DNA from: Octopus sinensis | Lineage: Eukaryota | Assembly: GCF_006345805.1 (NCBI RefSeq) | Contig: NW_021833042.1 | Location: forward strand, 24,268-88,267 | Length of the DNA: 64,000 nucleotides | Direction of reading: 5' to 3' | Shown: positions 1 to 64,000 of the stretch, one piece after another | How the letters are laid out: the number at the start of each line of letters is the position of its first letter | How positions within the stretch are numbered: position 1 is the first letter of the stretch | Made by a program: the position numbers and the translations under genes | Notes under the pieces: generated by a model | Seen by the model: only the letters and a program-made list of their open reading frames with translations | Told to the model about the DNA's origin: nothing | The model's database searches: none

Positions 1-270
1 AATGTGGAATCTAAAAACAGAAACAATTCCTATCATAGTAGGTGCAGTAGGCATGATAAAAAAAATATTCAGATAAATACATAACAAAAACACCAGGACT
101 TACAAACACATATAACATGCAGAAAATTGCACTACTAGGCACTGCACACATCCTACGCAGAACACTTTCCATACAATAACCATCAGAGCATCACAACAAA
201 TCACAGCACATACCCAAGGCACACAGAGCTGCGCTCGGTAGTGAAGTGAAAGCACGCTATAAAACTACTG
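1..270 (+). mobile_element. 3' end of an R4/Dong-like non-LTR retrotransposon
   Basis: Near-identical to about 2915-3182. Encodes ...QKIALLGTAHILRRTLSIQ* plus 3' UTR and runs into (AAT)n at 271. Confidence 0.85.
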
Positions 271-369
271 AATAATAATAATAATAATAATAATAAATAA
301 TAATAATAATAATAATAAAATAATAATAATAATAATAATAACAATAACAATAACAATAATAATAATAAT

Positions 370-859
370 CATGTACATTGTTTTGTCTTGGTATAAAAGA
401 TGGGCTACAGCAAATATTCTGCTCAATACCACAGATTTGCTTGTCAGTTGTTTGACTTTAACCAGTTGAGCATGTTTCTTAGTGGCTGACGATATGTGCA
501 TCTCTGATCACGAGCAGAAGTAGTGGGGGAGCATCATAGCCATGTGTTGAGAGGGATTCTTTGGGGTTTGAATAATTCACCTCTGAAAACATAGGTGGTT
601 CTTTCAACATCCTTAAACAACCCTTATTCAGGGACCTTTTGAGCGGGATGGGCTACTCAACCTGAAGAAAATTCTAACTGGGCCCCACCTGCAAGGTCAT
701 GTGCTGTTTATCTTGATATGAGATCACCATGTCACGCACATATGGTTGTGATGCATGTGCCTGGTGTACCCTTATCAGACGGGTAGTCATGATGGGTATA
801 TTGGGCTTCGTATATTTTACCCCAGTGTCACTTTGATGGCATTAACTGCTCTCTCACTC
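370..859 (+). mobile_element. Non-coding (TAA)n-embedded repeat element, copy 1
   Basis: About 490 bp with no ORF, flanked by (AAT)n. Same sequence at 920-1255 and inverted at about 46100-46620. Confidence 0.75.
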
Positions 860-919
860 AATAATAATAAAAATAATAATAATAATAATGATAATAATAA
901 TAATAATAATAATAATAAT

Positions 920-1255
920 TGGGGGAGCATCATAGCCATGTGTTGAAAGGGATTCTTTGGAGTTTGAATAATTCACCTCTGGAAACATGGGTGTTTCCTT
1001 AAACATCCTAAAGCAACCCTTATTCAGGGACCTTTTGAGCAGGATGGGCTACACGACCTGAAGAAAGTTCTAACTGGGTCCCACCTGCAAGGTCATGTGC
1101 TGTTTATCTTGATATGAGATCACAATGTCGCGCACATATGGTTGTGATGCATGTGCCTGGTGTACTCTTATCAGACGAGTAGTCATGATGGGTATATTGG
1201 GCTTCGTATATTTTACCCCAGTGTCACTTTGATGGCATGAACTGCTCTCTCACTC
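920..1255 (+). mobile_element. 5'-truncated copy 2 of the (TAA)n-embedded element
   Basis: Starts at tgggggagcatcatagcc and shares the 3' end ctctctcactc-(AAT)n with copy 1. Confidence 0.75.
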
Positions 1256-1341
<86 letters not shown>

Positions 1342-1382
1342 TAACAATAACAATAACAATAATAATAATAATAATAATAATA

Positions 1383-1463
<81 letters not shown>
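1256..1463. repeat. (AAT)n microsatellite
   Basis: About 200 bp of AAT/AAC repeats. Confidence 0.95.
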
Positions 1464-3182
1464 GTTCTGCTTGGCATCTGATATGCTAAATAGAACTGGA
1501 TGCGGATATAAATGTTACGGCAAAACGATCAGCCACCTTTTATATATGGATGACCTAAAACTATACGCTGCAAATGACAAACAGCTGGAAACACTATTAA
1601 AGACAGTTCATGGATTTACCAAAGAAATAGATATGAAATTTGGATTAGAAAAATGCGCCAAAGTAACCATGAAAAGAGGAAAACTAGTTAAGAGTAACAA
1701 CATCACACTAGATAAAACCAATGAAATAAAAGAATTAGACCAAAGCCAAACTTACAAATACTTAGGAATCCATGAACTAGATAAGACACAACACACACAA
1801 ATGAAAGAGAAAATAAAAAAAGAATATTATAGACGAGTTATATCAATACTAAAAACAGAGCTCAATGCTAAAAACAAGATAATAGGTATCAACACTTTAG
1901 CTGTCCCAGTTATAAGTTACAGCTACAATATCCTTAACTGGAAACGAAATGAACTGTCCAAAATAGATAGGAAAACAAGAAAAATACTGACAGGATCTAG
2001 GATGCATCACCCAAAATCTGACATAGAAAGACTATATATACAACGTATAGAAGGTGGTAGAGGCCTTATACAGCTGGAAAACTACTATAAAATAACCACC
2101 ATAGGACTGCAAAAATACCTACTTCAGAAGGAAGGAAAACTGATCCAGATAGCAGCAAAACACGAGCAAAACAAAAAACTGTTCTCAGTATTTAAGGAAG
2201 CTGACAAATACAAACAAGAAATCATACCACCTAATAAACACAAAGAAGAAGAAGAAGATGATGAAGAAACAACAAAAGCTATAAAACAAATGAAATCCAA
2301 ACTAAAAATAGAACAGCAACGAGCCATGATAAAACGATGGCAAGAAAAGCCCCTTCATGGTAAATACTGCACTAAACTAAACGCAAAAGAAATAGACAAA
2401 GAAAAATCCCAGCAATGGTTGAGAAGCTCAGGACTCAAAGCAGAAACAGAGGGATTTTTAATTGCAGCACAAGACCAAAGCCTCCCCACCAGAAATTACC
2501 AAAAACATGTAATGAAAAGAAATATTACAAGTAACTGCAGAATATGTGGAGATGGACAAGAAACAATAAATCATATTATCTCTAGCTGCCAGTCCTGGCT
2601 AAGAAGGAATATATTCACAGACATGACAGAGTTGGAACCTACATACATTGGAAGCTATGCCAACATTATGGAATAACAACAGAAAAAAGATGGTATAGGC
2701 ACACACCAGAAAAGGTCACATACTCTGGGATATGCCGATACAAACAGATAGAGAAATTAAGGCCAACAGACCAGATATAGTTGTCAGAGATCATGAAGAA
2801 AAAAAATGCTTTCTAATTGATGTATCAATACCGGCAGATGACAACGTGTCTCTAAAAGAAATGGAGAAACTCTCAAAATACAAAGACCTGGAAATAGAGA
2901 TAACTAGAATGTGGAACCTGAAAACAGAAACAATTCCTATCATAGTAGGTGCAGTAGGCATGATAAAAAAATATTCAGACAAATACATAACAAAAACACC
3001 AGGACTTACAAACACATATAACATACAGAAAATTGCACTACTAGGCACTGCACACATCCTACGCAGAACACTTTCCATACAATAACCATCAGAGCATCAC
3101 AACAAATCACAGCACATACCCAAGGCACACAGAGCTGCGCTCGGTAGTGAAGTGAAAGCACGCTATAAAAATAAAACTACTG
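1464..3182 (+). mobile_element. 5'-truncated R4/Dong-like non-LTR retrotransposon (RT plus restriction-like endonuclease), frameshifted
   Basis: ORF 1471-2676 has YMDDLKLY, KFGLEKC, GGRGL and the zinc knuckle CRICGDGQETINHIISSC. After a frameshift near 2590 it continues RHD. ORF 2732-3085 has RPDIVV..LIDVSIP..EKLSKYKDL. Flanked by (AAT)n on both sides. Confidence 0.9.
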
Positions 3183-3329
3183 AACAATAATAATAATAAT
3201 AGCGGTTATACATATTACAATCATAGATAAAGAAAAGCGACTGATCATGCCCGTTTGAATGAGAATCGTAAAGAGAAAGAAAAATAAAAAACAATACAAT
3301 TCTTAAAATTTGAAATAGGAAGAATTTGG

Positions 3330-3600
3330 AGCATGCAAACAGTAAATGTGCCCAAAATAATTGGTTCACTGGGAAAAGAAATTCAAGTTATAGACAAATG
3401 ACTGAGAACGATTGAAATAGGATGCCCAGTAGTACACCTACAGAAAGTTTGTCTCTTAGGGACAGCAAGGGTTATCAGGAGAGTACAAAGCACCGAAAGG
3501 ACAGATGAAAATTTGTGGATGCCTAAAGTTACAGGTACTAACCCACTATTCACATAATCCCTACCAGGAATAAGACTGAACCTGAGGCAAACCAAAATAA
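3330..3600 (+). mobile_element. Degenerate 3' end of a second RLE-type LINE family
   Basis: Plus frame reads QKVCLLGTARVIRRVQST, the same C-terminal motif as the element upstream. Confidence 0.6.
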
Positions 3601-3666
3601 TAGCAGTAATGGTTGTAAAAGCTGAGGGCCCTTCATGGTAGAATTACCGAGTAACTGAATAAGATC

Positions 3667-4460
3667 TTGACTGGAGAGGAGAGGTTGCCAGAATGGCTAA
3701 ACTTTGGGAAATCGATCTTGTGTTTGAAGGAACCCAGTGAAGGAAATGCAGTTGACAACTTTAGACATTTAAACCTCTTGCCTCCCTCTTATGTGGAAGT
3801 TATGATAGATGTCATTGCTGAAGCAATGTATGAATATCTAGAAGAGATACTACCTGAAAAGCAGAAGCGATGCAGAAGAAGCAGGGGGACTAAGGATCAC
3901 TTGTTGATTGACAAGGCGATCCTTAAAGATTGTAAAAAGAGGCGCACAAGCCTTTCAATGGCCTGGATCGATGACAAGGTGTCACATAGTCGGATATTGG
4001 AATGTTTGGTATTGCAACTAATGTTAGACAGTATTTAATGAGCAGTATGGATAGTTGGAAGATTGAGCTGACATCATGTGCACAATTGAAGAATATTCCA
4101 GAGAGATAGTCTTTTACTTTGCTGTTTGTATTGTGCATGGTTCCCCTTTCATTAGTGTTGAGAAGAGAGAAGGCTGGTTACGAGTGGAGAGGACGTTAGT
4201 TTAAGAAAAATCACCTGATGTTCATGGATGATTTAAAACTCTTTGGGAAATCTTATAAACATACTGATTCCCTTGTACAGAGATTTCATACATTCAGCAC
4301 GGACATGGGGATGGAGTTTGGCAAAAAACACGTGGGGTGCTACTACAGAAGACAGACAGATTTAATTAGATGGAAGGAATTATATTACCAGACAAGCAAG
4401 TTATGGCGGAAATTGACGACAACGGGTATAAGTACTTATGTATCCTGGAAACAGACCAAA
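3667..4460 (+). mobile_element. Degenerate R4-like RT fragment
   Basis: [32 protein letters not shown] and FMDDLKLFGK..GMEFG, broken by frameshifts. Confidence 0.8.
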
Positions 4461-4704
4461 TGAAAGAGAACACCACCGACCTGAGAATATCTAAATTTCT
4501 TAAAATCTTTCAATATCGCAAATATCACGGAAAAATTTTAACGGCATCTAATTTTCAGTATCTGATCTCCTTTCTCTGAAGTGTATCCTTGTTACTCATA
4601 TTTAATACACACAACAAAACGTCTAAGTTGCTGTTTCTGGAGATGTCTGAATGAGACTTGGAACAGCTCTTACAAAATAAATCAACAACAACAACAACGA
4701 AAAC

Positions 4705-4705
<1 letters not shown>

Positions 4706-4784
<79 letters not shown>

Positions 4785-5028
4785 AAGAAGAAGAAGAAGA
4801 AGAAGAACAAGAAGAACAAGAAGGAGGAGGAGGAGGAGGAGAAGAAGAAGAAGAGAAGAAGAAGAAGAAGAAGAAGAAGAAGAAGAAGAAGAAGAAGAAG
4901 AAGAAGAAGAAGAAGAAAAAGAAGAAGAAAGAAGAAGAAGAAGAGAAGAAGAAGAAGAAGAAGAAGAAAAGAAGAAGAAGAAGAAGAAGAAGAAGAAGAA
5001 GAAGAAAGAAGAAGAAGAAGAAGAAGAA
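4706..5028. repeat. Compound (AAT)n-(AAG)n microsatellite
   Basis: Read directly from the sequence. Confidence 0.95.
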
Positions 5029-5849
5029 TATTTATTTATGAACGACAAGAACTGAAAGAAATACAACAAAATTCAAAGAAGTTCAAAAGATGAAAGACAA
5101 AAATTACAATAATGTTTTCATCTAAAGTTTAAAAGTCTTCTTGTGTTGATTAGGGTACACCATGTTTCTGATTAGGTATCTCCACAATTGTATTGTTAAT
5201 ATCTGTAGATTCCAGCACCTTCGGTGAGGAACTCTTGGGTTACAGTAGACAATCGAGGTCGCACGTCATGTTTTATCTAAAACCAATCTTACTTCTTTGT
5301 CCATATGTACCTTAAGCAGTATATTATATCGTTGTTAGCCTTACGAAAGAATATGTATTTCATTTTGTTCAGGATGGTAGCTATTTCCTTCATATTGAGA
5401 TGAGCAGTTTGTCAGCAGGGAGTTTCTTCTTTTCCACAGGTTATGAAACTACACTTTATCTCATTAATTTTATTTATTTATATTGCATTGGGTCTTTCGA
5501 AGAAGTGTGCATAAGTCGTTTGGTCTGCATCAGGTCACCAGACTCTTAAGTACATGGCCATATGCTGCTGTGAAGGAGTGCTTCTCGGTCGCTTCTCTTT
5601 TGTTATTGTAGTTGTTGTTAGAAGTGATTGGTTTTTGTCCACGTCAGGGCCAAAGAGTTTGATCGTGACAGTGAGAATTATGTAAATTTGTTTGTCGAAT
5701 CATGGGTTATAGCTATTGTGGAGTTTTGGACGGCAACCTCCATGCTTTGTAGTCTTGTTTCTGGATTTTTCTTTAATATTTTCTTTTTTGTTTTTGACTG
5801 CTGGTCTTGATTCCGCGATATGAAAGAACAGTGTTGATATCAAGGAAAA

Positions 5850-6340
5850 ACCCAGTCAGACCATAGAGTCAATGTGCCACGCTTTCTCAAACATCTTTGA
5901 GGAGTCACGAGCATTGGCCTTAGTTTCACTAGAAGCGTTAAATGAACGAGAGAAACGTTTCGATATGACAGTGAGAATGTCAGCAGTAGACCTAGATGCA
6001 CGCAAATCTTATGGAAAATCAGCAAGTAGACCGGAAGAGTCAAAGTATCTGATCAAAGCCACCTTAATAATAGATTCAAAGATTTTCTTGATCATAGGGA
6101 AAAGACTTATTGGAATATAAATGTGTAAGTCAGATGATTCCCTACTATTCTTAAACGCTGGAGCAATATATTAATAATTCTAACAAGACGAAATGCAAGT
6201 TATAGTCAGAAGACAAGCTCAGGGCTACTTTGCTGCAAAACAACTTGTGTACCATCATGACCAGTGGCCTTAGATGAATCTACTTTCGCAATTATAGATG
6301 CTACAATTTTAGCTGTTATATGGAAGGTGCAAGAAGGGAA
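5850..6340 (-). mobile_element. CR1/L2-like LINE RT fragment
   Basis: Minus frames give VDSSKATGHDG..SSPEL and PISLFPMIKKIFESII..RSTADILTVI..SKMFEKAWH. Confidence 0.7.
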
Positions 6341-6385
6341 GGCTACAAGCGGTACGTACGTGTGTGTGTGTGTGGGTGTGTGGTG

Positions 6386-6416
<31 letters not shown>

Positions 6417-6573
6417 CTGTGTGCGTGCACGCGCGCGCGTGTGGTGTGTGAAGGTGATGGCTGTATGTGTGTGAGTGTGTGGACTAATGACACTTATTAA
6501 GATAGTTAAAGATACTTAAAAGAGATTATTTTGGGAGAAAGCAAACATTTTGTAAATTGCTCTATGAAATATT

Positions 6574-8784
6574 TCATTCTTCAAATACATTAATTATCCC
6601 AATGATTTTATCTGATAGGGATATATCAAAATGAAATTTAATATTGAATATCGATAATAATTTTGGTATCATAGACGTCATCAATATTAAGGTAATCCGT
6701 GTGAATCCTGATAAATCCAAATCCTTTCGACTTATTATATTGTTGCAAGCAAAGAAAAAAGATACGATTAGAAATAGCTTTACAATGGATTTAGCAATCT
6801 CGTATCTCAAAGGAAAATGATGGTCAATAATTGTTTTAAACAACTTGACATTAATGAATTCCTGTCCATATTTTGACAGAACTAAATTTGGACGAACACT
6901 TTTCGTAAACTTTATAGTTTGAACTAGTATAGTATGATACTTTTCCTGAATAGTTTTCGTAACTGCAAAACCGTAAACAAAAAACATGGCAACAAACCAT
7001 ATATCGCCAACAGTATCAGGTTTAGCAAGCATTACAATAGCTATTGAAAATGAATAGTTGCAAAGAACTTGGAAAGTTGTAAGAAAAATATAAATCGAAT
7101 CTAAATACCATAATACATAAAAGGGCAACGAAGCGAATGTTAAGATAAGATCAATAATCTTGGAAATATGGTTAGGATTCAAATACATTGGTAAAATATA
7201 GACTTTGAAGTAACTTAAGGGTAAAGTTAGAATCAAATAAACGATTGGGATTCCGTAATAAACGAGGCACAGAAGTAATTCGCAGATAGAAAATACAGCA
7301 AATAAAATCGTGATCGTAATAAATAACCAAAGAAATATGAATTGGCTAAAAATATTTCTCTCGTAGAAATAAAGACAAATTTTCTTTATACGTTTAATCC
7401 AAGTATAAATAATTAAATACCACAAATTTGGGTTTAAAGCCGTAGAAATATTAGCTATCATTATCGTATAAAGTAGATCGTAATCTTCAAGTGTAGAAAT
7501 ATTAAAATTTCCATAGTTCTCTATTAATGTGATATTTTGAATGAGAAATGTGCAAGTTGATCTTTGATGTAATGTACTATAAATGATAGTCTCACTTAAA
7601 CGACTGGGAAGAACGAAGAGAATAAAGTTGAGAAATATATAGATAATTATCCAAAAAAATGGACCCCCGAAAAAACCATCTGTATTTTCATAGCTTTCTG
7701 AGGTTCCTAGAATCATGGCACAATAACCCAATGGAATACGATCATGTAAAAGTATTTTCATCGTTTCATATAAAAATAAATAATGCATTAAAAGATCCAG
7801 GAACATTATTGAAAGAGGAAACATAATAAAAATGAATCTTCTTAGTTTTGAAGCAAAGAAAGTGGAATGGTGAAAACAAAATAACCAAGATAGAAAATGA
7901 GAGAAAGTGTAAATATTATGTTTTTCATTGATCCATTCTAATTTGTGTGGCAATGTGTAGTTAATTCTAAATAAGAATTCATCGTTAGCTAATTGTTGCT
8001 GGTTAAGTTCTCGAGAATATGAAGGTAATTTAAGTTTTGATACAAAACTAACAAGCAATGGAAATATGGCCCACAGAACCGCCCCAACAATATTTTCATA
8101 ATTAACAAACATACTATTTTCAATGATGTTTCCAGAACAAATGGATTTCGGTTCATAAGTGCGTTTTTCATTCTTATGTAGTTCACAGCAATAGTTTTTC
8201 AGTATCTCTCGATTTATACCCAATCTTCTGTATGTTATTAACGTATAAGGGCTGTTCTTCTGTATATCATGCGACAAATTTATAAAAAAGCACATGTATC
8301 CAGATTCTCCCATTTGCAATTTATCGATAAATACGATTCTCTTTAATTCCTCGAAAATAAAAAATATTACATCGTGTCTCTGAATATTTTGTTTCCCACA
8401 ATTTATATCGATAACAATACTTGGAGTAGCAACGTAAACATCTAATATATTAAATGAATGAATTGAGAAGTCATAGTGAAAATTTTTATACGCTACTAAA
8501 CCATCTGGTTTATCTGGAATCCATATGAAATGCCTCGCATTTGCATAATAATCCAGTGGTACAGGATTGAGAAGCCCATCCAGTGTTTTATCAGCTATAT
8601 GGACTTCGAAATTGAAAACCAGTTTACCTGATTTTACTAAACGAGTTAAAGTTTGACTGACATTAGGAGAAATTTTAATTTCACAATTATTTCCGAGTCC
8701 TTTCGCATCTATGTTTAGTGATGTAAGTGAGATAATAAGGGTCATTGATAAAAGAAGTGCTGTTACCATATGCATGACAGCCAT
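6574..8784 (-). CDS. Orphan multi-pass membrane protein, paralog 1 (736 aa, single coding exon)
   Basis: Long stop-free ORF with a hydrophobic signal-like N-terminus, an ectodomain of about 200 aa with Cys residues and NxS/T sites, then about 9-10 hydrophobic segments. Colinear paralogs at 35-38 kb and 51-53 kb. Confidence 0.9.
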   Translation of the reverse strand: MAVMHMVTALLLSMTLIISLTSLNIDAKGLGNNCEIKISPNVSQTLTRLVKSGKLVFNFEVHIADKTLDGLLNPVPLDYYANARHFIWIPDKPDGLVAYKNFHYDFSIHSFNILDVYVATPSIVIDINCGKQNIQRHDVIFFIFEELKRIVFIDKLQMGESGYMCFFINLSHDIQKNSPYTLITYRRLGINREILKNYCCELHKNEKRTYEPKSICSGNIIENSMFVNYENIVGAVLWAIFPLLVSFVSKLKLPSYSRELNQQQLANDEFLFRINYTLPHKLEWINEKHNIYTFSHFLSWLFCFHHSTFFASKLRRFIFIMFPLSIMFLDLLMHYLFLYETMKILLHDRIPLGYCAMILGTSESYENTDGFFGGPFFWIIIYIFLNFILFVLPSRLSETIIYSTLHQRSTCTFLIQNITLIENYGNFNISTLEDYDLLYTIMIANISTALNPNLWYLIIYTWIKRIKKICLYFYERNIFSQFIFLWLFITITILFAVFSICELLLCLVYYGIPIVYLILTLPLSYFKVYILPMYLNPNHISKIIDLILTFASLPFYVLWYLDSIYIFLTTFQVLCNYSFSIAIVMLAKPDTVGDIWFVAMFFVYGFAVTKTIQEKYHTILVQTIKFTKSVRPNLVLSKYGQEFINVKLFKTIIDHHFPLRYEIAKSIVKLFLIVSFFFACNNIISRKDLDLSGFTRITLILMTSMIPKLLSIFNIKFHFDISLSDKIIGIINVFEE

Positions 8785-8794
8785 ATTTCGTTAT

Positions 8795-8814
8795 CTGTAA
8801 AAAAAGAAAAAAAT
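8795..8814 (-). promoter_or_regulatory. Putative splice acceptor 10 nt before the ATG of paralog 1
   Basis: Minus strand reads ttttttctttttttacag|ataacgaaatATG. Same spacing and sequence type in paralog 2. Confidence 0.75.
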
Positions 8815-8970
8815 TATCTGAGCACACATATATTGATGAAGGGTTAATTTCATCTTTCTTATTTCGTAATTATTTGAAATGAAGAATATTGATTTAAAAC
8901 TGAAAAGAAATGTCTTTTATTTTATTTAGTTTTGTTTTTCGATCTCTAAGAAAGTTTAGACGAATGTCTT

Positions 8971-9351
8971 GTGAAAGCTGTACAAGGCATGTACATGTGT
9001 GTTCTTACTAAGTTAAGAGTTAGTCTTGAATACAGTGACGAATTTAGGGTACAGGCAGGTGTGCAGCAAGGTTCGCTCCTCAGCTCCCTCCTATTCATCA
9101 TCGTCCTCCAGGCCATAACAGAGCAATTTATTACTGGAAGCCTATGGAAACTACTATATGCTGATTATCTTGTAATCATAGCAGAATGTGTAAGAGACCT
9201 AGAGAAGAAATTCCAGGTGTGCAATCAAAACCTGGAGTCAAAGGGTCTTAACGTTAATTTAGCAAAGATCAAAGTCCTAATGAGCAAGAAATCGGAGGGA
9301 AACCAGACACTTCCTGTAACTGACCCTCCTCAATATGTAGAAAAGGTGTAG
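8971..9351 (+). mobile_element. RTE-like LINE RT fragment
   Basis: GVQQGSLLSSLLFIIVL..LLYADYLVII..GLNVNLAKIKVL. Confidence 0.8.
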
Positions 9352-9819
9352 GCACTTCAGCAGCAGATCAAGGAATGAAGTCTATCAGTCAGCCTGATGC
9401 CCTCTTTGATACCCTTCCAGCAACTTTAAGACATGTCACACTCTCCACTCTTTAAGATATTTTACCTAGAAGGCTACTACAGTATGAAATCTACAGTTTG
9501 CTCTTGATTGCAGCCGTCTTAATCCGATAAGCCATTATGATAAAACCTCTGTTCTAAAGAGTGGGATCGGATAGTGCCCACCGACTCACACTTTAAAACT
9601 AGTAAGAGCAGACAGGAAGAAAAGAGTGTTAAGCTCCGTTTATATAACCACTTAATGGTGTGTCGCTTTTCCATTTGGTATTCGGATACGAAGAATCTAC
9701 TATAATTGTATGCTCTCTTTCATCTCTTTTACTTGTTTCAGTTATGAGACTGCGGCCATGCTGGGGCACCGCCTTAAAGGGGATTTTTATCGAATTAAAC
9801 GACCCCAGAACTTGTGTAT

Positions 9820-9859
<40 letters not shown>

Positions 9860-9861
9860 AA

Positions 9862-9900
<39 letters not shown>

Positions 9901-9919
9901 AACTTGGTATTTATTCTAT

Positions 9920-10200
9920 CGGTGTCTTTGTTGAACAGCTATGTTACGGAGATGTAAACACACCAACACCGGTTGTCAAGCAGTGGTTGTGGGCAAACAC
10001 AGACGCAAAGAAACGCACACACACATATATATATATAGATATGCATGCGAGAGGCTTATTTCAGTTTCCGTCTTTCAAGTTTAAGCTTCCTGAGGCTAGA
10101 GTAGAAAATGCTGGCCCAAGGTACCATGCTGTGAGAATGAACCCGGAACCATGTGGTCAGGAAGCAAACACATTGCCACACAGTACACTGCGCCTATATT
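9920..10200 (-). mobile_element. Degenerate tRNA-derived SINE (family A)
   Basis: Matches the family A head and core seen at 23522-23927. Confidence 0.6.
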
Positions 10201-10689
10201 GAGAGAGAAAATAAAATAGAGGTTGAGAGATAGAGAGAGTGGGGTAGACATAGAGAGACAGAGAAAAGATCGACGTACTGCTAAAGAGAAAGGGATTGGG
10301 AGAAAGCTTCAGAGACATAAATACAGAGATAGATAGGGAAATAGAGACAGGGGAAGGAGGGAAGGCGGAAACATTTACATACATGACTAAGATACATTTA
10401 ACAAGCAGCAACGTGTTCATAAATAGGGCAGAATTCTCGCTTAAACAGCCCAAATAAGCCCTCATAACTTTTTTTTATTTATGGCAATTTTCAGAAAAAG
10501 GTTTGTTAATTTTTGTCCTAAACATGGGAATTCATAACATCCGTATTAATATTAAAATTGTCGATCATTTTTCTCTTTTAATCTATTTGAAATACGGGCG
10601 GTCTGAATTTTTACCTAAATTCCAGCAGCAGACCGCCCTTCGGTTTATCATAATTCCATTAAATGGGTTCATGGAGAGAAAAATATATA

Positions 10690-10910
10690 TTTTTTATTGC
10701 CCACAGGGGGATAAACATAGAGGGGAGACAAACAAGGATAGACAAAGGGATTAGGTCGATTACATCAACCCCAGTGCGTAACTGCTACTTATACAATCGA
10801 CCCAGAAAGGATGAAAGGCAAAGTCGACCTGGGCGGAATTTGAACTCAGAACGTAACGGCAGACGAAATATCGCTAGGCAGTTCGCCCGGCGTGCTAACG
10901 ATTCTGCCAG
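10690..10910 (-). mobile_element. tRNA-derived SINE (family B)
   Basis: Minus strand: TGGCAGAATCG (A box), GAGTTCAAATTCC (B box), then gcctttcatccttt..ggtcgat. Relatives at 39455 and 53465. Confidence 0.7.
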
Positions 10911-11979
10911 GGGAGAAAAATATTGAAAAATATTGAAAAACACTAATACATGTCTGAATGATAAAGAAACGATGACGGTATCGTGTGTTCGTGGGATGTG
11001 CTATAAATTACATTTAGGTACACACACACACATATCCTGCATTTTATTGATAAGTAGATTGATAAATAAGTGATTCAAAATAAATATATTTTAATTGTTG
11101 TGTGAGAAAGTATATATAATCTGATTATAAAATATAGTGTCTTTCAAAAACATCCTAAATTTGAAGACTATATCTCGTGTTTAAGAAAAAAACATTTTAG
11201 GTATACACGTGTATGTATGTGTATATGTATGTATTTATGTATGTATGTATCGTGTACTACGTATATCCGTTTCATTTATAGCCAATGAATCACTCCGCCT
11301 CAAAGATTGTCATGATATTACAAATCATCACTCTTCGCATGAAATTACTTTAATCAGGAAAGCATAGACAAAATTTGTTCTGATTTCTGAGAATTAATAT
11401 TGATGCTTCTAAATCTCCCTTAAATCACACACATGAAGTATTATTATTTCAAAAGCGTATGAATTTCCGTACTTAGAACACAAATTCGCGAAAATTTCCT
11501 GAAAATTCCAAAGAATGAAAATGCTACAAGGGGTTATATGGGTTTCATTAACCAGAATTCCGCCATTTTGAAGGAATATCTGTAGATTCAATGGACCCTT
11601 ATTCCTCCGTTTGCTCAGACAGAAAAGGGATCCTTTCATAGGGATCCCAAGTCGTGTGGGACAAAGAAAAGATAGAATCATGGTGTATCCTCAGACGGAT
11701 ATCCGATCTCAATGTGAACTCCAGTCAAGGTACCTACCTGCTAAAAACAACAGCCAAATATCCCTCAGATCACTCCTCATATTGTTAGAAGACATTACAT
11801 TGGATAAATGCATTCAGGTGGATGGACATTACTCGTAAATAAACAGGGTAACGGTCATAGATGGGATGCTTTTTTATCATAGATCAACCCCTTCAAGACT
11901 GACTAGCTTATAAACAACAATACCAACGAAGACGTCTGCAACAACAACAACAACAACAAAAATGACAAGTAATAATAAT

Positions 11980-11992
11980 CTTGTTACCTGTT
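11980..11992 (-). promoter_or_regulatory. Putative splice donor of non-coding exon 1, paralog 1
   Basis: CAG|GTAACA with GT at 11987-11986. Positionally homologous to donors at 40697 and 55748. Confidence 0.55.
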
Positions 11993-12370
11993 CTGGGCGT
12001 GTTACCGTGAGATATATATGTATATTCGACAAATGTTGGTAAATAGATCTTGAATTAATTTCTTAGGAGCATCAATATTAATTCTCAGAAATCAGAACAA
12101 ATTTTGTCTATGCTTTCCGAATTGAACTAAATCCATGCGAAAAGTGATTTGTAATATCTTGACAACTTTTTAGGTGGAGAGATTCATTGGCTATAAATGA
12201 AACGGCTGTACGTAAGTACACGATACATACATACATACACACACGTGCATACCTATGCACATAGATACATACGCACGTAGCCTAAATACTTACAGTGCTA
12301 TGTCATCTGTATGTTTGTATATCCATAAGCAGGTAACTACGACAACATAACGTTGCAGGTAGTTACGTTA

Positions 12371-12406
<36 letters not shown>

Positions 12407-12500
12407 TCATCATATCATATCTTATCATATACCCAGGCCTATTCCCCATTTTTGAGGAGGAGGTCGCCATAGCAAGACACAAACCAGGCATATATATATA

Positions 12501-12750
12501 TCTGTATATCTATAAAAGGCAGGAAGTGTGTGTGTGTACGTGAATGTAATTTATGCATATCCACAAATTAGCACGCATGTCGCTCCAATTTTTGGAGGTC
12601 ATTCGTCACGAACCTAGCTGGGTTTTGCCGACTTATTTTTCCCGAGGCATCTGCGGATAGCGGGAAAAATCTATTTTCAACTATAACTTTTACCAATCCT
12701 TAAGTTTGCTAACATGAGTTAAGTCCCCTTCTTGCCATAGCGAAGTGACT

Positions 12751-12788
<38 letters not shown>

Positions 12789-12827
12789 CTGTGTGTGTGT
12801 GTGTGTCTGTGTGTGTGTGTGTGTGTA

Positions 12828-12863
<36 letters not shown>

Positions 12864-13777
12864 CACAGGTGAATATAATTTATGCACGTCCACAAATTAG
12901 CACGCATGTTGTTCCAATTTTAGGACATTGGTCACGATCATGGCTGTGTTTTTGTCAACTTATTTTCCCCGAGGCACTCGGAGGTAGTGGTGAAAATCGA
13001 TTTACAACCATAACTTTTACCAATTTTCACGTCAGTGAAATCCGTAAGTTTGCTAATATAAGTTAAGACATCTGTCTAGCAATGATGAGGAAGGAAAACA
13101 AAGGGTTAACTTTTAGATTAACACCCACACGATTTTCACCAAGAAAAAAGAAAAAACTCGGATTTTTTGCGTTGAACTAGTACCCTTGACCTCTTAATAT
13201 TCTGCAAATCCTTTATTTTGGTTCGGTAAAAAGGGGGTAGGGTGAAGGAATCATTGGAATTTTTTTTTCGTTGAATGAATTCCTGTGACCGTCTAATATG
13301 CTACAAGACCATTTCTGGGGTCCGAAAAACGAGGTGGGGAGAGGTTGAAGCCTCGGAAATTTCACCTACCCACCACCATTGATATTTTCACCCATCCGAT
13401 TTTCACTAAGGAAAAAAAAAATAAAACTCGGACTTTTTTTTATTTTGTGTGAAATCAAGTACCCTGACCTAATATGCTGCAAATCACGTATTTTCGTTCG
13501 GGAAAAAAAGGTGGGGTGAGGCCTCCCCCTCCCTCCCGGAATCATTGGAATTTTTTTTTTCGTTGAATAAATTCCGGTGACCTCCTAATATGCTACAAAA
13601 CCCTTTGGTGTGGTCCGAAAATGGGGCTGGGTGAGGTAGAAGCCTCGGAAATTTTACCCACTTCCATCATTTTACAGAAATAAATTTTCCAGAGTGTGAA
13701 TTACATGGTTCGTTATTAAATATATATAGTAGAGAATGTTACATATTGTGCGTGTATATATACATATATATGTATAT

Positions 13778-13820
<43 letters not shown>

Positions 13821-14601
13821 ACATGCACACCTTCGATGCAACCTTCTCCAATGTACATCTTCGATGAAGATCTCCGAGGCAACCTTCTCCAATGCATATC
13901 TTTGATGAAGCCTTGACCGATAGTACCCCTAGGAATGGTTCGGTCAAGATCGGGATTAGTCGCTTCCTTTCACAGGTGTTCTATTTTCCTTGCTGGAAGG
14001 GCTCCCAACCCATGGGCCAAGAGGGTTAGATAATGGGGGTGGTTGTTTCGAAAGGGCTAGCATGTGCAACATGGTCACCTCTGCCGGTCAAACTCCCAGC
14101 CCATGCATTCCTGTCGCGGCACTGATTCTGCAGAACTGGGTTGGTTGTGAAAACCAACATTAAAGTATAAATATAGATTTTTGAATCAGCTATGTTGCGT
14201 TCGGTTAAGTCCTATTTCGAGCGAAATAACAATAAACCGATTCCTTATAGGATTTTTCACTAAAATTGGCTACACTCCATTTTCAATCATAACTTTTACC
14301 AATTTCGATGTATTTTGTTCCAACTTTATGCCGGCGTTACTTAGGACTCATGGGATCTTTGGATGTTTTAAGTTCTCAAAAAAAAAAAAAACAATCGATG
14401 AGTGGAAAATTCGACAAACAAATTCCTTATGGGATTTCCAAATCAAATTGTCTGCTACCCATTTTCAGCCAAACGTTTACCAATTTCAATGGATTTCGCT
14501 CAAATTTTACATCGGTATTACTAAGTTTGGTTTGAAACACAGCGCTTTATTAGCTCAATAATCCCAACTTAATCCCGGTCAACGCCGGGTTATACTGCTA
14601 G
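12501..14601 (+). mobile_element. Non-autonomous Helitron with both termini
   Basis: A|TC at 12501, GC hairpin CCCGG-tcaacg-CCGGG at 14574-14589, CTAG|T at 14598-14602, no TSD. Its 3' half is homologous to 31146-32180. Confidence 0.75.
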
Positions 14602-14758
14602 TATGTATATATATATATATACTAATAAGTCAGGACAAAAGAAAAAGTTACTAATGCCAAAATATGCCGAAAATAGACACAAAGTTAATAACCATGTAAT
14701 TTATCACTACAAGCACGCGTTTCGAAAAAAGCCGTTAGAAATTTCTAAAAAATCCTGT

Positions 14759-14820
<62 letters not shown>

Positions 14821-14888
14821 GTAATGCTATACGAGAGTATTGCTTTCCAGTATAGGATAGCCCGTGAGGGTAAAATTATACGTAAAAT

Positions 14889-14986
14889 TAAATAAATGGC
14901 ACAACGAAGTACCGATATTTACTGGAAAATAGCGAACGTTCACTATTTTCCAATAAATATCGGTACTTCGTTGTGCCATTTATTTA
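14889..14986. repeat. Near-perfect hairpin with about 44-bp arms
   Basis: taaataaatggcacaacgaagtaccgatatttactggaaaatag and its reverse complement around a 10-nt loop. A single unit occurs at about 29200-29260. Confidence 0.85.
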
Positions 14987-14990
14987 CTTT

Positions 14991-15077
<87 letters not shown>

Positions 15078-15157
15078 TATACACACATATATATATACAT
15101 ACATATACATACATACATATGCATGTATGTATACAATACGTCGGAGTGGGTATAGAT

Positions 15158-15400
15158 GCAGGAGTGGCTGTGTGGTAGTAGCTTGCCTAACACACACCAC
15201 TCCTACGACTGTGGCTGTATGGTAAGTAGCTTACTTACCAGCCACATGGTTCCGGGTTCAGTCCCACTGTGTGGTACCTTGGGTTAGTGTCTTGTACAGG
15301 CTATGATAGGAGACACTTGTCCAATGTGCCATGCAGGGGGACTGAACACGGAACCATGTGGCTGGTAAGCAAGCTACTTACCACACACCCACTCCTGCGT
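15158..15400 (+). mobile_element. tRNA-derived SINE family A, duplicated heads
   Basis: ggagtggctgtgtggta..ggttccgggttcagtccc, plus an inverted head fragment at about 15345-15400. Confidence 0.65.
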
Positions 15401-16309
15401 CTATGCATCGTATGTATATTGTATGTATTTAGGCTATGTATATACATAGCCTAAATACCTGCAATGTTATGGTGTACAGTTACCTACATATGAATATACA
15501 GACAGACATACCATTGTAAATATTTAGGTTACATACGTATGTATCTAAGTGCATATATATATACATATATATATACACGCATATATATATACATATATAT
15601 ACACATATATACATATATACATATATATATATATGTACGTACATACATATACATATATGCATACATATATATACATACATATATACATATATATATATAT
15701 ACATATATATATAAATATATATATATGTACACACACACATATATATATATGCACATACATATATATGTAAACATATGCATACATATATATGTACATACAT
15801 TGAATACATATATATGCACATACACACATATATGCATATATATATATATATATAAGTAGTAATCGTAGCCACTATAGCATGGCTGTCTGTTCGAACATAC
15901 TTTACTGCGATTTTTTAACCTCAAGAGGATATCTCCCCTAGGTGGTTAACGATGCACACCTGAATCCAAGATATTGCGAGCAGGGAAGTGACCCCCTACC
16001 ATCGTCTAGGCATGGGACCAGTTATCCAGCCTCGTCTGTTAGAGGTCGCAGTATCTGGCTTCTGCTCACAATATATATAGTTTCAAGTGACATACTGACG
16101 CTGATTTCGCAAAAATGCTATTTCTAAAATCCCTCTAAGTGATCAACGCTGTGGTTGTACTAACAAGTTGTATTAAGAAGTAATGTACTAACAAGTGGTA
16201 TGTATGTATGTATGTATGTATGTATGTATGTATGTATGTATGTATGTATGTATGAATGTATGTATGTATATATTCATACTAAATTCATACTACTAGATAT
16301 ATCGTACTA

Positions 16310-16560
16310 TGCTTCATAAACCTATTAGGTTTGAACAAGGCGCTTTCATTTGCGAAATGTATCTCCGATTTAATTAGAGAGGAAATAGATTTAATATTAG
16401 CGGCTCGGAACACCGTAATAGAAATGGGAGGTAAACTTTGGACTTGGTCGGATAGGGAAGAACGTGTTGATGTAACAATGGGGGTCAAATGATTCGGCAC
16501 AGGTAACGGATGTAGGTAGAATATATTCACTGTCTCAGATAAAATCCTGCTTCCTGGATT
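16310..16560 (+). mobile_element. Penelope-like RT fragment
   Basis: LNKALSFAK..EIDLILAARNT..VDVTMG/SNDSAQVTD with a +1 frameshift. Confidence 0.7.
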
Positions 16561-17612
16561 TTGTAAGAGGAGAGGCTCGGGAATTATATAAAGACGACTC
16601 GCTATCTATATTGAGAAGAAGTAGTAGCGTGGAAATGGAGAGAAGTAAGAAAAAACTAGATTTTTAAAAAAATCTCAACGAAGAGAATTTCGAGTTTTTC
16701 CAAACTATACATGCATACATACATACATGCATGCATGCATGCATGCATACATACATACATACATACATACATACATACATACATACATACATACATAAAT
16801 ATATACATACATACATATATACATGCATACGTACATACACAAATGCGTGTATATAAAAAAGGGAAGGAGTATTTAGTAGATCAAGAATAAAGGAATTGTA
16901 TTTTTTTGTGTGGCTGTTTTAGGGTGAAGCGGGGTCACAAAACCCTGTTAATAGCAAACGTACATGTCAACAAGTCTACATACCAATATGGTCACACACA
17001 CACACAAACATGTATTTAGTTTTTACACTGTGTACACACATAAACACACGTCCTAACTACAGAACTCAGAAGAAAACAAACACATAAAAAAAGAAATGAT
17101 TTCATAAGCATACTCTTTGTCTTCACACACAATCCCAAAACCTATGACATTCTCAATACTACTAAAAGATGTCTCCCAGTTCTTAAACAGTCATCAAAAA
17201 TGAACAAACTAATGACAAAATCAGAAAAAATATATAGCTGACGCCAAGCAACCAAATTAAAAGACTTTTTAACAAAAATCAAGATTTACAATGAGAGGCG
17301 TAAAATCTTAGCAGGTAGACATGAAGGAATCAACCGAGGAAGGAAGAGAAAATCTTCTCAAATATTCTGTGCAACAGGCTGTAGCGATGCGAAGGGAAAA
17401 AATGTGGAAATGTTGACTGTAGCGTAGAGCATAGTGCACGCAACTGCAGCAGAGAACGGTCGACGCCTCTCGCAATAGAAGTCATTAAAATAAAGAAAAG
17501 ACAGAAAAAGGGAAACAAAATATAAAAATCTACTGTAGAGTTACTTTGAAATTTCAGCATAGGTGGAAACTTTTTTAAAACAATTTAAAAAAAAAAAAAA
17601 TCAATGTGCTAT

Positions 17613-17730
17613 GCTTACGGCACCAAGGTTTCCGAAGCGGTCACCCATCTAAGTAATGACTAGGCTCGACGTTGCCTAACTTCGGTAACCGGACGAGAAC
17701 CGGTGCTTTCAACGTGATATGGCCGTAAGC
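17613..17730 (-). rRNA. 5S: 5S rRNA gene, type 1 (GCTTAC...GTAAGC), copy A
   Basis: 118 nt, full 5S sequence with box A and box C, perfect helix I, long oligo-T at 17601-17585. Confidence 0.9.
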
Positions 17731-18474
17731 AATTGTCAGCTCGAAGTTTAACAACTTTATTCTAATAAACGACTAAATGCTAACATTTATATTCTCTTAC
17801 AATGTAAACTTGCTTTCGTCACAATCTTTACGTCTCTACACTGCTTTTCTTCTACCAGCTCACTATTGCATCGACTAAGCAATCTTTCTTTTATTCTAAC
17901 TCCCATTGTTCACCACTAGCGGCTACCCTCACGCTTACTCACTCTCTCGCTTTCAGATTTCACTTTGCCGCTGACAATTTGATCAATAGGCCTTCACTGT
18001 CGCACCACACTACCCTTGCTGCTGCTACGTCCCCATCTTACCCACAAATGCTCCTCAACACAACGTCGCACACGTCATCACAAACATTTGCTCTGGCTAT
18101 CCACACCAATAGCAAATACCTGAGCATCATCCTAACACGACGCTCGTCAAAACAACAACGTCCAACACTTAGCAAAATTATCGCAGCTTGCGTGATTGAC
18201 GCTTTTTCAATTCACTTCCGTCGACATTATGCTTGTGGAAACTACTCTCTCGCTGCATATTGCTAAAACTCGCATCAAGTTTACTCACTGGTGCATAATT
18301 GGACACTTGGCAGCGAGCAATGTAAGCAAGGTAAGTAACGAATGCTGCTAATGACAACAATCCTAATCAAATGTATGCTAATTTGAATGCGACAGGCAAG
18401 CAAAGACAAAGCCACAGATTTGCTATCTTCACATGGTATATCAAATAAAAACGTTCTAATGACTCGGCTCTATC

Positions 18475-18568
18475 GTTTACGGCCATATCACATCAATGAA
18501 GTTAAGCAAATTCGAGCCTAGTTAGTACTTAGATGGGTGACCGCTTGGGAAACCTAGGTGCTGTAAAC
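18475..18568 (+). pseudogene. 5S: 5S rRNA type 2 pseudogene with a 24-nt internal deletion, copy B
   Basis: GTTTACGGCCATATCAC joined to GAAGTTAAGC. Lacks CCGGTTCTCGTCCGATCACC. Confidence 0.85.
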
Positions 18569-19903
18569 GTCTTTCTCTCTCTTTATTTTCGATTTATTCT
18601 TGCAGTCTTCTCCACTTCAAGTGCATGTCTGCTTTCACTTCGAACAAAAATTATACATATTTGCACGCACCAATTTCCATGCTTTACTCTCACTGCACTT
18701 GCGCAGCTCTATTTTGCCAAATGAAATCACTGTTTACCAATGTTTATTTTGTCTTTCAGTCGTAGCCACCGCTCGCCTCAAGGTTCAACCAGCTTTCACT
18801 AATTCAGCCACATACACAACAAAAAAACACACACACATACACAACAATCACACACACAAACAAAAAAAATACACACACGCACACACATACACAACAAAAA
18901 CACACACACACAGGTAATCGGTCCGTAAGTCAGGGATAACATTGAAATAAACAAGCCTTTGAAGACAGAAAACAGAAGACTGAAAAGGATGAATAACACA
19001 GCAAGTGAATTGAGGTCAAAACAGAGAATACGATTGGTTAAAATTCGAAGAATTAAACTACGTAAAAAGTAGAAATTACGTTTTTCTCAAAAAAACTAAT
19101 TGAAATTAATGTTTTCTTTTGACACATTCTACCAGTATGCGAAGTTTCAAATTATTTATTTAAAAGGGAAAATCTGTCCGAATAAAACCGCGTTTTATTT
19201 TACACACATCTCAGCATCGTTGGCTTTGTCTTTGCCGGCCTGTCGCATTCAAATTAGCATACATTTGATTAGGATTGTTGTCATTAGCAGCATTCGTAAC
19301 TTACCTTGTTTACATTGCTCGTTGCCAAGTGTCCCATCATGCACCAGTGAGTAAACTTCATGCGGGCTTTAGTAATATGCAGCGAGAGAGTAATTTCCAC
19401 AAGCATAGTGTCGATGGAAGTGAATTGAAAAAGCGGCAATCACGCAAGCTGCGAAAATTTTGCTAAGTGTTGAACGTGGTTGTTGTGGCGAACGTGGTGT
19501 AAGGATGATGCTTAGGTATTTGCTATTGGTGTGGATAGACAGAGCAAATGATTGTGATGACGTGTGCCACGTTGTGGTGAGGAGCATTTGTGGGTAATAT
19601 GGGGACATAGCAGCAGCAGGGGTAGTGTAGTGCGACAGTGAAGGCCTATTGATAAAATTGTCGGCGACAAAGTGAAATCTGAAAGCGAGAGAGTGAGTAA
19701 GCGTGAGGGTAGCCGCTAGTGGTGTACAATGGGAGTTAGAAGAAAAGAAAGATTGCTTAGTCGATGCAATAGTGAGCTGGTAGAAGAGAAGCGGTGTAGA
19801 GGGGTAAAGATTGTGTCGAAAGCGAGTTTACATATTAAGAGAAAAAAATGCTAGCATGTAGTCATTTATTAAAATAAAGGTGCTAAAGTGCGAGTTGATA
19901 ATC

Positions 19904-20021
19904 GCTTACGGCCATATCACGTTGAAAGCACCGGTTCTCGTCTGATCACCGAAGTTAAGCAACGTCGACCCTAGTCAGTACTTAGATGGGTAACCGCTTG
20001 GGAAACCTAGGTGCAGTAAGC
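19904..20021 (+). rRNA. 5S: 5S rRNA gene, type 1, copy C
   Basis: 118 nt GCTTACGGCCATATCACGTTG...GTGCAGTAAGC with a downstream T run. Flanks are the inverse of copy A. Confidence 0.9.
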
Positions 20022-20757
20022 AGAGTACATTGTTAAATTTTTTTTTTCTAAATTGTTTTAAAAAAGTTTATGAGTTTCCACCTATGCTGAAATTTCAACG
20101 TAACTCTACAGTAGATTTTATATTTTGTTTCCCTTCTCGTGTCTTTTCTTTATTTTAATGACTTCTATTGCGAGAGGCGTCGACCGTTCTCTGCTGCAGT
20201 TGCGTGCACTATGCTCTACGCTACAGTCAACATTTCCACATTTTTTCCCTTCGCATCGCTACAGACTGTTGTACAGAATACGTGAGAAGATTTTCTCTTC
20301 CTTCCTCCGTTCATTGTTTCATGTCTACGTGCTATGATTGAACCCCTCTCATTGCACATTTAGTTCATTCCTAAAATAATCGACTAAGTAGGACAGCCGA
20401 TCAAATTCACTCTGTCAATATGTATGGGTAAAACGAAGTTTAAGCATGAAGCAGGAATCCGCAGGGTGGCGAATGTGCTGAGGTAAGTGCAACCTACACG
20501 TTTGCTAGAAGACTGTGGCTGAATTAGTGAAAGCTGCATGAAATTTGAGGCGAGCTGTCACTACGACTGAAAGACAAAGTAAACATTTGTAAACAGTGAT
20601 TTCATTTCGCAAAGTAAACGTCTGCAAGTGCAGTGAGAGTAAAGCATGGAAATTGGTGCGTGCAAATATGTATATTTTTTGTGCGAAGCAAAAGCACACA
20701 TACACTTGAAGTAGAGAAGACTGCAAGAATAAACCGAAAATAAAAAGACAGAAAGAT

Positions 20758-20875
20758 GTTTACAGCACCTAGGCTTCCCAAGCGGTTACCCATCTAAGTA
20801 CTAACTAGGCTCGATTTTGCTTAACTTCGGTGATCGGACGAGAACCGGTGTTTTCAAAGTGATATGGCCGTAAAC
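20758..20875 (-). rRNA. 5S: 5S rRNA gene, type 2 (GTTTAC...GTAAAC), copy D
   Basis: 118 nt, full length, T5 about 12 nt downstream. Flanks match copy B. Confidence 0.9.
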
Positions 20876-21639
20876 GATAGAGCAGCGTCATTAGAACCTT
20901 TTTATTTGATACACCATGTGAAGATAGCAAATCGTTGCGTAGTGATGCATTGTATTATAGAGTTTTATTTTACTCACATCTCAGCATCTGTGGCTTTGTC
21001 TTTGCCGGCCTGTTGCATTGAATCTAGCATAAATTTGATTAGGATCGTTGTCATTAGCAGCATTCGTAACTTACCTTGTTTACATTGCTCGTTGCCAAGT
21101 GTCCCATCATGTACCAGTGAGTAAACTTGATGCGTGCTTTAGTAATATGCAGCCAGAGAGTAATTTCCACAAGCATAATGTCGATGGAAGTGAATTGAAA
21201 AAGCGGCAATCATGCAAGCTGCGAAAACTTTGCTAAGTTTTAGACGTTGTTGTTGTTGATGCTTAGGTATTTGCTATTGGTGTGGATAGCCAGAGCAAAT
21301 GTTTGTGATGACGTGTGCCACTTTGTGTTGAGGAGCATTTGTGGGTAAGATGGGGACATAGCAGCAGCAGGGGTAGTGTAGTGCGACAGTGAAGGCCTAT
21401 TGATAAAATTGTCGGCGACAAAGTGAAATCTGAAAGCGAGAGAGTGAGTAAGCGTGAGGGTTGCCGCTACTTGTGTACTATGGGAGTTAGAATAAAAGAA
21501 AGATTGCTTAGTCGATGCAATAGTGAGCTGGTAGAAGAAAAGTAGTGTAAAAATGTGAAAATTGTTACAAAATAGTGTTTACATTGCAAAATTTGGTTCG
21601 TTGTGTCGTAGCCCTTTCGTTTTCTTTTCAGGTGATACC

Positions 21640-21985
21640 ATGGCGCTGTGGACGATAGAGTTTTGCATGTTTGCCTGCGATAGTTACTTGAAAAATATCG
21701 AGTCTCTCATATCAGTTGAGCGTGAGTTTTGTCGCTACTTCAACATTTACCAAAATCAGGCTGTTTCCACTGTAACACAATCTTATGTTGGATAAATGCA
21801 CTTCGTACAAGAGGTGCACTAATGAATAGGAAACTGGTGAGGGTGCCACCCCGGAAAATGTGGAATGCATCAGACAAGCTTTGATACGGAGTGTGATTCG
21901 CTCTGCTCAGAAGAATTCCATTGAATTTGGCATCGCCAATCGATCGCTAAGGCGTATTTTGAATGAGGACCTGCAATTCGACCTG
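21640..21985 (+). mobile_element. Tc1/mariner transposase N-terminal HTH fragment (DUF4817-like)
   Basis: MALWTIEFCMFACDSYLKN..VEREFCRYFNI, then PENVECIRQA and ELGIANRSLRRILNEDLQF in shifted frames. Confidence 0.65.
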
Positions 21986-21989
21986 GCCT

Positions 21990-22810
21990 AATCTCAGTGA
22001 ATGGGGCCAATGTGCAATAATACCAGTGAGAGGAAGGCCTCAAAACAGTGTGCATTCTCTCCTGATGACCTGATATGCCTGCTAGTGTCCCGTATGCATG
22101 ACATATGACTGTCAGCAATTTTATCTGCAAGTTGTTTACAACTAATATACGTAGACAGCATTGTCGTTGTCTAGGTTATGTTTACATTTATTTATGTATA
22201 TATGTGTATATATAAATATGTATGTATCTATGCATATATGTCTGTTTCACTTAAAGCCAATAAATCACTCAAGCTCAGAGCGTTATAATGCACACTAAGT
22301 ATCTTTTCACACATTCAGTTTAATCAAGAAAACAAAGTTCATTTTCATGTTTGAGAACTAATACTGTTTCTAAGAAACTAGTTACAGCCGTATTTTACAG
22401 TATTTGTTGAATATTGTTGGTATTGTTGTTACTGTTTAGCCGGAAAGCAACCTTGAACAAGTAATTCTATTATGCAAAACATTGATCTCCAACCACGACG
22501 TTAGCCATAAAGATTTAATGCCCGCCCGAAAGTATTATATCCAATGTATGGTTTTCTAAAAATTTAAGGTCTGATATGAGAAATATTTAGCAGTCATTTT
22601 TAGCAACAGAGAGAGATACGACTGGAATATCTTGGACATTGACCGACGAAGAAATCAGCTGCGAATTTTCAGTGTTTCATGTTTTTGCCGAATTTTCCGT
22701 TGGCTATGTTTTCGTCTAATTTTTTTCTCTTTGTTGTGTTCTTTTTGTTCAACCCTTGATATATTTATATAGAGCAACACAACCCCTGTTTGTTAACTGA
22801 TATATATATA
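21990..22810 (+). other. Inverted fourth copy of the membrane-gene upstream block, with no coding exon
   Basis: Colinear reverse-complement match to about 40225-41080 and 55490-56230. The splice-donor segment is missing. Confidence 0.7.
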
Positions 22811-23035
22811 TAAAGGAATACCAAAAATGGGACAAGAACGCAAAACATCCAGACAGATGATACAAGAAAGGACAACAAATCATCTGGACAGACGATACAA
22901 AAAAAAAACAAAAAGCAAGGACGGGTTATTCGGTGGGTTTTTTTTGTATCGTCTGTCTGGATGTTTTGCGTTCTTGTCCCATTTTTAGTATTCCTTTTTA
23001 TATAGCTATAGCGGTATAAATACACTTTGGTCTCC

Positions 23036-23066
<31 letters not shown>

Positions 23067-23521
23067 TATATATGTATGTATTTATGTTTATGTGTGCCTT
23101 TCTGCCTGTGTTTGTTCCCCCACCATCGATTGATAACCGGTGCTGATGTGTTTGTATAATTAATTCTAAAACAAAACGAATGAAATATCCATTTTGAAAT
23201 AAAAATACACCTTTTCTTCGGGAATTCATTATTGGAATGAATGGGTTCGAAAATAAAAAGGAATTCATTTATTTACAAAAGGCTACCTTCGAGTAAATCA
23301 GTACTTTCCCTTCGATATAAATAAATAAATAAATCAAAACAAATAATCGCAGGAAAAAAAAAATTCTCACAATATCAGGTAAACCTAAATTGAACCTCTA
23401 AAAATTTAAGATTTAAATTGAAATTTGAAATAAAAAATTAAAATAAAAACTTATATTACATTACATTACAAATTAAACCAAACTAAGAAATAAATATATA
23501 CATATATATATATATATACAT

Positions 23522-23927
23522 ATATATATACATATATATATAGGAGTGGCTGTGTGGTAAGTAGCTTGCTAACCAACCACATGGTTCCGGGTTCAGTCCC
23601 ACTGCGTGGCATCTTGGGCAAGTGTCTTCTGCTATAGCCCCGGGCCGACCAATGCCTTGTGAGTGGATTTGGTAGACGGAAACTGAAAGAAGCCTGTTGT
23701 ATATATGTATATATATGTATGTGTGTGTTTTGTGTGTCTGTGTTTGTCCCCCTAGCATTGCTTGTGTGTTTACGTCCCCGTAACTTAGCGGTTCGGCAAA
23801 GGAGACCGATAGAATAAGTACAGATCTTACAAAGAGTGAGTCCCGGGGTCGATTTGCTCGACTAAAGGCGGTGCTCCAGCATGGCCACAGTCAAATGACT
23901 GAAACAAGTAAAAGAGTAAAAGAGAAT
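23522..23927 (+). mobile_element. tRNA-derived SINE family A, near full length
   Basis: A/B-box-like head, cttgggcaagtgtc core, internal (TA/TG)n, tail gactgaaacaagtaaaagag. Confidence 0.8.
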
Positions 23928-23991
23928 ATATATATATATATTATATATATATATATATACACACATATATAGACATGCATATAAATGCATT

Positions 23992-24052
<61 letters not shown>

Positions 24053-24309
24053 TATATATGTATGTATGTATCAAATGAAATAAGATGAAAAACAGGACAC
24101 AAAGGATGTTGCGGTACACATGTTTGGAGCTTTATACAGGTGCTTACATTTATCAAGTATTCATCCTGAATTTATATATATATAAATATATACATACACA
24201 CACAAAAACATATACATATGCATACTTACATACACACCCCACAAACATAAACAATTATCTATATATATAAATAAATATATACATAAATTTAAAACATAAA
24301 ATATATATA

Positions 24310-24541
24310 CTCTCTTTCTCTTTTACTCTTTTACTTGTTTCAGTCATTTGACTGCGGCCATGCTGGAGCAGTGCCTTTAGTCGACCAATTCGACCCCGGG
24401 ACTTATTCGTTGTAAGCCCAGTACTTATTCTATCGGTCTCTTTTGCCGAACCGCTAAGTGACGGGGACGTAAACACACCAGCATCGGTTGTCAAGCAATG
24501 CTAGGGGGACAAACACACAAACACACAAACACACACACACA

Positions 24542-24616
<75 letters not shown>

Positions 24617-24785
24617 CATATATACGACAGGCTTCTTTCAGTTTCTGTCTACCAAATCCACCCACAAGGCATTGGTCGGCCCGAGGCTATAGCAGAAGAC
24701 ACTTGCCCAAGATGCCACGCAGTGGGACTTAACCCGGAACCATGTGGTTGGTTAGCAAGCTACTTACCACACAGCCACTCCTGCG
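24310..24785 (-). mobile_element. tRNA-derived SINE family A, near full length, tail-to-tail with the previous copy
   Basis: Reverse complement of 23522-23927. Confidence 0.8.
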
Positions 24786-24889
24786 CCTATGTAAAAAATT
24801 TTATAAAAATATTTTATAAAAAATTTTATAAAATTCACAAATCCATTACCAATCTTATAAGCCGGAGCCGTCCCTAAAATGCTCCATTC

Positions 24890-25500
24890 AATAAAGAACG
24901 TTTTTTTATCATCTTTAAGATTCCAGATGAAATTACTAAGACTAGTAGAAGAAGCACTATTTCTGTTCCCAAAGGAATGGTAATGATTCGAAACACTTTT
25001 CCTAATATAATTAGCAGAAGAACCAATATAAATGTAATCATTACCCTCAGAAATGTCTTTGGCTTGATAAACTACTTCTCTACGTTTACAAAAATTTCCA
25101 AATAAACAATTTTCTTTGTTTATACATTCACAAAGAGAATTTCTACCCTACTTGAGCTGTCAACAATTGAATTATTATTAAGCAAAAAGCTATCCTCTTC
25201 ATTATTATTAAAACTTATATTAGAATCACAACCATCACTACTACTCTGGCTATTAGCATCCATGGAATTGATCTCGCTAACATTAACTGAGCTATCACGA
25301 AGATAAAACCAGATAATTTCTTTTCATTAATAGAAGTAATCTGAGATTAATTCCGAGAAACCGAAAAAGCAACCTTAATGGACTTCAGATTCAAAATCTC
25401 ATAGTACCTACTTTTTTATTGAAATGTTTCAACAGCAATTTATAAACAGCCCCAACTATGTTACTTGTTAATTGACGGGCATAATTTTTTTTCCTTTCCT
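24890..25500 (-). mobile_element. Penelope-like GIY-YIG endonuclease fragment
   Basis: Minus frame: VVYQAKDISEGNDYIYIGSSANYIRKSVSNHYHSF..STSLSNFIWNLKD. Confidence 0.75.
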
Positions 25501-25621
25501 TATACTTAATTTATACATTAAACCAATATTGAATATATAGTTTTTTATATATTCTTTGCTTAGACTGAACCGTCGGACTTGGATGTTTAATACAGCTTTC
25601 AAGGATTTTGTTCCTTACTTC

Positions 25622-25666
<45 letters not shown>

Positions 25667-25756
25667 TAATCCAAACAAGAAAGCACAAAAAAAAACACAA
25701 TAACGCGAGGACGCGGAACAAATATAGTATTATTGGACGCTCAGGAAAGAAGGAGG

Positions 25757-25791
25757 GTTTAACGTTTCGAGCGGAGCTCTTCATCGGAAAC
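25757..25791 (-). ncRNA. Minimal hammerhead ribozyme-like motif (variant core)
   Basis: GTTT CCGATGA A GAGC-tcc-GCTC GAAAC GTT AAAC. Core has C in place of U4. Confidence 0.5.
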
Positions 25792-26337
25792 ATAGGAGAA
25801 GGGAAGACATAGGAAAAAAATCGCCAACGGTACACACGAGGTCACATTATATATATATACCGTAAATCCTCGAGTATAGTCCGCCGTTGAGTATAATACG
25901 CAGGGGATTTTTCGGAGGCTGTACCTCTGAAAAACCTTAACCTTGTCAAGCCGTGGTGGGGAGACAAACACACAAAAACACATACATATATATTTGGATA
26001 CATACATACATACATACATACATACATACATACATACATACATACGTACATACGTACATGCAAACATGCATACATACATACATACATACATACATGCATA
26101 CGTACATGCATACATACATACATACATACATACATACATACATACATACATACATACATACATACATGCATACATACATACATACATACATACATACGTA
26201 CATACTTGTGTTGGCTAAAGTAGAAGTGACTGGGACTGAACACAGAAACATTTAGATGAGAAGCAAGCTTCTTGCTACAAAGGCACGCCTACGATTCCAT
26301 GTATTTTCATGTATTTTATATATAATGTGCACGCGCG

Positions 26338-26399
<62 letters not shown>

Positions 26400-26403
<4 letters not shown>

Positions 26404-27641
26404 TATGGGTAAATTATTGTAATCTGATAATTTCGCGCGTGCACATTGTTTGTTTTTAATTTTGTCAACTACAATGAATATAAGGGTCAGGTGGCACCCT
26501 CTGTGAGAAAAACAGCATCATGACGCAATCCCTCTGCCAAAAATTTGGGAACGACATGCTGTACTGCTAGGTATTCGCACCGGAAGCTCCAATACGGACA
26601 TATAAGAGTGTTTGGGTGTTAATCTGAGGACAGTACAGTGGATTCGAAAAGAGTTGAATGAATCTAATGGGGATTTCGAAGGTATGGCAGCTCGGAAAAC
26701 TCACTCTAATGCTTCTGGTAAGAGAATAACTCCTGAATTTGCTGGTGAGTTCCAGGCCATGATTCACAGCGATCTCTGCAAGTCAATCAGGTCCATTGCC
26801 AGGGACATAGGAATTCTTGAGTTTCTTATCAGGCAGATATTGCATGAAGACATTCGGTATTCCTCATACAAGATGAAAATGGGCCAATTTTTATCCCAAG
26901 CCATCAAGGACAATAGGAAAAATTGCGTTACGAAGCCTTTGAACAAACTGAAGTATCCCCTCCGACCGAACATGCATTGGTTTTCCGCAGAGGAGAAAAA
27001 TTTGTCAGGATCAGATGATGAAGACACAGAACAACTGTTTACTTGCCGTCTCTCCAAAGCATGTACCGAGAGTGGTAAAAATTAAACATCCAGTCAACAT
27101 CATGGTGTTTGGAGTGATCACTAGTGATGGTGACGTTATGCCTCCATTCATCTTCCCACACAGCCTGAGACTCAACACGGAGGCCTACATCAAATGTCCG
27201 GAGACGGTAGGGCTGCTCTGGATGAAAAGGGTGACTGGTGGAAGACCTTATGTCTGGCAACAAGACTCTGCACTATGCCACACAAGCAGGATAGACTATG
27301 CATGGCTGTCAGTCAATTTCTGCGACCACATCACCCTTAACATCTGGCCAAATAACTCCCCAGACTGCAACCCCTTTGAGTATTATGTGTGGGTTGCAGT
27401 TGAGCGAGTGACCAACAAAACTCCTTGTAACGCCAAAGATGAACTGAAGGCAAGGACTTTGGCAGATTTCACCAACTTAAACAGGAAGACCGCCCAGAAG
27501 AGTCGCATGAGATTCCGAAGTCGTCTGGAGGCTGTGGTTACAGCCAATGGCGATTTTATTAAAATGATTTTATTAAAATAAGGTGTCAGCGCTATTTTCA
27601 TTTTTGTGTAATTTAGACGACAGTTTATTTACCGCACCCTG
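26400..27641 (+). mobile_element. Degenerate Tc1/mariner transposon, DD37-spaced (maT-like)
   Basis: ORFs 26612-27085 and 27015-27581: IMVFGVITSDG, VWQQDSALCH, WPNNSPDCNPFEYYVW. Right TIR ends ..accgcaccctg|TA. Confidence 0.8.
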
Positions 27642-27727
<86 letters not shown>

Positions 27728-27729
<2 letters not shown>

Positions 27730-28437
27730 ATAGTTATCGCCATACTAATATGGCATTCTTATAAAAATAAGAAAAAAGCTGTCCGCTATTAGCTCCATGA
27801 GGCCATCGCCTTAAGTTAGCTATTTGATACACAAACTGTATCCATATAACCTTCGAACAAGGGAGGTCAGTCGCTCCACACTACTTGCATATTTGAGTTT
27901 GTTGGCACTGTTAGTTTCGAGCAGATCTTCAAAGCGATAACAAGCCGAAAGGGTATGCTCCCACTTTCAGTGTTTTCAAATCCAAACCAGGGAGTTCTGA
28001 GCTGATGATAGAAGTGTCGATTTTGACTAATCTTGAAACGTACGTTCTCAAATAACCTTTGCATTTGATTTTTTAATGTCTCTACCCCCATACTGTTCTC
28101 TTTTAGAGAGACTTAGTTATTTTAATATTTCTATTATTGAAAACAAGTGGATGTATTCCACCGAAACTAGGTAAATAAAACCATCGAACAGAGATTGTCG
28201 GAAGCGACACCTACTGGCTGGCTACGCTGCATTGAAAAGGGGCAATACCCCGAAACGCGTCTGTAGCTGCCGGTCAAGTAGTGTGGAGCGACTGACCTCC
28301 CTTGTTCGAAGGTTATATGGATACAGTTTGTGTATCAAATAGCTAATTTAAGGCGATGGCCTCATGGAGCTAATAAGCGGACAGCTTTTTTCTTATTTTT
28401 ATAAGAATGCCATATTAGTATGGCGATAACTATTATT
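27728..28437. repeat. About 160-bp inverted repeat pair enclosing a degenerate hammerhead-like motif
   Basis: 27728-27887 is the reverse complement of 28277-28437. Motif GCTACG..GGGGcaataCCCC GAAAC GC GTC TGTAGC at 28221-28267 has a disrupted CTGANGA. Confidence 0.75.
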
Positions 28438-28599
28438 TTCCGGGAACGCTGCCGCTGTTCTCTTTTAGAGAGACTTAGTTATTTTAATATTTCTATTATA
28501 TATATATATATATACAGTTTTCACGAGCAAAGTGTTCCGTTGATAGTATCAGCTGTGACCCTTGTCGTCGTAACCGATGATGTGTTCCTATATATATAT

Positions 28600-28878
28600 A
28601 TATGGAGCAGTTTGCTCGTGAAATTAACGTGCAAGTGACTGAGCAATCCACAGAGACGTGTACCCCTAACGTAGTTCTCAGGGAGATTCAGCGTGACAAA
28701 GAGTGTGACAAGGCCAGCCCTTTGAAATACAGGTGCAACTCATTTTTGCCAGCTGAATGGACTGGAGCAACGTGAAATAAAGTGTCTTGCTCAAGGACAC
28801 AATGCGTCGCCAGGAATTGAACTCACGACCTTACAATCGTGAACCGAATGCTTTAACCACTAAGTCACGCACCTTCAC
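28600..28878 (-). mobile_element. tRNA-derived SINE family C
   Basis: Minus strand: gacttagtggttaaagcattcgg..gagttcaattcc, then gtgtccttgagcaagacacttta. Confidence 0.75.
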
Positions 28879-30444
28879 TATATGTATATATATATATATA
28901 TATATATTTCACCGTTTCTCGTACTGTTAGCGTTCCGTATTTCAGTCGAGTGTGTTAGTATTTATGTGGTAACATCGTAGTTTCGTCTTGGTATATGTTT
29001 GGCTGAAGAAGGTAAAGCAAATATGGGTGAGAGACATATCTTGCAAAACCTGAAACCTGCAGGTACCACATTATCCATTTTCCGGGTGTTTCATCTTTCA
29101 GATGTTCTCCCTGGAGGTAAGACGGTTTTTTTTCTCTATTTTGTTGCACACACGCATTTTTACTAATACATACGCGGTGAAGCTACACATTAGCGTCGTA
29201 ATTTTACGTTCGCTATTTCCAGTAAATATCGGTACTTAGTTGTGCCATTTATTTACTAATTTGTATATATATATATATATATATATATATTACTGTTGAG
29301 TGTAGTGAAGAAGTCCATTATTGTTTCTTGCTGGTATCAAAAGGAACCTCTTTTTTTTACCTTGTGTTCCAATGGTAGCAACAGTAGTGATTGTTGGTCG
29401 TAGTAGTTGGTCGTAATTTTGGCTTCCTTGGTGGTGGTTGGGGTTAGTAGTAGAGGACTGTTGATCGTAGCAGCAATAGTGGTGGGTTCACTGGCACTGT
29501 TCACTGACGTCACATAATTCCAAACCAATCAAAACCAAACTTCAACGAATACAAGGAAAAGACCCTTAACTGTATCCTGTAAGGAAACCAACCAAGCAGA
29601 ACGACAAGCTTGACCACGGAAGAAAAACGTCATCAATTTTTTAACGAATCAAAATCAGATCTGCTCGCAGAAAAAAATTCTTTATATATATATATATATA
29701 TATACGAAAGAAGGCTTGAAAATGCAATTTAAAAGATGTTTATTTACTTAACCGGTTTCACTCTTTGGAAAAAGATTGTCAAAAGTAACATATGGAAGTT
29801 TGGTTGCGTTAATTATTGGTTGTTGCAAATTGCTACATTACATGTATATATACAGTCTTTGGTAACAGGGACATGTTAAGGACGTAAAAAAGTACAACAG
29901 TATGATGAGAATATAAAGAGGTTTAACAAGCTCATTGAAAAAATGGGCAGAAAAGATAAAAACAAATATATTATACATCTCAGGGTAATTTCCAGGAGGA
30001 ATTATAAAAAAAAGTTCAGTACAGAATATTATGAATTCAAAAAAATTTACATTAAGATTTACATTAATGAAGTGGCGAGGTTGTTTACTGACCTGTCCGT
30101 TTTAGCAGAAATGTGGAATTGAAAAAGATGTACCCGTTTTTTTCTTTTTTTGGCTCTCCTTCAAGCATCAATGATTTTGGGGTTAGGATGAGGTGAATAT
30201 GTGTGTCTCTGCGTGTATGTGTGCGTGCATACATATACATGTGGTGTGAATAGATGTGTCTGTGTGTCTGTAGTATTTGGTCAGATGGTGTCTGTTTGTC
30301 AAGTGTGTGTGGTTGTCATGGAGTTGTGTGTGCGTGTGTGTGCGCGTGTGTGTGTTTGTATGTGCGTGCGTGCGTGTGTACGCATGTATGAGTGTGGATG
30401 ACATTTGACATGGTGCTGCGTGTGTATATATGTGCATACAACTA

Positions 30445-31097
30445 TTCTGGACGGACTCCTCGTTTAAGTTAGTGAAATGCTGGCATAGTTCTTGCCTTCA
30501 TCTTCGGTACACCCCACACATAATACTCAAAGGGGTTGCAGTCTGGGGAGTTACTTGGCCAGATGTTAAGGGTGATGTGGTCGCAGAAATTGACTGACAG
30601 CCATGCATGGTCTATCCTGCTTGTGTGGCATAGTTCAGAGTCTTGTTGCCAGACATAATGTCTCCAGCAGCCACCTTTTTCATCCAGAGCAGCCCTTCCG
30701 TCTCCAGACATTTGATGTAGGCCTCCGTGTTGAGTTTGAGGCCATGTGGAAAGATGAATTGGGGCATAACGTCGCCATCACTAATGACCACTCCAAACAC
30801 CATGATGTTGAATGGATGTTTAATTTTTATCACACTCGGTACATGTCTTCAGATTGCACTGTCCTCAGATTGGCACCCAAACACTGAAATGTTCGTATTG
30901 AAGCTTCAGGCGTGAATGCCAAGCAGTACATGTTGTTTTCAAATTTCTGTGAGAGTGAATTGCGTCATGGCGCTATTTTTCTCACAGACGGTGCGCAACT
31001 GACCCTACTATACCGTGTAGCCGACAAAATCAAAAACAAACTATGCGCCTACGCGAAATTAGAAATATAAAATGGCGGCAACTTATCCTTCGCTCTC

Positions 31098-31100
<3 letters not shown>
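30445..31100 (-). mobile_element. Internally deleted second copy of the DD37 mariner-like element
   Basis: Shares the 5' region and WQQD..SPDCNPFEYYVW with 26400-27641. About 400 bp is deleted. Confidence 0.8.
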
Positions 31101-31145
<45 letters not shown>

Positions 31146-31146
<1 letters not shown>

Positions 31147-32760
31147 TAGCAGTAGAGCCTGGCGTTGCCCGAGATTAAGTTAGGATTATCAAGCTAATAA
31201 AGTATTTGTTTCAAACCAAACTAAGTTACACCGACGTTAAATTTGAGCGAGATCCATTGATATTGGTAAACGTTTGGCCGAAAATGGGTTGCAGACAACT
31301 TGATTGGGAAATCCCACAAGGAATCGGTTTATCGATTTTTCCACTCATCGATTGTTTTTTTTTTTTTTTTGGAGCACTTAAAGCATTCAAAAATCCCATG
31401 AGTCCTAAGTAACACCGGCATAGGTTTCAACAAAATACGTCAAAATTGGGAAAAGTTATAGTTGAAAATGGGGAGTAGCCAATTTTAGTGGGAAATCCTA
31501 TAAGGAATTGGTTTATCGCTTTTACATCCTGATTGAATGGAAAACCCTATAAGAATCAGTTTATTGATTTTTCACCCTAAATAGGACTTAACCGAACACA
31601 ACATTGCTGATTCAAAAAGAATCTCTATATTTATACTTTAAAGTTGGTTTTCACACCCAACCCAGTTCTGCAGAATCAGTGTCATGACGGGTACGCTTGG
31701 GCTGGGAGTGTGACCGGCAGAGGTGATCAGGTTTCACATGCCGGCCGTTTCGAAACTTCTCCCCCATCATCTAACCCTGGCCCATGGGTTGGGAACCCTT
31801 CCGGCAAGGAAAATAGAACGCCCAAAAGGGCTCTCGATCCTCTGTGTCAGAAGAGGTTATGTTCAGATCACAACTAAGCCTTAACCGAAGCCTAAACTAA
31901 ACTAACTAAAGTGGGCTCGGGAACCTCTAAAAGGCAGTGACTAATCCTAACTCCTCCTAGGGGTACTATCGTTCAAGGCTGCATCGAAGCTAAAGGTTGC
32001 CTCGTAGATCTGCATCGAAGATCTGCATTGGGGAAGGTTGCATCGAAGGTTTGTACTGGATAAGGATGGATCAATGGTTTGCATTAGAGATCTGCAGTTA
32101 AGAAGGTTGACTAAAAGATTTGGATTGGATAAGGTAGCATTAGAGATCTGAATTGGAGAAGGTTGATTCGAAGGCTTGCATTGGGGATTCGGATTGGAGT
32201 AGCTTAGGAAAACTTACCAACAGACTTAACAAAAAAATAAGGGGCCTGGCACTTCTAGCCTAACTCTATGAGCAACTTGGCCAAGCGCTGATATCAGCCA
32301 AGTGAGCATTGTTGTTGGAGAAGTCAGCATTGTACAGTAAAGAAGAGGAAGTGTCCATGAGTCATGTTTGCCGTCGTTTGAGAATATGTCCGACCAATGC
32401 TTCCGGCTTATAACCACATAGGCTACAATGATGACTTGTTCTTTCTACGTCTATAAAACTTCACTATAGACAACATTGCGTGTTCTGCCCTGAGGATCAT
32501 ACACAAAAAGAGCGTTTCTACTCCCCACACGAGAGCAGGCCACATGAAGTTGCCCATGTGAAAAGCACGGCTCTCCCAAATGGATGCCCGCTACCGAAAG
32601 TGTTTGGCCTTGGGATTTGTTGATGGACATGGCGAAGCATGGCCTCACCAGGAACTGCGATCTGCGGAAGTTAAACGGCATCCCGAGAGATAAAGGTGCA
32701 TCCTTGGAATGAAACATTTTCCCCGCTCCTGCACCCCGTAACAATGGTGGCTTCAATAAA
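31146..32760 (-). mobile_element. 3' part of a Helitron with a PIF1-like helicase C-terminus
   Basis: ORF 32451-32756 FAMSINKSQGQTL..FSHGQLHVACSRV. The 3' region ends in an imperfect hairpin and CTAG at 31149-31146. Confidence 0.85.
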
Positions 32761-33563
32761 GTGGGGCGTCAGGGACTTGTCTACCAAGCGGGTCCCGTTG
32801 CACTGTTTAGGCGGATAAAGCGTGTAGTCTTTATCCCATTTGAGTTTTATTGAATGGTTCTATAAAATTTTCTTAACAATAGGATATATTGTAAGTTTAC
32901 ACACACATACACACACACACACATACACACACAAACACATACACACACATACACACACATACACACATACACACACACACACACACCACACACACAAACA
33001 CACACTTGGTGTTACTGTTGTTGTGATGCGTGTAGTCTTTATTCCATTTGAGTAGTTGTTTTGAGTGAAAACGTGCCGTTTGAAGTATTCATCTCGTTGG
33101 ATGGTAGGTTTTCTTGAGTGGGGGATTAAAGCAGTGACTTATTTCTGGTATCATTATATCATTGAAGATTTTATGGCAGGAGATAAGTTTCAGTGAAGGC
33201 TAATCTTTGTTTTGAGTCACAGAGTTGTCAATGATCTATCAGCTGTTAAGGTACAGCGTTCGGTAAATTCCGTAAAAAAATTTTATTTGTTTTTTTGAAC
33301 TGGAAATGTACATTTAATTTGACGTTAGCATAAAGTGAAAAAGAGAGAAAATGACAGGGACATGTGTATATGTTGATGGTGGGATGTGAGATAGAAAGTG
33401 TGTGTGTGAGAGAGAGAGAAGGTGTGTGCTGATGTGTGTGTGTGTGTGTTTGTGAGGGAGAGAGGGAGAGTGACAGCGTACATTTTTTAAATTTATTTTC
33501 CCTCGCATCTTTTTGGAGTGAGTGATTAACTGAAAGAGAGAGAGTGAGAGAGAGAGAGAGAGT

Positions 33564-33594
<31 letters not shown>

Positions 33595-34549
33595 ATAGCG
33601 TAACACCCCTCTCTCTCACACACCAAAAAAAGATGCGAGAAAAAGCAAATAAAATTTATGGTATCTCTCTCTGTCTCTCTCTGTTTCTCTCTCTCTCTGT
33701 CTCACACACACAGTAACATACACTTTCTCTCTCATTCCGACAACACACATCACTCTCTTTGTCTCTCTCTCTCTGTCTCTCTCTCTCTCTCTCTCTGTCT
33801 TTCTCGCTCAGTCAATCACGCACACACTCAAGAAAGATGCGAGGAAGACAATTTTTTTTGCTTATAACAGGGGAAAACAAAAAAATAGATAGAATTATGG
33901 TTAGAGGATGAATAATTAGTATAGAGATCATGAGGGAAGAAGAAGAAGAAGAAGAAGAAGAAGAAGAAGAAGAAGAGAAGAAGAAGAAGAAGAAGAAGAA
34001 GAAGAAGAAGAAGAAGAAGAAGAAGAAGAAGAAGAAGAAGAAGAAGAAGAAAGGAAAAAGCAATATATAACAAGTCGGTGTATCTGGACTAAAGATTCTC
34101 AAAATGGTCAACGATTCCCAGAATACTTATAGGTAAAAGCAGAGAACTGGAGTTCAGAAAAGTGATTTAAAAATTTATAAACAATGTTATTTTTCAACGA
34201 ATATTGTTTGGGTGCATTGAAGATATGTAAAATAAAGAAAATATAGAATATATAGAAAAATAAATTTGAAATTTAAAATTTCAGTATGTCCAAGAGCACT
34301 AGTATAATTACAATATCGTGTCATATAATAAGTTGGTAAGATGCATAGATTGAAAATTAATACTTAGTAACGTTGATATAATAGCCCTATAAAGGAGACT
34401 GCAGTAAAATGGGTTTATAAAGTTTGAAGATTAAGAAAGATAAAGATTAAAATTTAGAATGAGCAGAAGCAAAACTTTATATTAAGTTTTGCAGTAAGTT
34501 GCTAATTTTAAATGATAAATTGAATGTGAGAAACTTTTCGGAACAAATG

Positions 34550-35170
34550 CCCGATATACAATCACCTAAGAAGGCCTTCATGTATGCCCTGCCACTTCTG
34601 TCGATAGACAAGCAAATCATGCAGAGTCCCTCTTGGAGCTACGAGCTGATAGTGATAAAGAATGTGATTCAGAGTAAAAGAGTCGCGTAGTCTGACACTT
34701 ATTAGAATAGTGCAAGATAAGAGTAAAATTTAGAATAGCTGGAGGAAGCATTCCAAGAGATTAGGAAGAACCATTTAAGAGCTTGGGGCATATATACGCT
34801 GGGACATTGTCAGATACGAGTCGTGGGATGCAGATCATGAAACAAGCCAGGAGTGGACTAACAGTTGGTTCGAAGCTACCAGGGAAGCAAACTAAGGTGC
34901 TTACATTTCGGCTTATATCCGCAACTTTCGTGGCCACTTTTAATATACGAGGTGGCATAACACGAGTCCAAATCATTGAGAAAAAGTGCAATGCATTCAT
35001 TAGAAAGTGGTTAGGCGTACGTCGGATATTGAACAGCTCAGCTTTTTATCGAAAAGAGGCTCAATGCAATTACCACTGGAGTCAGTAGTCGAAATTAATG
35101 TAGTAAGGAAGGTGTGAACGGTGATGATGCTAAGAGAATCGAAGGATGTAGAAATCAGGTAAAATCCACC
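34550..35170 (+). mobile_element. Hero/R2-like non-LTR RT fragment
   Basis: PKKAF..DKQIMQS, KSLGHIYAGTLSD..KLPGK..ITRVQIIEKKCNAFIRKWLG. Confidence 0.7.
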
Positions 35171-35436
35171 AGATTACTATACAAAGTAGTTAAAACTGAT
35201 GGAATAATTTCTGGAATATTGGAATAATTATATTTTTGGGAAAATGTTAATAGTTTCGTAAATTCATTTGGATTCATTTCCTTTTGGAAATTCATAAATT
35301 GTGTGAATAACTTTGTGTGACAGAGACGTATCAAAATGAAATTTAGCATTAATTTTCGACAATACATTAGGCATCCATGAAGTCATCAATATCAAAGCAA
35401 TCCGTGCGAATGCTGATAGATCAAAATCCTTTCGAT

Positions 35437-38079
35437 TTATATGTTATTGCAAGCAAAGAAAAAAGATACGATTAAAAATAATTTTACAATGGCTTTACCA
35501 ATCTCGTAACTCAAAGGAAAATACTCGTTAACGATTGCTTCAAACAATTTGGCATCAATGTATTCCTCTTCATATTTTAACTGAACTAATTTTGGTTTTA
35601 TAGTTTTGGTAAACATTATTGATTGAACTAGTATCCCTTTATAATGTTCCTGAATAGCGTTCATAACTGTAAAAGCGTGAACGAAAAACATGGCAATAAG
35701 CCATATACCACCGACAGTATCAGGTTTAGCAAGCATTGCAATAGCTATTGAAAATACATAAGTGCAAATGATTTGAAAACTCATAAGAAATACATAGCCT
35801 GAAGCAAATGCCCATAATATAAAAAACGGCAATGACGGCAATGATAAAATTTTATCAGGACACTTGGAAGGATATATATTTTTCTTCATTAGAGGTAAAA
35901 TATATTTTTTGAAATAACTTAATGGTAAAGTTAGAATCAAATATATGAATGGGATTCCGTAATAAACGAGGCGGAGAAGTAATTCACAGATAAAAAATAC
36001 AACAAATAAAATTGTAGCCAAAATAGGAAGCAAACATAATATAATTTTTATAAAAATATTACTCTTGCAGAAAATAGTCCACATTTTATGTATACGCGTA
36101 ATCCACTTAACAAATATAGATTTCCAGAAATATGGGTCGGCAGCAATGAAAACTTTAACTTTAATTATTGCAAGGAGTCGATCATAACCCTGAAGTGTAG
36201 AAAAAGAATCTTCTTTGAGTTTTGTATCTAATATACTTTCAGCGATAATCTCACTTAAATGACTGGGAAGAACAAACAGGATAAAGTTAAAAATTATGTA
36301 GCTGATTATCCCCAAAAAGGGACCCCAAACAAAACAATCTGAAAGTTCATAGCTTTTCTGGATTCCTAGAATGAAGGAGCGATAACCCAATGGAATGCGA
36401 TCATGTAAAAATATTGTCACCGTTTCATATAAAAATAAGTAATACATTAAAAGATCTAGAAGAATTACTGAGAGAGAAAGCAAAATAAGAATACCTCTTC
36501 TTAGTCTTGAAACAAACAAAGTCGAATAATGAAAACAAAACAACCAATATAAAAAATGAGAGAAACTGTAAATATTATGTTGTATACTAATCCATTCTGA
36601 TTTGTCTGGCAATGCGTATTTACATAGATATTCATTGTTAGGTAATTGTTGCTGGTGAGGTTCTAGGGAGTTTGGCGATGTGTCTTCATTTTGAGAATTT
36701 AATCTCTCGTTAGTTGACTGTTGCTGGTTAGGTTCTAGGGAATTCGGCGATGTGTCTTCATTTCGAGAATGCACTTCCTCGTTAATTGATGGTTGCTGGT
36801 TAGGTTCATTTGAATTTGGTGATGAGGGTAGAATTTCCAAATGCACTTCCTCGTTAGTTGATTGTTGATGGTTAGGTTCTAGGGAATTTGGTGATGAGGG
36901 TAGAATTTCCAAATGCACTTCCTCGTTAGTTGATTGTTGATGGTTAGGTTCTAGGGAATTTGGTGATGAGGGTAGAATTTCCAAATGCACTTCCTCGTTA
37001 GTTGATTGTTGATGGTTAGGTTCTAGGGAATTTGGTGATGAGGGTAGAATTTCCAAATGCACTTCCTCGTTAGTTGATTGTTGATGGTTAGGTTCTAGGG
37101 AATTTGGTGATGAGAGTAGAGTTTCCAAATGCACTTCCTCGTTACCTGATTGTTGCTGGTTAGGTTCATTTGAATTTGGTGATGAGGATAGAGTTTCCAA
37201 ATGCACTTCCTCGTTAGTTGATTGTTGCTGGTTAGGTTCATTTGAATTTGGTGATGAGGGTAGAATATCCAAATGCACCTCGTCGTAACCTGATTGTGGC
37301 TGGTTGCAGGAATACGGAGGTAATTTAGCTTTTGATATAAACCTGATAAACAATGGAAATATGGCCAACAGAACTGCTCCAACAACATTTGCACAATTGA
37401 CAAACATACTGTTTTCAATGGTATTTCCAGAACAAATGGATTTTGGTTCATAAGTAGTATTATCATTTTTATGTAGTTCACAACAATAATTCTTCAGTAT
37501 CTCACGATAAATACCCAATATTCTGTACGCTAATAACGTATAAGGACTGTTCTTCTGCATGTCGTGCGACAAATTTATAAAGAAACACATATATCCAGAT
37601 TCTCCCATCTGCGATTCATTGATAAATACGATTCTCTTTAATTCCTCGAAAATCGAATATATTACATCGTATCGCTGAACATTTTGTTTTCCACAATTCA
37701 TATCGATATCAATACTTGGAGTAGCAATGTAAGCGTCTAATATATTAAATGAGCGAATTGAAAAGTCAAAGAGGACATTTTTATACATTACTAAACCATC
37801 TGGTTTATCTGGAATCCATGTGAAACGTCTCGCATTTGCAAAATAATCTAGTGGCACAGGATTGAGAAGGCCATCAATTTTTTTATCAATTATATGGACT
37901 TCAAAATTGAAAACTTGTTTGCCTGATCTTACTAGACGAGTTAAATTTTTAATGACAGTGGGAGAAATTTCAGTTGTACAATTATTTCTGTGTTCTTTTG
38001 CATATGTGTTTAGTGATGTGAGAGAAATAATAAGGATGACTGATAAAAGAGGTGCTGTTACCATCTGCATGACAGCCAT
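35437..38079 (-). CDS. Orphan multi-pass membrane protein, paralog 2 (880 aa, repeat-expanded, C-terminally truncated as assembled)
   Basis: Colinear with paralog 1. Stops at CNNI*. The homologous tail continues in a shifted frame to a TGA at 35266-35264. Confidence 0.85.
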   Translation of the reverse strand: MAVMQMVTAPLLSVILIISLTSLNTYAKEHRNNCTTEISPTVIKNLTRLVRSGKQVFNFEVHIIDKKIDGLLNPVPLDYFANARRFTWIPDKPDGLVMYKNVLFDFSIRSFNILDAYIATPSIDIDMNCGKQNVQRYDVIYSIFEELKRIVFINESQMGESGYMCFFINLSHDMQKNSPYTLLAYRILGIYREILKNYCCELHKNDNTTYEPKSICSGNTIENSMFVNCANVVGAVLLAIFPLFIRFISKAKLPPYSCNQPQSGYDEVHLDILPSSPNSNEPNQQQSTNEEVHLETLSSSPNSNEPNQQQSGNEEVHLETLLSSPNSLEPNHQQSTNEEVHLEILPSSPNSLEPNHQQSTNEEVHLEILPSSPNSLEPNHQQSTNEEVHLEILPSSPNSLEPNHQQSTNEEVHLEILPSSPNSNEPNQQPSINEEVHSRNEDTSPNSLEPNQQQSTNERLNSQNEDTSPNSLEPHQQQLPNNEYLCKYALPDKSEWISIQHNIYSFSHFLYWLFCFHYSTLFVSRLRRGILILLSLSVILLDLLMYYLFLYETVTIFLHDRIPLGYRSFILGIQKSYELSDCFVWGPFLGIISYIIFNFILFVLPSHLSEIIAESILDTKLKEDSFSTLQGYDRLLAIIKVKVFIAADPYFWKSIFVKWITRIHKMWTIFCKSNIFIKIILCLLPILATILFVVFFICELLLRLVYYGIPFIYLILTLPLSYFKKYILPLMKKNIYPSKCPDKILSLPSLPFFILWAFASGYVFLMSFQIICTYVFSIAIAMLAKPDTVGGIWLIAMFFVHAFTVMNAIQEHYKGILVQSIMFTKTIKPKLVQLKYEEEYIDAKLFEAIVNEYFPLSYEIGKAIVKLFLIVSFFFACNNI
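36637..37284 (-). repeat. Nine in-frame 72-bp tandem repeats (EEVHLEILPSSPNSLEPNHQQSTN-type)
   Basis: Unit length counted directly (atgcacttcc recurs at 36841 and 36913). The central units are identical. Confidence 0.95.
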
Positions 38080-38089
38080 GTTTCGTTTT

Positions 38090-38108
38090 CTGTAATAAAG
38101 AAAAATTG
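38090..38108 (-). promoter_or_regulatory. Putative splice acceptor 10 nt before the ATG of paralog 2
   Basis: ttttttctttattacag|aaaacgaaacATG. Confidence 0.75.
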
Positions 38109-38326
38109 AACATATAAATTAATGGAGGTTTAATTTCATTTTCCTTATTCCGTAACTATTTAGAATGGAAAATATTTATTCAAAACTAAAGGTAACTGTC
38201 TTGTAGCTTGTTTAGTTTTGTTTATTCTTTAATCATGCTTTCGTTCATAGTCATACTGTGTATATTTTCATATCAATCTCTTGACACTTCCTCTTGAAAT
38301 TTTTATTGTGATTTCTTTGAGTGCAA

Positions 38327-38330
38327 AAAA

Positions 38331-38410
<80 letters not shown>

Positions 38411-38425
38411 AGAAAGAAAGAAAAA
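38327..38425. repeat. (GAAA)n microsatellite
   Basis: Read directly from the sequence. Confidence 0.95.
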
Positions 38426-39454
38426 ACGGACAGAAAAAAGATACATTTTACACGGTATTGGATGGTTCCTAGTTGTAGATTAGTCCAGTTTTATCAAAAT
38501 AGTAAAATATTATATTAGTTGAATCAAGTGATATTTGAACTAAAATTATGGATGTATATATATCATAATGAAGAAAGTTATTCATTAATTATATGTGTAA
38601 CAGTTACTAAAAGAAAGCAATTATTAAAGGCTTGACCATCTGGAATTTTTTATAAATTCATGTTCCAAGAAATTTCCTGTAATTTTGATTTCTGAAGATT
38701 ATGTAATATTTGAACTACAAGTGTTTTTACAGATTTGAATATTCAGAGTAGACTTTAATGTTTAATAAACAATATTCGTTGCAGGTGAAATTTTCCATTT
38801 TCATTTGCAACAGTCTCTCACTCTCTCTCGCCTCTATTTTCATTGATGATAATTTAATATATATTCATTTCAATATTTTCATTTCAATTTTTAATTCGCT
38901 ATTTGCAAATCCTACAGTTTATTCTATATACGTAATTTTTAAAAAATTATTTAATGAATGAATGAATGCTATTAGACAAAATAGCTGTATAACTTTAAAG
39001 CTTATGTTAATATCAGTTTCCGGAATTTGTTAAATGAATAATTTTGATAAAATGAAAATTTCTTAATATACCGGCATAAATTTTTTAATAAATAAAGAAG
39101 AGATTTTGTTGGTGGCTGTTTGGAACGCTATAAGCCTTCCAATAATAAGCATGTGATCGCTGCTACTTCCAGCACGCTAAACGTAGTTGGGTTACCTTGA
39201 AGATTCTTTAAATGAGAGGTATATTACAACAACGATAAATTACTGGAAGAAATATTTACTAAGCAACACTCCTAGTTTGGTTTCATTATTACACAAATAT
39301 CACTTTGGAATTTTGTGTCCAAAAAAATTTGCGACTGAAAATATCAATGTGAAAATATTGTCAAGTGGCTAGCAGAAAACCACCCGGAGGGCAATCTTTC
39401 TGCAAGGGGGATTAATATTGGAAATAATTTCATTATTTTAATAGGCTGGTGGCA

Positions 39455-39750
39455 GAAAGTTGGCAGAATTGTTTGCATGCCGGATAAAATGCTTTGTAGT
39501 GTTTTTGTCTGTCTTTATATACTATTTTCAAATTCCACCGAGATCGGCTTATTTTTTCGGGGTCAACAAAAACTTCTATCTTTTAGTCGTTTCAGTCGTT
39601 ATACTGCGGCTCTGCTAGGACCCCACCTTTAGCTTTTAGTCGAATGAATCAACCCTTATACTTATTTTTAAGCCCAGTACTCATTCTGTCGATCACTTTG
39701 CCCAACCGTTAATTTATGGTAATGCAGTCACACAAACACCAGTTGTCATA
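39455..39750 (+). mobile_element. Degenerate tRNA-SINE (family B head), shared with 53465-53700
   Basis: ttggcagaattgtt..ttcaaattcc..ggggtc. The same composite lies upstream of paralog 3. Confidence 0.6.
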
Positions 39751-40689
39751 TATATATATATATATATATATTTTGTTTCCTTGTCCTGTCTTTTACTGTT
39801 TTTATCGTTATTTATACTGTTTTTTTCTTCATTTGTATTGCTTTTACGTCCTGTTCTTGTCACTTTTTTTTATTTTACCCCTCCGCAAATGAATCTTATT
39901 TAATTCATTTTGCGGGAAGGACTGCTTCGGTGTTGTCGTGTTCTGCCCTTACCTTCGAAACAAGCATTGAGTCGAAACAGGGGCAGCTGAAGAAGGGGAA
40001 TTTTCCTTGTGTTGTTTGTCTTGTACTCTGTTTTTTCGTTGTTAAAAAAAGTCCTTTTACTTGTTTGGTTTTATGTTATCGTTTCTCGTTGTGTTCTACG
40101 TTTATTTGTGGTGTCCTGTACTCATATATGCATGTATATATACATATAGATGTAGGTACGTACATATATGTATGTATGCATATGTTTTATTTATTAAATT
40201 GTTATTATATATATGCACACACATATATATCAGTAAACAAACAGGGAGTATCAAGGATTGAATAGAAAGAACACAACAAAGAAAAAAATTAACGGAAACA
40301 CAGCAAACAGAAAACTAAGGAATCCGTGACAAGAGTAAAATTAGACGAAAACATAACCAACGGAAAATTCGACAAAAACATGGAACATCGAAAATTCGTA
40401 GCTGATTTCCTCATCAGTGAATGTCCAAATTATCCTGGTGGTTTCTCTCTTTGTGTCAAAAAATGACTACTAAATATTACTTATATCAGCGCTTAAATTT
40501 TTTTTGAAAAGGATACATTGGCTATAATAATTTCGAGTAGGCATTACGCCTTTGTAGACAGGATAGTGGTCGGAGATGGAACATTTTGTACAATAGAACT
40601 ACTTGTTCAAACTTACCTTTCAGCTAAACAATAGCAACAATACCAACGACGGTGACCACAACAACAGCAATAACAATAGTAAGAATTGT

Positions 40690-40702
40690 TTTCTTACCTT
40701 TT
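40690..40702 (-). promoter_or_regulatory. Putative splice donor of non-coding exon 1, paralog 2
   Basis: AAG|GTAAGA with GT at 40697-40696. A second perfect AAG|GTAAGT lies at 40616. Confidence 0.6.
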
Positions 40703-41270
40703 GTGAGCGAGTCACTTCTCAAACACGAAAATGTAATTTTGTTCGCTTTCCTGGTTAAAATAAATGTGCGATAAGATAGTTGGTCTGCACAATAATAACT
40801 TTAGTTTGATTTAATGGCTTTAAATACAGACATAAATACATAGATACATACATTCATATTTATATACACACATATATACTTATATGAATATATACATACA
40901 TAACCTAGATAACGACAATGCTCTCTGAGTATATTAGTTGCAAACAACTTGCAGAAAGAAGTGCTAACAGTTAGATATCACAGATGCCAGATACTACCTG
41001 ATGTATGAGGTCATCAAGAGAGAAGGCACATCGTTCTGAGAACTTTCTTTCGCTGGTGTTATTGCACATTGACCCCACTTACAGAGATAAGGCCCCGCTT
41101 ACTAGAGCAACTGTTTCATGTGGTATTCTTCTAGCCACTTAGTATAAAGGGGGGGAGATATGTGTAAGAATGTATTTACATAGGTAGACGTGTATATGTC
41201 TGCATGTCGTGAGTGTTTTTGTATGTATGCATATACGGGCACACACACACACTCATATATATGTGTGTGT

Positions 41271-41745
41271 AAACGCTCTAAGTTAAGTCGTATTTAGGCA
41301 ATGCATATAATTAAGGCTAAAGTATCTTCCTGGTTGCTAACAAAAATTTAATTAGCCTTTACTATTTAATTGAAATAATACTGTTTTTTAAACAATGGCG
41401 GTGAAACTTAATAGACATTTTCAATGTTTTAGGTGCCTAATATCCATGTATGGATATGTTTAAAATTTCACACTCATATATATATGAGTGTGAAATTTTA
41501 AACATATCCATACATTTTCCCTTTGTCACTACTATACCTTTATTAAATAGGACTTAACTGATATCAAGTATCCTGTTTACATTATACCTTCTCATGTCCA
41601 AAATATTAGGCACCTGAAACATTGAAAATGTCTATTAAGTTTCACCGTATTATTTCTATTAAATAGCAAAGGCTAATTAAATTTTTGTTAGCAGCCAGGA
41701 AGATACTTCAGCCTTAGTTATATGCAATGCCTAAATAGAGCGTTT
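41271..41745. repeat. Nested fold-back (inverted duplication) upstream of paralog 2
   Basis: 41271-41445 is the reverse complement of about 41603-41745. Inner palindrome about 41446-41515 centred on (TA)n. Confidence 0.85.
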
Positions 41746-42204
41746 ACTCACAGTTATAGAACGATAATACACACATAATAACGTTTTAGAATGCATTCTA
41801 AATATACGAGGTGGTATCAAAATATTCCCGGACTAGTTATCTTCTTATATAATAACACGTTTAGTGTGACCCTGTCTTTCACGCTGTACGTTGTAGGTAA
41901 AAAAATAGTAAAACAACACACGAAGTGGCAGTGAGTGGTAGTCAGAGATGCTAAAGCAGAAAGACAATATTTAAAGGCTCTACTCGGAAGACGCTAGGGA
42001 AAGACGAGTGACAGTCTGAGGCGACGACAGTCAGAGGTGAGCTCTGAATTCCCCACAATGAAAATGAAATCAAATTTACATCGTAAGTTATATCTCTCGA
42101 TTTCACAAGCACACACACACACACACACGCACACATTTACACATACACACACGCATTTGTATGCACACGCATAGATTTACATACATAGGTATGTGCATGT
42201 ATGA

Positions 42205-42261
<57 letters not shown>

Positions 42262-42884
42262 AGGTTTTGGTATCCAGAAGACCTAAGATGGCAGGTAAGG
42301 CTATGAAAGTGCTATAGAAGGATAATAGACCTCCGGTCCGATAATATAAATTTTAAACAGCGATACGCTGCGCATCTCAATTCTTTTAGAGATGAGAAAC
42401 ACAGTAAACCCACAACCCACGCCAGTCGCATACATCATCACAAAAATAGGAATATTACATATAACTTATGATGGTCCATAATAGATTCAGGGCTTTCATA
42501 CCAAGGTCACGCTCAGCCTGCAAGTTATATCTAAAAGAAGCATTCAACATATTAAAGCATAACTTTTCAATACTACTAAATAAATATAACGAGGCCTTAG
42601 GTACATACAACCACCGCTTTTTTTCATACATTCAAATTTTACCTCAGATCTAAATGCAACCTAAATCACTACACTGTACATATATCGAACACCCTTTAGA
42701 CAATCTCCAGCAGCCCAATCCGACTTTCCAATGTCTTAATTTTTTAACTTTTCAATTTTTTTATTGTTTAACTATAAATTTTAAACAGCAATACCATGCG
42801 CATCACAGTTCTTTTAGATTGGTTTCCGGTATGCGGAAATTTAGATTGGTAGCACTTGCACAAAGTTGTTTGCAAAACATATAT

Positions 42885-42918
<34 letters not shown>

Positions 42919-43993
42919 GTTATTGAAGTAGATAAATGAATTATCTAATTACGGATAATTCAAATGATAACCAATACCTGGGTAGCAAAAATCACAACAG
43001 AAAAGGCACGGTTGGGGTTACGACCATGGGGCCTAAAATCCGTGCCTTAGTGCGGAAATTTGAAGTTTTATATATTTAGTGTAGGAAGAAATGGAGCTGA
43101 ACGAAGATTTAACAAAATTCCTTTTTATTATTTTCTACATATGTTTCAAAGGTTGCAAAGTCCCTAATTCGGATTGAATAAGGAGTCCATTTTGCAGCCT
43201 TCTCTTCAGGAAAATCCAGGAACTTAATTCTCCAACAAAATGCACAGCAAACTTTTCGACAAAACGCTCACGAGGAGCCCATGGAATAAATGGCACAAAC
43301 TGTCCATCTTTATGCGTTGACGCCAGGTTGGGTGAAAGCAGACGAGAAGGTCCGTTGAGATAATACAAGGTCAAAATCCGGTTAGCAGAAGGGGAGTACA
43401 GGAAAATCAAAGAGTGTGAATGTATTCTGTATGACTGGTGTTAATATTTGAATTATTTTAAGAATGAGTGCTAGAGCGTTTGAGTGTGAGAAATTGCTTT
43501 CATGTATGTGTGTGTGCGTCTATGTATGTGTGGCAGTGTGTTTCGAAGGCAGCAAGAGAGAGAGATATATATAGCAGGTATTAATGGTCAAGCAACAGAA
43601 AAGACTGTGTCTGTGTGTTCGACTGTAACGACTTGATAGAGAGAGGGGGTGTCACAATGGTCATGGCAGGATACAGTGCTGCTGTCAGGGATGTCAGCAG
43701 TTCTAGACAACTAGCAGTTCTTATAATAACAGGGGAGTGATATCCCCTTACAAATTTAATTCAAATTTTTTTCCAATTTTCTTAGGAAATCAAGGGGTTA
43801 ACTATATTAGACTTCATTGGTATGAGAGAAATGTATGCCTTTTCCAGTGGGGGCATCTGAAAGAATTTTGCACAATCGAGTTAACAAGGTACCCTCGGGC
43901 GAACAAAATATGAAAGAGTTCCGAGTTACAAAGAGCACAGATTTTTTTGCCCTTATCAAACGGTATAATAACTAATCCACCCGGCTATGATTA

Positions 43994-44076
43994 ACTATAT
44001 ACGCGTTTCGGAGCTAGACAGATGTGAAAAATGTAAAATCATATTTCCACTCTATCATTCTCCTCTTCAGTACAGT
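43994..44076 (-). ncRNA. Minimal type I hammerhead ribozyme
   Basis: ACTGTA CTGAAGA GGAG-(loop)-CTCC GAAAC GC GTA TATAGT. Intact core, 6-bp stem I with one G-U. Confidence 0.75.
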
Positions 44077-44520
44077 AATTCAAGATTTTAAATTTGAGAG
44101 CAGCACTGCAAAAATTAAACATGCCTTATCTGACCAGGCGACATCAGACAACATACATCTAACGACCAGTACTTCCGAATTCAAACAGAATTATGCTCAT
44201 AATTATAAAATTGTATGTATCGAAACATTTGTAACGATTAAAAAGTTGCCTAACCATACTTACTCTTCCTTTTGACTCTTTTAATTTTTACTTACTCTTC
44301 CTTTTGACTCTTTTAATTTTTACTTTATATATATATATCTCATGGTGCGATACGAACACTTAACGTGGTTTTTGTAGTCAGAGTTTCGACTGCTATTTCG
44401 GCATGTTGGTGTCTCTTAGACACCCTCATTTTTAATTGTTAAAAATTATTACCTTTGTACGGTATTTTTCCCATGCTGGCCACTTGATAATATGGATACT
44501 TAAATATCGATATTATCCTC

Positions 44521-45830
<1,310 letters not shown>

Positions 45831-46099
45831 GTCTTGGTTTAACAACCGTCACGTTTGCTTTTACTGTCTTGTTCTCACTGTCCTCTTTTTGTTACCACTT
45901 TCGCTCTCCGCAAAAAAAACCAAATTTTATTTAATTTGCTTTTTTTACCTGTTCAAAGTATGTTTTTACCTTTTCATATTATATTCGCTATCTGTTATCT
46001 TCTTCTTCTTCTTCTTCTTCTTCTTCTTCTTCTTCTTCTTCTTCTTCTTCTTCTTCTTCTTCTCACTGCTATTACTCTTATTATTGTTATTATTATTAT

Positions 46100-46620
46100 T
46101 GAGTGAGAGAGCAGTGCATGCCATCAAAGTGACACTAGAGTAAAATATACGAAGCCCAGTATACTCATCATGACTATCCGTCTGATAAGGGTACAGTAGG
46201 CACATGCATCATACCCATATGTGCGTGACATGATAATCTCATATCAAGATAAGCAGTGCATGACGTTGCAGGTGGGACTCAGAATTTTCTTCTGGTCGAG
46301 TAGCCCATCCGCTTAAAAGGTCCCTGAATAAGGAACGAAACACCCATGTTTCCAGAAGTGAATTATTCAAACCCCAAAGAATTCCTCTCAACACATGGCT
46401 ATGATGCTCCCCCACTACTTCTGCTCATGATCAGAGATGCAAATATCGCCAGCCATTAATGGACATGTTTAACTGGTTGGGGTCAAAGAACTGACAAGGA
46501 AATCTGTGGTATTGAGGAGAATATTTGCTGTAGCCCATTTTTATACCAAGACAAAACAATGTTCCTGATAACACTTCCAATCAGTGAAGATCAGAAGCCA
46601 TGAGAATCACTGCCTAGTAC
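46100..46620 (-). mobile_element. Copy 3 of the (TAA)n-embedded non-coding element
   Basis: Reverse complement of 370-859 with about 60 extra 5' bases. Confidence 0.75.
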
Positions 46621-46639
46621 TGCATATTATTATTATTAT

Positions 46640-46865
46640 TCAGCAGTTTTATTTTTATAATATGCTTTCACTGCATTACCGAGCGCAGCTCTGTGTGCCT
46701 TAGGTATGTGCTGTGGTTTGCCGTGATGCTCTTATGGTAATTGTATTGAAAGCGTTTTATGCAGGATATGTGCAGTGCCTAGTAGTACTATTTTCTGTAT
46801 GTTATATATAATTTTTAGTCCTGGTATTTTTGTTATGTATTTGTCTGAATGTTTTGTATCATACC
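46640..46865 (-). mobile_element. Short 3' end of the R4/Dong-like element
   Basis: Reverse complement of about 2960-3182, between (TTA)n tracts. Confidence 0.8.
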
Positions 46866-46959
46866 TATTATTATTATTATTATTATTATTATATTATTAT
46901 TATTATATTATTATTACTATTATTATTATTATCATTATTATTATTGTTGTTATTAAGGC

Positions 46960-47900
46960 TTACAGTATCGTAGATATCGATAGACCTATATCTTAAAAAA
47001 GTCTTATCTTATATGTCTCAATTTGGTTTTTAAAATGCTTATTCAAGATGAATAATGCATCATCCCTGTATAGACCACCTCCTAGCTCAGGAAATTCCCT
47101 ACTTATTGTAAACAGCGTATACATACCCATCAGATTAGTGACTTGTGCTGAATCCATTGATCCCATAGTTATATCGAAGTTATCATTTTTATCCTTCCTT
47201 AACCAGTCCTTATTCCGAAATTTTATAAATGATTTTCTTGCCGCTAAACTTACGTTTGTTTCTTCATGGTTAGTGCAGAGTTTTTCTTAGCAAATAAAAG
47301 CTTTGTTAAGTAGGATGGACTTTATAGATGAGTAATAGCTATTTATGTAGATTTGTATAAATTTATTTATATATTTATTATCTATCTTATTAAACCAATT
47401 GATTACTTCATATGAGCTAGACCAAAAAGTTAGTTTAATTATAATTCTTAAAGTGGATATATATTTATCCATGATCATCTAACTAATCTCACCAAAGTCT
47501 GATTCCGAGAGGCATATGAGCCTTACATTAAGCTTAGTCCTGAAATTAGGATTGTGGTCCTTAATGATAATTCTTGACATTCTGAGTTCATAAGGTTCTG
47601 TCTTCTTGGCTATCTTATATTTTTCCATTGCATACTTCTTAGGTTGTTGCTGTTTGCTACTTTATAGTTCTTAGTTATTTCTTCCTTAAGAAGTCTTTGA
47701 TACTAAGGAATGCTTATATTAGAAAGGATACCGGTCTTTTTTGGCATAAACCAGTGCGCCTTTCTTCCTTAGTACTTTTATAATAGAGTGTAATTTCCTT
47801 AGAGGTTCCTTTCTAGGTAGAGGGAATTTATTACGGTTAATAAATTTAATATTCTTGACTATATACCTAGCAACCTAATTTGAAAAGGTAAATTGTAAAA
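46960..47900 (-). mobile_element. Penelope-like RT fragment
   Basis: Minus frames: YYSSIKSILLNKAF, NFDITMGSMDSAQVTNLMGMY..GGLYRDDAL. Confidence 0.8.
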
Positions 47901-47919
47901 TTTACCTTTATATATATAT

Positions 47920-47960
<41 letters not shown>

Positions 47961-48064
47961 TGTATATATATATATATGAATATATATATGTATATGTATA
48001 TATATTATATATATATATATATGTATGTATATGCATATATATATATGTATACATATATATGTAC

Positions 48065-48098
<34 letters not shown>

Positions 48099-48248
48099 CG
48101 ATATATATGTACGTGTATATATATGTATATATGAATATGTATGTATATATATGCATGCATATATATATATATATATATATGTCTACATCTATATATATAT
48201 AGTATACGTACATGTATAAATGCATATATGTATATATATTATATATAT

Positions 48249-48330
<82 letters not shown>

Positions 48331-48858
48331 GAGAGACTAAACTGTACGTACGCTGCCATATGTATATATAAAAAGGAATACAAAAAAGGACAACAAAACA
48401 TCCAGACAGATTAAACAAAAGAGGGACAAGAAAAAAACACGGACGGGTCATTCGAAATTCGATTGAGGAAAGAAAACATTGAATGACCTGTCTGTGTTTT
48501 TTCTTCTCCCTCTTTTGTATCATCTGAGTGGATGTTTTGCATTCTTTTCCCGTTTTTTGTATTCCTCTCGCTCTCTCTATGTATATATATATTAATTTAA
48601 TAATTAACAAATTTCACTATGTAGCTACGGTATGGAAAAAAAACCATAATCGGTAAAAACTTATACAAAAAGCCTTTTTATAATTATAAATATAATTAAG
48701 TGTTTAGCAAAAAGTTGCTTTACCACATACCGAAAATTTAGAAATAGCAGTTAAAAACCGCTAATTTTTTTAACTACAATATGTCTCCAGAGACCGCAAT
48801 ACTTGTAACTCACATAGGCAACAAGGAAAAAAATCGAAATCAACCAGTCTTACGATTA

Positions 48859-48915
48859 ATCATGTACGCGTTTCGGGATTAGAATTTTAAAATTCATTTC
48901 CCTCATCAGCATGAT
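48859..48915 (-). ncRNA. Minimal type I hammerhead ribozyme
   Basis: ATCATG CTGATGA GGGA..TCCC GAAAC GC GTA CATGAT. Perfect 6-bp stem I and intact core. Confidence 0.8.
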
Positions 48916-49024
48916 ATTTCAAGATTATAAATTTGAAAATGCTAAACCTACCCGTTGCATCCTCGATCAAGCGACATCGAAACATAACATAAGATAGAAC
49001 AGCACTTCCGGATTTATATAAATT

Positions 49025-49505
49025 TATATAAATTTAGAAAGTCTTACAGCTGTTTCCGGGATATTTCATATAACCCTTCATCGGAGACGGTGTGAGAAAA
49101 TGGTTACACAATAGTTAATTTGGATAAGATATGAAATAGTGAGTGAAGTGAAGCAATGAAAATAGACGTGAGATATGCATGGATATTGCATCTGTAGATC
49201 CATTATTTAGGCAGAATGGTATACATATAAGATTTCAATACCTTGTGAGTAAGTTCCAACAGTACTTAATACTGTTGGAACTTACAAGGTATTGGAATCT
49301 TATATGTATACCATTCTGTCTAAACAATGGATCTACAGATGCAATATCCATGTATATCTTACAACTATTTTCATTCCTCCACTTCACTCTCTATTTCATA
49401 TCTTATCTAAATTAACTATTGCTTAACCATTTTCTCGCATCGTCTCCGATTAAGGGATATATAAAATATCCCAGAAACAGCTGTAAGACATTCTATTTAT
49501 AAATG
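49025..49505. repeat. Long palindrome (about 240-bp arms, 5-nt loop at 49265-49269) with hammerhead-like motifs at both outer ends
   Basis: The arms are reverse complements. Motif GTCT CCGAT(G/T)A AGGG..CCC(G/A) GAAAC AGCT GTA AGAC at 49041-49088 (-) and 49442-49489 (+). Confidence 0.85.
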
Positions 49506-49584
49506 TTCTAAACTCTTTCATAGCCTTGGATTTTTATCTCATTCTGAAAATTGTATATATCTTAGGTCCTGGTAGGGTATAAAG

Positions 49585-49740
49585 GTATTGTATCTCCTAA
49601 GGAGGCCTTAATGGACGACCTGACACTTCTATCTATAGACAAGCAAATCTTGCAGAGTGCCCTCACGAGGCTAGACGAGCTGATAAAGCAATACAGGGTG
49701 CGATTTAGAGCAAAAAAGACACGTATTCTAACATTCTGGA
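49585..49740 (+). mobile_element. Hero/R2-like RT fragment
   Basis: PKEALMDDLTLLSIDKQILQSALTRLDELIKQYRVRFRAKK. Confidence 0.7.
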
Positions 49741-50954
49741 CTATTAACACTGTCGGATTCCAGACTCATACCGAAATTCTTCAGGTGTAGAAAATCCCGG
49801 TTTCATGACCTTAAAAACGTTGTGTGGGTGTGCTGAAGAGTAAACTATAATACAAACAAGAAAACGAATAAATCATTTAATTCACCTTTAATGATTCGTT
49901 ACAATTATTTTTGATTAACTTTTCTGTTAACAATTATTTACGTAAATAATTCGAAGTTAAAATTTGTGTAACGTTTGCGGCTTTAGACATTTGAGTTGCA
50001 CTTCGTCAGACTTGTATCAAAGGTGTGGCTCTTACGTTTTGCGTCGTCCAGACATGACATTTTTTTTTTTTTGCTTATATCGGGAGGAAACGAAAAGTGG
50101 ATAGAAGTATTGTTAGACGGTGAATAATTAGTATAGAGATCATGAGAGAAGGAGAAAAAGGAAAAATAACAAGAACTACGGACATTAATAAATGAGGAAA
50201 AGACAATATATAGCAAACCAGTGTATCTGGACTAAAGATTCTCAGAATGGTCAGTCAATACAACATTATGACCGGTACAAAAATTCATTAGATGTGTGAG
50301 AAATTATTTCAGTTTAAGATTAAAAGTATGAGACGAATGAAACTGATGACAATGGTAAGAACTATTGCCAGAATTACTTTAATTGAAAAGTGGTCAAAAA
50401 AGTTATAATCTATGTTAGTTTTGAACGAATATAGTTTAGATAAATTGATGATATATAAAATAGAGAAAATAGAGGAGATATAGGAAAATCAATTTGAAAT
50501 TTAAAATTTTAGTATGTCCAAGAGCAGTGGCATAATTACAATAGCGAGTCGTATAAAATGTAGTAGATAAGATGCTTAGATTGAAAGTAAATACTTAGCT
50601 AGTAATATAGATATGACAGCCCTATAAAGCAGACTGTAATAAAACACGATCAAGGTAAAAAGGGATAAGATAAAATATATAATGTATTAAGTTTGAAGGT
50701 TAAGTATAAGAGTTTAGAATTAGCAGAAATAAAAATGTTATGTAAGTTATACAGTAAGTTGCGAATTCTTTATAAATGGAATAGTAGATAAAGCCGTAGA
50801 GAGGGAAAATTGATAGTTAGCTAGTAATATTCATATAATGGGATTGGAGTAAAGCATAAATGTATGAAGTTTAAAATCATAAATTTACAAGTAAAATATA
50901 AAAAATTGTAAATTATAAATTGAAAGTGACATACATCTTGGAACAATGGCCCAT

Positions 50955-51295
50955 ATACAAACACCTAAGAAGGCCTTAATGAATAACTTGGCACTTCTAT
51001 CTATAGACAAGCAAATCATGCAGAGTGCCCTTACGAGGCTAGATGAGCTGATGAAGCAATAAAGGATGCGATTTAGAGCAAAAAAGACACGTATTCTAAC
51101 ATTCATTAAGGCAGTGAAAAAATTAAATTAAAATTTAAAATAGCAAGAGAAAGTATCCCAACAGTTAAAGAAGAACACGTAAAGAGCTTGGAGTGTATAT
51201 AGGCTGGAACATTGCCAGAGAAGAGTTGCGGGATACAGATAATGAAAAAATCCGGATGTAGACTAACAGCAATTGATGAATCAAACTACTAGGGA
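50955..51295 (+). mobile_element. Hero/R2-like RT fragment homologous to 34550-34900
   Basis: Same sequence in the same position relative to the paralog 3' end. Confidence 0.7.
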
Positions 51296-53448
51296 TGTAA
51301 AATAACTTGCTCTCGGATTCATTTCATTTTCCAAATGTTTTGTTTCAATAACATTGTCTAACAGAGGTTTCTTAAAAGGAAATTTAGTAGTAATTTTCGA
51401 CAAAAATTTAGGTATCGCAGAAGTCACCAACATCAAGGCAATCCGTGTGAATGTTGATAGACCCAAATCCTTTCGACTTATTATGTTATTGCAAGCAAAG
51501 ATAAAAAGATACGATTAGAAATAGTTTTACAATGGATTTACCAATCTCGTGTCTCAAAGGACAGTGTTTGTTAACGATTACTTTAAACAACTTGGCTTTA
51601 ATGAATTCCTCTCCACATATTGACAGAACTAAATCTGGGTGAACAGGTTTGGTTAACTGTATAAATTCAACAAGAAATACGTAGCTTGAATAAAATGCCC
51701 ATGCTATATGAATTAGCAATGACATCAACGATAAAATTACAATAACACACTTGAAAATATGACTACGTTTCTCATAGAGAGGTAAAATATACACTTTGAA
51801 ATAACTTAATGGTAAAGTTAGAATCAAATATACGAAGGGGATTCCGTAATAAACGAGACACAGAAGAAATTCGCAGATAGAAAATACAGCAAATAAAATC
51901 ACAATAAAAGGAAAAAAAATATAAATTTTGGAACATTTTTATCCCATTTTTTTTATACGTTTAATCCAAGTACTAAATAGTAAGTACCAGAAATCTGGGT
52001 TTGCAGCAACAGAAATATTAGCTTTCATTATTGCAAGGAGTCGATCATAATCCTGAAGTGCAGTAACATTCAAATTACCATACTCCATTAAAATTTTTTT
52101 ATCTTTAATGAGAAATGTGCAAGTGGATTCTTGATATAATGCATTATAAGCAATAGTGTCACTTACACGACTGAGAAGAACTAAGAGAATAAAGTTAACA
52201 ATTATGTAACTGATTATCCCAACAATAGGATTCAAAACAAAACTACCTGAAAGTTCATTACCTTTCGGGATTCCTAGAATGGAGGAGCGATAACCCAACG
52301 GAATACGATCGTGTGAAAATATTGTCAACGTTTCATATAAAAATAAGTAATACAGTAATAGATCCAGGAGAATTTCTGAGAGAGAAAGCAGAATAAGAAA
52401 GCCTCTTCTTAGTCTTGAAACAACAGTAGTCGAATAATGAAAGCAAAATAACCACGATGAAAAAATGAGAAAAACTGCAAATATCATGTTTTACACAAAT
52501 CCATTCCGATTTGTCTGGCAATGTGTGTTCAATTGTAAATTCATCGTGATGTAATTGTTGCTTGTTAGATTCAGGGGAATCTGGCGATGCGTGTTCAATT
52601 GACAAGACGACTTCCTCGTCAGCTGATTGTTGCTGGTTAGGTTCACTGGAATTTGGCGATGTGTTTTTAGTTGGCAAAGAGTGGTTAGCTGATAGTGGTA
52701 ATTTAGCTTCTGATACAAAACTGATGAATAATGGAAATATAACCCACAGAACTGCTCCAACAATATTTGCACAATTGTCAAACATACTATTTTCAATGAT
52801 ATTTCCAGAACAAATGGATTTCGATTCGTAAGTGTGCTTATCATTTTCATGTAGTTCACAGCAATGGTTCTTCAGTATCTCTCGATTTATACCCAATCTT
52901 CTCTATGTTGATAACGTAGAAAGGCTGTTATTCCTCAAGCGACGCGACAAATTTATAAAAAAACACATATATCCGGATTCTCCCATCTGCAAGTTATCGA
53001 TAAATACGATTCTCTTTAATTCTTCGAAAATCAAACTTACCGAATCGTATCTCCGAATATTTTGTTTTCCACAATTTATATCGACAACAATATTTAGAGA
53101 AGCAATGTAAAAGTCTAATATATTAAATTAATGAACTGAAAAATCAAAGAGGACATTTTTATACATTACTAAACCATCTGGTTTATCTGGAATCCACATG
53201 AAATGCCTCGCATTTGCAAAATAATCCAGTGGTACAGGATTGAGAAGATCATCGAGCTTTTTATCAGCTATATGGACTTCAAAATTGAAAACCAGTTTGC
53301 CTGATTTTACTAACCGAGTTAAATTTTGACTGACATTAGGAGAAATTTTAATTTCACAATTATTTTCGAGGTTTTCCGCTTGTATGTTAATGATTGATGT
53401 CAGTGAGATAATAATGGTGATTGATAAAAGAAGTGCTTTTACAATATG
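51281..53448 (-). pseudogene. Orphan membrane protein paralog 3, pseudogene
   Basis: No ATG or acceptor. TAA at 53130-53128, TAG at 52905-52903, frameshifts near 52460, 51940 and 51505, and a deletion of about 55 aa in the TM region. Confidence 0.9.
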
Positions 53449-53749
53449 GTATTTGATGGTTCTTAGAAGCTGGCAGAATTGTTTACATGCCGGATAAAAT
53501 GCTTTGTGGTGTTTTGTCTGTCTTTATATACTTCAAATTTCGCTGAGGTCGTCTTATCCGTTCGGAGTCGATAAAAACTTCTTTAACTATTTTCAGCCAT
53601 TATACTGCAGCCCTGCTGGTGCCCACTTTGAGCTTTTAGTTGAATGAATCGACCCCAATACTTAATTTTTAAGCCTGGTACTTATTTTATCGATCAATTT
53701 GCCGAGCCACAAACATCTCCCCACACACACATCCAACCCACGTAAGTAT

Positions 53750-53841
<92 letters not shown>

Positions 53842-53849
53842 TAATAGTA

Positions 53850-55050
53850 TTTTTGGCGATCACCGTGCATTGACTAAGGAAAATAGTCTAATAAAGGGGC
53901 AAATAAACCCTCGTCAGAGAAAAGAAGGCTTTTCTATCTGCATAGGAGTCGAACCCACATTCCTTTGTTAACGTGACTGTGTTACCTTTATACTAGCCAA
54001 TTAGCCTCCCTTTTCCTGGGAAATTTAAGAACTATAATAGTTCGTGTTTGTTTGTATCTTTTGTATGTAAACAAACTTCCTATGTGTTTTCAGTGCGAAT
54101 GGTTTTTATACTGTGCCGTTTTTACAATACTGTTAATAATAATAATGGTATTTTTATATAAGCTTAAAGCTTATTGCGACCACCGTGCAATAACTAGGGT
54201 AAATAGGGATCTTTTCGGTTTGAACGGCAGTTTTTAACATAATTTCTAGGTAACTAAAAATTTTAAACTTCGTATACTGGTAGAATGTGTTTATAAAACA
54301 TCTTTTTCTCTTGGCATTATTGAGAAAATTCTATAGTTTGTAAGATATTTGTTGTTTCTTTCTTCAATTTCTGCAATTTCAACCAATCAAATACGTCTAT
54401 TGAGGTAAAAAAAAACATTCTGTGCCGTATGAATATGTCCCTCGTTTAAGAAACAGATTGGGTTTATTTATTTTCGTGAAGAAAAAAAAGATACCCTTCT
54501 CCCCACCCCTAACCCTAAACCTAACCCTAACTAACCCTAACCCTAAAACAGATTGAAATGCAATAGATCGATACTAGGGTCATAATTTTGAGTGACAATT
54601 TCATGACACCGCTAGAAAAAACTGCCGTTCAAACCGAAAAGATCCGAAAATAGTATAATAAAGGGGCATAAAAAAAAACAGAAGGATTTCCTATCCGCGT
54701 GGATATGTAAATAAACTTTCTATATGCTTTCGGTTTTTTTTTTTATGCGGCGCCGTTTTTACAATACTGTAAATAATAATGAAACAAACACGAACTATTA
54801 TAGTTCTTAAATTTCACAGGAAAAGAAAGTTTGATTCGCTGGTGAAAAGGTAATACACTTAGTCGCGTTAACAAAGGGATGTGGGTTCAACTCCCATACG
54901 GATAGGAAAGCCTTCTATTTTTCTGTTGATGGTTTATATGCCTCTTTATTAGACTATTTTCCTCAGCCAATGCACGGTGATCGCTTTAAGCTTATATAAA
55001 TATACCATTATTATTATTTACAAGATTGTAAAAGCGGCACCGTGTAAAAA
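53850..55050. mobile_element. Cluster of tRNA-like SINE copies in both orientations
   Basis: 53850-54050 is the inverse of 54780-55000. B-box-like gtgggttcgactcc. Confidence 0.6.
54207..54645. mobile_element. MITE with about 29-bp TIRs, 8-bp TSD and an internal (CCCTAA)n-like tract
   Basis: GGATCTTTTCGGTTTGAACGGCAGTTTTT at both ends. TSD gtaaatag/gaaaatag. The empty site is visible at about 53873-53900. Confidence 0.85.
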
Positions 55051-55068
55051 GCCATTCGCACCGAAAGC

Positions 55069-55103
<35 letters not shown>

Positions 55104-55740
55104 TACGATGGGCTTCTTTCAGTTTCTGTCTACCAAATCCACTCACAACGGTTTGGTCAGCTCGAGGCTATAGTAGAAAACACTTGCCCAAGGTTTGATT
55201 CAGTAAGACTGCATCTCAAACCATGTGGTTGGGAAGCAAGTTGTTTTACCACGCCTTTGTTCGATAAAATTTAAATGCCATTTTTTAATTATGAGTATTT
55301 AGGAGACTGTACAGAGACGAATTATATTGTTGTAAACTCTTACGTATTTCCTTATACAGTGCGCATGGTAAAATAACTTCACCACTATTTCTATGGGGTC
55401 AATGTATCCAGTTTTTCTCCGCTGCTCAGACAGAATGGAAAAATGCAACACCATTTTATAGGGATTCCAAGAATGGTAGGAGAACGAAAGCAATCTCAGA
55501 TCATTGTTTATGCTAAAAATGACAACTAAATATCCCTCATATCATCCCTTAAATTTTTAGAAAAGGATACATTGGATAGAAACTTTCGAGTGGGCATTAC
55601 ATATCTATAAACAGGGTAGTGGTCGGAGATGGATTGCTTCGTATAATAGAACTGCTTATTTAAGGTTGACCTGCGGCTAAACAATAGCATCAGTACCAAC
55701 GACCACAACAGCATCAACAATAACAAGAAATAATAATAAT

Positions 55741-55753
55741 TTTCTTACATTTT
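55741..55753 (-). promoter_or_regulatory. Putative splice donor of non-coding exon 1, paralog 3
   Basis: AT|GTAAGA with GT at 55748-55747, in the conserved upstream block. Confidence 0.5.
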
Positions 55754-57281
55754 TTCTGGGCGAGTTACTATGAGATATATATGTGTGTATATATATATTC
55801 AGTAAATACTGTAAAGTACAGCTTTAACTAATTTCTTAGAAACATCAGTATTAATTCTCGAACATGAAAGCAAACTTTTTCTGCTTTCGGGATTAAACTA
55901 AATGTGGGAGAAAACAGTTGGTCTACACTATAACGACTTGAGCTTGAGTGATTTATTCACTTCAAATGAAACAAACATATATGCATAGCTACATACATAT
56001 ATATTTATATATGCACATATATACATATATGAATATATACATACATAAGGTAGATAACGACAATGTTGTCTGCGATTATTAGTTGCAAACAACTTGCAGA
56101 TGGAAGTTCTAACTGTTAAAAGCCACGTATACCGAATAATAGCAGACGTATGAAGTCATAGCGAGAGAATGCACTCTGTGTTTGAGACCTTTCTTTTGCT
56201 GGTATTATGGCATGCTGATCCCACTTACGGAAATAAGACCTTGCTTGCCAAATCAATTGGTTCACGCAGTATTCTTTTCGCCGTTGAGTATAAAAGGAGG
56301 GAGATATTTATATGAATGTATGCATATAGGTAGGCGTCTATATGTCTGTATATATATATATATGTGTGTGTGTGCGCGTGAGTGTATTGTATGTATGCAT
56401 ATATGGACACACACACAGGCATATGTGTGTGTATGTATTTGTGTGTGTGTCTGTGTGTGTGTGTACACAGATACACACACACACACATATATATATATAT
56501 GAGTGTGAAATTTTAAACATATCCATACATTTTCCTTTGCCACTACTATTAACTGTTATCAAGTATCCTAGTTTACATTTTGTCTTTTCATGACCAGGTT
56601 TCCAGGCAACTGAAACATTCAAAATGTCTATTAATTATCACCAGCATTGTATCAACAACAGCATTATTTAAATTAAATGACAAAGACTAGTTAAATTTTT
56701 GTTACCAACCAGGAAAATGTTCCAGTCTTGGCTATATGCTTAGCCTAAATATGACCTAACTTAGCGCGTTTACTCACAGTTAGAGAAGGATAATAATACA
56801 CACACAATAACGTCTTAGATTACATTCTAAACATACGAGGTGGTATTAAAATATTCCCGGCTAATTATCTTATAACTTATGAAATAAGAAGAGTGCAAGA
56901 GCGATACTGTGAAGGGAAATATAATGGCATGGAGCAGTGGTTCCCAAACTTTTTAGAGTCGCGGCCCACTATTTATCACACCAGTTTATGACGGCCCACT
57001 TAACTCTACTGAGTAAAAACATTAATGAAATTAACAAATTTATTTCAGATTTCATCTTCAGTGAGGCCAGTGAGAAGGATGAGCCTGTTTCTTGCTACGC
57101 TCAATAATAGACTTAACATCTATTGATCTATCTACCGTCTAGCTGCTGTCTATTCCAATCATTTCATTGGCTAATTGATAGCATCCTGGTGATCACACCT
57201 ATACTTTTTTAATAATTTATATACTTACTGGTGAAATCCATAATGTCTTATTTATTAAAATTTTTTGCTATTTATATTAAA

Positions 57282-59262
57282 CTAGCTGAAGGTGACCCGC
57301 TCTACACGCGGGTAAGAGTGTGGTTGTTACTTTCTGTTGCTTCCTTTCAGCACGTAAAAAGCACCATCCGAACGTGGCGGATTGCAGCGCCGCCTTGACT
57401 GGCTTCTGTGCTGGTGGCACGTAAAAAGCACCAACCGATCGTGGCTGTTGCCAGCCCCCCTGGAACCTGTGCCGGCGGCACTAAAAAAGCACCCACTACG
57501 CTCACAGAGTGGTTGGCGTTAGGAAGGGCATCCACCTGTAGAAACACTGCCAGATCGGACTGGAGCCTGGTGCAGCCTCCTGGCTTCCCAGACCCCGGTC
57601 AAACTGTCCAACCCGTGCTAGCACGTAAAACGGACGTTAAACGATGATGATGATGATAATGTTTCTCCCTCTTTGTTTCTCTCTCACTTTCCCCACTCTC
57701 TTACTCTTCCTTTCTCTCGGACTCTCCCTCACTTTCTCTTACTCTCTATCTTTATCTATCTCTCTCCCATTTATAAACAACAAAAGATCTTGAGTAAGTT
57801 GAGAAATAAAATATTTAGAAAGATCAATCATAAATATCAGGCAGTAACAACAGAAAGGTCTGCTTCAAGGCAGACAGCAAAACACTAACATTTAAAAGGG
57901 ACAGACGAACATGCGAACTGAATAAAATTAATAAAATATTGGAAACCAAAGTTTGAAGGGATAGAATCTGAGGGTAGTAGAGTCAGCATGGCTGGCATTT
58001 CTTAACGACGGACAGCAACGTTTTGACAGTTTAATGGCTGGCGTAAAATTTTGAACTTGATGTAAAAGAAAATCCCTAAACACCAAGTTTTGAAGTGATT
58101 CTTTTTCACAACAGTAGACTCACCATGGCAAGCATTCAAAACTTCTTCATCATGGACGGCAACACATTGACGATTAAAAGGCTGGCGCAAATTTTTTAGC
58201 TTGATGTAACAGAGAATTCCTAAACACCCGCTCCTTTAAATTTTAATCCCTTTCCAGCCCCATTTAGACCCCTTTTCACATTTTGATTAATATAACGCGA
58301 TTTCATTCGGGTGTACTGGGGCCACATTTTATAAGATGAGGAATTTTGTCCTAGAGGTCACGCCTTTCATTTGAGGAAAAAAAATAGTTGTCATGCAAAC
58401 TTGCCAGCACTTTTAACATAGGTTTGCATCTATGTATGTGTGTGTGTATGTATGTGTATGTATGTGTGTGTATGTATGTGTATATGTGTGTGTATGTATG
58501 TGTGTGTGTATGTATGTATTTCCATTGAGTCAACCTCACTATTTTCTACATAGCAGACCGTTACATAAACAGGCAAAGGCACATACAAACATACACACTC
58601 ACACATACATACACACACATACACACATACACACACATACATACACATACATACACACTCATACATAGATACATACACACACACACATACATGCATACAT
58701 ACATATACACATACATGCATACACACGCAAGCACTACAAAAATCGAGTAAAAAATTTCAGTTATCTCTCTCTTTCACACAGACAGATACATAAAAGAAGG
58801 CCGTTTGTATGAAATAGAGTGAGTATTGTTTGTTGGTGGTGTTGGTGGTGGCGATGATAATTATCATTAGGAAAAAGAGTGAGTGAGTGAGGAAGAAATA
58901 TACATAAGTTGTGGCGATGATAATTCTCCTATGAATGCAGACAGGTACATCAAAGAACGCCGTCTGACGAACTTAAAAAGGGAAAGTGAAAGGGAGTTGA
59001 GGGGAATACATTAAATAACGGGTGTGGATATCTCAAAGTTATACATGAAGGGGAGTAAGAGAGGGAAAGGAGGAAATAGCGTGAGTGAGGAAGATGGCCC
59101 CTAGCAACCACACCTTTTAAGCTAGATATTTCTACGGTAGCCCACGGGCATCGTCACCTCATTCTACATGTCCCTGTAAATTTTGGAGCGAATCAGACGG
59201 GACGTAGTGGCATTGAAAGCGATCCAAGCGGTAAAAACGCATTTCAGTTTTATATATAGAGA
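57282..59262 (-). mobile_element. Non-autonomous Helitron with both termini, nested in the hAT
   Basis: Minus strand: A|TCTCTATATATAAAAC at 59262, hairpin ACCCGC..GCGGGT at 57313-57295, CTAG|T at 57285-57281. Confidence 0.8.
57340..57655 (+). mobile_element. 3' part of a SINE with a (GAT)n tail, inside the Helitron
   Basis: ggcgttaggaagggcatcc..gtagaaa, ending gacgttaaacgatgatgatgat. Confidence 0.6.
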
Positions 59263-59905
59263 TGTGAAACAAAACGTTTTATAACTGTTTCAATGTCTCT
59301 ATACCCTATGTGTAAATACTAACACTAATACAAAACCTTGAAGTAGTAACTGTTATCGGCTCGATCAGTGTTATACTTCGCCTTGTTAAAGTTCTCTATA
59401 AATAGGTAAAAACGGACCTTTCCTTTTTTACGATTACGTACGAATAAATAAGTTGAGAAAATGACAACCTCTGATTTGTTAATTCCGTGAAAAAGCCTAC
59501 TGCTTGATAAAACAACAAGTTTGGTATTGAAAACATAAGCCTTGAACTATCTCGATAGACAGTAGTTAACCAAAGCTAATGCGTAATTTTATAACTTTTT
59601 GCGACCCACTAAGATTCCGTTCGCGACCCATCTGAATGTATGCATGTATGGACACACACACAGGCCTATATATGTGTATGTATTTGTGTGTGTGTGTGTC
59701 TGTGTATGTGTACACACAAACACACGCACACACACAGGCATAGTTTGGGAGCCACTGGAATGGAGAATGTGACTGATATCAGAAAAGGGAAGAATAGAGT
59801 TGTATAAGCAACAAATATGGAGTAGCAGTGGAATAGTAACGTTAATACAGTTGTCATTTAGAGATAGACATGCGCGTGCTTTCAATCTGTCCTCTCTCGC
59901 TCGCG

Positions 59906-59936
<31 letters not shown>

Positions 59937-60501
59937 TTCTCTTTCTCTCTATCTCTCACTCTCTGTCTGTCTCTGTCTGTCTGTTTCTCTCTCTCTCTCC
60001 CTCTCTCCCTCTCTCTCCCCCCTCCCCCCTCTCTCTCTGTAACACGCACACATATGCACAGACTCACAAATCTATAGACAAGTATATTTGACAACGTTTT
60101 AACCGAAATTATCCGGAAATAACCGAAATATTCCATTTTTCCATTTATGAACAGACGATAAAGAAGTTATCGTCTGCTAAATTCTTAAAGTCAAATCATT
60201 TTCTTTTTCACGAAGACGATGTTTCAAGTCAACATTGATAGTGAAGTACCTTCTTAATTTCGTTTTTATTATTTACAAAATTATAATCACTCATTCATCT
60301 ATCGCAAAGTTAGAAAGAGAGATTTCTAAATGAGAAATTGTTATCACTTAGTATCTTATCCGTTTTGGTGTTGTAATTTTCTGTCACGTTCTGTTCACGA
60401 AACCATCTAAAGTTTAAACTGAAGGTGAAGTTCTTTACTGAATTTATTGAAAAATATTCAACAATTACATTAATTTATTAATTCACCCCTTTAATAAAGT
60501 C

Positions 60502-62085
60502 ATGGGTGATGATAACTACATGTTCAGAGTTGTGTCACTCATGCTCAAAAACAACACAAATTACCGAACACTTCGGAAAGAGTCCGTGCGATACATATGC
60601 AATAATTGGAAGTATTTTCATTCTTTTATTCCTAATAGGACAACGCAGGAATACCAAGCATACATGATTAGGGATAGAACATACATTAGTAATGTGGAAT
60701 TAGCTGCTATTAGTGAATTGTACAATGTTACAATTCAGGTTCACCACAAAAATGACGATGAAATTATTCTTCCTCTGTTCACCGTTTGCAGCAAACATTT
60801 ACAGAAAGGAAGATTTCATTGTTGTACAGTGGCGAAATTGACAGCGGTCACTATGATGCTCTCTTTCCCATAAACAACCATGAGGAAATGAAATATCACA
60901 CGACAGTAAAAAAGTCAAAAGAATGAGAATTCAAATACTTAATATGAAAAGCGCAGAAGAAAGCAAAAACCATCGGGAAGTGAGGTTGCGAGAAATGAGG
61001 GAGTATGAGAGGAGGACAAGAGAACAAGAAGGTGATAAAGATATGGGAATAAGATTGCAGAGAAAGAAGGAAAATTATAGAAATATAAACGTAGAAGAAA
61101 ATAAAAAAGTCAAAGAAATACGATTGCAAAAAGGAGAGAAAAGGTAGAATAAATAGAAAACAAGAGTGAAAGCGGCCGAAAAATACGATTAAAAAGGAGA
61201 AAGCTTTCCAGAGAAAATCAGCAGAAAACGTATTGGCGATTTCAATGGCAAGGTGTAGCATTTAATTATGATCCTAATCGTAAGTTATGCATCTGAAAAA
61301 ATTGTCCCCCTGGGCTCTATGTGCGAAACATGGGAAAAGTGTGGTGTTAGGAAGTGAGGCAAGGAACCATTAGGTATGTGTTGTTATAAAGGTAAAGTCC
61401 ATTTACTAATAACTGAGCCTCAAGAACTTATAAAACATCCTGTTTTGGGTACCACTTCAGAATCAAAACACTTTCTTAAAAATATTCTAGCATACAATTG
61501 TGCTTTTCAAATGACATCATTTCGGGCAAAACTTAAGTGGATTTATGCTGACTTTTAAAGTGCAAGGACAAATTTATCTCTTAAGCCTTTACAGAATAAA
61601 GATACACAATTTTTTCAAATATATTTTATAGGTGACGTTCAAAAAGAAGCACAGTGTTGCAGCAATAATTGTCCAGGTACAAGATTTGAATTTCTTTTTA
61701 AGCTTCAAGAAATGCTTTACGAAAAGAATTCTTATGTGAGAAGCTTTCAGTATGCTTTAGAATATACTTCAACTGCGGACTTTCAAGTTGTCATTGATGC
61801 CGACAAAAGACCAGCAGGAGAACATGTCCGTCGATTCAATGTTCTTGAGTGTAATGAAGTGGCAATTATTATTGTTGGAGAACGAGATATTGTTTTGAAG
61901 TATTGTGACAATAGCATCACGTTCTTAAATGAAACTCATCGTTCATATCATACTTTACAATATCCCTTGCTTTTTGTTAACGGAGAAGATGGATACTACT
62001 TTGATATACCACAAGCTTGAGGAATCACTTCCAAAAGAACTGTATCCTGTAAGGAATACTATGTTCATCGATTGATGATTTGAAT
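60502..62085 (+). mobile_element. Degenerate autonomous Helitron 5' region: OTU-like domain plus Rep N-terminus
   Basis: MGDDNYMFR..ELAAISELYNV, with frameshifted SGEIDSGHYDAL. Then MCCYKGKV, YNCAFQMTSF, KRPAGEHVRRFN, SYHTLQYPLLFVNGEDG. Confidence 0.85.
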
Positions 62086-62119
62086 ATTATGTGAATAATA
62101 TTCGAATATTATGTTCATC

Positions 62120-64000
62120 GATTGATGATTCGAATAATAGTGTGAATAACGGTGGTAATGGAACTGAAGCCCTTGATGGTGACAGCGTTGTACCCTGCAG
62201 GCTCAAAGATAATGATGCGGCTCCAGTCGGTCGTTATCCAGCAAGAGACCAGCACACACGGCGTTGATGGAACGAAAAAGTCAATGCTGTGGTCATGAAG
62301 TGTTAATACCTGAGCAACCCCGTAGACGAAAATGGTGTTCATCTTAGGGGATCTACGACAGAAAAAGGGCAAGGCTACAAGAGTACGATAGCGGCTTTTT
62401 TTGCAACCCGAAAAAGGTGCATCGGTGGAAATTGAACCAAGAAACGAAAAATGCGAATGAAATTCTGAAATACATCAGAACAAAATACATCACAGAAACA
62501 AACAATTTGATCAATGCAGCAAGTATCTTTGTAGCAGAAAATGTGGGTGTTGATGTCAAGAAAGAGAAATATAATCGGAGTGACAAAAGTAAAGATCCAT
62601 GGTAGAAAAGGAGAATACGGTTGGGGTTAGATATGCTCTCGTTGGATATTTCTGTGTTAGACCGAAAAGAGAATGAGGAGCTTAAAAGCGAACAAAAATA
62701 CAAGGCACTGAAAAGGAAGTATGATATTGAAAGAAAGGGCCTGAAAGTTGTAATGGAGGAACTGAAACAACGCTTCGTTGCAGAGAAAGCAAAGATGGTA
62801 AGACACGATCAAAGAACGAAAGGATACCACCAAAATAGGTTATTCGGAGTAGATCAAAAGAGATTCTACAAAGAAATAAAAGGAGATTGTACATACGAAA
62901 GTTGATACCGAATAACAATGAAAGTCAAAGGTTTTGGAGTGACATCTGGATCAAAGACAAAGAGCACAAGAAGGATGCTGAATGGTTGAAAGAACTGAAA
63001 CAAACAGTATTCTGTCCAAAACAAGCAGAACTAATCATTTCAGTTACGGAAGTGAAGGAAATTAGCAAAAAATGGGTAACAGGGTGGCCCCGGGACCAGA
63101 TGGAGTTCAAGGCTATGAATCAAAAGATTTAGTGAATGTCATGCACGAATAGCTGCACAACTCAACACCTTGTTAAATACCGACCAAGTAACAGCAGAGT
63201 GGTTGACAATAGATAGGACAGTGCAGTGCTTGAAAAATATCGAAAAAGGCAATACGGTAGACAATTACAGGCCGATATCCTGTTTGCCACTTATGTGGAA
63301 GATATTGATTGGAATACTCACAAAGTCAATGTACGAAGATCTTGAAAAAATGGAGTCCTACCACCTGAGAAGAAGGGTTGCAAGCGTAAATGCAGAAGAC
63401 AAAACTGTACTTAGAGACTGCAAGCGGAAGAAAACTAACATTGCCATTTCATGAATCGATTATCGTAAGGCGTACGATACGATCCCAAATTCTTGGATTA
63501 TGGAATGTATGAACCTCTTTGTTATTGCATCGAATGTCGATGTTGAGCAATTTCTTAGAAAATATTTGACGAAATGGAGGACGGAACTGACAGCATATGG
63601 AAGAAGTTTAGGGACAATAGAAGTCAAGAGAGGCATCTTCCAAGGGGACTACCTGTCCCCACTGAATTTTGTATTGTGCATGATACCACTAACAATGATT
63701 TTGAGGAAAGCAAAGGTTTGGTATGTATTCGAAAGCCGCTTACAAAAAGTCAACCACTTGTTATTCATGGATGACCTCAAACTTTATGGTAAAAATGAAA
63801 CCCAAGTCAGTTCTCTCGTTGACACGGTGTATACTTTCAATGCTGATATCAGAATGGAGTTCGGACTGAAAAGGTGTGGTGTGTTAGACTTGAAGAGAGA
63901 CAAACTCAAATGTATAGATGGGCTAACGATAGCGTCGGGAGAGTTTATGAAGCAGATAGAAAAGACGGGCTTTAAATACTTGGGGATATTGGAAATAGAT
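62120..64000 (+). mobile_element. Degenerate R4-like non-LTR retrotransposon, running off the window end
   Basis: [41 protein letters not shown], with many stops. Confidence 0.85.

What the first reader, a model, noticed from the sequence alone, without database searches (positions are those of the whole stretch)
6574..53448. Tandem family of orphan single-exon multi-pass membrane proteins in birth-and-death evolution
Seen: three colinear minus-strand paralogs (intact, repeat-expanded, pseudogene). Each has a signal peptide-like start, an ectodomain of about 200 aa with conserved Cys (including CC..C before TM1), one TM, a variable loop and a further 8-9 hydrophobic segments with conserved motifs HDRIPLGY, LVYYGIP and KLF...H.PLR.EI.KSIVKLFLIVSF. 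I recognise no GPCR, Cys-loop, ionotropic, MFS or TRP signature. Inference: an intronless, tandemly duplicated, fast-turnover ectodomain plus polytopic protein is the architecture of lineage-specific sensory or recognition receptor or channel families. This is the best candidate for an undescribed system here.
Basis: partly seen in the sequence, partly recalled or inferred. Interest (0 to 1): 0.8.

Follow-up and report, generated by a model that had tools for sequence, protein, structure and literature searches.

The report
Undescribed nine-pass membrane protein family in octopus
Three neighbouring octopus genes (one intact, one intact except for a single-base gap, one dead) belong to a large, unnamed family of membrane proteins of molluscs and a brachiopod that matches no described protein family or solved structure, so its function is still open.

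Summary
Three colinear minus-strand paralogs exist.

- **P1** (6574-8784) is an intact 736-aa ORF.
- **P2** (35437-38079) carries a 72-bp x 8.3 repeat. It differs from an uninterrupted 938-aa allele in an Octopus sinensis scaffold by one missing base.
- **P3** (51347-53448) is a pseudogene with 3 stops, 2 frameshifts, no ATG and a deletion.

- **Not orphan.** A whole-library profile search finds 134 clusters. The named ones come from Octopus, Argonauta, many bivalves and the brachiopod Lingula, all labelled "uncharacterized".
- **Not intronless.** A conserved splice acceptor lies 10 nt upstream of the ATG, so only the coding part is a single exon.
- **The ectodomain is not hypervariable.**

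The family matches no Pfam model and no PDB sequence. A confident AlphaFold model (pLDDT 81.5) has no Foldseek match in PDB or BFVD. The UniRef label "STRA6" fails Pfam, hhalign and fold tests.

The predicted architecture is a signal peptide, a glycosylated six-cysteine α/β ectodomain, and nine TM helices (N-out, C-in) with a near-invariant Glu in TM4. Intact copies evolve at dN/dS about 0.3.

A surface receptor, channel or transporter role is inferred, not shown.

The parts
6574..8784 (-). Paralog 1: intact single coding exon of 736 aa. It has a signal peptide (about 1-25), an α/β ectodomain with 6 conserved Cys (about 33-224) and 9 TM helices (about 225-250, 309-337, 375-391, 478-511, 513-534, 539-587, 589-630, 659-685, 693-714).
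   Evidence: ORF; hydropathy; AF2 model with pLDDT 81.5 and pTM 0.77; dN/dS 0.31-0.35 against O. bimaculoides copies.
8785..8937 (-). Conserved upstream block of paralog 1: a polypyrimidine tract and the TTACAG splice acceptor (AG at 8796-8795), then a 10-nt leader before the ATG.
   Evidence: Alignment of P1, P2 and three O. bimaculoides paralogs. Homology with P2 and L001 ends about 115-153 bp upstream.
35437..38079 (-). Paralog 2: an 880-aa ORF as it stands in the window. It has lost residues that are conserved across the family (C506R, Y604H, R660S) and has a 15-aa deletion in the cytosolic loop.
   Evidence: dN/dS against P1 is 0.56 overall and 1.14 in residues 396-477.
36706..37305 (-). 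72-bp (24-aa) tandem repeat, 8.3 copies, expanding the disordered loop between TM1 and TM2.
   Evidence: TRF. The loop has pLDDT <50 in P1. All 14 substitutions relative to the O. sinensis scaffold lie in or next to the repeat (37115-37349).
35282..35464 (-). Displaced C-terminal 61 codons of paralog 2 (last TM helix and tail), put out of frame by a 1-nt gap at about 35441.
   Evidence: The reference scaffold L009 has the extra A and an uninterrupted 938-aa ORF.
38080..38223 (-). Upstream block of paralog 2 with the same splice acceptor (AG at 38091-38090).
   Evidence: The O. vulgaris model P0018 joins an upstream exon exactly at this acceptor.
51347..53448 (-). Paralog 3: a pseudogene with 3 in-frame stops, 2 frameshifts, no ATG, no splice acceptor and a deletion of about 55 aa in TM6-7. 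Its closest intact relative is O. bimaculoides P0009 (75% identity).
   Evidence: Stops are also present in the O. vulgaris copy.
60565..60596 (-). Candidate upstream leader exon, with donor GTAATT at 60564-60559. In the O. vulgaris annotation it is spliced across paralog 3 to paralog 2. This part is tentative.
   Evidence: L008 exon 1 plus GTAAGT donor. It maps uniquely to the window at 98.8% identity. The evidence is a gene model only, with no reads.
34157..34901 (.). 3' flank shared between paralogs 2 and 3 (matches 50385-51311). It is part of a larger duplicated segment, which also includes 39457-41855 matching 53467-56887.
   Evidence: Self-blastn. P1 shares only the coding exon plus or minus about 150 bp with P2.

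Best explanation
**What it is (shown).** The window is Octopus sinensis-type DNA. It carries three tandem, same-strand members of a previously undescribed family of membrane glycoproteins of about 730-940 aa. The family is found in cephalopods, bivalves and a brachiopod.

**Predicted protein.** Each protein has:
- a signal peptide;
- an α/β ectodomain of about 190 aa, held by six conserved cysteines and enriched in N-glycosylation sites;
- a first TM helix, followed by a disordered cytosolic loop of variable length (repeat-expanded in P2);
- eight further TM helices, giving an N-out, C-in nine-pass topology.

The most conserved elements are a Gly/Pro-rich extracellular loop (P351-x-G-F...G373-G374-P375), a near-invariant Glu (E502) in the outer half of TM4, and tight Pro turns (P513, P589).

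**Genes.** The whole coding sequence lies in one exon behind a conserved 3' splice site. Copies arise by DNA-level tandem and segmental duplication, exchange segments, and decay. P1 is intact, P2 is one base away from an intact allele, and P3 is dead.

**How it works (inferred).** I think it most likely sits in the plasma membrane or a secretory-pathway membrane. The ectodomain and the conserved extracellular loop would bind an extracellular or luminal ligand. The nine-helix bundle, with its buried Glu, would then conduct or translocate a cation or small solute, or transmit the signal.

My confidence in the family and its architecture is about 0.85. My confidence in the receptor, channel or transporter mechanism is about 0.3.
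For: - **Copies and their defects:**
- **Species:** 99.5% identity over 22.8 kb to O. sinensis scaffold VCDQ01000806.1.
- **P2 intact elsewhere:**
- **Family breadth:** 134 clusters at 50% identity, 114 with E<1e-10, mostly full length. Named members come only from Octopus, Argonauta, Ostrea, Mercenaria, Mytilus, Mya, Ruditapes, Potamilus and Lingula, all labelled 'uncharacterized'.
- **No described relative:** no Pfam match, no NCBIfam match and no PDB sequence match.
- **Structure:** the AF2 model has pLDDT 81.5 and pTM 0.77. Its best Foldseek hit is E=0.67 in PDB and E=0.7 in BFVD, with TM-scores about 0.07.
- **Topology:** hydropathy, K/R bias in the predicted cytosolic loops, and sequon density of 2.1 per 100 aa in the ectodomain against 0.45-0.7 elsewhere.
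- **Conserved residues:**
- **Selection:** dN/dS 0.31-0.35 between intact copies.
- **Gene structure:** single coding exon in O. bimaculoides (three copies), Mercenaria (with a tandem neighbour at 60% identity), Lingula and an unnamed contig. Splice acceptor.
Against: - No expression data, localisation or ligand is available. Function is inferred from architecture and family dynamics only.
- The ectodomain is no more variable than the TM core. That is not what a diversifying recognition receptor usually shows.
- No internal repeat typical of many transporters was found.
- I could not inspect the model's coordinates, so no pore or cavity was assessed.
- Foldseek can miss distant all-helical similarity, and no AlphaFold DB or PANTHER comparison was possible.
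- P1 itself has no annotated counterpart at 90% identity or more in the O. sinensis or O. vulgaris proteomes.
Confidence: 0.55

Rival explanations
1. The proteins are distant STRA6/RBPR2-type retinol-uptake receptors, as UniRef names two O. bimaculoides members.
For: UniRef names P0001 and P0002 'Receptor for retinol uptake STRA6'. The predicted nine-TM, N-out, C-in topology is the same as that reported for STRA6 (my knowledge of the zebrafish structure).
Against: - Pfam RBP_receptor (PF14752) matches a genuine STRA6 at 869 bits. It matches none of the 42 family members at E<=1, nor P0001 and P0002 at E<=10.
- hhalign of the family profile against a 16-sequence STRA6 alignment gives probability 0.07%.
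- No STRA6 chain is among the 42 Foldseek PDB matches at E<=10.
- The spacing of the TM helices differs, and STRA6 has no 190-aa ectodomain.
- STRA6 and its ligand RBP4 are reported absent from an annelid (PMC5821490).
- Only 2 of about 9 O. bimaculoides paralogs carry the name.
Confidence: 0.03
2. It is an intracellular (ER, Golgi or endolysosomal) housekeeping-type membrane protein, such as a cargo chaperone or organellar transporter built like the TM9SF nonaspanins. It would not be a surface sensor.
For: It has the same overall architecture: a signal peptide, a luminal domain of about 200 aa, and nine TM helices. Conservation is uniform across domains, with no hypervariable ectodomain.
Against: No member matches any Pfam model, which includes the EMP70 model of TM9SF. 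Dozens of divergent paralogs per lineage, tandem arrays, pseudogenes and dN/dS about 0.3 are unusual for housekeeping organellar proteins. The family appears restricted to lophotrochozoans among named members.
Confidence: 0.25
3. It is a membrane-embedded enzyme, for example a glycosyl-, acyl- or lipid-modifying enzyme with a luminal domain.
For: It is a polytopic protein with a near-invariant Glu in a TM helix, conserved Arg, Tyr and Lys near the membrane faces, and a conserved extracytosolic loop.
Against: There is no conserved His, Asp or Ser set and no acidic motif in the conserved extracytosolic loop. There is no Pfam or fold match to the GT-C, MBOAT, PAP2 or other enzyme families.
Confidence: 0.1
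4. The copies are decaying or selfish sequences with no host function, such as retrocopies or genes derived from a transposon or virus.
For: The coding sequence is a single exon in an intron-rich genome. The copies are multicopy and dispersed on at least two chromosomes. Pseudogenes are present, and the copies are surrounded by transposon remnants.
Against: - dN/dS is 0.31-0.35 between intact copies.
- Full-length conservation spans molluscs and a brachiopod.
- The paralogs share 100-150 bp of intron plus the splice acceptor, so duplication was at the DNA level, not through spliced mRNA.
- There is no viral fold match.
- There are no terminal repeats around the unit.
Confidence: 0.05

Closest known systems
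STRA6 / RBP_receptor family (PF14752)
   Same: Both are multi-pass proteins with a predicted nine-TM, N-out, C-in topology. Two octopus members carry this name in UniRef.
   Different: No HMM, profile-profile or fold similarity was found. The helix spacing differs. This family adds a signal peptide and a six-Cys ectodomain. It has a single coding exon and occurs as a multicopy lophotrochozoan family.
TM9SF / nonaspanin (EMP70) proteins
   Same: The architecture is the same: a signal peptide, a luminal N-terminal domain of about 200-250 aa, and nine TM helices (this family; TM9SF: my knowledge).
   Different: No member matches any Pfam model, including EMP70. The ectodomain here is α/β with three putative disulfides. 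The family is expanded, fast-diverging and taxonomically restricted.
Expanded intronless, tandem receptor-channel families of molluscs (e.g. lophotrochozoan nAChR expansions, PMC6896357)
   Same: The genomic behaviour is the same: single coding exon, tandem arrays, large lineage-specific expansions especially in bivalves, and pseudogenes (paper abstract).
   Different: The proteins are unrelated, with no Cys-loop or ligand-gated channel Pfam match. Here the copies keep a 5'UTR intron acceptor, which argues for DNA duplication rather than retroposition.

Membership tests
STRA6 / RBP_receptor | Match to the Pfam PF14752 model above its gathering score | tested here: not met
   There was no hit at E<=1 in 42 members or at E<=10 for the two proteins so named. 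A genuine STRA6 scores 869 bits.
STRA6 / RBP_receptor | Profile-profile homology to STRA6 sequences | tested here: not met
   hhalign gives probability 0.07% and E=0.7. The STRA6 alignment was mammals only, so it is shallow.
STRA6 / RBP_receptor | Fold similarity to the solved STRA6 structure | tested here: not met
   No STRA6 chain is among the Foldseek PDB matches at E<=10. I did not verify that the library holds the STRA6 entry.
STRA6 / RBP_receptor | Binds RBP4 and transports retinol | not testable with these tools
   This needs a binding or uptake assay.
GPCR, Cys-loop, iGluR, TRP, MFS and other described channel or receptor families | Match to the family's Pfam model or fold | tested here: not met
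   No Pfam family was found at E<0.01 in any of 42 members. TRP structures appear only at E>=2.4 with probability <=0.05.
TM9SF / nonaspanin | Match to the EMP70 Pfam model | tested here: not met
   No member matches any Pfam model at a meaningful E-value. The architecture alone is shared.
Birth-and-death multigene family | Tandem paralogs with pseudogenes alongside copies under purifying selection | tested here: met
   There are three colinear copies. P3 is disabled. dN/dS is 0.31-0.35 for intact copies. Octopod copies form their own clade. A tandem pair also exists in Mercenaria.
Processed retrogene / truly intronless gene | No intron anywhere, and homology between copies limited to the mRNA | tested here: not met
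   A polypyrimidine tract plus CAG acceptor 10 nt before the ATG, and about 100-150 bp of intron, are conserved between paralogs on different chromosomes. Two O. vulgaris gene models splice at that acceptor.
Octopus orphan (taxonomically restricted) gene | No homologues outside the lineage | tested here: not met
   There are full-length homologues in bivalves and Lingula at E=1e-20 to 1e-36.

The most novel reading that the evidence does not exclude
The family is a new structural class of lophotrochozoan cell-surface ion channels or receptor-transporters. An extracellular six-cysteine domain would gate a nine-helix bundle whose near-invariant TM4 glutamate lines a cation path. The family would have expanded independently in octopods and bivalves for chemical or immune sensing.
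Probability: 0.2. Interest if true: 0.85.

Novelty: categorically new. Interest (0 to 1): 0.58.

Why it matters
Molluscs and brachiopods would hold a large membrane protein family with a confidently predicted fold that no solved structure or curated family explains. There are at least 134 clusters at 50% identity. Families with this genomic behaviour in molluscs have turned out to be sensory or immune receptors. A new nine-TM class could therefore open an unexplored route of chemosensation, immunity or transport in cephalopods and in commercially important bivalves.

The work also corrects a misleading database label (STRA6). Left in place, that label would imply vertebrate-type retinol uptake in octopus.

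Tried and rejected
- **Family and sequence searches.** Pfam on the window proteins and on 42 to about 60 family members found nothing. NCBIfam found nothing. PDB sequence searches with the single protein and with two profiles found nothing below E=0.17.
- **First AF2 run.** With 12 close octopod sequences the model was unusable (pLDDT 41). Adding 30 distant members fixed it.
- **Fold searches.** Foldseek against PDB and against viral structures gave no match.
- **STRA6 hypothesis.** Rejected.
- **Second homologous-protein run.** Given the broad alignment, it returned only the same 19 octopod proteins.
- **Internal repeat in the TM domain.** None found by hhalign.
- **Gelsolin synteny.** The gelsolin gene next to O. 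bimaculoides P0001 is not in the window. P1 is therefore not the positional orthologue of P0001.
- **Literature.** Searches for 18 accession numbers or locus names of family members, and for STRA6 in octopus or molluscs, found nothing about this family.
Full report
**1. Observation**

The window has about 35% GC and is rich in microsatellites and transposon remnants. The three minus-strand copies are real.

P1 (6574-8784) is an intact 736-aa ORF. tblastn of P1 against the window finds P2 at E=1e-129 to 1e-134 and P3 at E=0.

P2 (35437-38079) is an 880-aa ORF. Its TM1-TM2 loop is expanded by a 72-bp unit repeated 8.3 times at 36706-37305. The ORF ends prematurely at ...FFFACNNI, and the last 61 codons continue in another frame at 35464-35282.

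P3 (53448-51347) is a pseudogene:
- in-frame stops at 53128-30, 52903-05 and 51939-41;
- frameshifts near 52463 and 51500;
- no ATG;
- a deletion of about 55 aa in TM6-7.

**2. Species, and the state of P2**

An O. sinensis scaffold (VCDQ01000806.1, locus L009) aligns to window 48040-25254 at 99.5% identity in one piece. O. vulgaris chromosome OX597818.1 (L008) is colinear at 97.5-99%.

In L009 the P2 gene is one uninterrupted 938-aa ORF. The window differs from it by 14 substitutions, all in or next to the repeat, and by one missing A at about 35441. P2 is therefore intact in another assembly of the same species, and the window's frameshift is a polymorphism or an assembly error.

P2 nevertheless looks relaxed or diverging.
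- It has replaced residues that are conserved across the family (C506R, Y604H, R660S).
- It has a 15-aa deletion in the cytosolic loop.
- Its dN/dS against P1 is 0.56 overall and 1.14 in residues 396-477.

P3's closest intact relative is O. bimaculoides P0009 at 75% identity. The O. vulgaris copy of P3 also carries stops, so this pseudogene predates the split of the two species.

**3. Duplication mode and gene structure**

P1 shares only the coding exon plus about 45 bp downstream and about 150 bp upstream with P2. P2 and P3 also share flanks: 34157-34901 matches 50385-51311, and 39457-41855 matches 53467-56887.

Upstream of the ATG, P1, P2 and three O. bimaculoides paralogs on two chromosomes share a polypyrimidine tract and TTACAG, followed by a 10-nt leader. 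P3 has lost this.

Two O. vulgaris gene models join upstream exons exactly at that CAG.
- P0018 joins an exon equivalent to window 60596-60565 (donor GTAAGT in O. vulgaris, GTAATT in the window) across P3 to P2.
- P0019 joins gelsolin exons to the orthologue of P0001.

The genes therefore have a single coding exon but are not intronless. Because the paralogs share intron sequence, they arose by DNA duplication, not retroposition.

The single coding exon is family-wide. It is seen in:
- O. bimaculoides, three copies;
- Mercenaria, with a tandem neighbour at 60% identity;
- Lingula;
- an unnamed 267-kb contig.

**4. The family**

The word-indexed search found only 19 octopod proteins, from O. 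bimaculoides, O. sinensis, O. vulgaris and Argonauta hians, at 55-80% identity.

The exhaustive HMMER profile search found 134 clusters at 50% identity. Of these, 114 have E<1e-10, and most are 750-900 aa and match over the full length.

I looked up 30 of these clusters. Every named member is 'uncharacterized' or 'hypothetical', and they come from bivalves (Ostrea, Mercenaria, five Mytilus species, Mya, Ruditapes, Potamilus) or from the brachiopod Lingula. In a neighbour-joining tree the octopod copies form one clade together with three unnamed sequences, apart from a star-like bivalve radiation.

The family is therefore not an octopus orphan, but the octopod expansion is lineage-specific. It comprises roughly ten gene models per species, on at least two chromosomes.

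**5. Relation to known families**

No Pfam model matches any member at a meaningful E-value. NCBIfam gives nothing. PDB sequence searches give nothing below E=0.17.

UniRef names two O. bimaculoides members 'Receptor for retinol uptake STRA6', so I tested that label.
- A human STRA6 sequence, recalled from memory and then verified by an 869-bit full-length match to PF14752, served as the yardstick.
- PF14752 matches none of the family members.
- hhalign of the 42-sequence family profile against 16 STRA6 sequences gives probability 0.07%.
- No STRA6 chain appears among the Foldseek matches.
- The literature reports STRA6 and RBP4 absent from an annelid (PMC5821490).

The label is unsupported.

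**6. Structure**

With 12 close sequences AlphaFold failed (pLDDT 41). With the 42-sequence alignment it gave pLDDT 81.5 and pTM 0.77. Only the signal-peptide junction (21-32) and the TM1-TM2 loop (253-281) fall below 50.

The model shows:
- an N-terminal helix (the signal peptide);
- a mixed α/β ectodomain;
- helices at 225-250, 309-337, 375-391, 478-511, 513-534, 539-587, 589-630, 659-685 and 693-714;
- cytosolic helices at 396-474;
- a β-hairpin at 635-645.

Foldseek finds nothing better than E=0.67 in PDB and E=0.7 in BFVD, with TM-scores about 0.07.

Three lines support the N-out, C-in topology.
- Hydropathy agrees with the helix positions.
- K/R content is 13-25% in predicted cytosolic loops 3, 5 and 7 and in the tail. 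It is 0-11% in the short outer turns.
- N-glycosylation sequons run at 2.1 per 100 aa in the ectodomain, present in every member, against 0.45-0.7 elsewhere. Cysteine is 4% of the ectodomain.

Residues conserved across the family:
- C34, C129, C165, C199, C200 and C216;
- W86 and W88;
- P242;
- R313 and R316;
- P351-x-G353-F354, G360 and G373-G374-P375;
- P393;
- F454-W455 and R465;
- E502 (41 of 42 sequences) in TM4;
- P513, P589, Y604, Y616, P658, R660, K669 and P707.

There is no internal repeat.

**7. Selection**

Nei-Gojobori dN/dS between intact copies is 0.31-0.35 and is similar in every domain. Protein conservation is likewise uniform. The extracellular loop 338-374 is the most conserved segment family-wide, and the TM1-TM2 loop and the C-terminal tail are the least conserved. 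The ectodomain is therefore not a hypervariable recognition module.

dS between P1 and O. bimaculoides P0001 is mosaic. It is 0.09 in TM2-3 and TM4-7, but 0.55-0.58 in the ectodomain and C-terminus, which is the same as to other paralogs. The 5' parts of the three window copies are 83-87% identical, against 74-78% for the rest. This suggests gene conversion or recombination between paralogs.

**8. Interpretation**

*Shown.* This is an undescribed, lophotrochozoan-restricted (as far as named members go), expanded family of nine-TM glycoproteins, evolving by tandem duplication, segment exchange and loss.

*Inferred.* The extracytosolic disulfide-bonded domain, the conserved extracellular Gly/Pro loop and the buried TM4 Glu suggest ligand binding coupled to ion or solute passage or to signalling. 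The expansion pattern resembles mollusc receptor-channel families such as the intronless tandem nAChRs (PMC6896357).

I put about 0.85 on the family and its architecture, and about 0.3 on a surface receptor, channel or transporter mechanism.

The rivals are an organellar TM9SF-like role (0.25), a membrane enzyme (0.1), selfish or decaying DNA (0.05) and STRA6-like (0.03).

**9. Limits**

- I had no access to model coordinates, AlphaFold DB, PANTHER or RNA-seq.
- The leader exon and the internal in-frame intron rest on gene models only.
- The sources of many homologues are unnamed.

Noticed in passing
window 35437-35445 (about 35441): A single missing A in ATAATAAAT truncates P2 in this window. 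The 99.5%-identical O. sinensis scaffold L009 has the base and an intact 938-aa ORF. This is a polymorphism or an assembly indel.
   Followed up: yes
window 6574-8784 compared with L001:10001-12244: Synonymous divergence between P1 and O. bimaculoides P0001 is mosaic: dS is 0.09 in the TM2-3 and TM4-7 segments and 0.55-0.58 in the ectodomain and C-terminus. The 5' thirds of the three window copies are also more alike than the rest. This suggests gene conversion or chimeric paralogs.
   Followed up: partly
L009:10001-12817; proteins P0014, P0017, P0018, P0019: Four gene models from two species and three loci skip an in-frame stretch inside the coding exon and share one internal acceptor just before (S/A)IA(M/V)(L/I)AKPD. 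In L009 the skipped 291 bp are open, so this may be a real in-frame internal intron removing TM4-6 or TM2-6.
   Followed up: partly
window 60565-60596 (-): A short exon with a GT donor is used in the O. vulgaris annotation as the first exon of the P2 orthologue. It lies 7 kb upstream of the P3 pseudogene, which hints at a shared leader or promoter for the tandem copies.
   Followed up: partly
L001:1-7460 and protein P0019: A gelsolin gene lies 2.5 kb upstream of O. bimaculoides P0001 on the same strand. The O. vulgaris annotation fuses gelsolin exons to the family member through the conserved acceptor. This is either a read-through transcript or an annotation artefact. There are no gelsolin exons in this window.
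   Followed up: partly
window 1471-2676 (+): A 401-aa ORF with the C-terminal part of a reverse transcriptase domain and a zf-RVT domain: a non-LTR retrotransposon remnant. Related repeats lie at 1-1356, 2908-3201 and about 46000-46867.
   Followed up: partly
window 26612-27581 (+): Two overlapping ORFs look by eye like a frameshifted Tc1/mariner-type transposase. Pfam gave no hit at E<=0.001. A partial inverted copy lies at 30510-31143.
   Followed up: partly
window 17289-21589: A complex of direct and inverted repeats of about 1 kb at 83-91% identity, probably nested transposon copies.
   Followed up: no
window 4581-5093, 9660-10202, 44439-45791: Long microsatellite and low-complexity tracts, including (CA)n/(TA)n and purine-rich runs, create spurious long ORFs.
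   Followed up: no

Follow-up and report, generated by a model that had tools for sequence, protein, structure and literature searches.

Four 5S rRNA genes of two variants in a probable relic cluster of Octopus sinensis

Gene content and layout of the locus

The window, a 64 kb stretch of Octopus sinensis DNA analyzed here, contains four 5S rRNA genes (A, B, C, and D), which lie in the strand order −, +, +, −. An Rfam covariance-model search assigned all four to family RF00001 with scores above its curated gathering score of 38 bits, thus confirming the four genes that a first-pass annotation had placed here. No further 5S rRNA match was found by Rfam in the 64 kb window, even at E≤1. Gene D (20757–20875, minus strand) is of type 1 and has the top score of the four, 111.9 bits. 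Gene C (19904–20022, plus strand) is a full-length type 2 gene scoring 103.3 bits. Gene A (17612–17730, minus strand) is also of type 2 (GCTTAC...GTAAGC) and scores 94.5 bits, and gene B (18475–18569, plus strand) is of type 1 (GTTTAC...GTAAAC) and scores 58.2 bits with 29 model positions skipped. On the Rfam 5S structure, 34 of 34 pairs are standard in A, 33 of 34 in D, and 32 of 34 in C (96.8 % of cells paired). Genes A, C, and D have the full-length three-way-junction fold with helices I–V; B does not.

Genes A and B are arranged head to head, and their 5′ ends are separated by a spacer of 744 bp (17731–18474), in agreement with the approximately 745 bp proposed at first pass. Gene A is followed on its strand by the type-2 3′ flank (flankA, 17285–17611, minus strand), which is approximately 91 % identical to 20023–20360 in inverted orientation and has its outer homology boundary near 17285. 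Gene B is followed by the type-1 3′ flank (flankB, 18570–18812, plus strand), approximately 89 % identical to 20514–20756, again inverted. These parts make up unit 1. A filler (18813–19191) made of a CA-rich microsatellite (~18813–18910) and AT-rich sequence leads to the inverted units, and sequence comparison showed no homology between this filler and the 5S repeat units.

Unit 2 opens with an inverted copy of the spacer (19192–19903), which is cut off ahead of the expected type-1 gene. It is an inverted repeat of 17787–18419 (92 %) and a direct repeat of 20962–21584 (90 %). The tail-to-tail interval between C and D (20023–20756) consists of a flankA copy (20023–~20360), a unique junction (~20361–20513), and a flankB copy (20514–20756). 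Beyond D, the inverted spacer copy of unit 3 (20876–21589) is cut off ahead of the expected type-2 gene; it contains inverted repeats of 17797–18419 (90–92 %) and a direct repeat of 19192–19833. The recurrence of the spacer in inverted form beside C and D thus holds at 90–92 % identity. The two partial inverted units described earlier are also present, but they are not separate pieces, since both abut as a head-to-tail junction. An ORF at 21562–21795 was considered as the start of a transposon truncating unit 3 and was dropped for want of Pfam support.

Units 2 and 3 are contiguous through this single head-to-tail junction, and unit 1 is inverted relative to both. The direct repeats of units 2 and 3 are spaced by 1751–1770 bp. 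The repeating head-to-tail unit therefore contains two opposed genes with a period of approximately 1.77 kb, and the gene order within this composite repeat alternates between head-to-head and tail-to-tail. This is not the layout of a classical tandem array, in which one-gene units follow each other head to tail in one orientation. The outer homology ends coincide between copies (~17285 with 20360, and 18812 with 20514). There is one tail-to-tail junction at the locus, and its core of approximately 150 bp is unique; compared with the sequence outside unit 1, it showed no homology beyond chance. Because of this single junction and its unique core, it is not proven that the locus is a tandem array in the strict sense and not a set of three segmental copies.

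In general, 5S genes are driven by internal Pol III promoters. All four copies carry an AATAAA box at exactly −31 (−31 to −26): 17756–17761 (minus) for A, 18444–18449 (plus) for B, 19873–19878 (plus) for C, and 20901–20906 (minus) for D. Apart from this box, the sequences upstream of the genes do not align between the types. Downstream, counted from the 3′ end of the gene, a T14 run starts at +12 in A (17587–17600, minus strand, an A-run on the plus strand), a T4 run at +17 in B (18586–18589, plus), a T10 run at +16 in C (20038–20047, plus), and a T5 run at +11 in D (20742–20746, minus). Every copy thus has both a TATA-like element around −30 and, past its 3′ end, at least four consecutive T. 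Within the spacer, Rfam gave no snRNA gene and no other RNA family at E≤1 besides low-complexity miRNA-like noise, and no tRNA was found. A 95-aa ORF inside the A/B spacer has no Pfam domain and no homologue, and the concatenated translations of seven spacer and flank ORFs gave 0 matches in the protein collection. The first-pass annotation had the two genes sharing one bidirectional spacer. No function could be demonstrated for such sharing, and given the internal promoters of 5S genes in general and the separate AATAAA box at −31 of each gene here, this proposal is unsupported or overstated.

Two gene types with compensated base pairs

Genes A and C represent type 2, and genes B and D represent type 1. 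In the gene alignments, the types show approximately seven fixed differences, and the type-diagnostic positions are 2, 18, 25, 60, 61, 73, and 117. Positions 60 and 61 fall in a region that probably matches box A in the internal control region of Xenopus. Between the types, homology is lost within 1–2 nt of the gene borders, which bears out the proposal of two 5S types with type-specific flanks. Each of the two sequence classes thus has flanking DNA of its own; the classes do not occupy separate arrays or loci but alternate within the composite unit, and every copy at the locus links the two types in opposite orientations.

On the Rfam structure, two pairs are changed on both sides between the types: 2:117 (C–G in one, U–A in the other) and 18:60 (G–C and U–A). 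At a third pair, 25:52, the change is one-sided, from G·U to A–U. In simulations with 7–9 random substitutions, at least two compensated pairs arose with P of about 0.0006–0.002. The helix I compensation suggested at first pass is real. The co-variation suggested for helix II stands by half: 18:60 is compensated, but 17:61 is broken in type 1, where C–G has become C·A or C·U. All the helix strings quoted in support are present, except that the 3′ helix described as common to both types reads CCTTGG in gene A, not CCTAGG. Gene C has helix mismatches at 7:112 (G·A) and 66:109 (C·U). The canonical fold energy is −17.3 kcal mol−1 for type 1 versus −22 to −24 kcal mol−1 for type 2.

For an outgroup, metagenome contigs were scanned by exact pattern with GYTTACGGCCATATCAC, yielding 75 loci, 12 of which hold real 5S genes. 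All 12 are non-cephalopod (crustacean-like) and served solely as outgroup. With this outgroup, type 2 appears derived at 2:117 and type 1 at 18:60, and for helix II the type-2 state seems to be the ancestral one. The two compensatory pairs are explained if selection acted on the RNA fold during the divergence of the variants.

Decay and constraint at the locus

Gene B has an internal deletion of 24 nt (positions 18–41) that removes half of helix II, the 5′ strand of helix III, and loop C; by its sequence, it is a pseudogene. Gene A has six private substitutions (42, 44, 55, 75, 97, and 106), three of them at highly conserved positions, in UAAG, in AGUAC of loop E, and in CUGGGA, and it is probably a pseudogene as well. 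The sole complete head-to-head pair at the locus, A/B, thus combines the two poorest copies. Partial decay of the cluster, as suggested at first pass, is borne out.

Within type 2 (A versus C), the genes differ at 10 of 119 positions (8.4 %) and the flanks at 77 of 1004 (7.7 %; p=0.72). Within type 1 (B versus D), the corresponding values are 6 of 95 (6.3 %) and 83 of 902 (9.2 %; p=0.45). These tests rest on 119-nt genes and hence have low power. The within-type divergence of the genes is far from the near-identity of copies homogenized by concerted evolution. When private changes are counted per lineage, A, B, and C match the spacer rate, and solely D lies below it. Gene C has 2–3 private changes versus 2.6 expected at the spacer rate, and D has 1–3 (one clear) versus approximately 5.4 expected from the unit 3 spacer (P about 0.03–0.2), both counts having low power at this gene length. 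Gene D is the best-preserved copy; it alone looks intact and may be functional, and the functional status of C appears marginal. Because 119-nt genes give little power, C and D are not firmly classed as functional or dead. Current selection at the locus is not evident, and no clear constraint is seen, because the genes have diverged within each type as much as their flanks, B carries a deletion, and A is hit at conserved sites. The structural selection proposed at first pass is supported between the types, where compensation is above chance, but is not evident among the copies here.

The host belongs to the sinensis/vulgaris complex of Octopus, with nucleotide identities of 99.5 % to O. sinensis contig VCDQ01000806.1 and 97–98 % to O. 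vulgaris OX597818.1. The orthologous loci compared (O. vulgaris OX597818.1; O. sinensis VCDQ01000806.1 and CM016863.1) end 3.4–9 kb short of the cluster, and the paralogue loci in O. bimaculoides and O. sinensis, reached via neighboring genes, contain no 5S. The 5S comparison within octopus is thus one of four copies at one locus. We found nothing specific to cephalopod or octopus 5S rDNA in the literature searched; a 1984 study by Ohama is said to concern the 5S RNA of O. vulgaris.

Origin of the cluster and comparison with known systems

The locus is probably a small, 'orphon'-like relic of 5S rDNA built from a two-variant composite segment, with copies that are drifting. It is an unusual layout within a well-known gene family and not a new kind of system. 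The building block is a composite segment of approximately 1.5 kb with two old 5S variants in opposite orientation, arranged as type-2 3′ flank, type-2 gene (−), spacer of approximately 745 bp, type-1 gene (+), and type-1 3′ flank. Three copies of it are present, a complete one (17285–18812) and two in the opposite orientation that adjoin head to tail and are each truncated at the far end (19192–20360 and 20514–21589). The spacer shared by the two genes would be the outcome of an ancestral inverted duplication and not a common promoter, and each gene would be an independent RNA polymerase III unit with a putative internal control region, an AATAAA box, and a T-run 11–17 nt downstream. The variants would first have diverged under selection on the fold, and the copies at this locus would now drift at the neutral rate, leaving B dead, A very likely dead, C marginal, and D perhaps still functional.

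The compensation between the types can also be read as the mark of a dual 5S system that is functional and under structural selection, comparable to the oocyte and somatic genes, in which both variants are maintained together in fixed divergent linkage and are maybe differentially expressed. The two compensatory pairs and the improvement from G·U to A–U would fit such a system, as would the probable location of differences 60 and 61 in the counterpart of box A, the apparently derived state of each type at a different pair relative to the crustacean-like outgroup suggests constraint in both lineages, both types have retained the −31 box and the T-runs, and the top Rfam score belongs to a type-1 gene. 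We nevertheless consider this reading rather unlikely: at this locus the genes diverge as fast as the flanks, half of the four copies are defective, among them both genes of the only complete head-to-head pair, the C·A or C·U at 17:61 in type 1 is uncompensated, and the types are interleaved, whereas known dual systems have separate arrays. It is more doubtful still that octopuses (perhaps coleoids) maintain two functional, obligatorily interleaved 5S variants, both in ribosomes and possibly stage- or tissue-specific. The broken pair 17:61 and the weaker canonical fold of type 1, the deletion in B, and the ancestral look of helix II in type 2 would agree with type 1 being a dead lineage of inverted copies within the spacer of a conventional type-2 repeat, comparable to the inverted copy or pseudogene reported for the type I unit of tilapia, with no second functional variant. 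This is improbable, as D outscores every type-2 copy, the U18–A60 pair specific to type 1 is a compensated one, and the AATAAA box at exactly −31 and the T5 terminator are retained. Moreover, flanking sequences can no longer be aligned between the types, whereas their genes differ at some seven sites only, which implies long purifying selection on both.

It is very improbable that the segment is a mobile element with 5S-derived sequence, such as a 5S-derived SINE, a Cassandra-like LTR element, or a transposon. The outer homology boundaries do coincide, and transposable elements are abundant in the window. However, inspection of the ends by eye revealed neither terminal repeats nor a poly(A) tail or target-site duplication, the outer flanks show no relationship with one another, and searches with the ORFs inside the segment gave no protein homologues. 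No copy or fragment of the segment occurs in the rest of the 64 kb window or across 133 kb from other loci of octopus. Elements of the 5S-derived SINE or Cassandra-like kind couple a 5S-related head to a LINE-related or unrelated body ending in an A-rich tail, or hold 5S sequence within LTRs, and are dispersed with target-site duplications; no further copies were seen in the window or at five additional octopus loci. Instead of 5S heads fused to a LINE tail, the segment has full-length 5S genes complete with features of promoter and terminator.

In its present state, the locus chiefly offers a clean case of a 5S cluster decaying by birth and death, and it is of use for annotation in flagging B and A as pseudogenes. 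If the alternating two-variant unit were the main form of the octopus 5S array, the variants would have been kept distinct in spite of a physical interleaving that exposes them to gene conversion, and the ribosomal RNA of an invertebrate would be heterogeneous like that of frogs and fish. Positions 2, 18, 25, 60, 61, 73, and 117 would then be diagnostic sites for RNA data. With a true dual system, octopus would provide an invertebrate parallel to the oocyte/somatic genes of vertebrates, linked instead of in separate arrays.

The type I unit of tilapia (Oreochromis niloticus) 5S rDNA, reportedly described by Martins et al. in 2002, is said to carry in its spacer a pseudogene and a 5S gene in inverted orientation. 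The octopus repeat resembles the unit so reported in having more than one 5S sequence per unit, one of them inverted, and pseudogenes among the copies. It differs in that the opposed genes of the octopus, a cephalopod mollusc, are distinct variants with compensatory pairs and their own promoter-proximal boxes. In pike (Esox), inverted blocks of 5S tandems are known (PMC5437419), and 5S segments likewise occur in both orientations at the octopus locus, unit 1 versus units 2 and 3. The Esox blocks are large, homogeneous, and inverted whole (PMC5437419), whereas the octopus locus has four gene copies and inversion also within the unit. The dual oocyte/somatic 5S genes of Xenopus and fish, and the two 5S rDNA classes of fishes, differ between classes at a handful of positions and have class-specific flanking DNA (PMC6562748), as here. 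The vertebrate classes occupy distinct arrays or loci and are differentially expressed (PMC6562748), whereas the octopus classes alternate in one composite repeat, whose copies at this locus are in decay. In bivalve molluscs and barnacles, 5S rDNA evolves by birth and death, with variant types and pseudogenes (PMC3215682). Their units have one 5S gene and are sometimes linked to snRNA genes (PMC3215682), unlike the octopus spacer, which has no snRNA or other RNA gene. The octopus cluster shares with them divergent spacer types, conserved genes, pseudogenes, and copies that are not homogenized (PMC3215682).

The 5S genes and their repeat unit

An Rfam scan of the whole 64-kb window yields four 5S rRNA matches, and no more, that exceed the gathering score: gene D (20757-20875, minus strand, 111.9 bits), gene C (19904-20022, plus strand, 103.3 bits), gene A (17612-17730, minus strand, 94.5 bits) and gene B (18475-18569, plus strand, 58.2 bits). 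With E-values of 1e-9 to 8e-24, these are genuine 5S matches, far beyond chance. At a permissive E≤1 the scan of the window gave no extra 5S gene, only low-complexity, miRNA-like noise from TA/CA microsatellites, and ARAGORN found no tRNA genes in the window.

Self-comparison of the window showed that the cluster is built from one segment present in three copies. Unit 1 is complete (approximately 17285-18812) and consists of a type-2 3' flank (17285-17611), gene A on the minus strand, a 744 bp spacer between A and B (17731-18474), gene B on the plus strand and a type-1 3' flank (18570-18812); type 2 comprises A and C, and type 1 comprises B and D. An unrelated stretch of 380 bp, CA-rich and AT-rich, follows, and then come two further copies of the segment in the opposite orientation. 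Unit 2 consists of a spacer (19192-19903), gene C (plus) and a type-2 flank (20023 to approximately 20360), and is truncated about 86 bp short of the expected type-1 gene start. Unit 3 consists of a type-1 flank (20514-20756), gene D (minus) and a spacer (20876-21589), and is truncated about 66 bp short of the expected place of the type-2 gene. The two are joined via approximately 150 bp of unique sequence, and a distance of 1751-1770 bp separates their spacers, which are direct repeats of each other (families D4 and D5 of the self-comparison). On the minus strand, units 2 and 3 join head to tail as copies of a composite unit whose two genes are opposed; gene order is therefore alternately head-to-head, across a spacer of about 745-800 bp, and tail-to-tail, across 734 bp. 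The first-pass annotation, made by reading the sequence alone, had correctly described one complete unit and two partial, inverted ones, but overlooked that the two partial ones lie side by side, defining the repeat's tail-to-tail half.

A and B, the two defective copies, form the sole complete head-to-head pair. The best-preserved two, C and D, lie tail to tail and come from different truncated units. Comparison of the whole 64 kb gave no further unit fragments, and no unit pieces were present in approximately 133 kb of other octopus loci, among which the orthologous loci reached via neighbouring genes end 3.4-9 kb short of the cluster.

Two gene types and their transcription signals

Helix I reads GCTTAC...GTAAGC in type 2 and GTTTAC...GTAAAC in type 1. 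A and C agree with each other and differ from D at sites 2, 18, 25, 60, 61, 73, 102 and 117 of the 119-nt gene; the difference at 102 is private to D, sites 18 and 25 lie within a deletion in B, and site 112 is variable too. On the Rfam consensus structure, type 2 has C-G at pair 2:117, G-C at 18:60 and G.U at 25:52, and type 1 has U-A, U-A and A-U, respectively. At 17:61, type 2 has C-G, and the type-1 genes have C.A (D) or C.U (B). Compensation had been claimed for both helices. It is confirmed in helix I, where both sides of 2:117 changed; helix II is compensated at 18:60 but broken at 17:61 in type 1, and is thus only half compensated. In a simulation placing 7-9 random substitutions on the 119-nt gene, at least two compensated pairs arose in 0.06-0.2% of trials. 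In a slide control of the pair counting, only the correct register gave pairing; the shuffle control is uninformative with the four sequences.

As a distant outgroup, we used a set of 12 crustacean-like 5S genes that came from metagenome contigs, marine and other (L051, L007, L044, L075, L053, L055, L017, L049, L005, L037, L039 and L003). They are eukaryotic, near crustacean-type 5S, and contain the Pollicipes primer sequence ATCACGTTGAAAACACCGGT. Compared with these 12 genes, the state of type 2 seems to be the derived one at 2:117, and that of type 1 at 18:60 and 61. This would give each type lineage one compensated change, a suggestion at most, since the 12 include both states of helix I (GTTTAC...GTAAAC and GCTTAC...GTAAGC).

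Similarity between the types is lost no more than 1-2 nt from the gene ends (17611-17728 versus 20756-20873), and the upstream and downstream regions are otherwise unalignable, which bears out the claim that each type has its own flanks. The observation as a whole is confirmed.

An AATAAA box lies at exactly -31 to -26 in all four copies (A, 17756-17761; B, 18444-18449; C, 19873-19878; D, 20901-20906). A TATA-like upstream element is established for many animal 5S genes. We read the box as a putative element of this kind, because we estimate the chance of any one hexamer at any one position at about 1/1000 in the local base composition. Downstream, runs of at least four T start at +12 in A (T14), +16 in C (T10), +11 in D (T5) and +17 in B (T4), which would predict a short 3' trailer on the transcripts. 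With its own -31 box and T-run, each gene thus looks like a self-contained putative Pol III unit. No finding points to the spacer as a shared bidirectional promoter. A scan to E≤1 detected no other Rfam families within it, and its ORF of 95 aa lacks both Pfam domains and homologues.

Decay of the copies and genomic surroundings

Gene B has lost positions 18-41 (24 nt), which leaves it unable to form helices II and III. Gene A carries six private substitutions, three of which hit highly conserved (upper-case) Rfam positions in UAAG, the loop E AGUAC and CUGGGA. In C, two private changes and the one at site 112 produce mismatches (G.A and C.U) at the ends of helices I and IV, and D has a single clear private change, at a variable position. 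Counted as substitutions, type-2 genes diverge (A versus C) at 10/119 sites and their corresponding flanks at 77/1004 (Fisher p 0.72); for type 1 (B versus D) the figures are 6/95 and 83/902 (p 0.45). A three-way spacer comparison gave private rates of 4.0% (unit 1), 2.2% (unit 2) and 4.5% (unit 3), and the private gene-change counts of A, B and C fit the rates of their units. D has 1-3 changes versus 5.4 expected (Poisson P approximately 0.03-0.2). These figures argue that, since the unit duplication, there has been neither homogenisation nor clear purifying selection on the genes, with D as a possible exception.

At position 89, A (17642) and B (18539), of the same unit and different types, both carry the ancestral G; in C (19992) and D (20787), which are neighbours and again differ in type, the base is a derived A. 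Gene conversion between opposed genes could have left this pattern, and so could a parallel G-to-A change.

The window is eukaryotic and AT-rich (30-42% GC), with abundant microsatellites, SINE copies and retrotransposon fragments. Over positions 25254-48040, the DNA shares 99.5% identity with contig VCDQ01000806.1 of O. sinensis; identity of the window is approximately 98% to CM016863.1, an O. sinensis chromosome, and 97-98% to OX597818.1 of O. vulgaris. These matches place the source in the O. sinensis/vulgaris complex of octopuses. Three tandem paralogues of an octopod-restricted, intronless, multi-pass membrane protein family lie on the minus strand (6574-8784, 35437-38079 and approximately 51340-53445), and the 5S cluster sits between copies 1 and 2. 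Copy 1 is an intact, intronless ORF of 736 aa with octopod protein matches only. Copy 2 is 98.4% identical to O. sinensis LOC118761507 and has an expanded 24-aa repeat (NEEVHLEILPSSPNSLEPNHQQST, about five or more copies). Copy 3, split into several ORFs, is a probable pseudogene. In one source the family is named 'receptor for retinol uptake STRA6'; it has no Pfam match. In O. vulgaris OX597818.1, model P0018 (23 kb) combines the N-terminal portion of one paralogue with the C-terminal portion of a second, and P0019 (approximately 136 kb) fuses a gelsolin gene to a family member; both look like annotation chimeras. A SINE-like repeat (GTGGCTGT.TGGTAAGTAGCTT...GGTTCCGGGTTCAGTCCCACTG) occurs in both orientations (15211-15396, 23541-23952, 24315-24800, 55069-55252 and 9899-10199) and is also abundant in an O. 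bimaculoides locus (L001). Transposable-element remnants lie at 1471-3085, 8971-9351 and 26612-27581, all on the plus strand; two are reverse-transcriptase fragments (RVT_1, zf-RVT), and one is a frameshifted DDE-transposase-like ORF pair with a weak DDE_3 match under the Pfam cutoff. At 4581-5093 lies a purine-rich, low-complexity tract of approximately 500 bp, which is not a gene; in one frame it translates into long homopolymer runs of N/K/E/R, and on the opposite strand into runs of S/F/L.

History of the cluster and known 5S systems

We conclude that a 5S rDNA cluster has here been rearranged and has decayed, and that its unit is unusual in holding two variants in alternating orientation. 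The two types no longer share recognisable flanks, and their genes differ at about seven sites, two compensatory. This implies that both variants probably spent a long time under constraint, with the 5S RNA fold and the Pol III signals maintained. A likely later phase of neutral decay at the cluster is implied too, because within types genes and flanks diverge alike. In the simplest history, an ancestral inverted duplication would have created the two-gene unit, which may then have been copied, perhaps within a tandem array; the cluster would later have been rearranged by one inversion and two truncations and left to decay. The birth-and-death model describes such a history for the 5S rDNA of molluscs and crustaceans (PMC3215682). 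The earlier interpretation is thus partly supported: a 'structurally selected dual system' is backed as history, by the compensation and the conserved -31 box, but not as a present-day function of the cluster, where genes diverge like flanks. The cluster would be more noteworthy if a genome census and RNA data revealed two functional, interleaved 5S variants.

No account of 5S rDNA organisation in octopus was found in the literature searched. In tilapia, Martins and co-workers reportedly described in 2002 a 5S repeat unit that likewise contains inverted 5S copies and pseudogenes. Pike 5S tandems occur in inverted blocks (PMC5437419), a precedent for the inversion in the octopus cluster. The dual 5S classes of amphibians and fishes have class-specific flanks (PMC6562748), as do octopus types 1 and 2.
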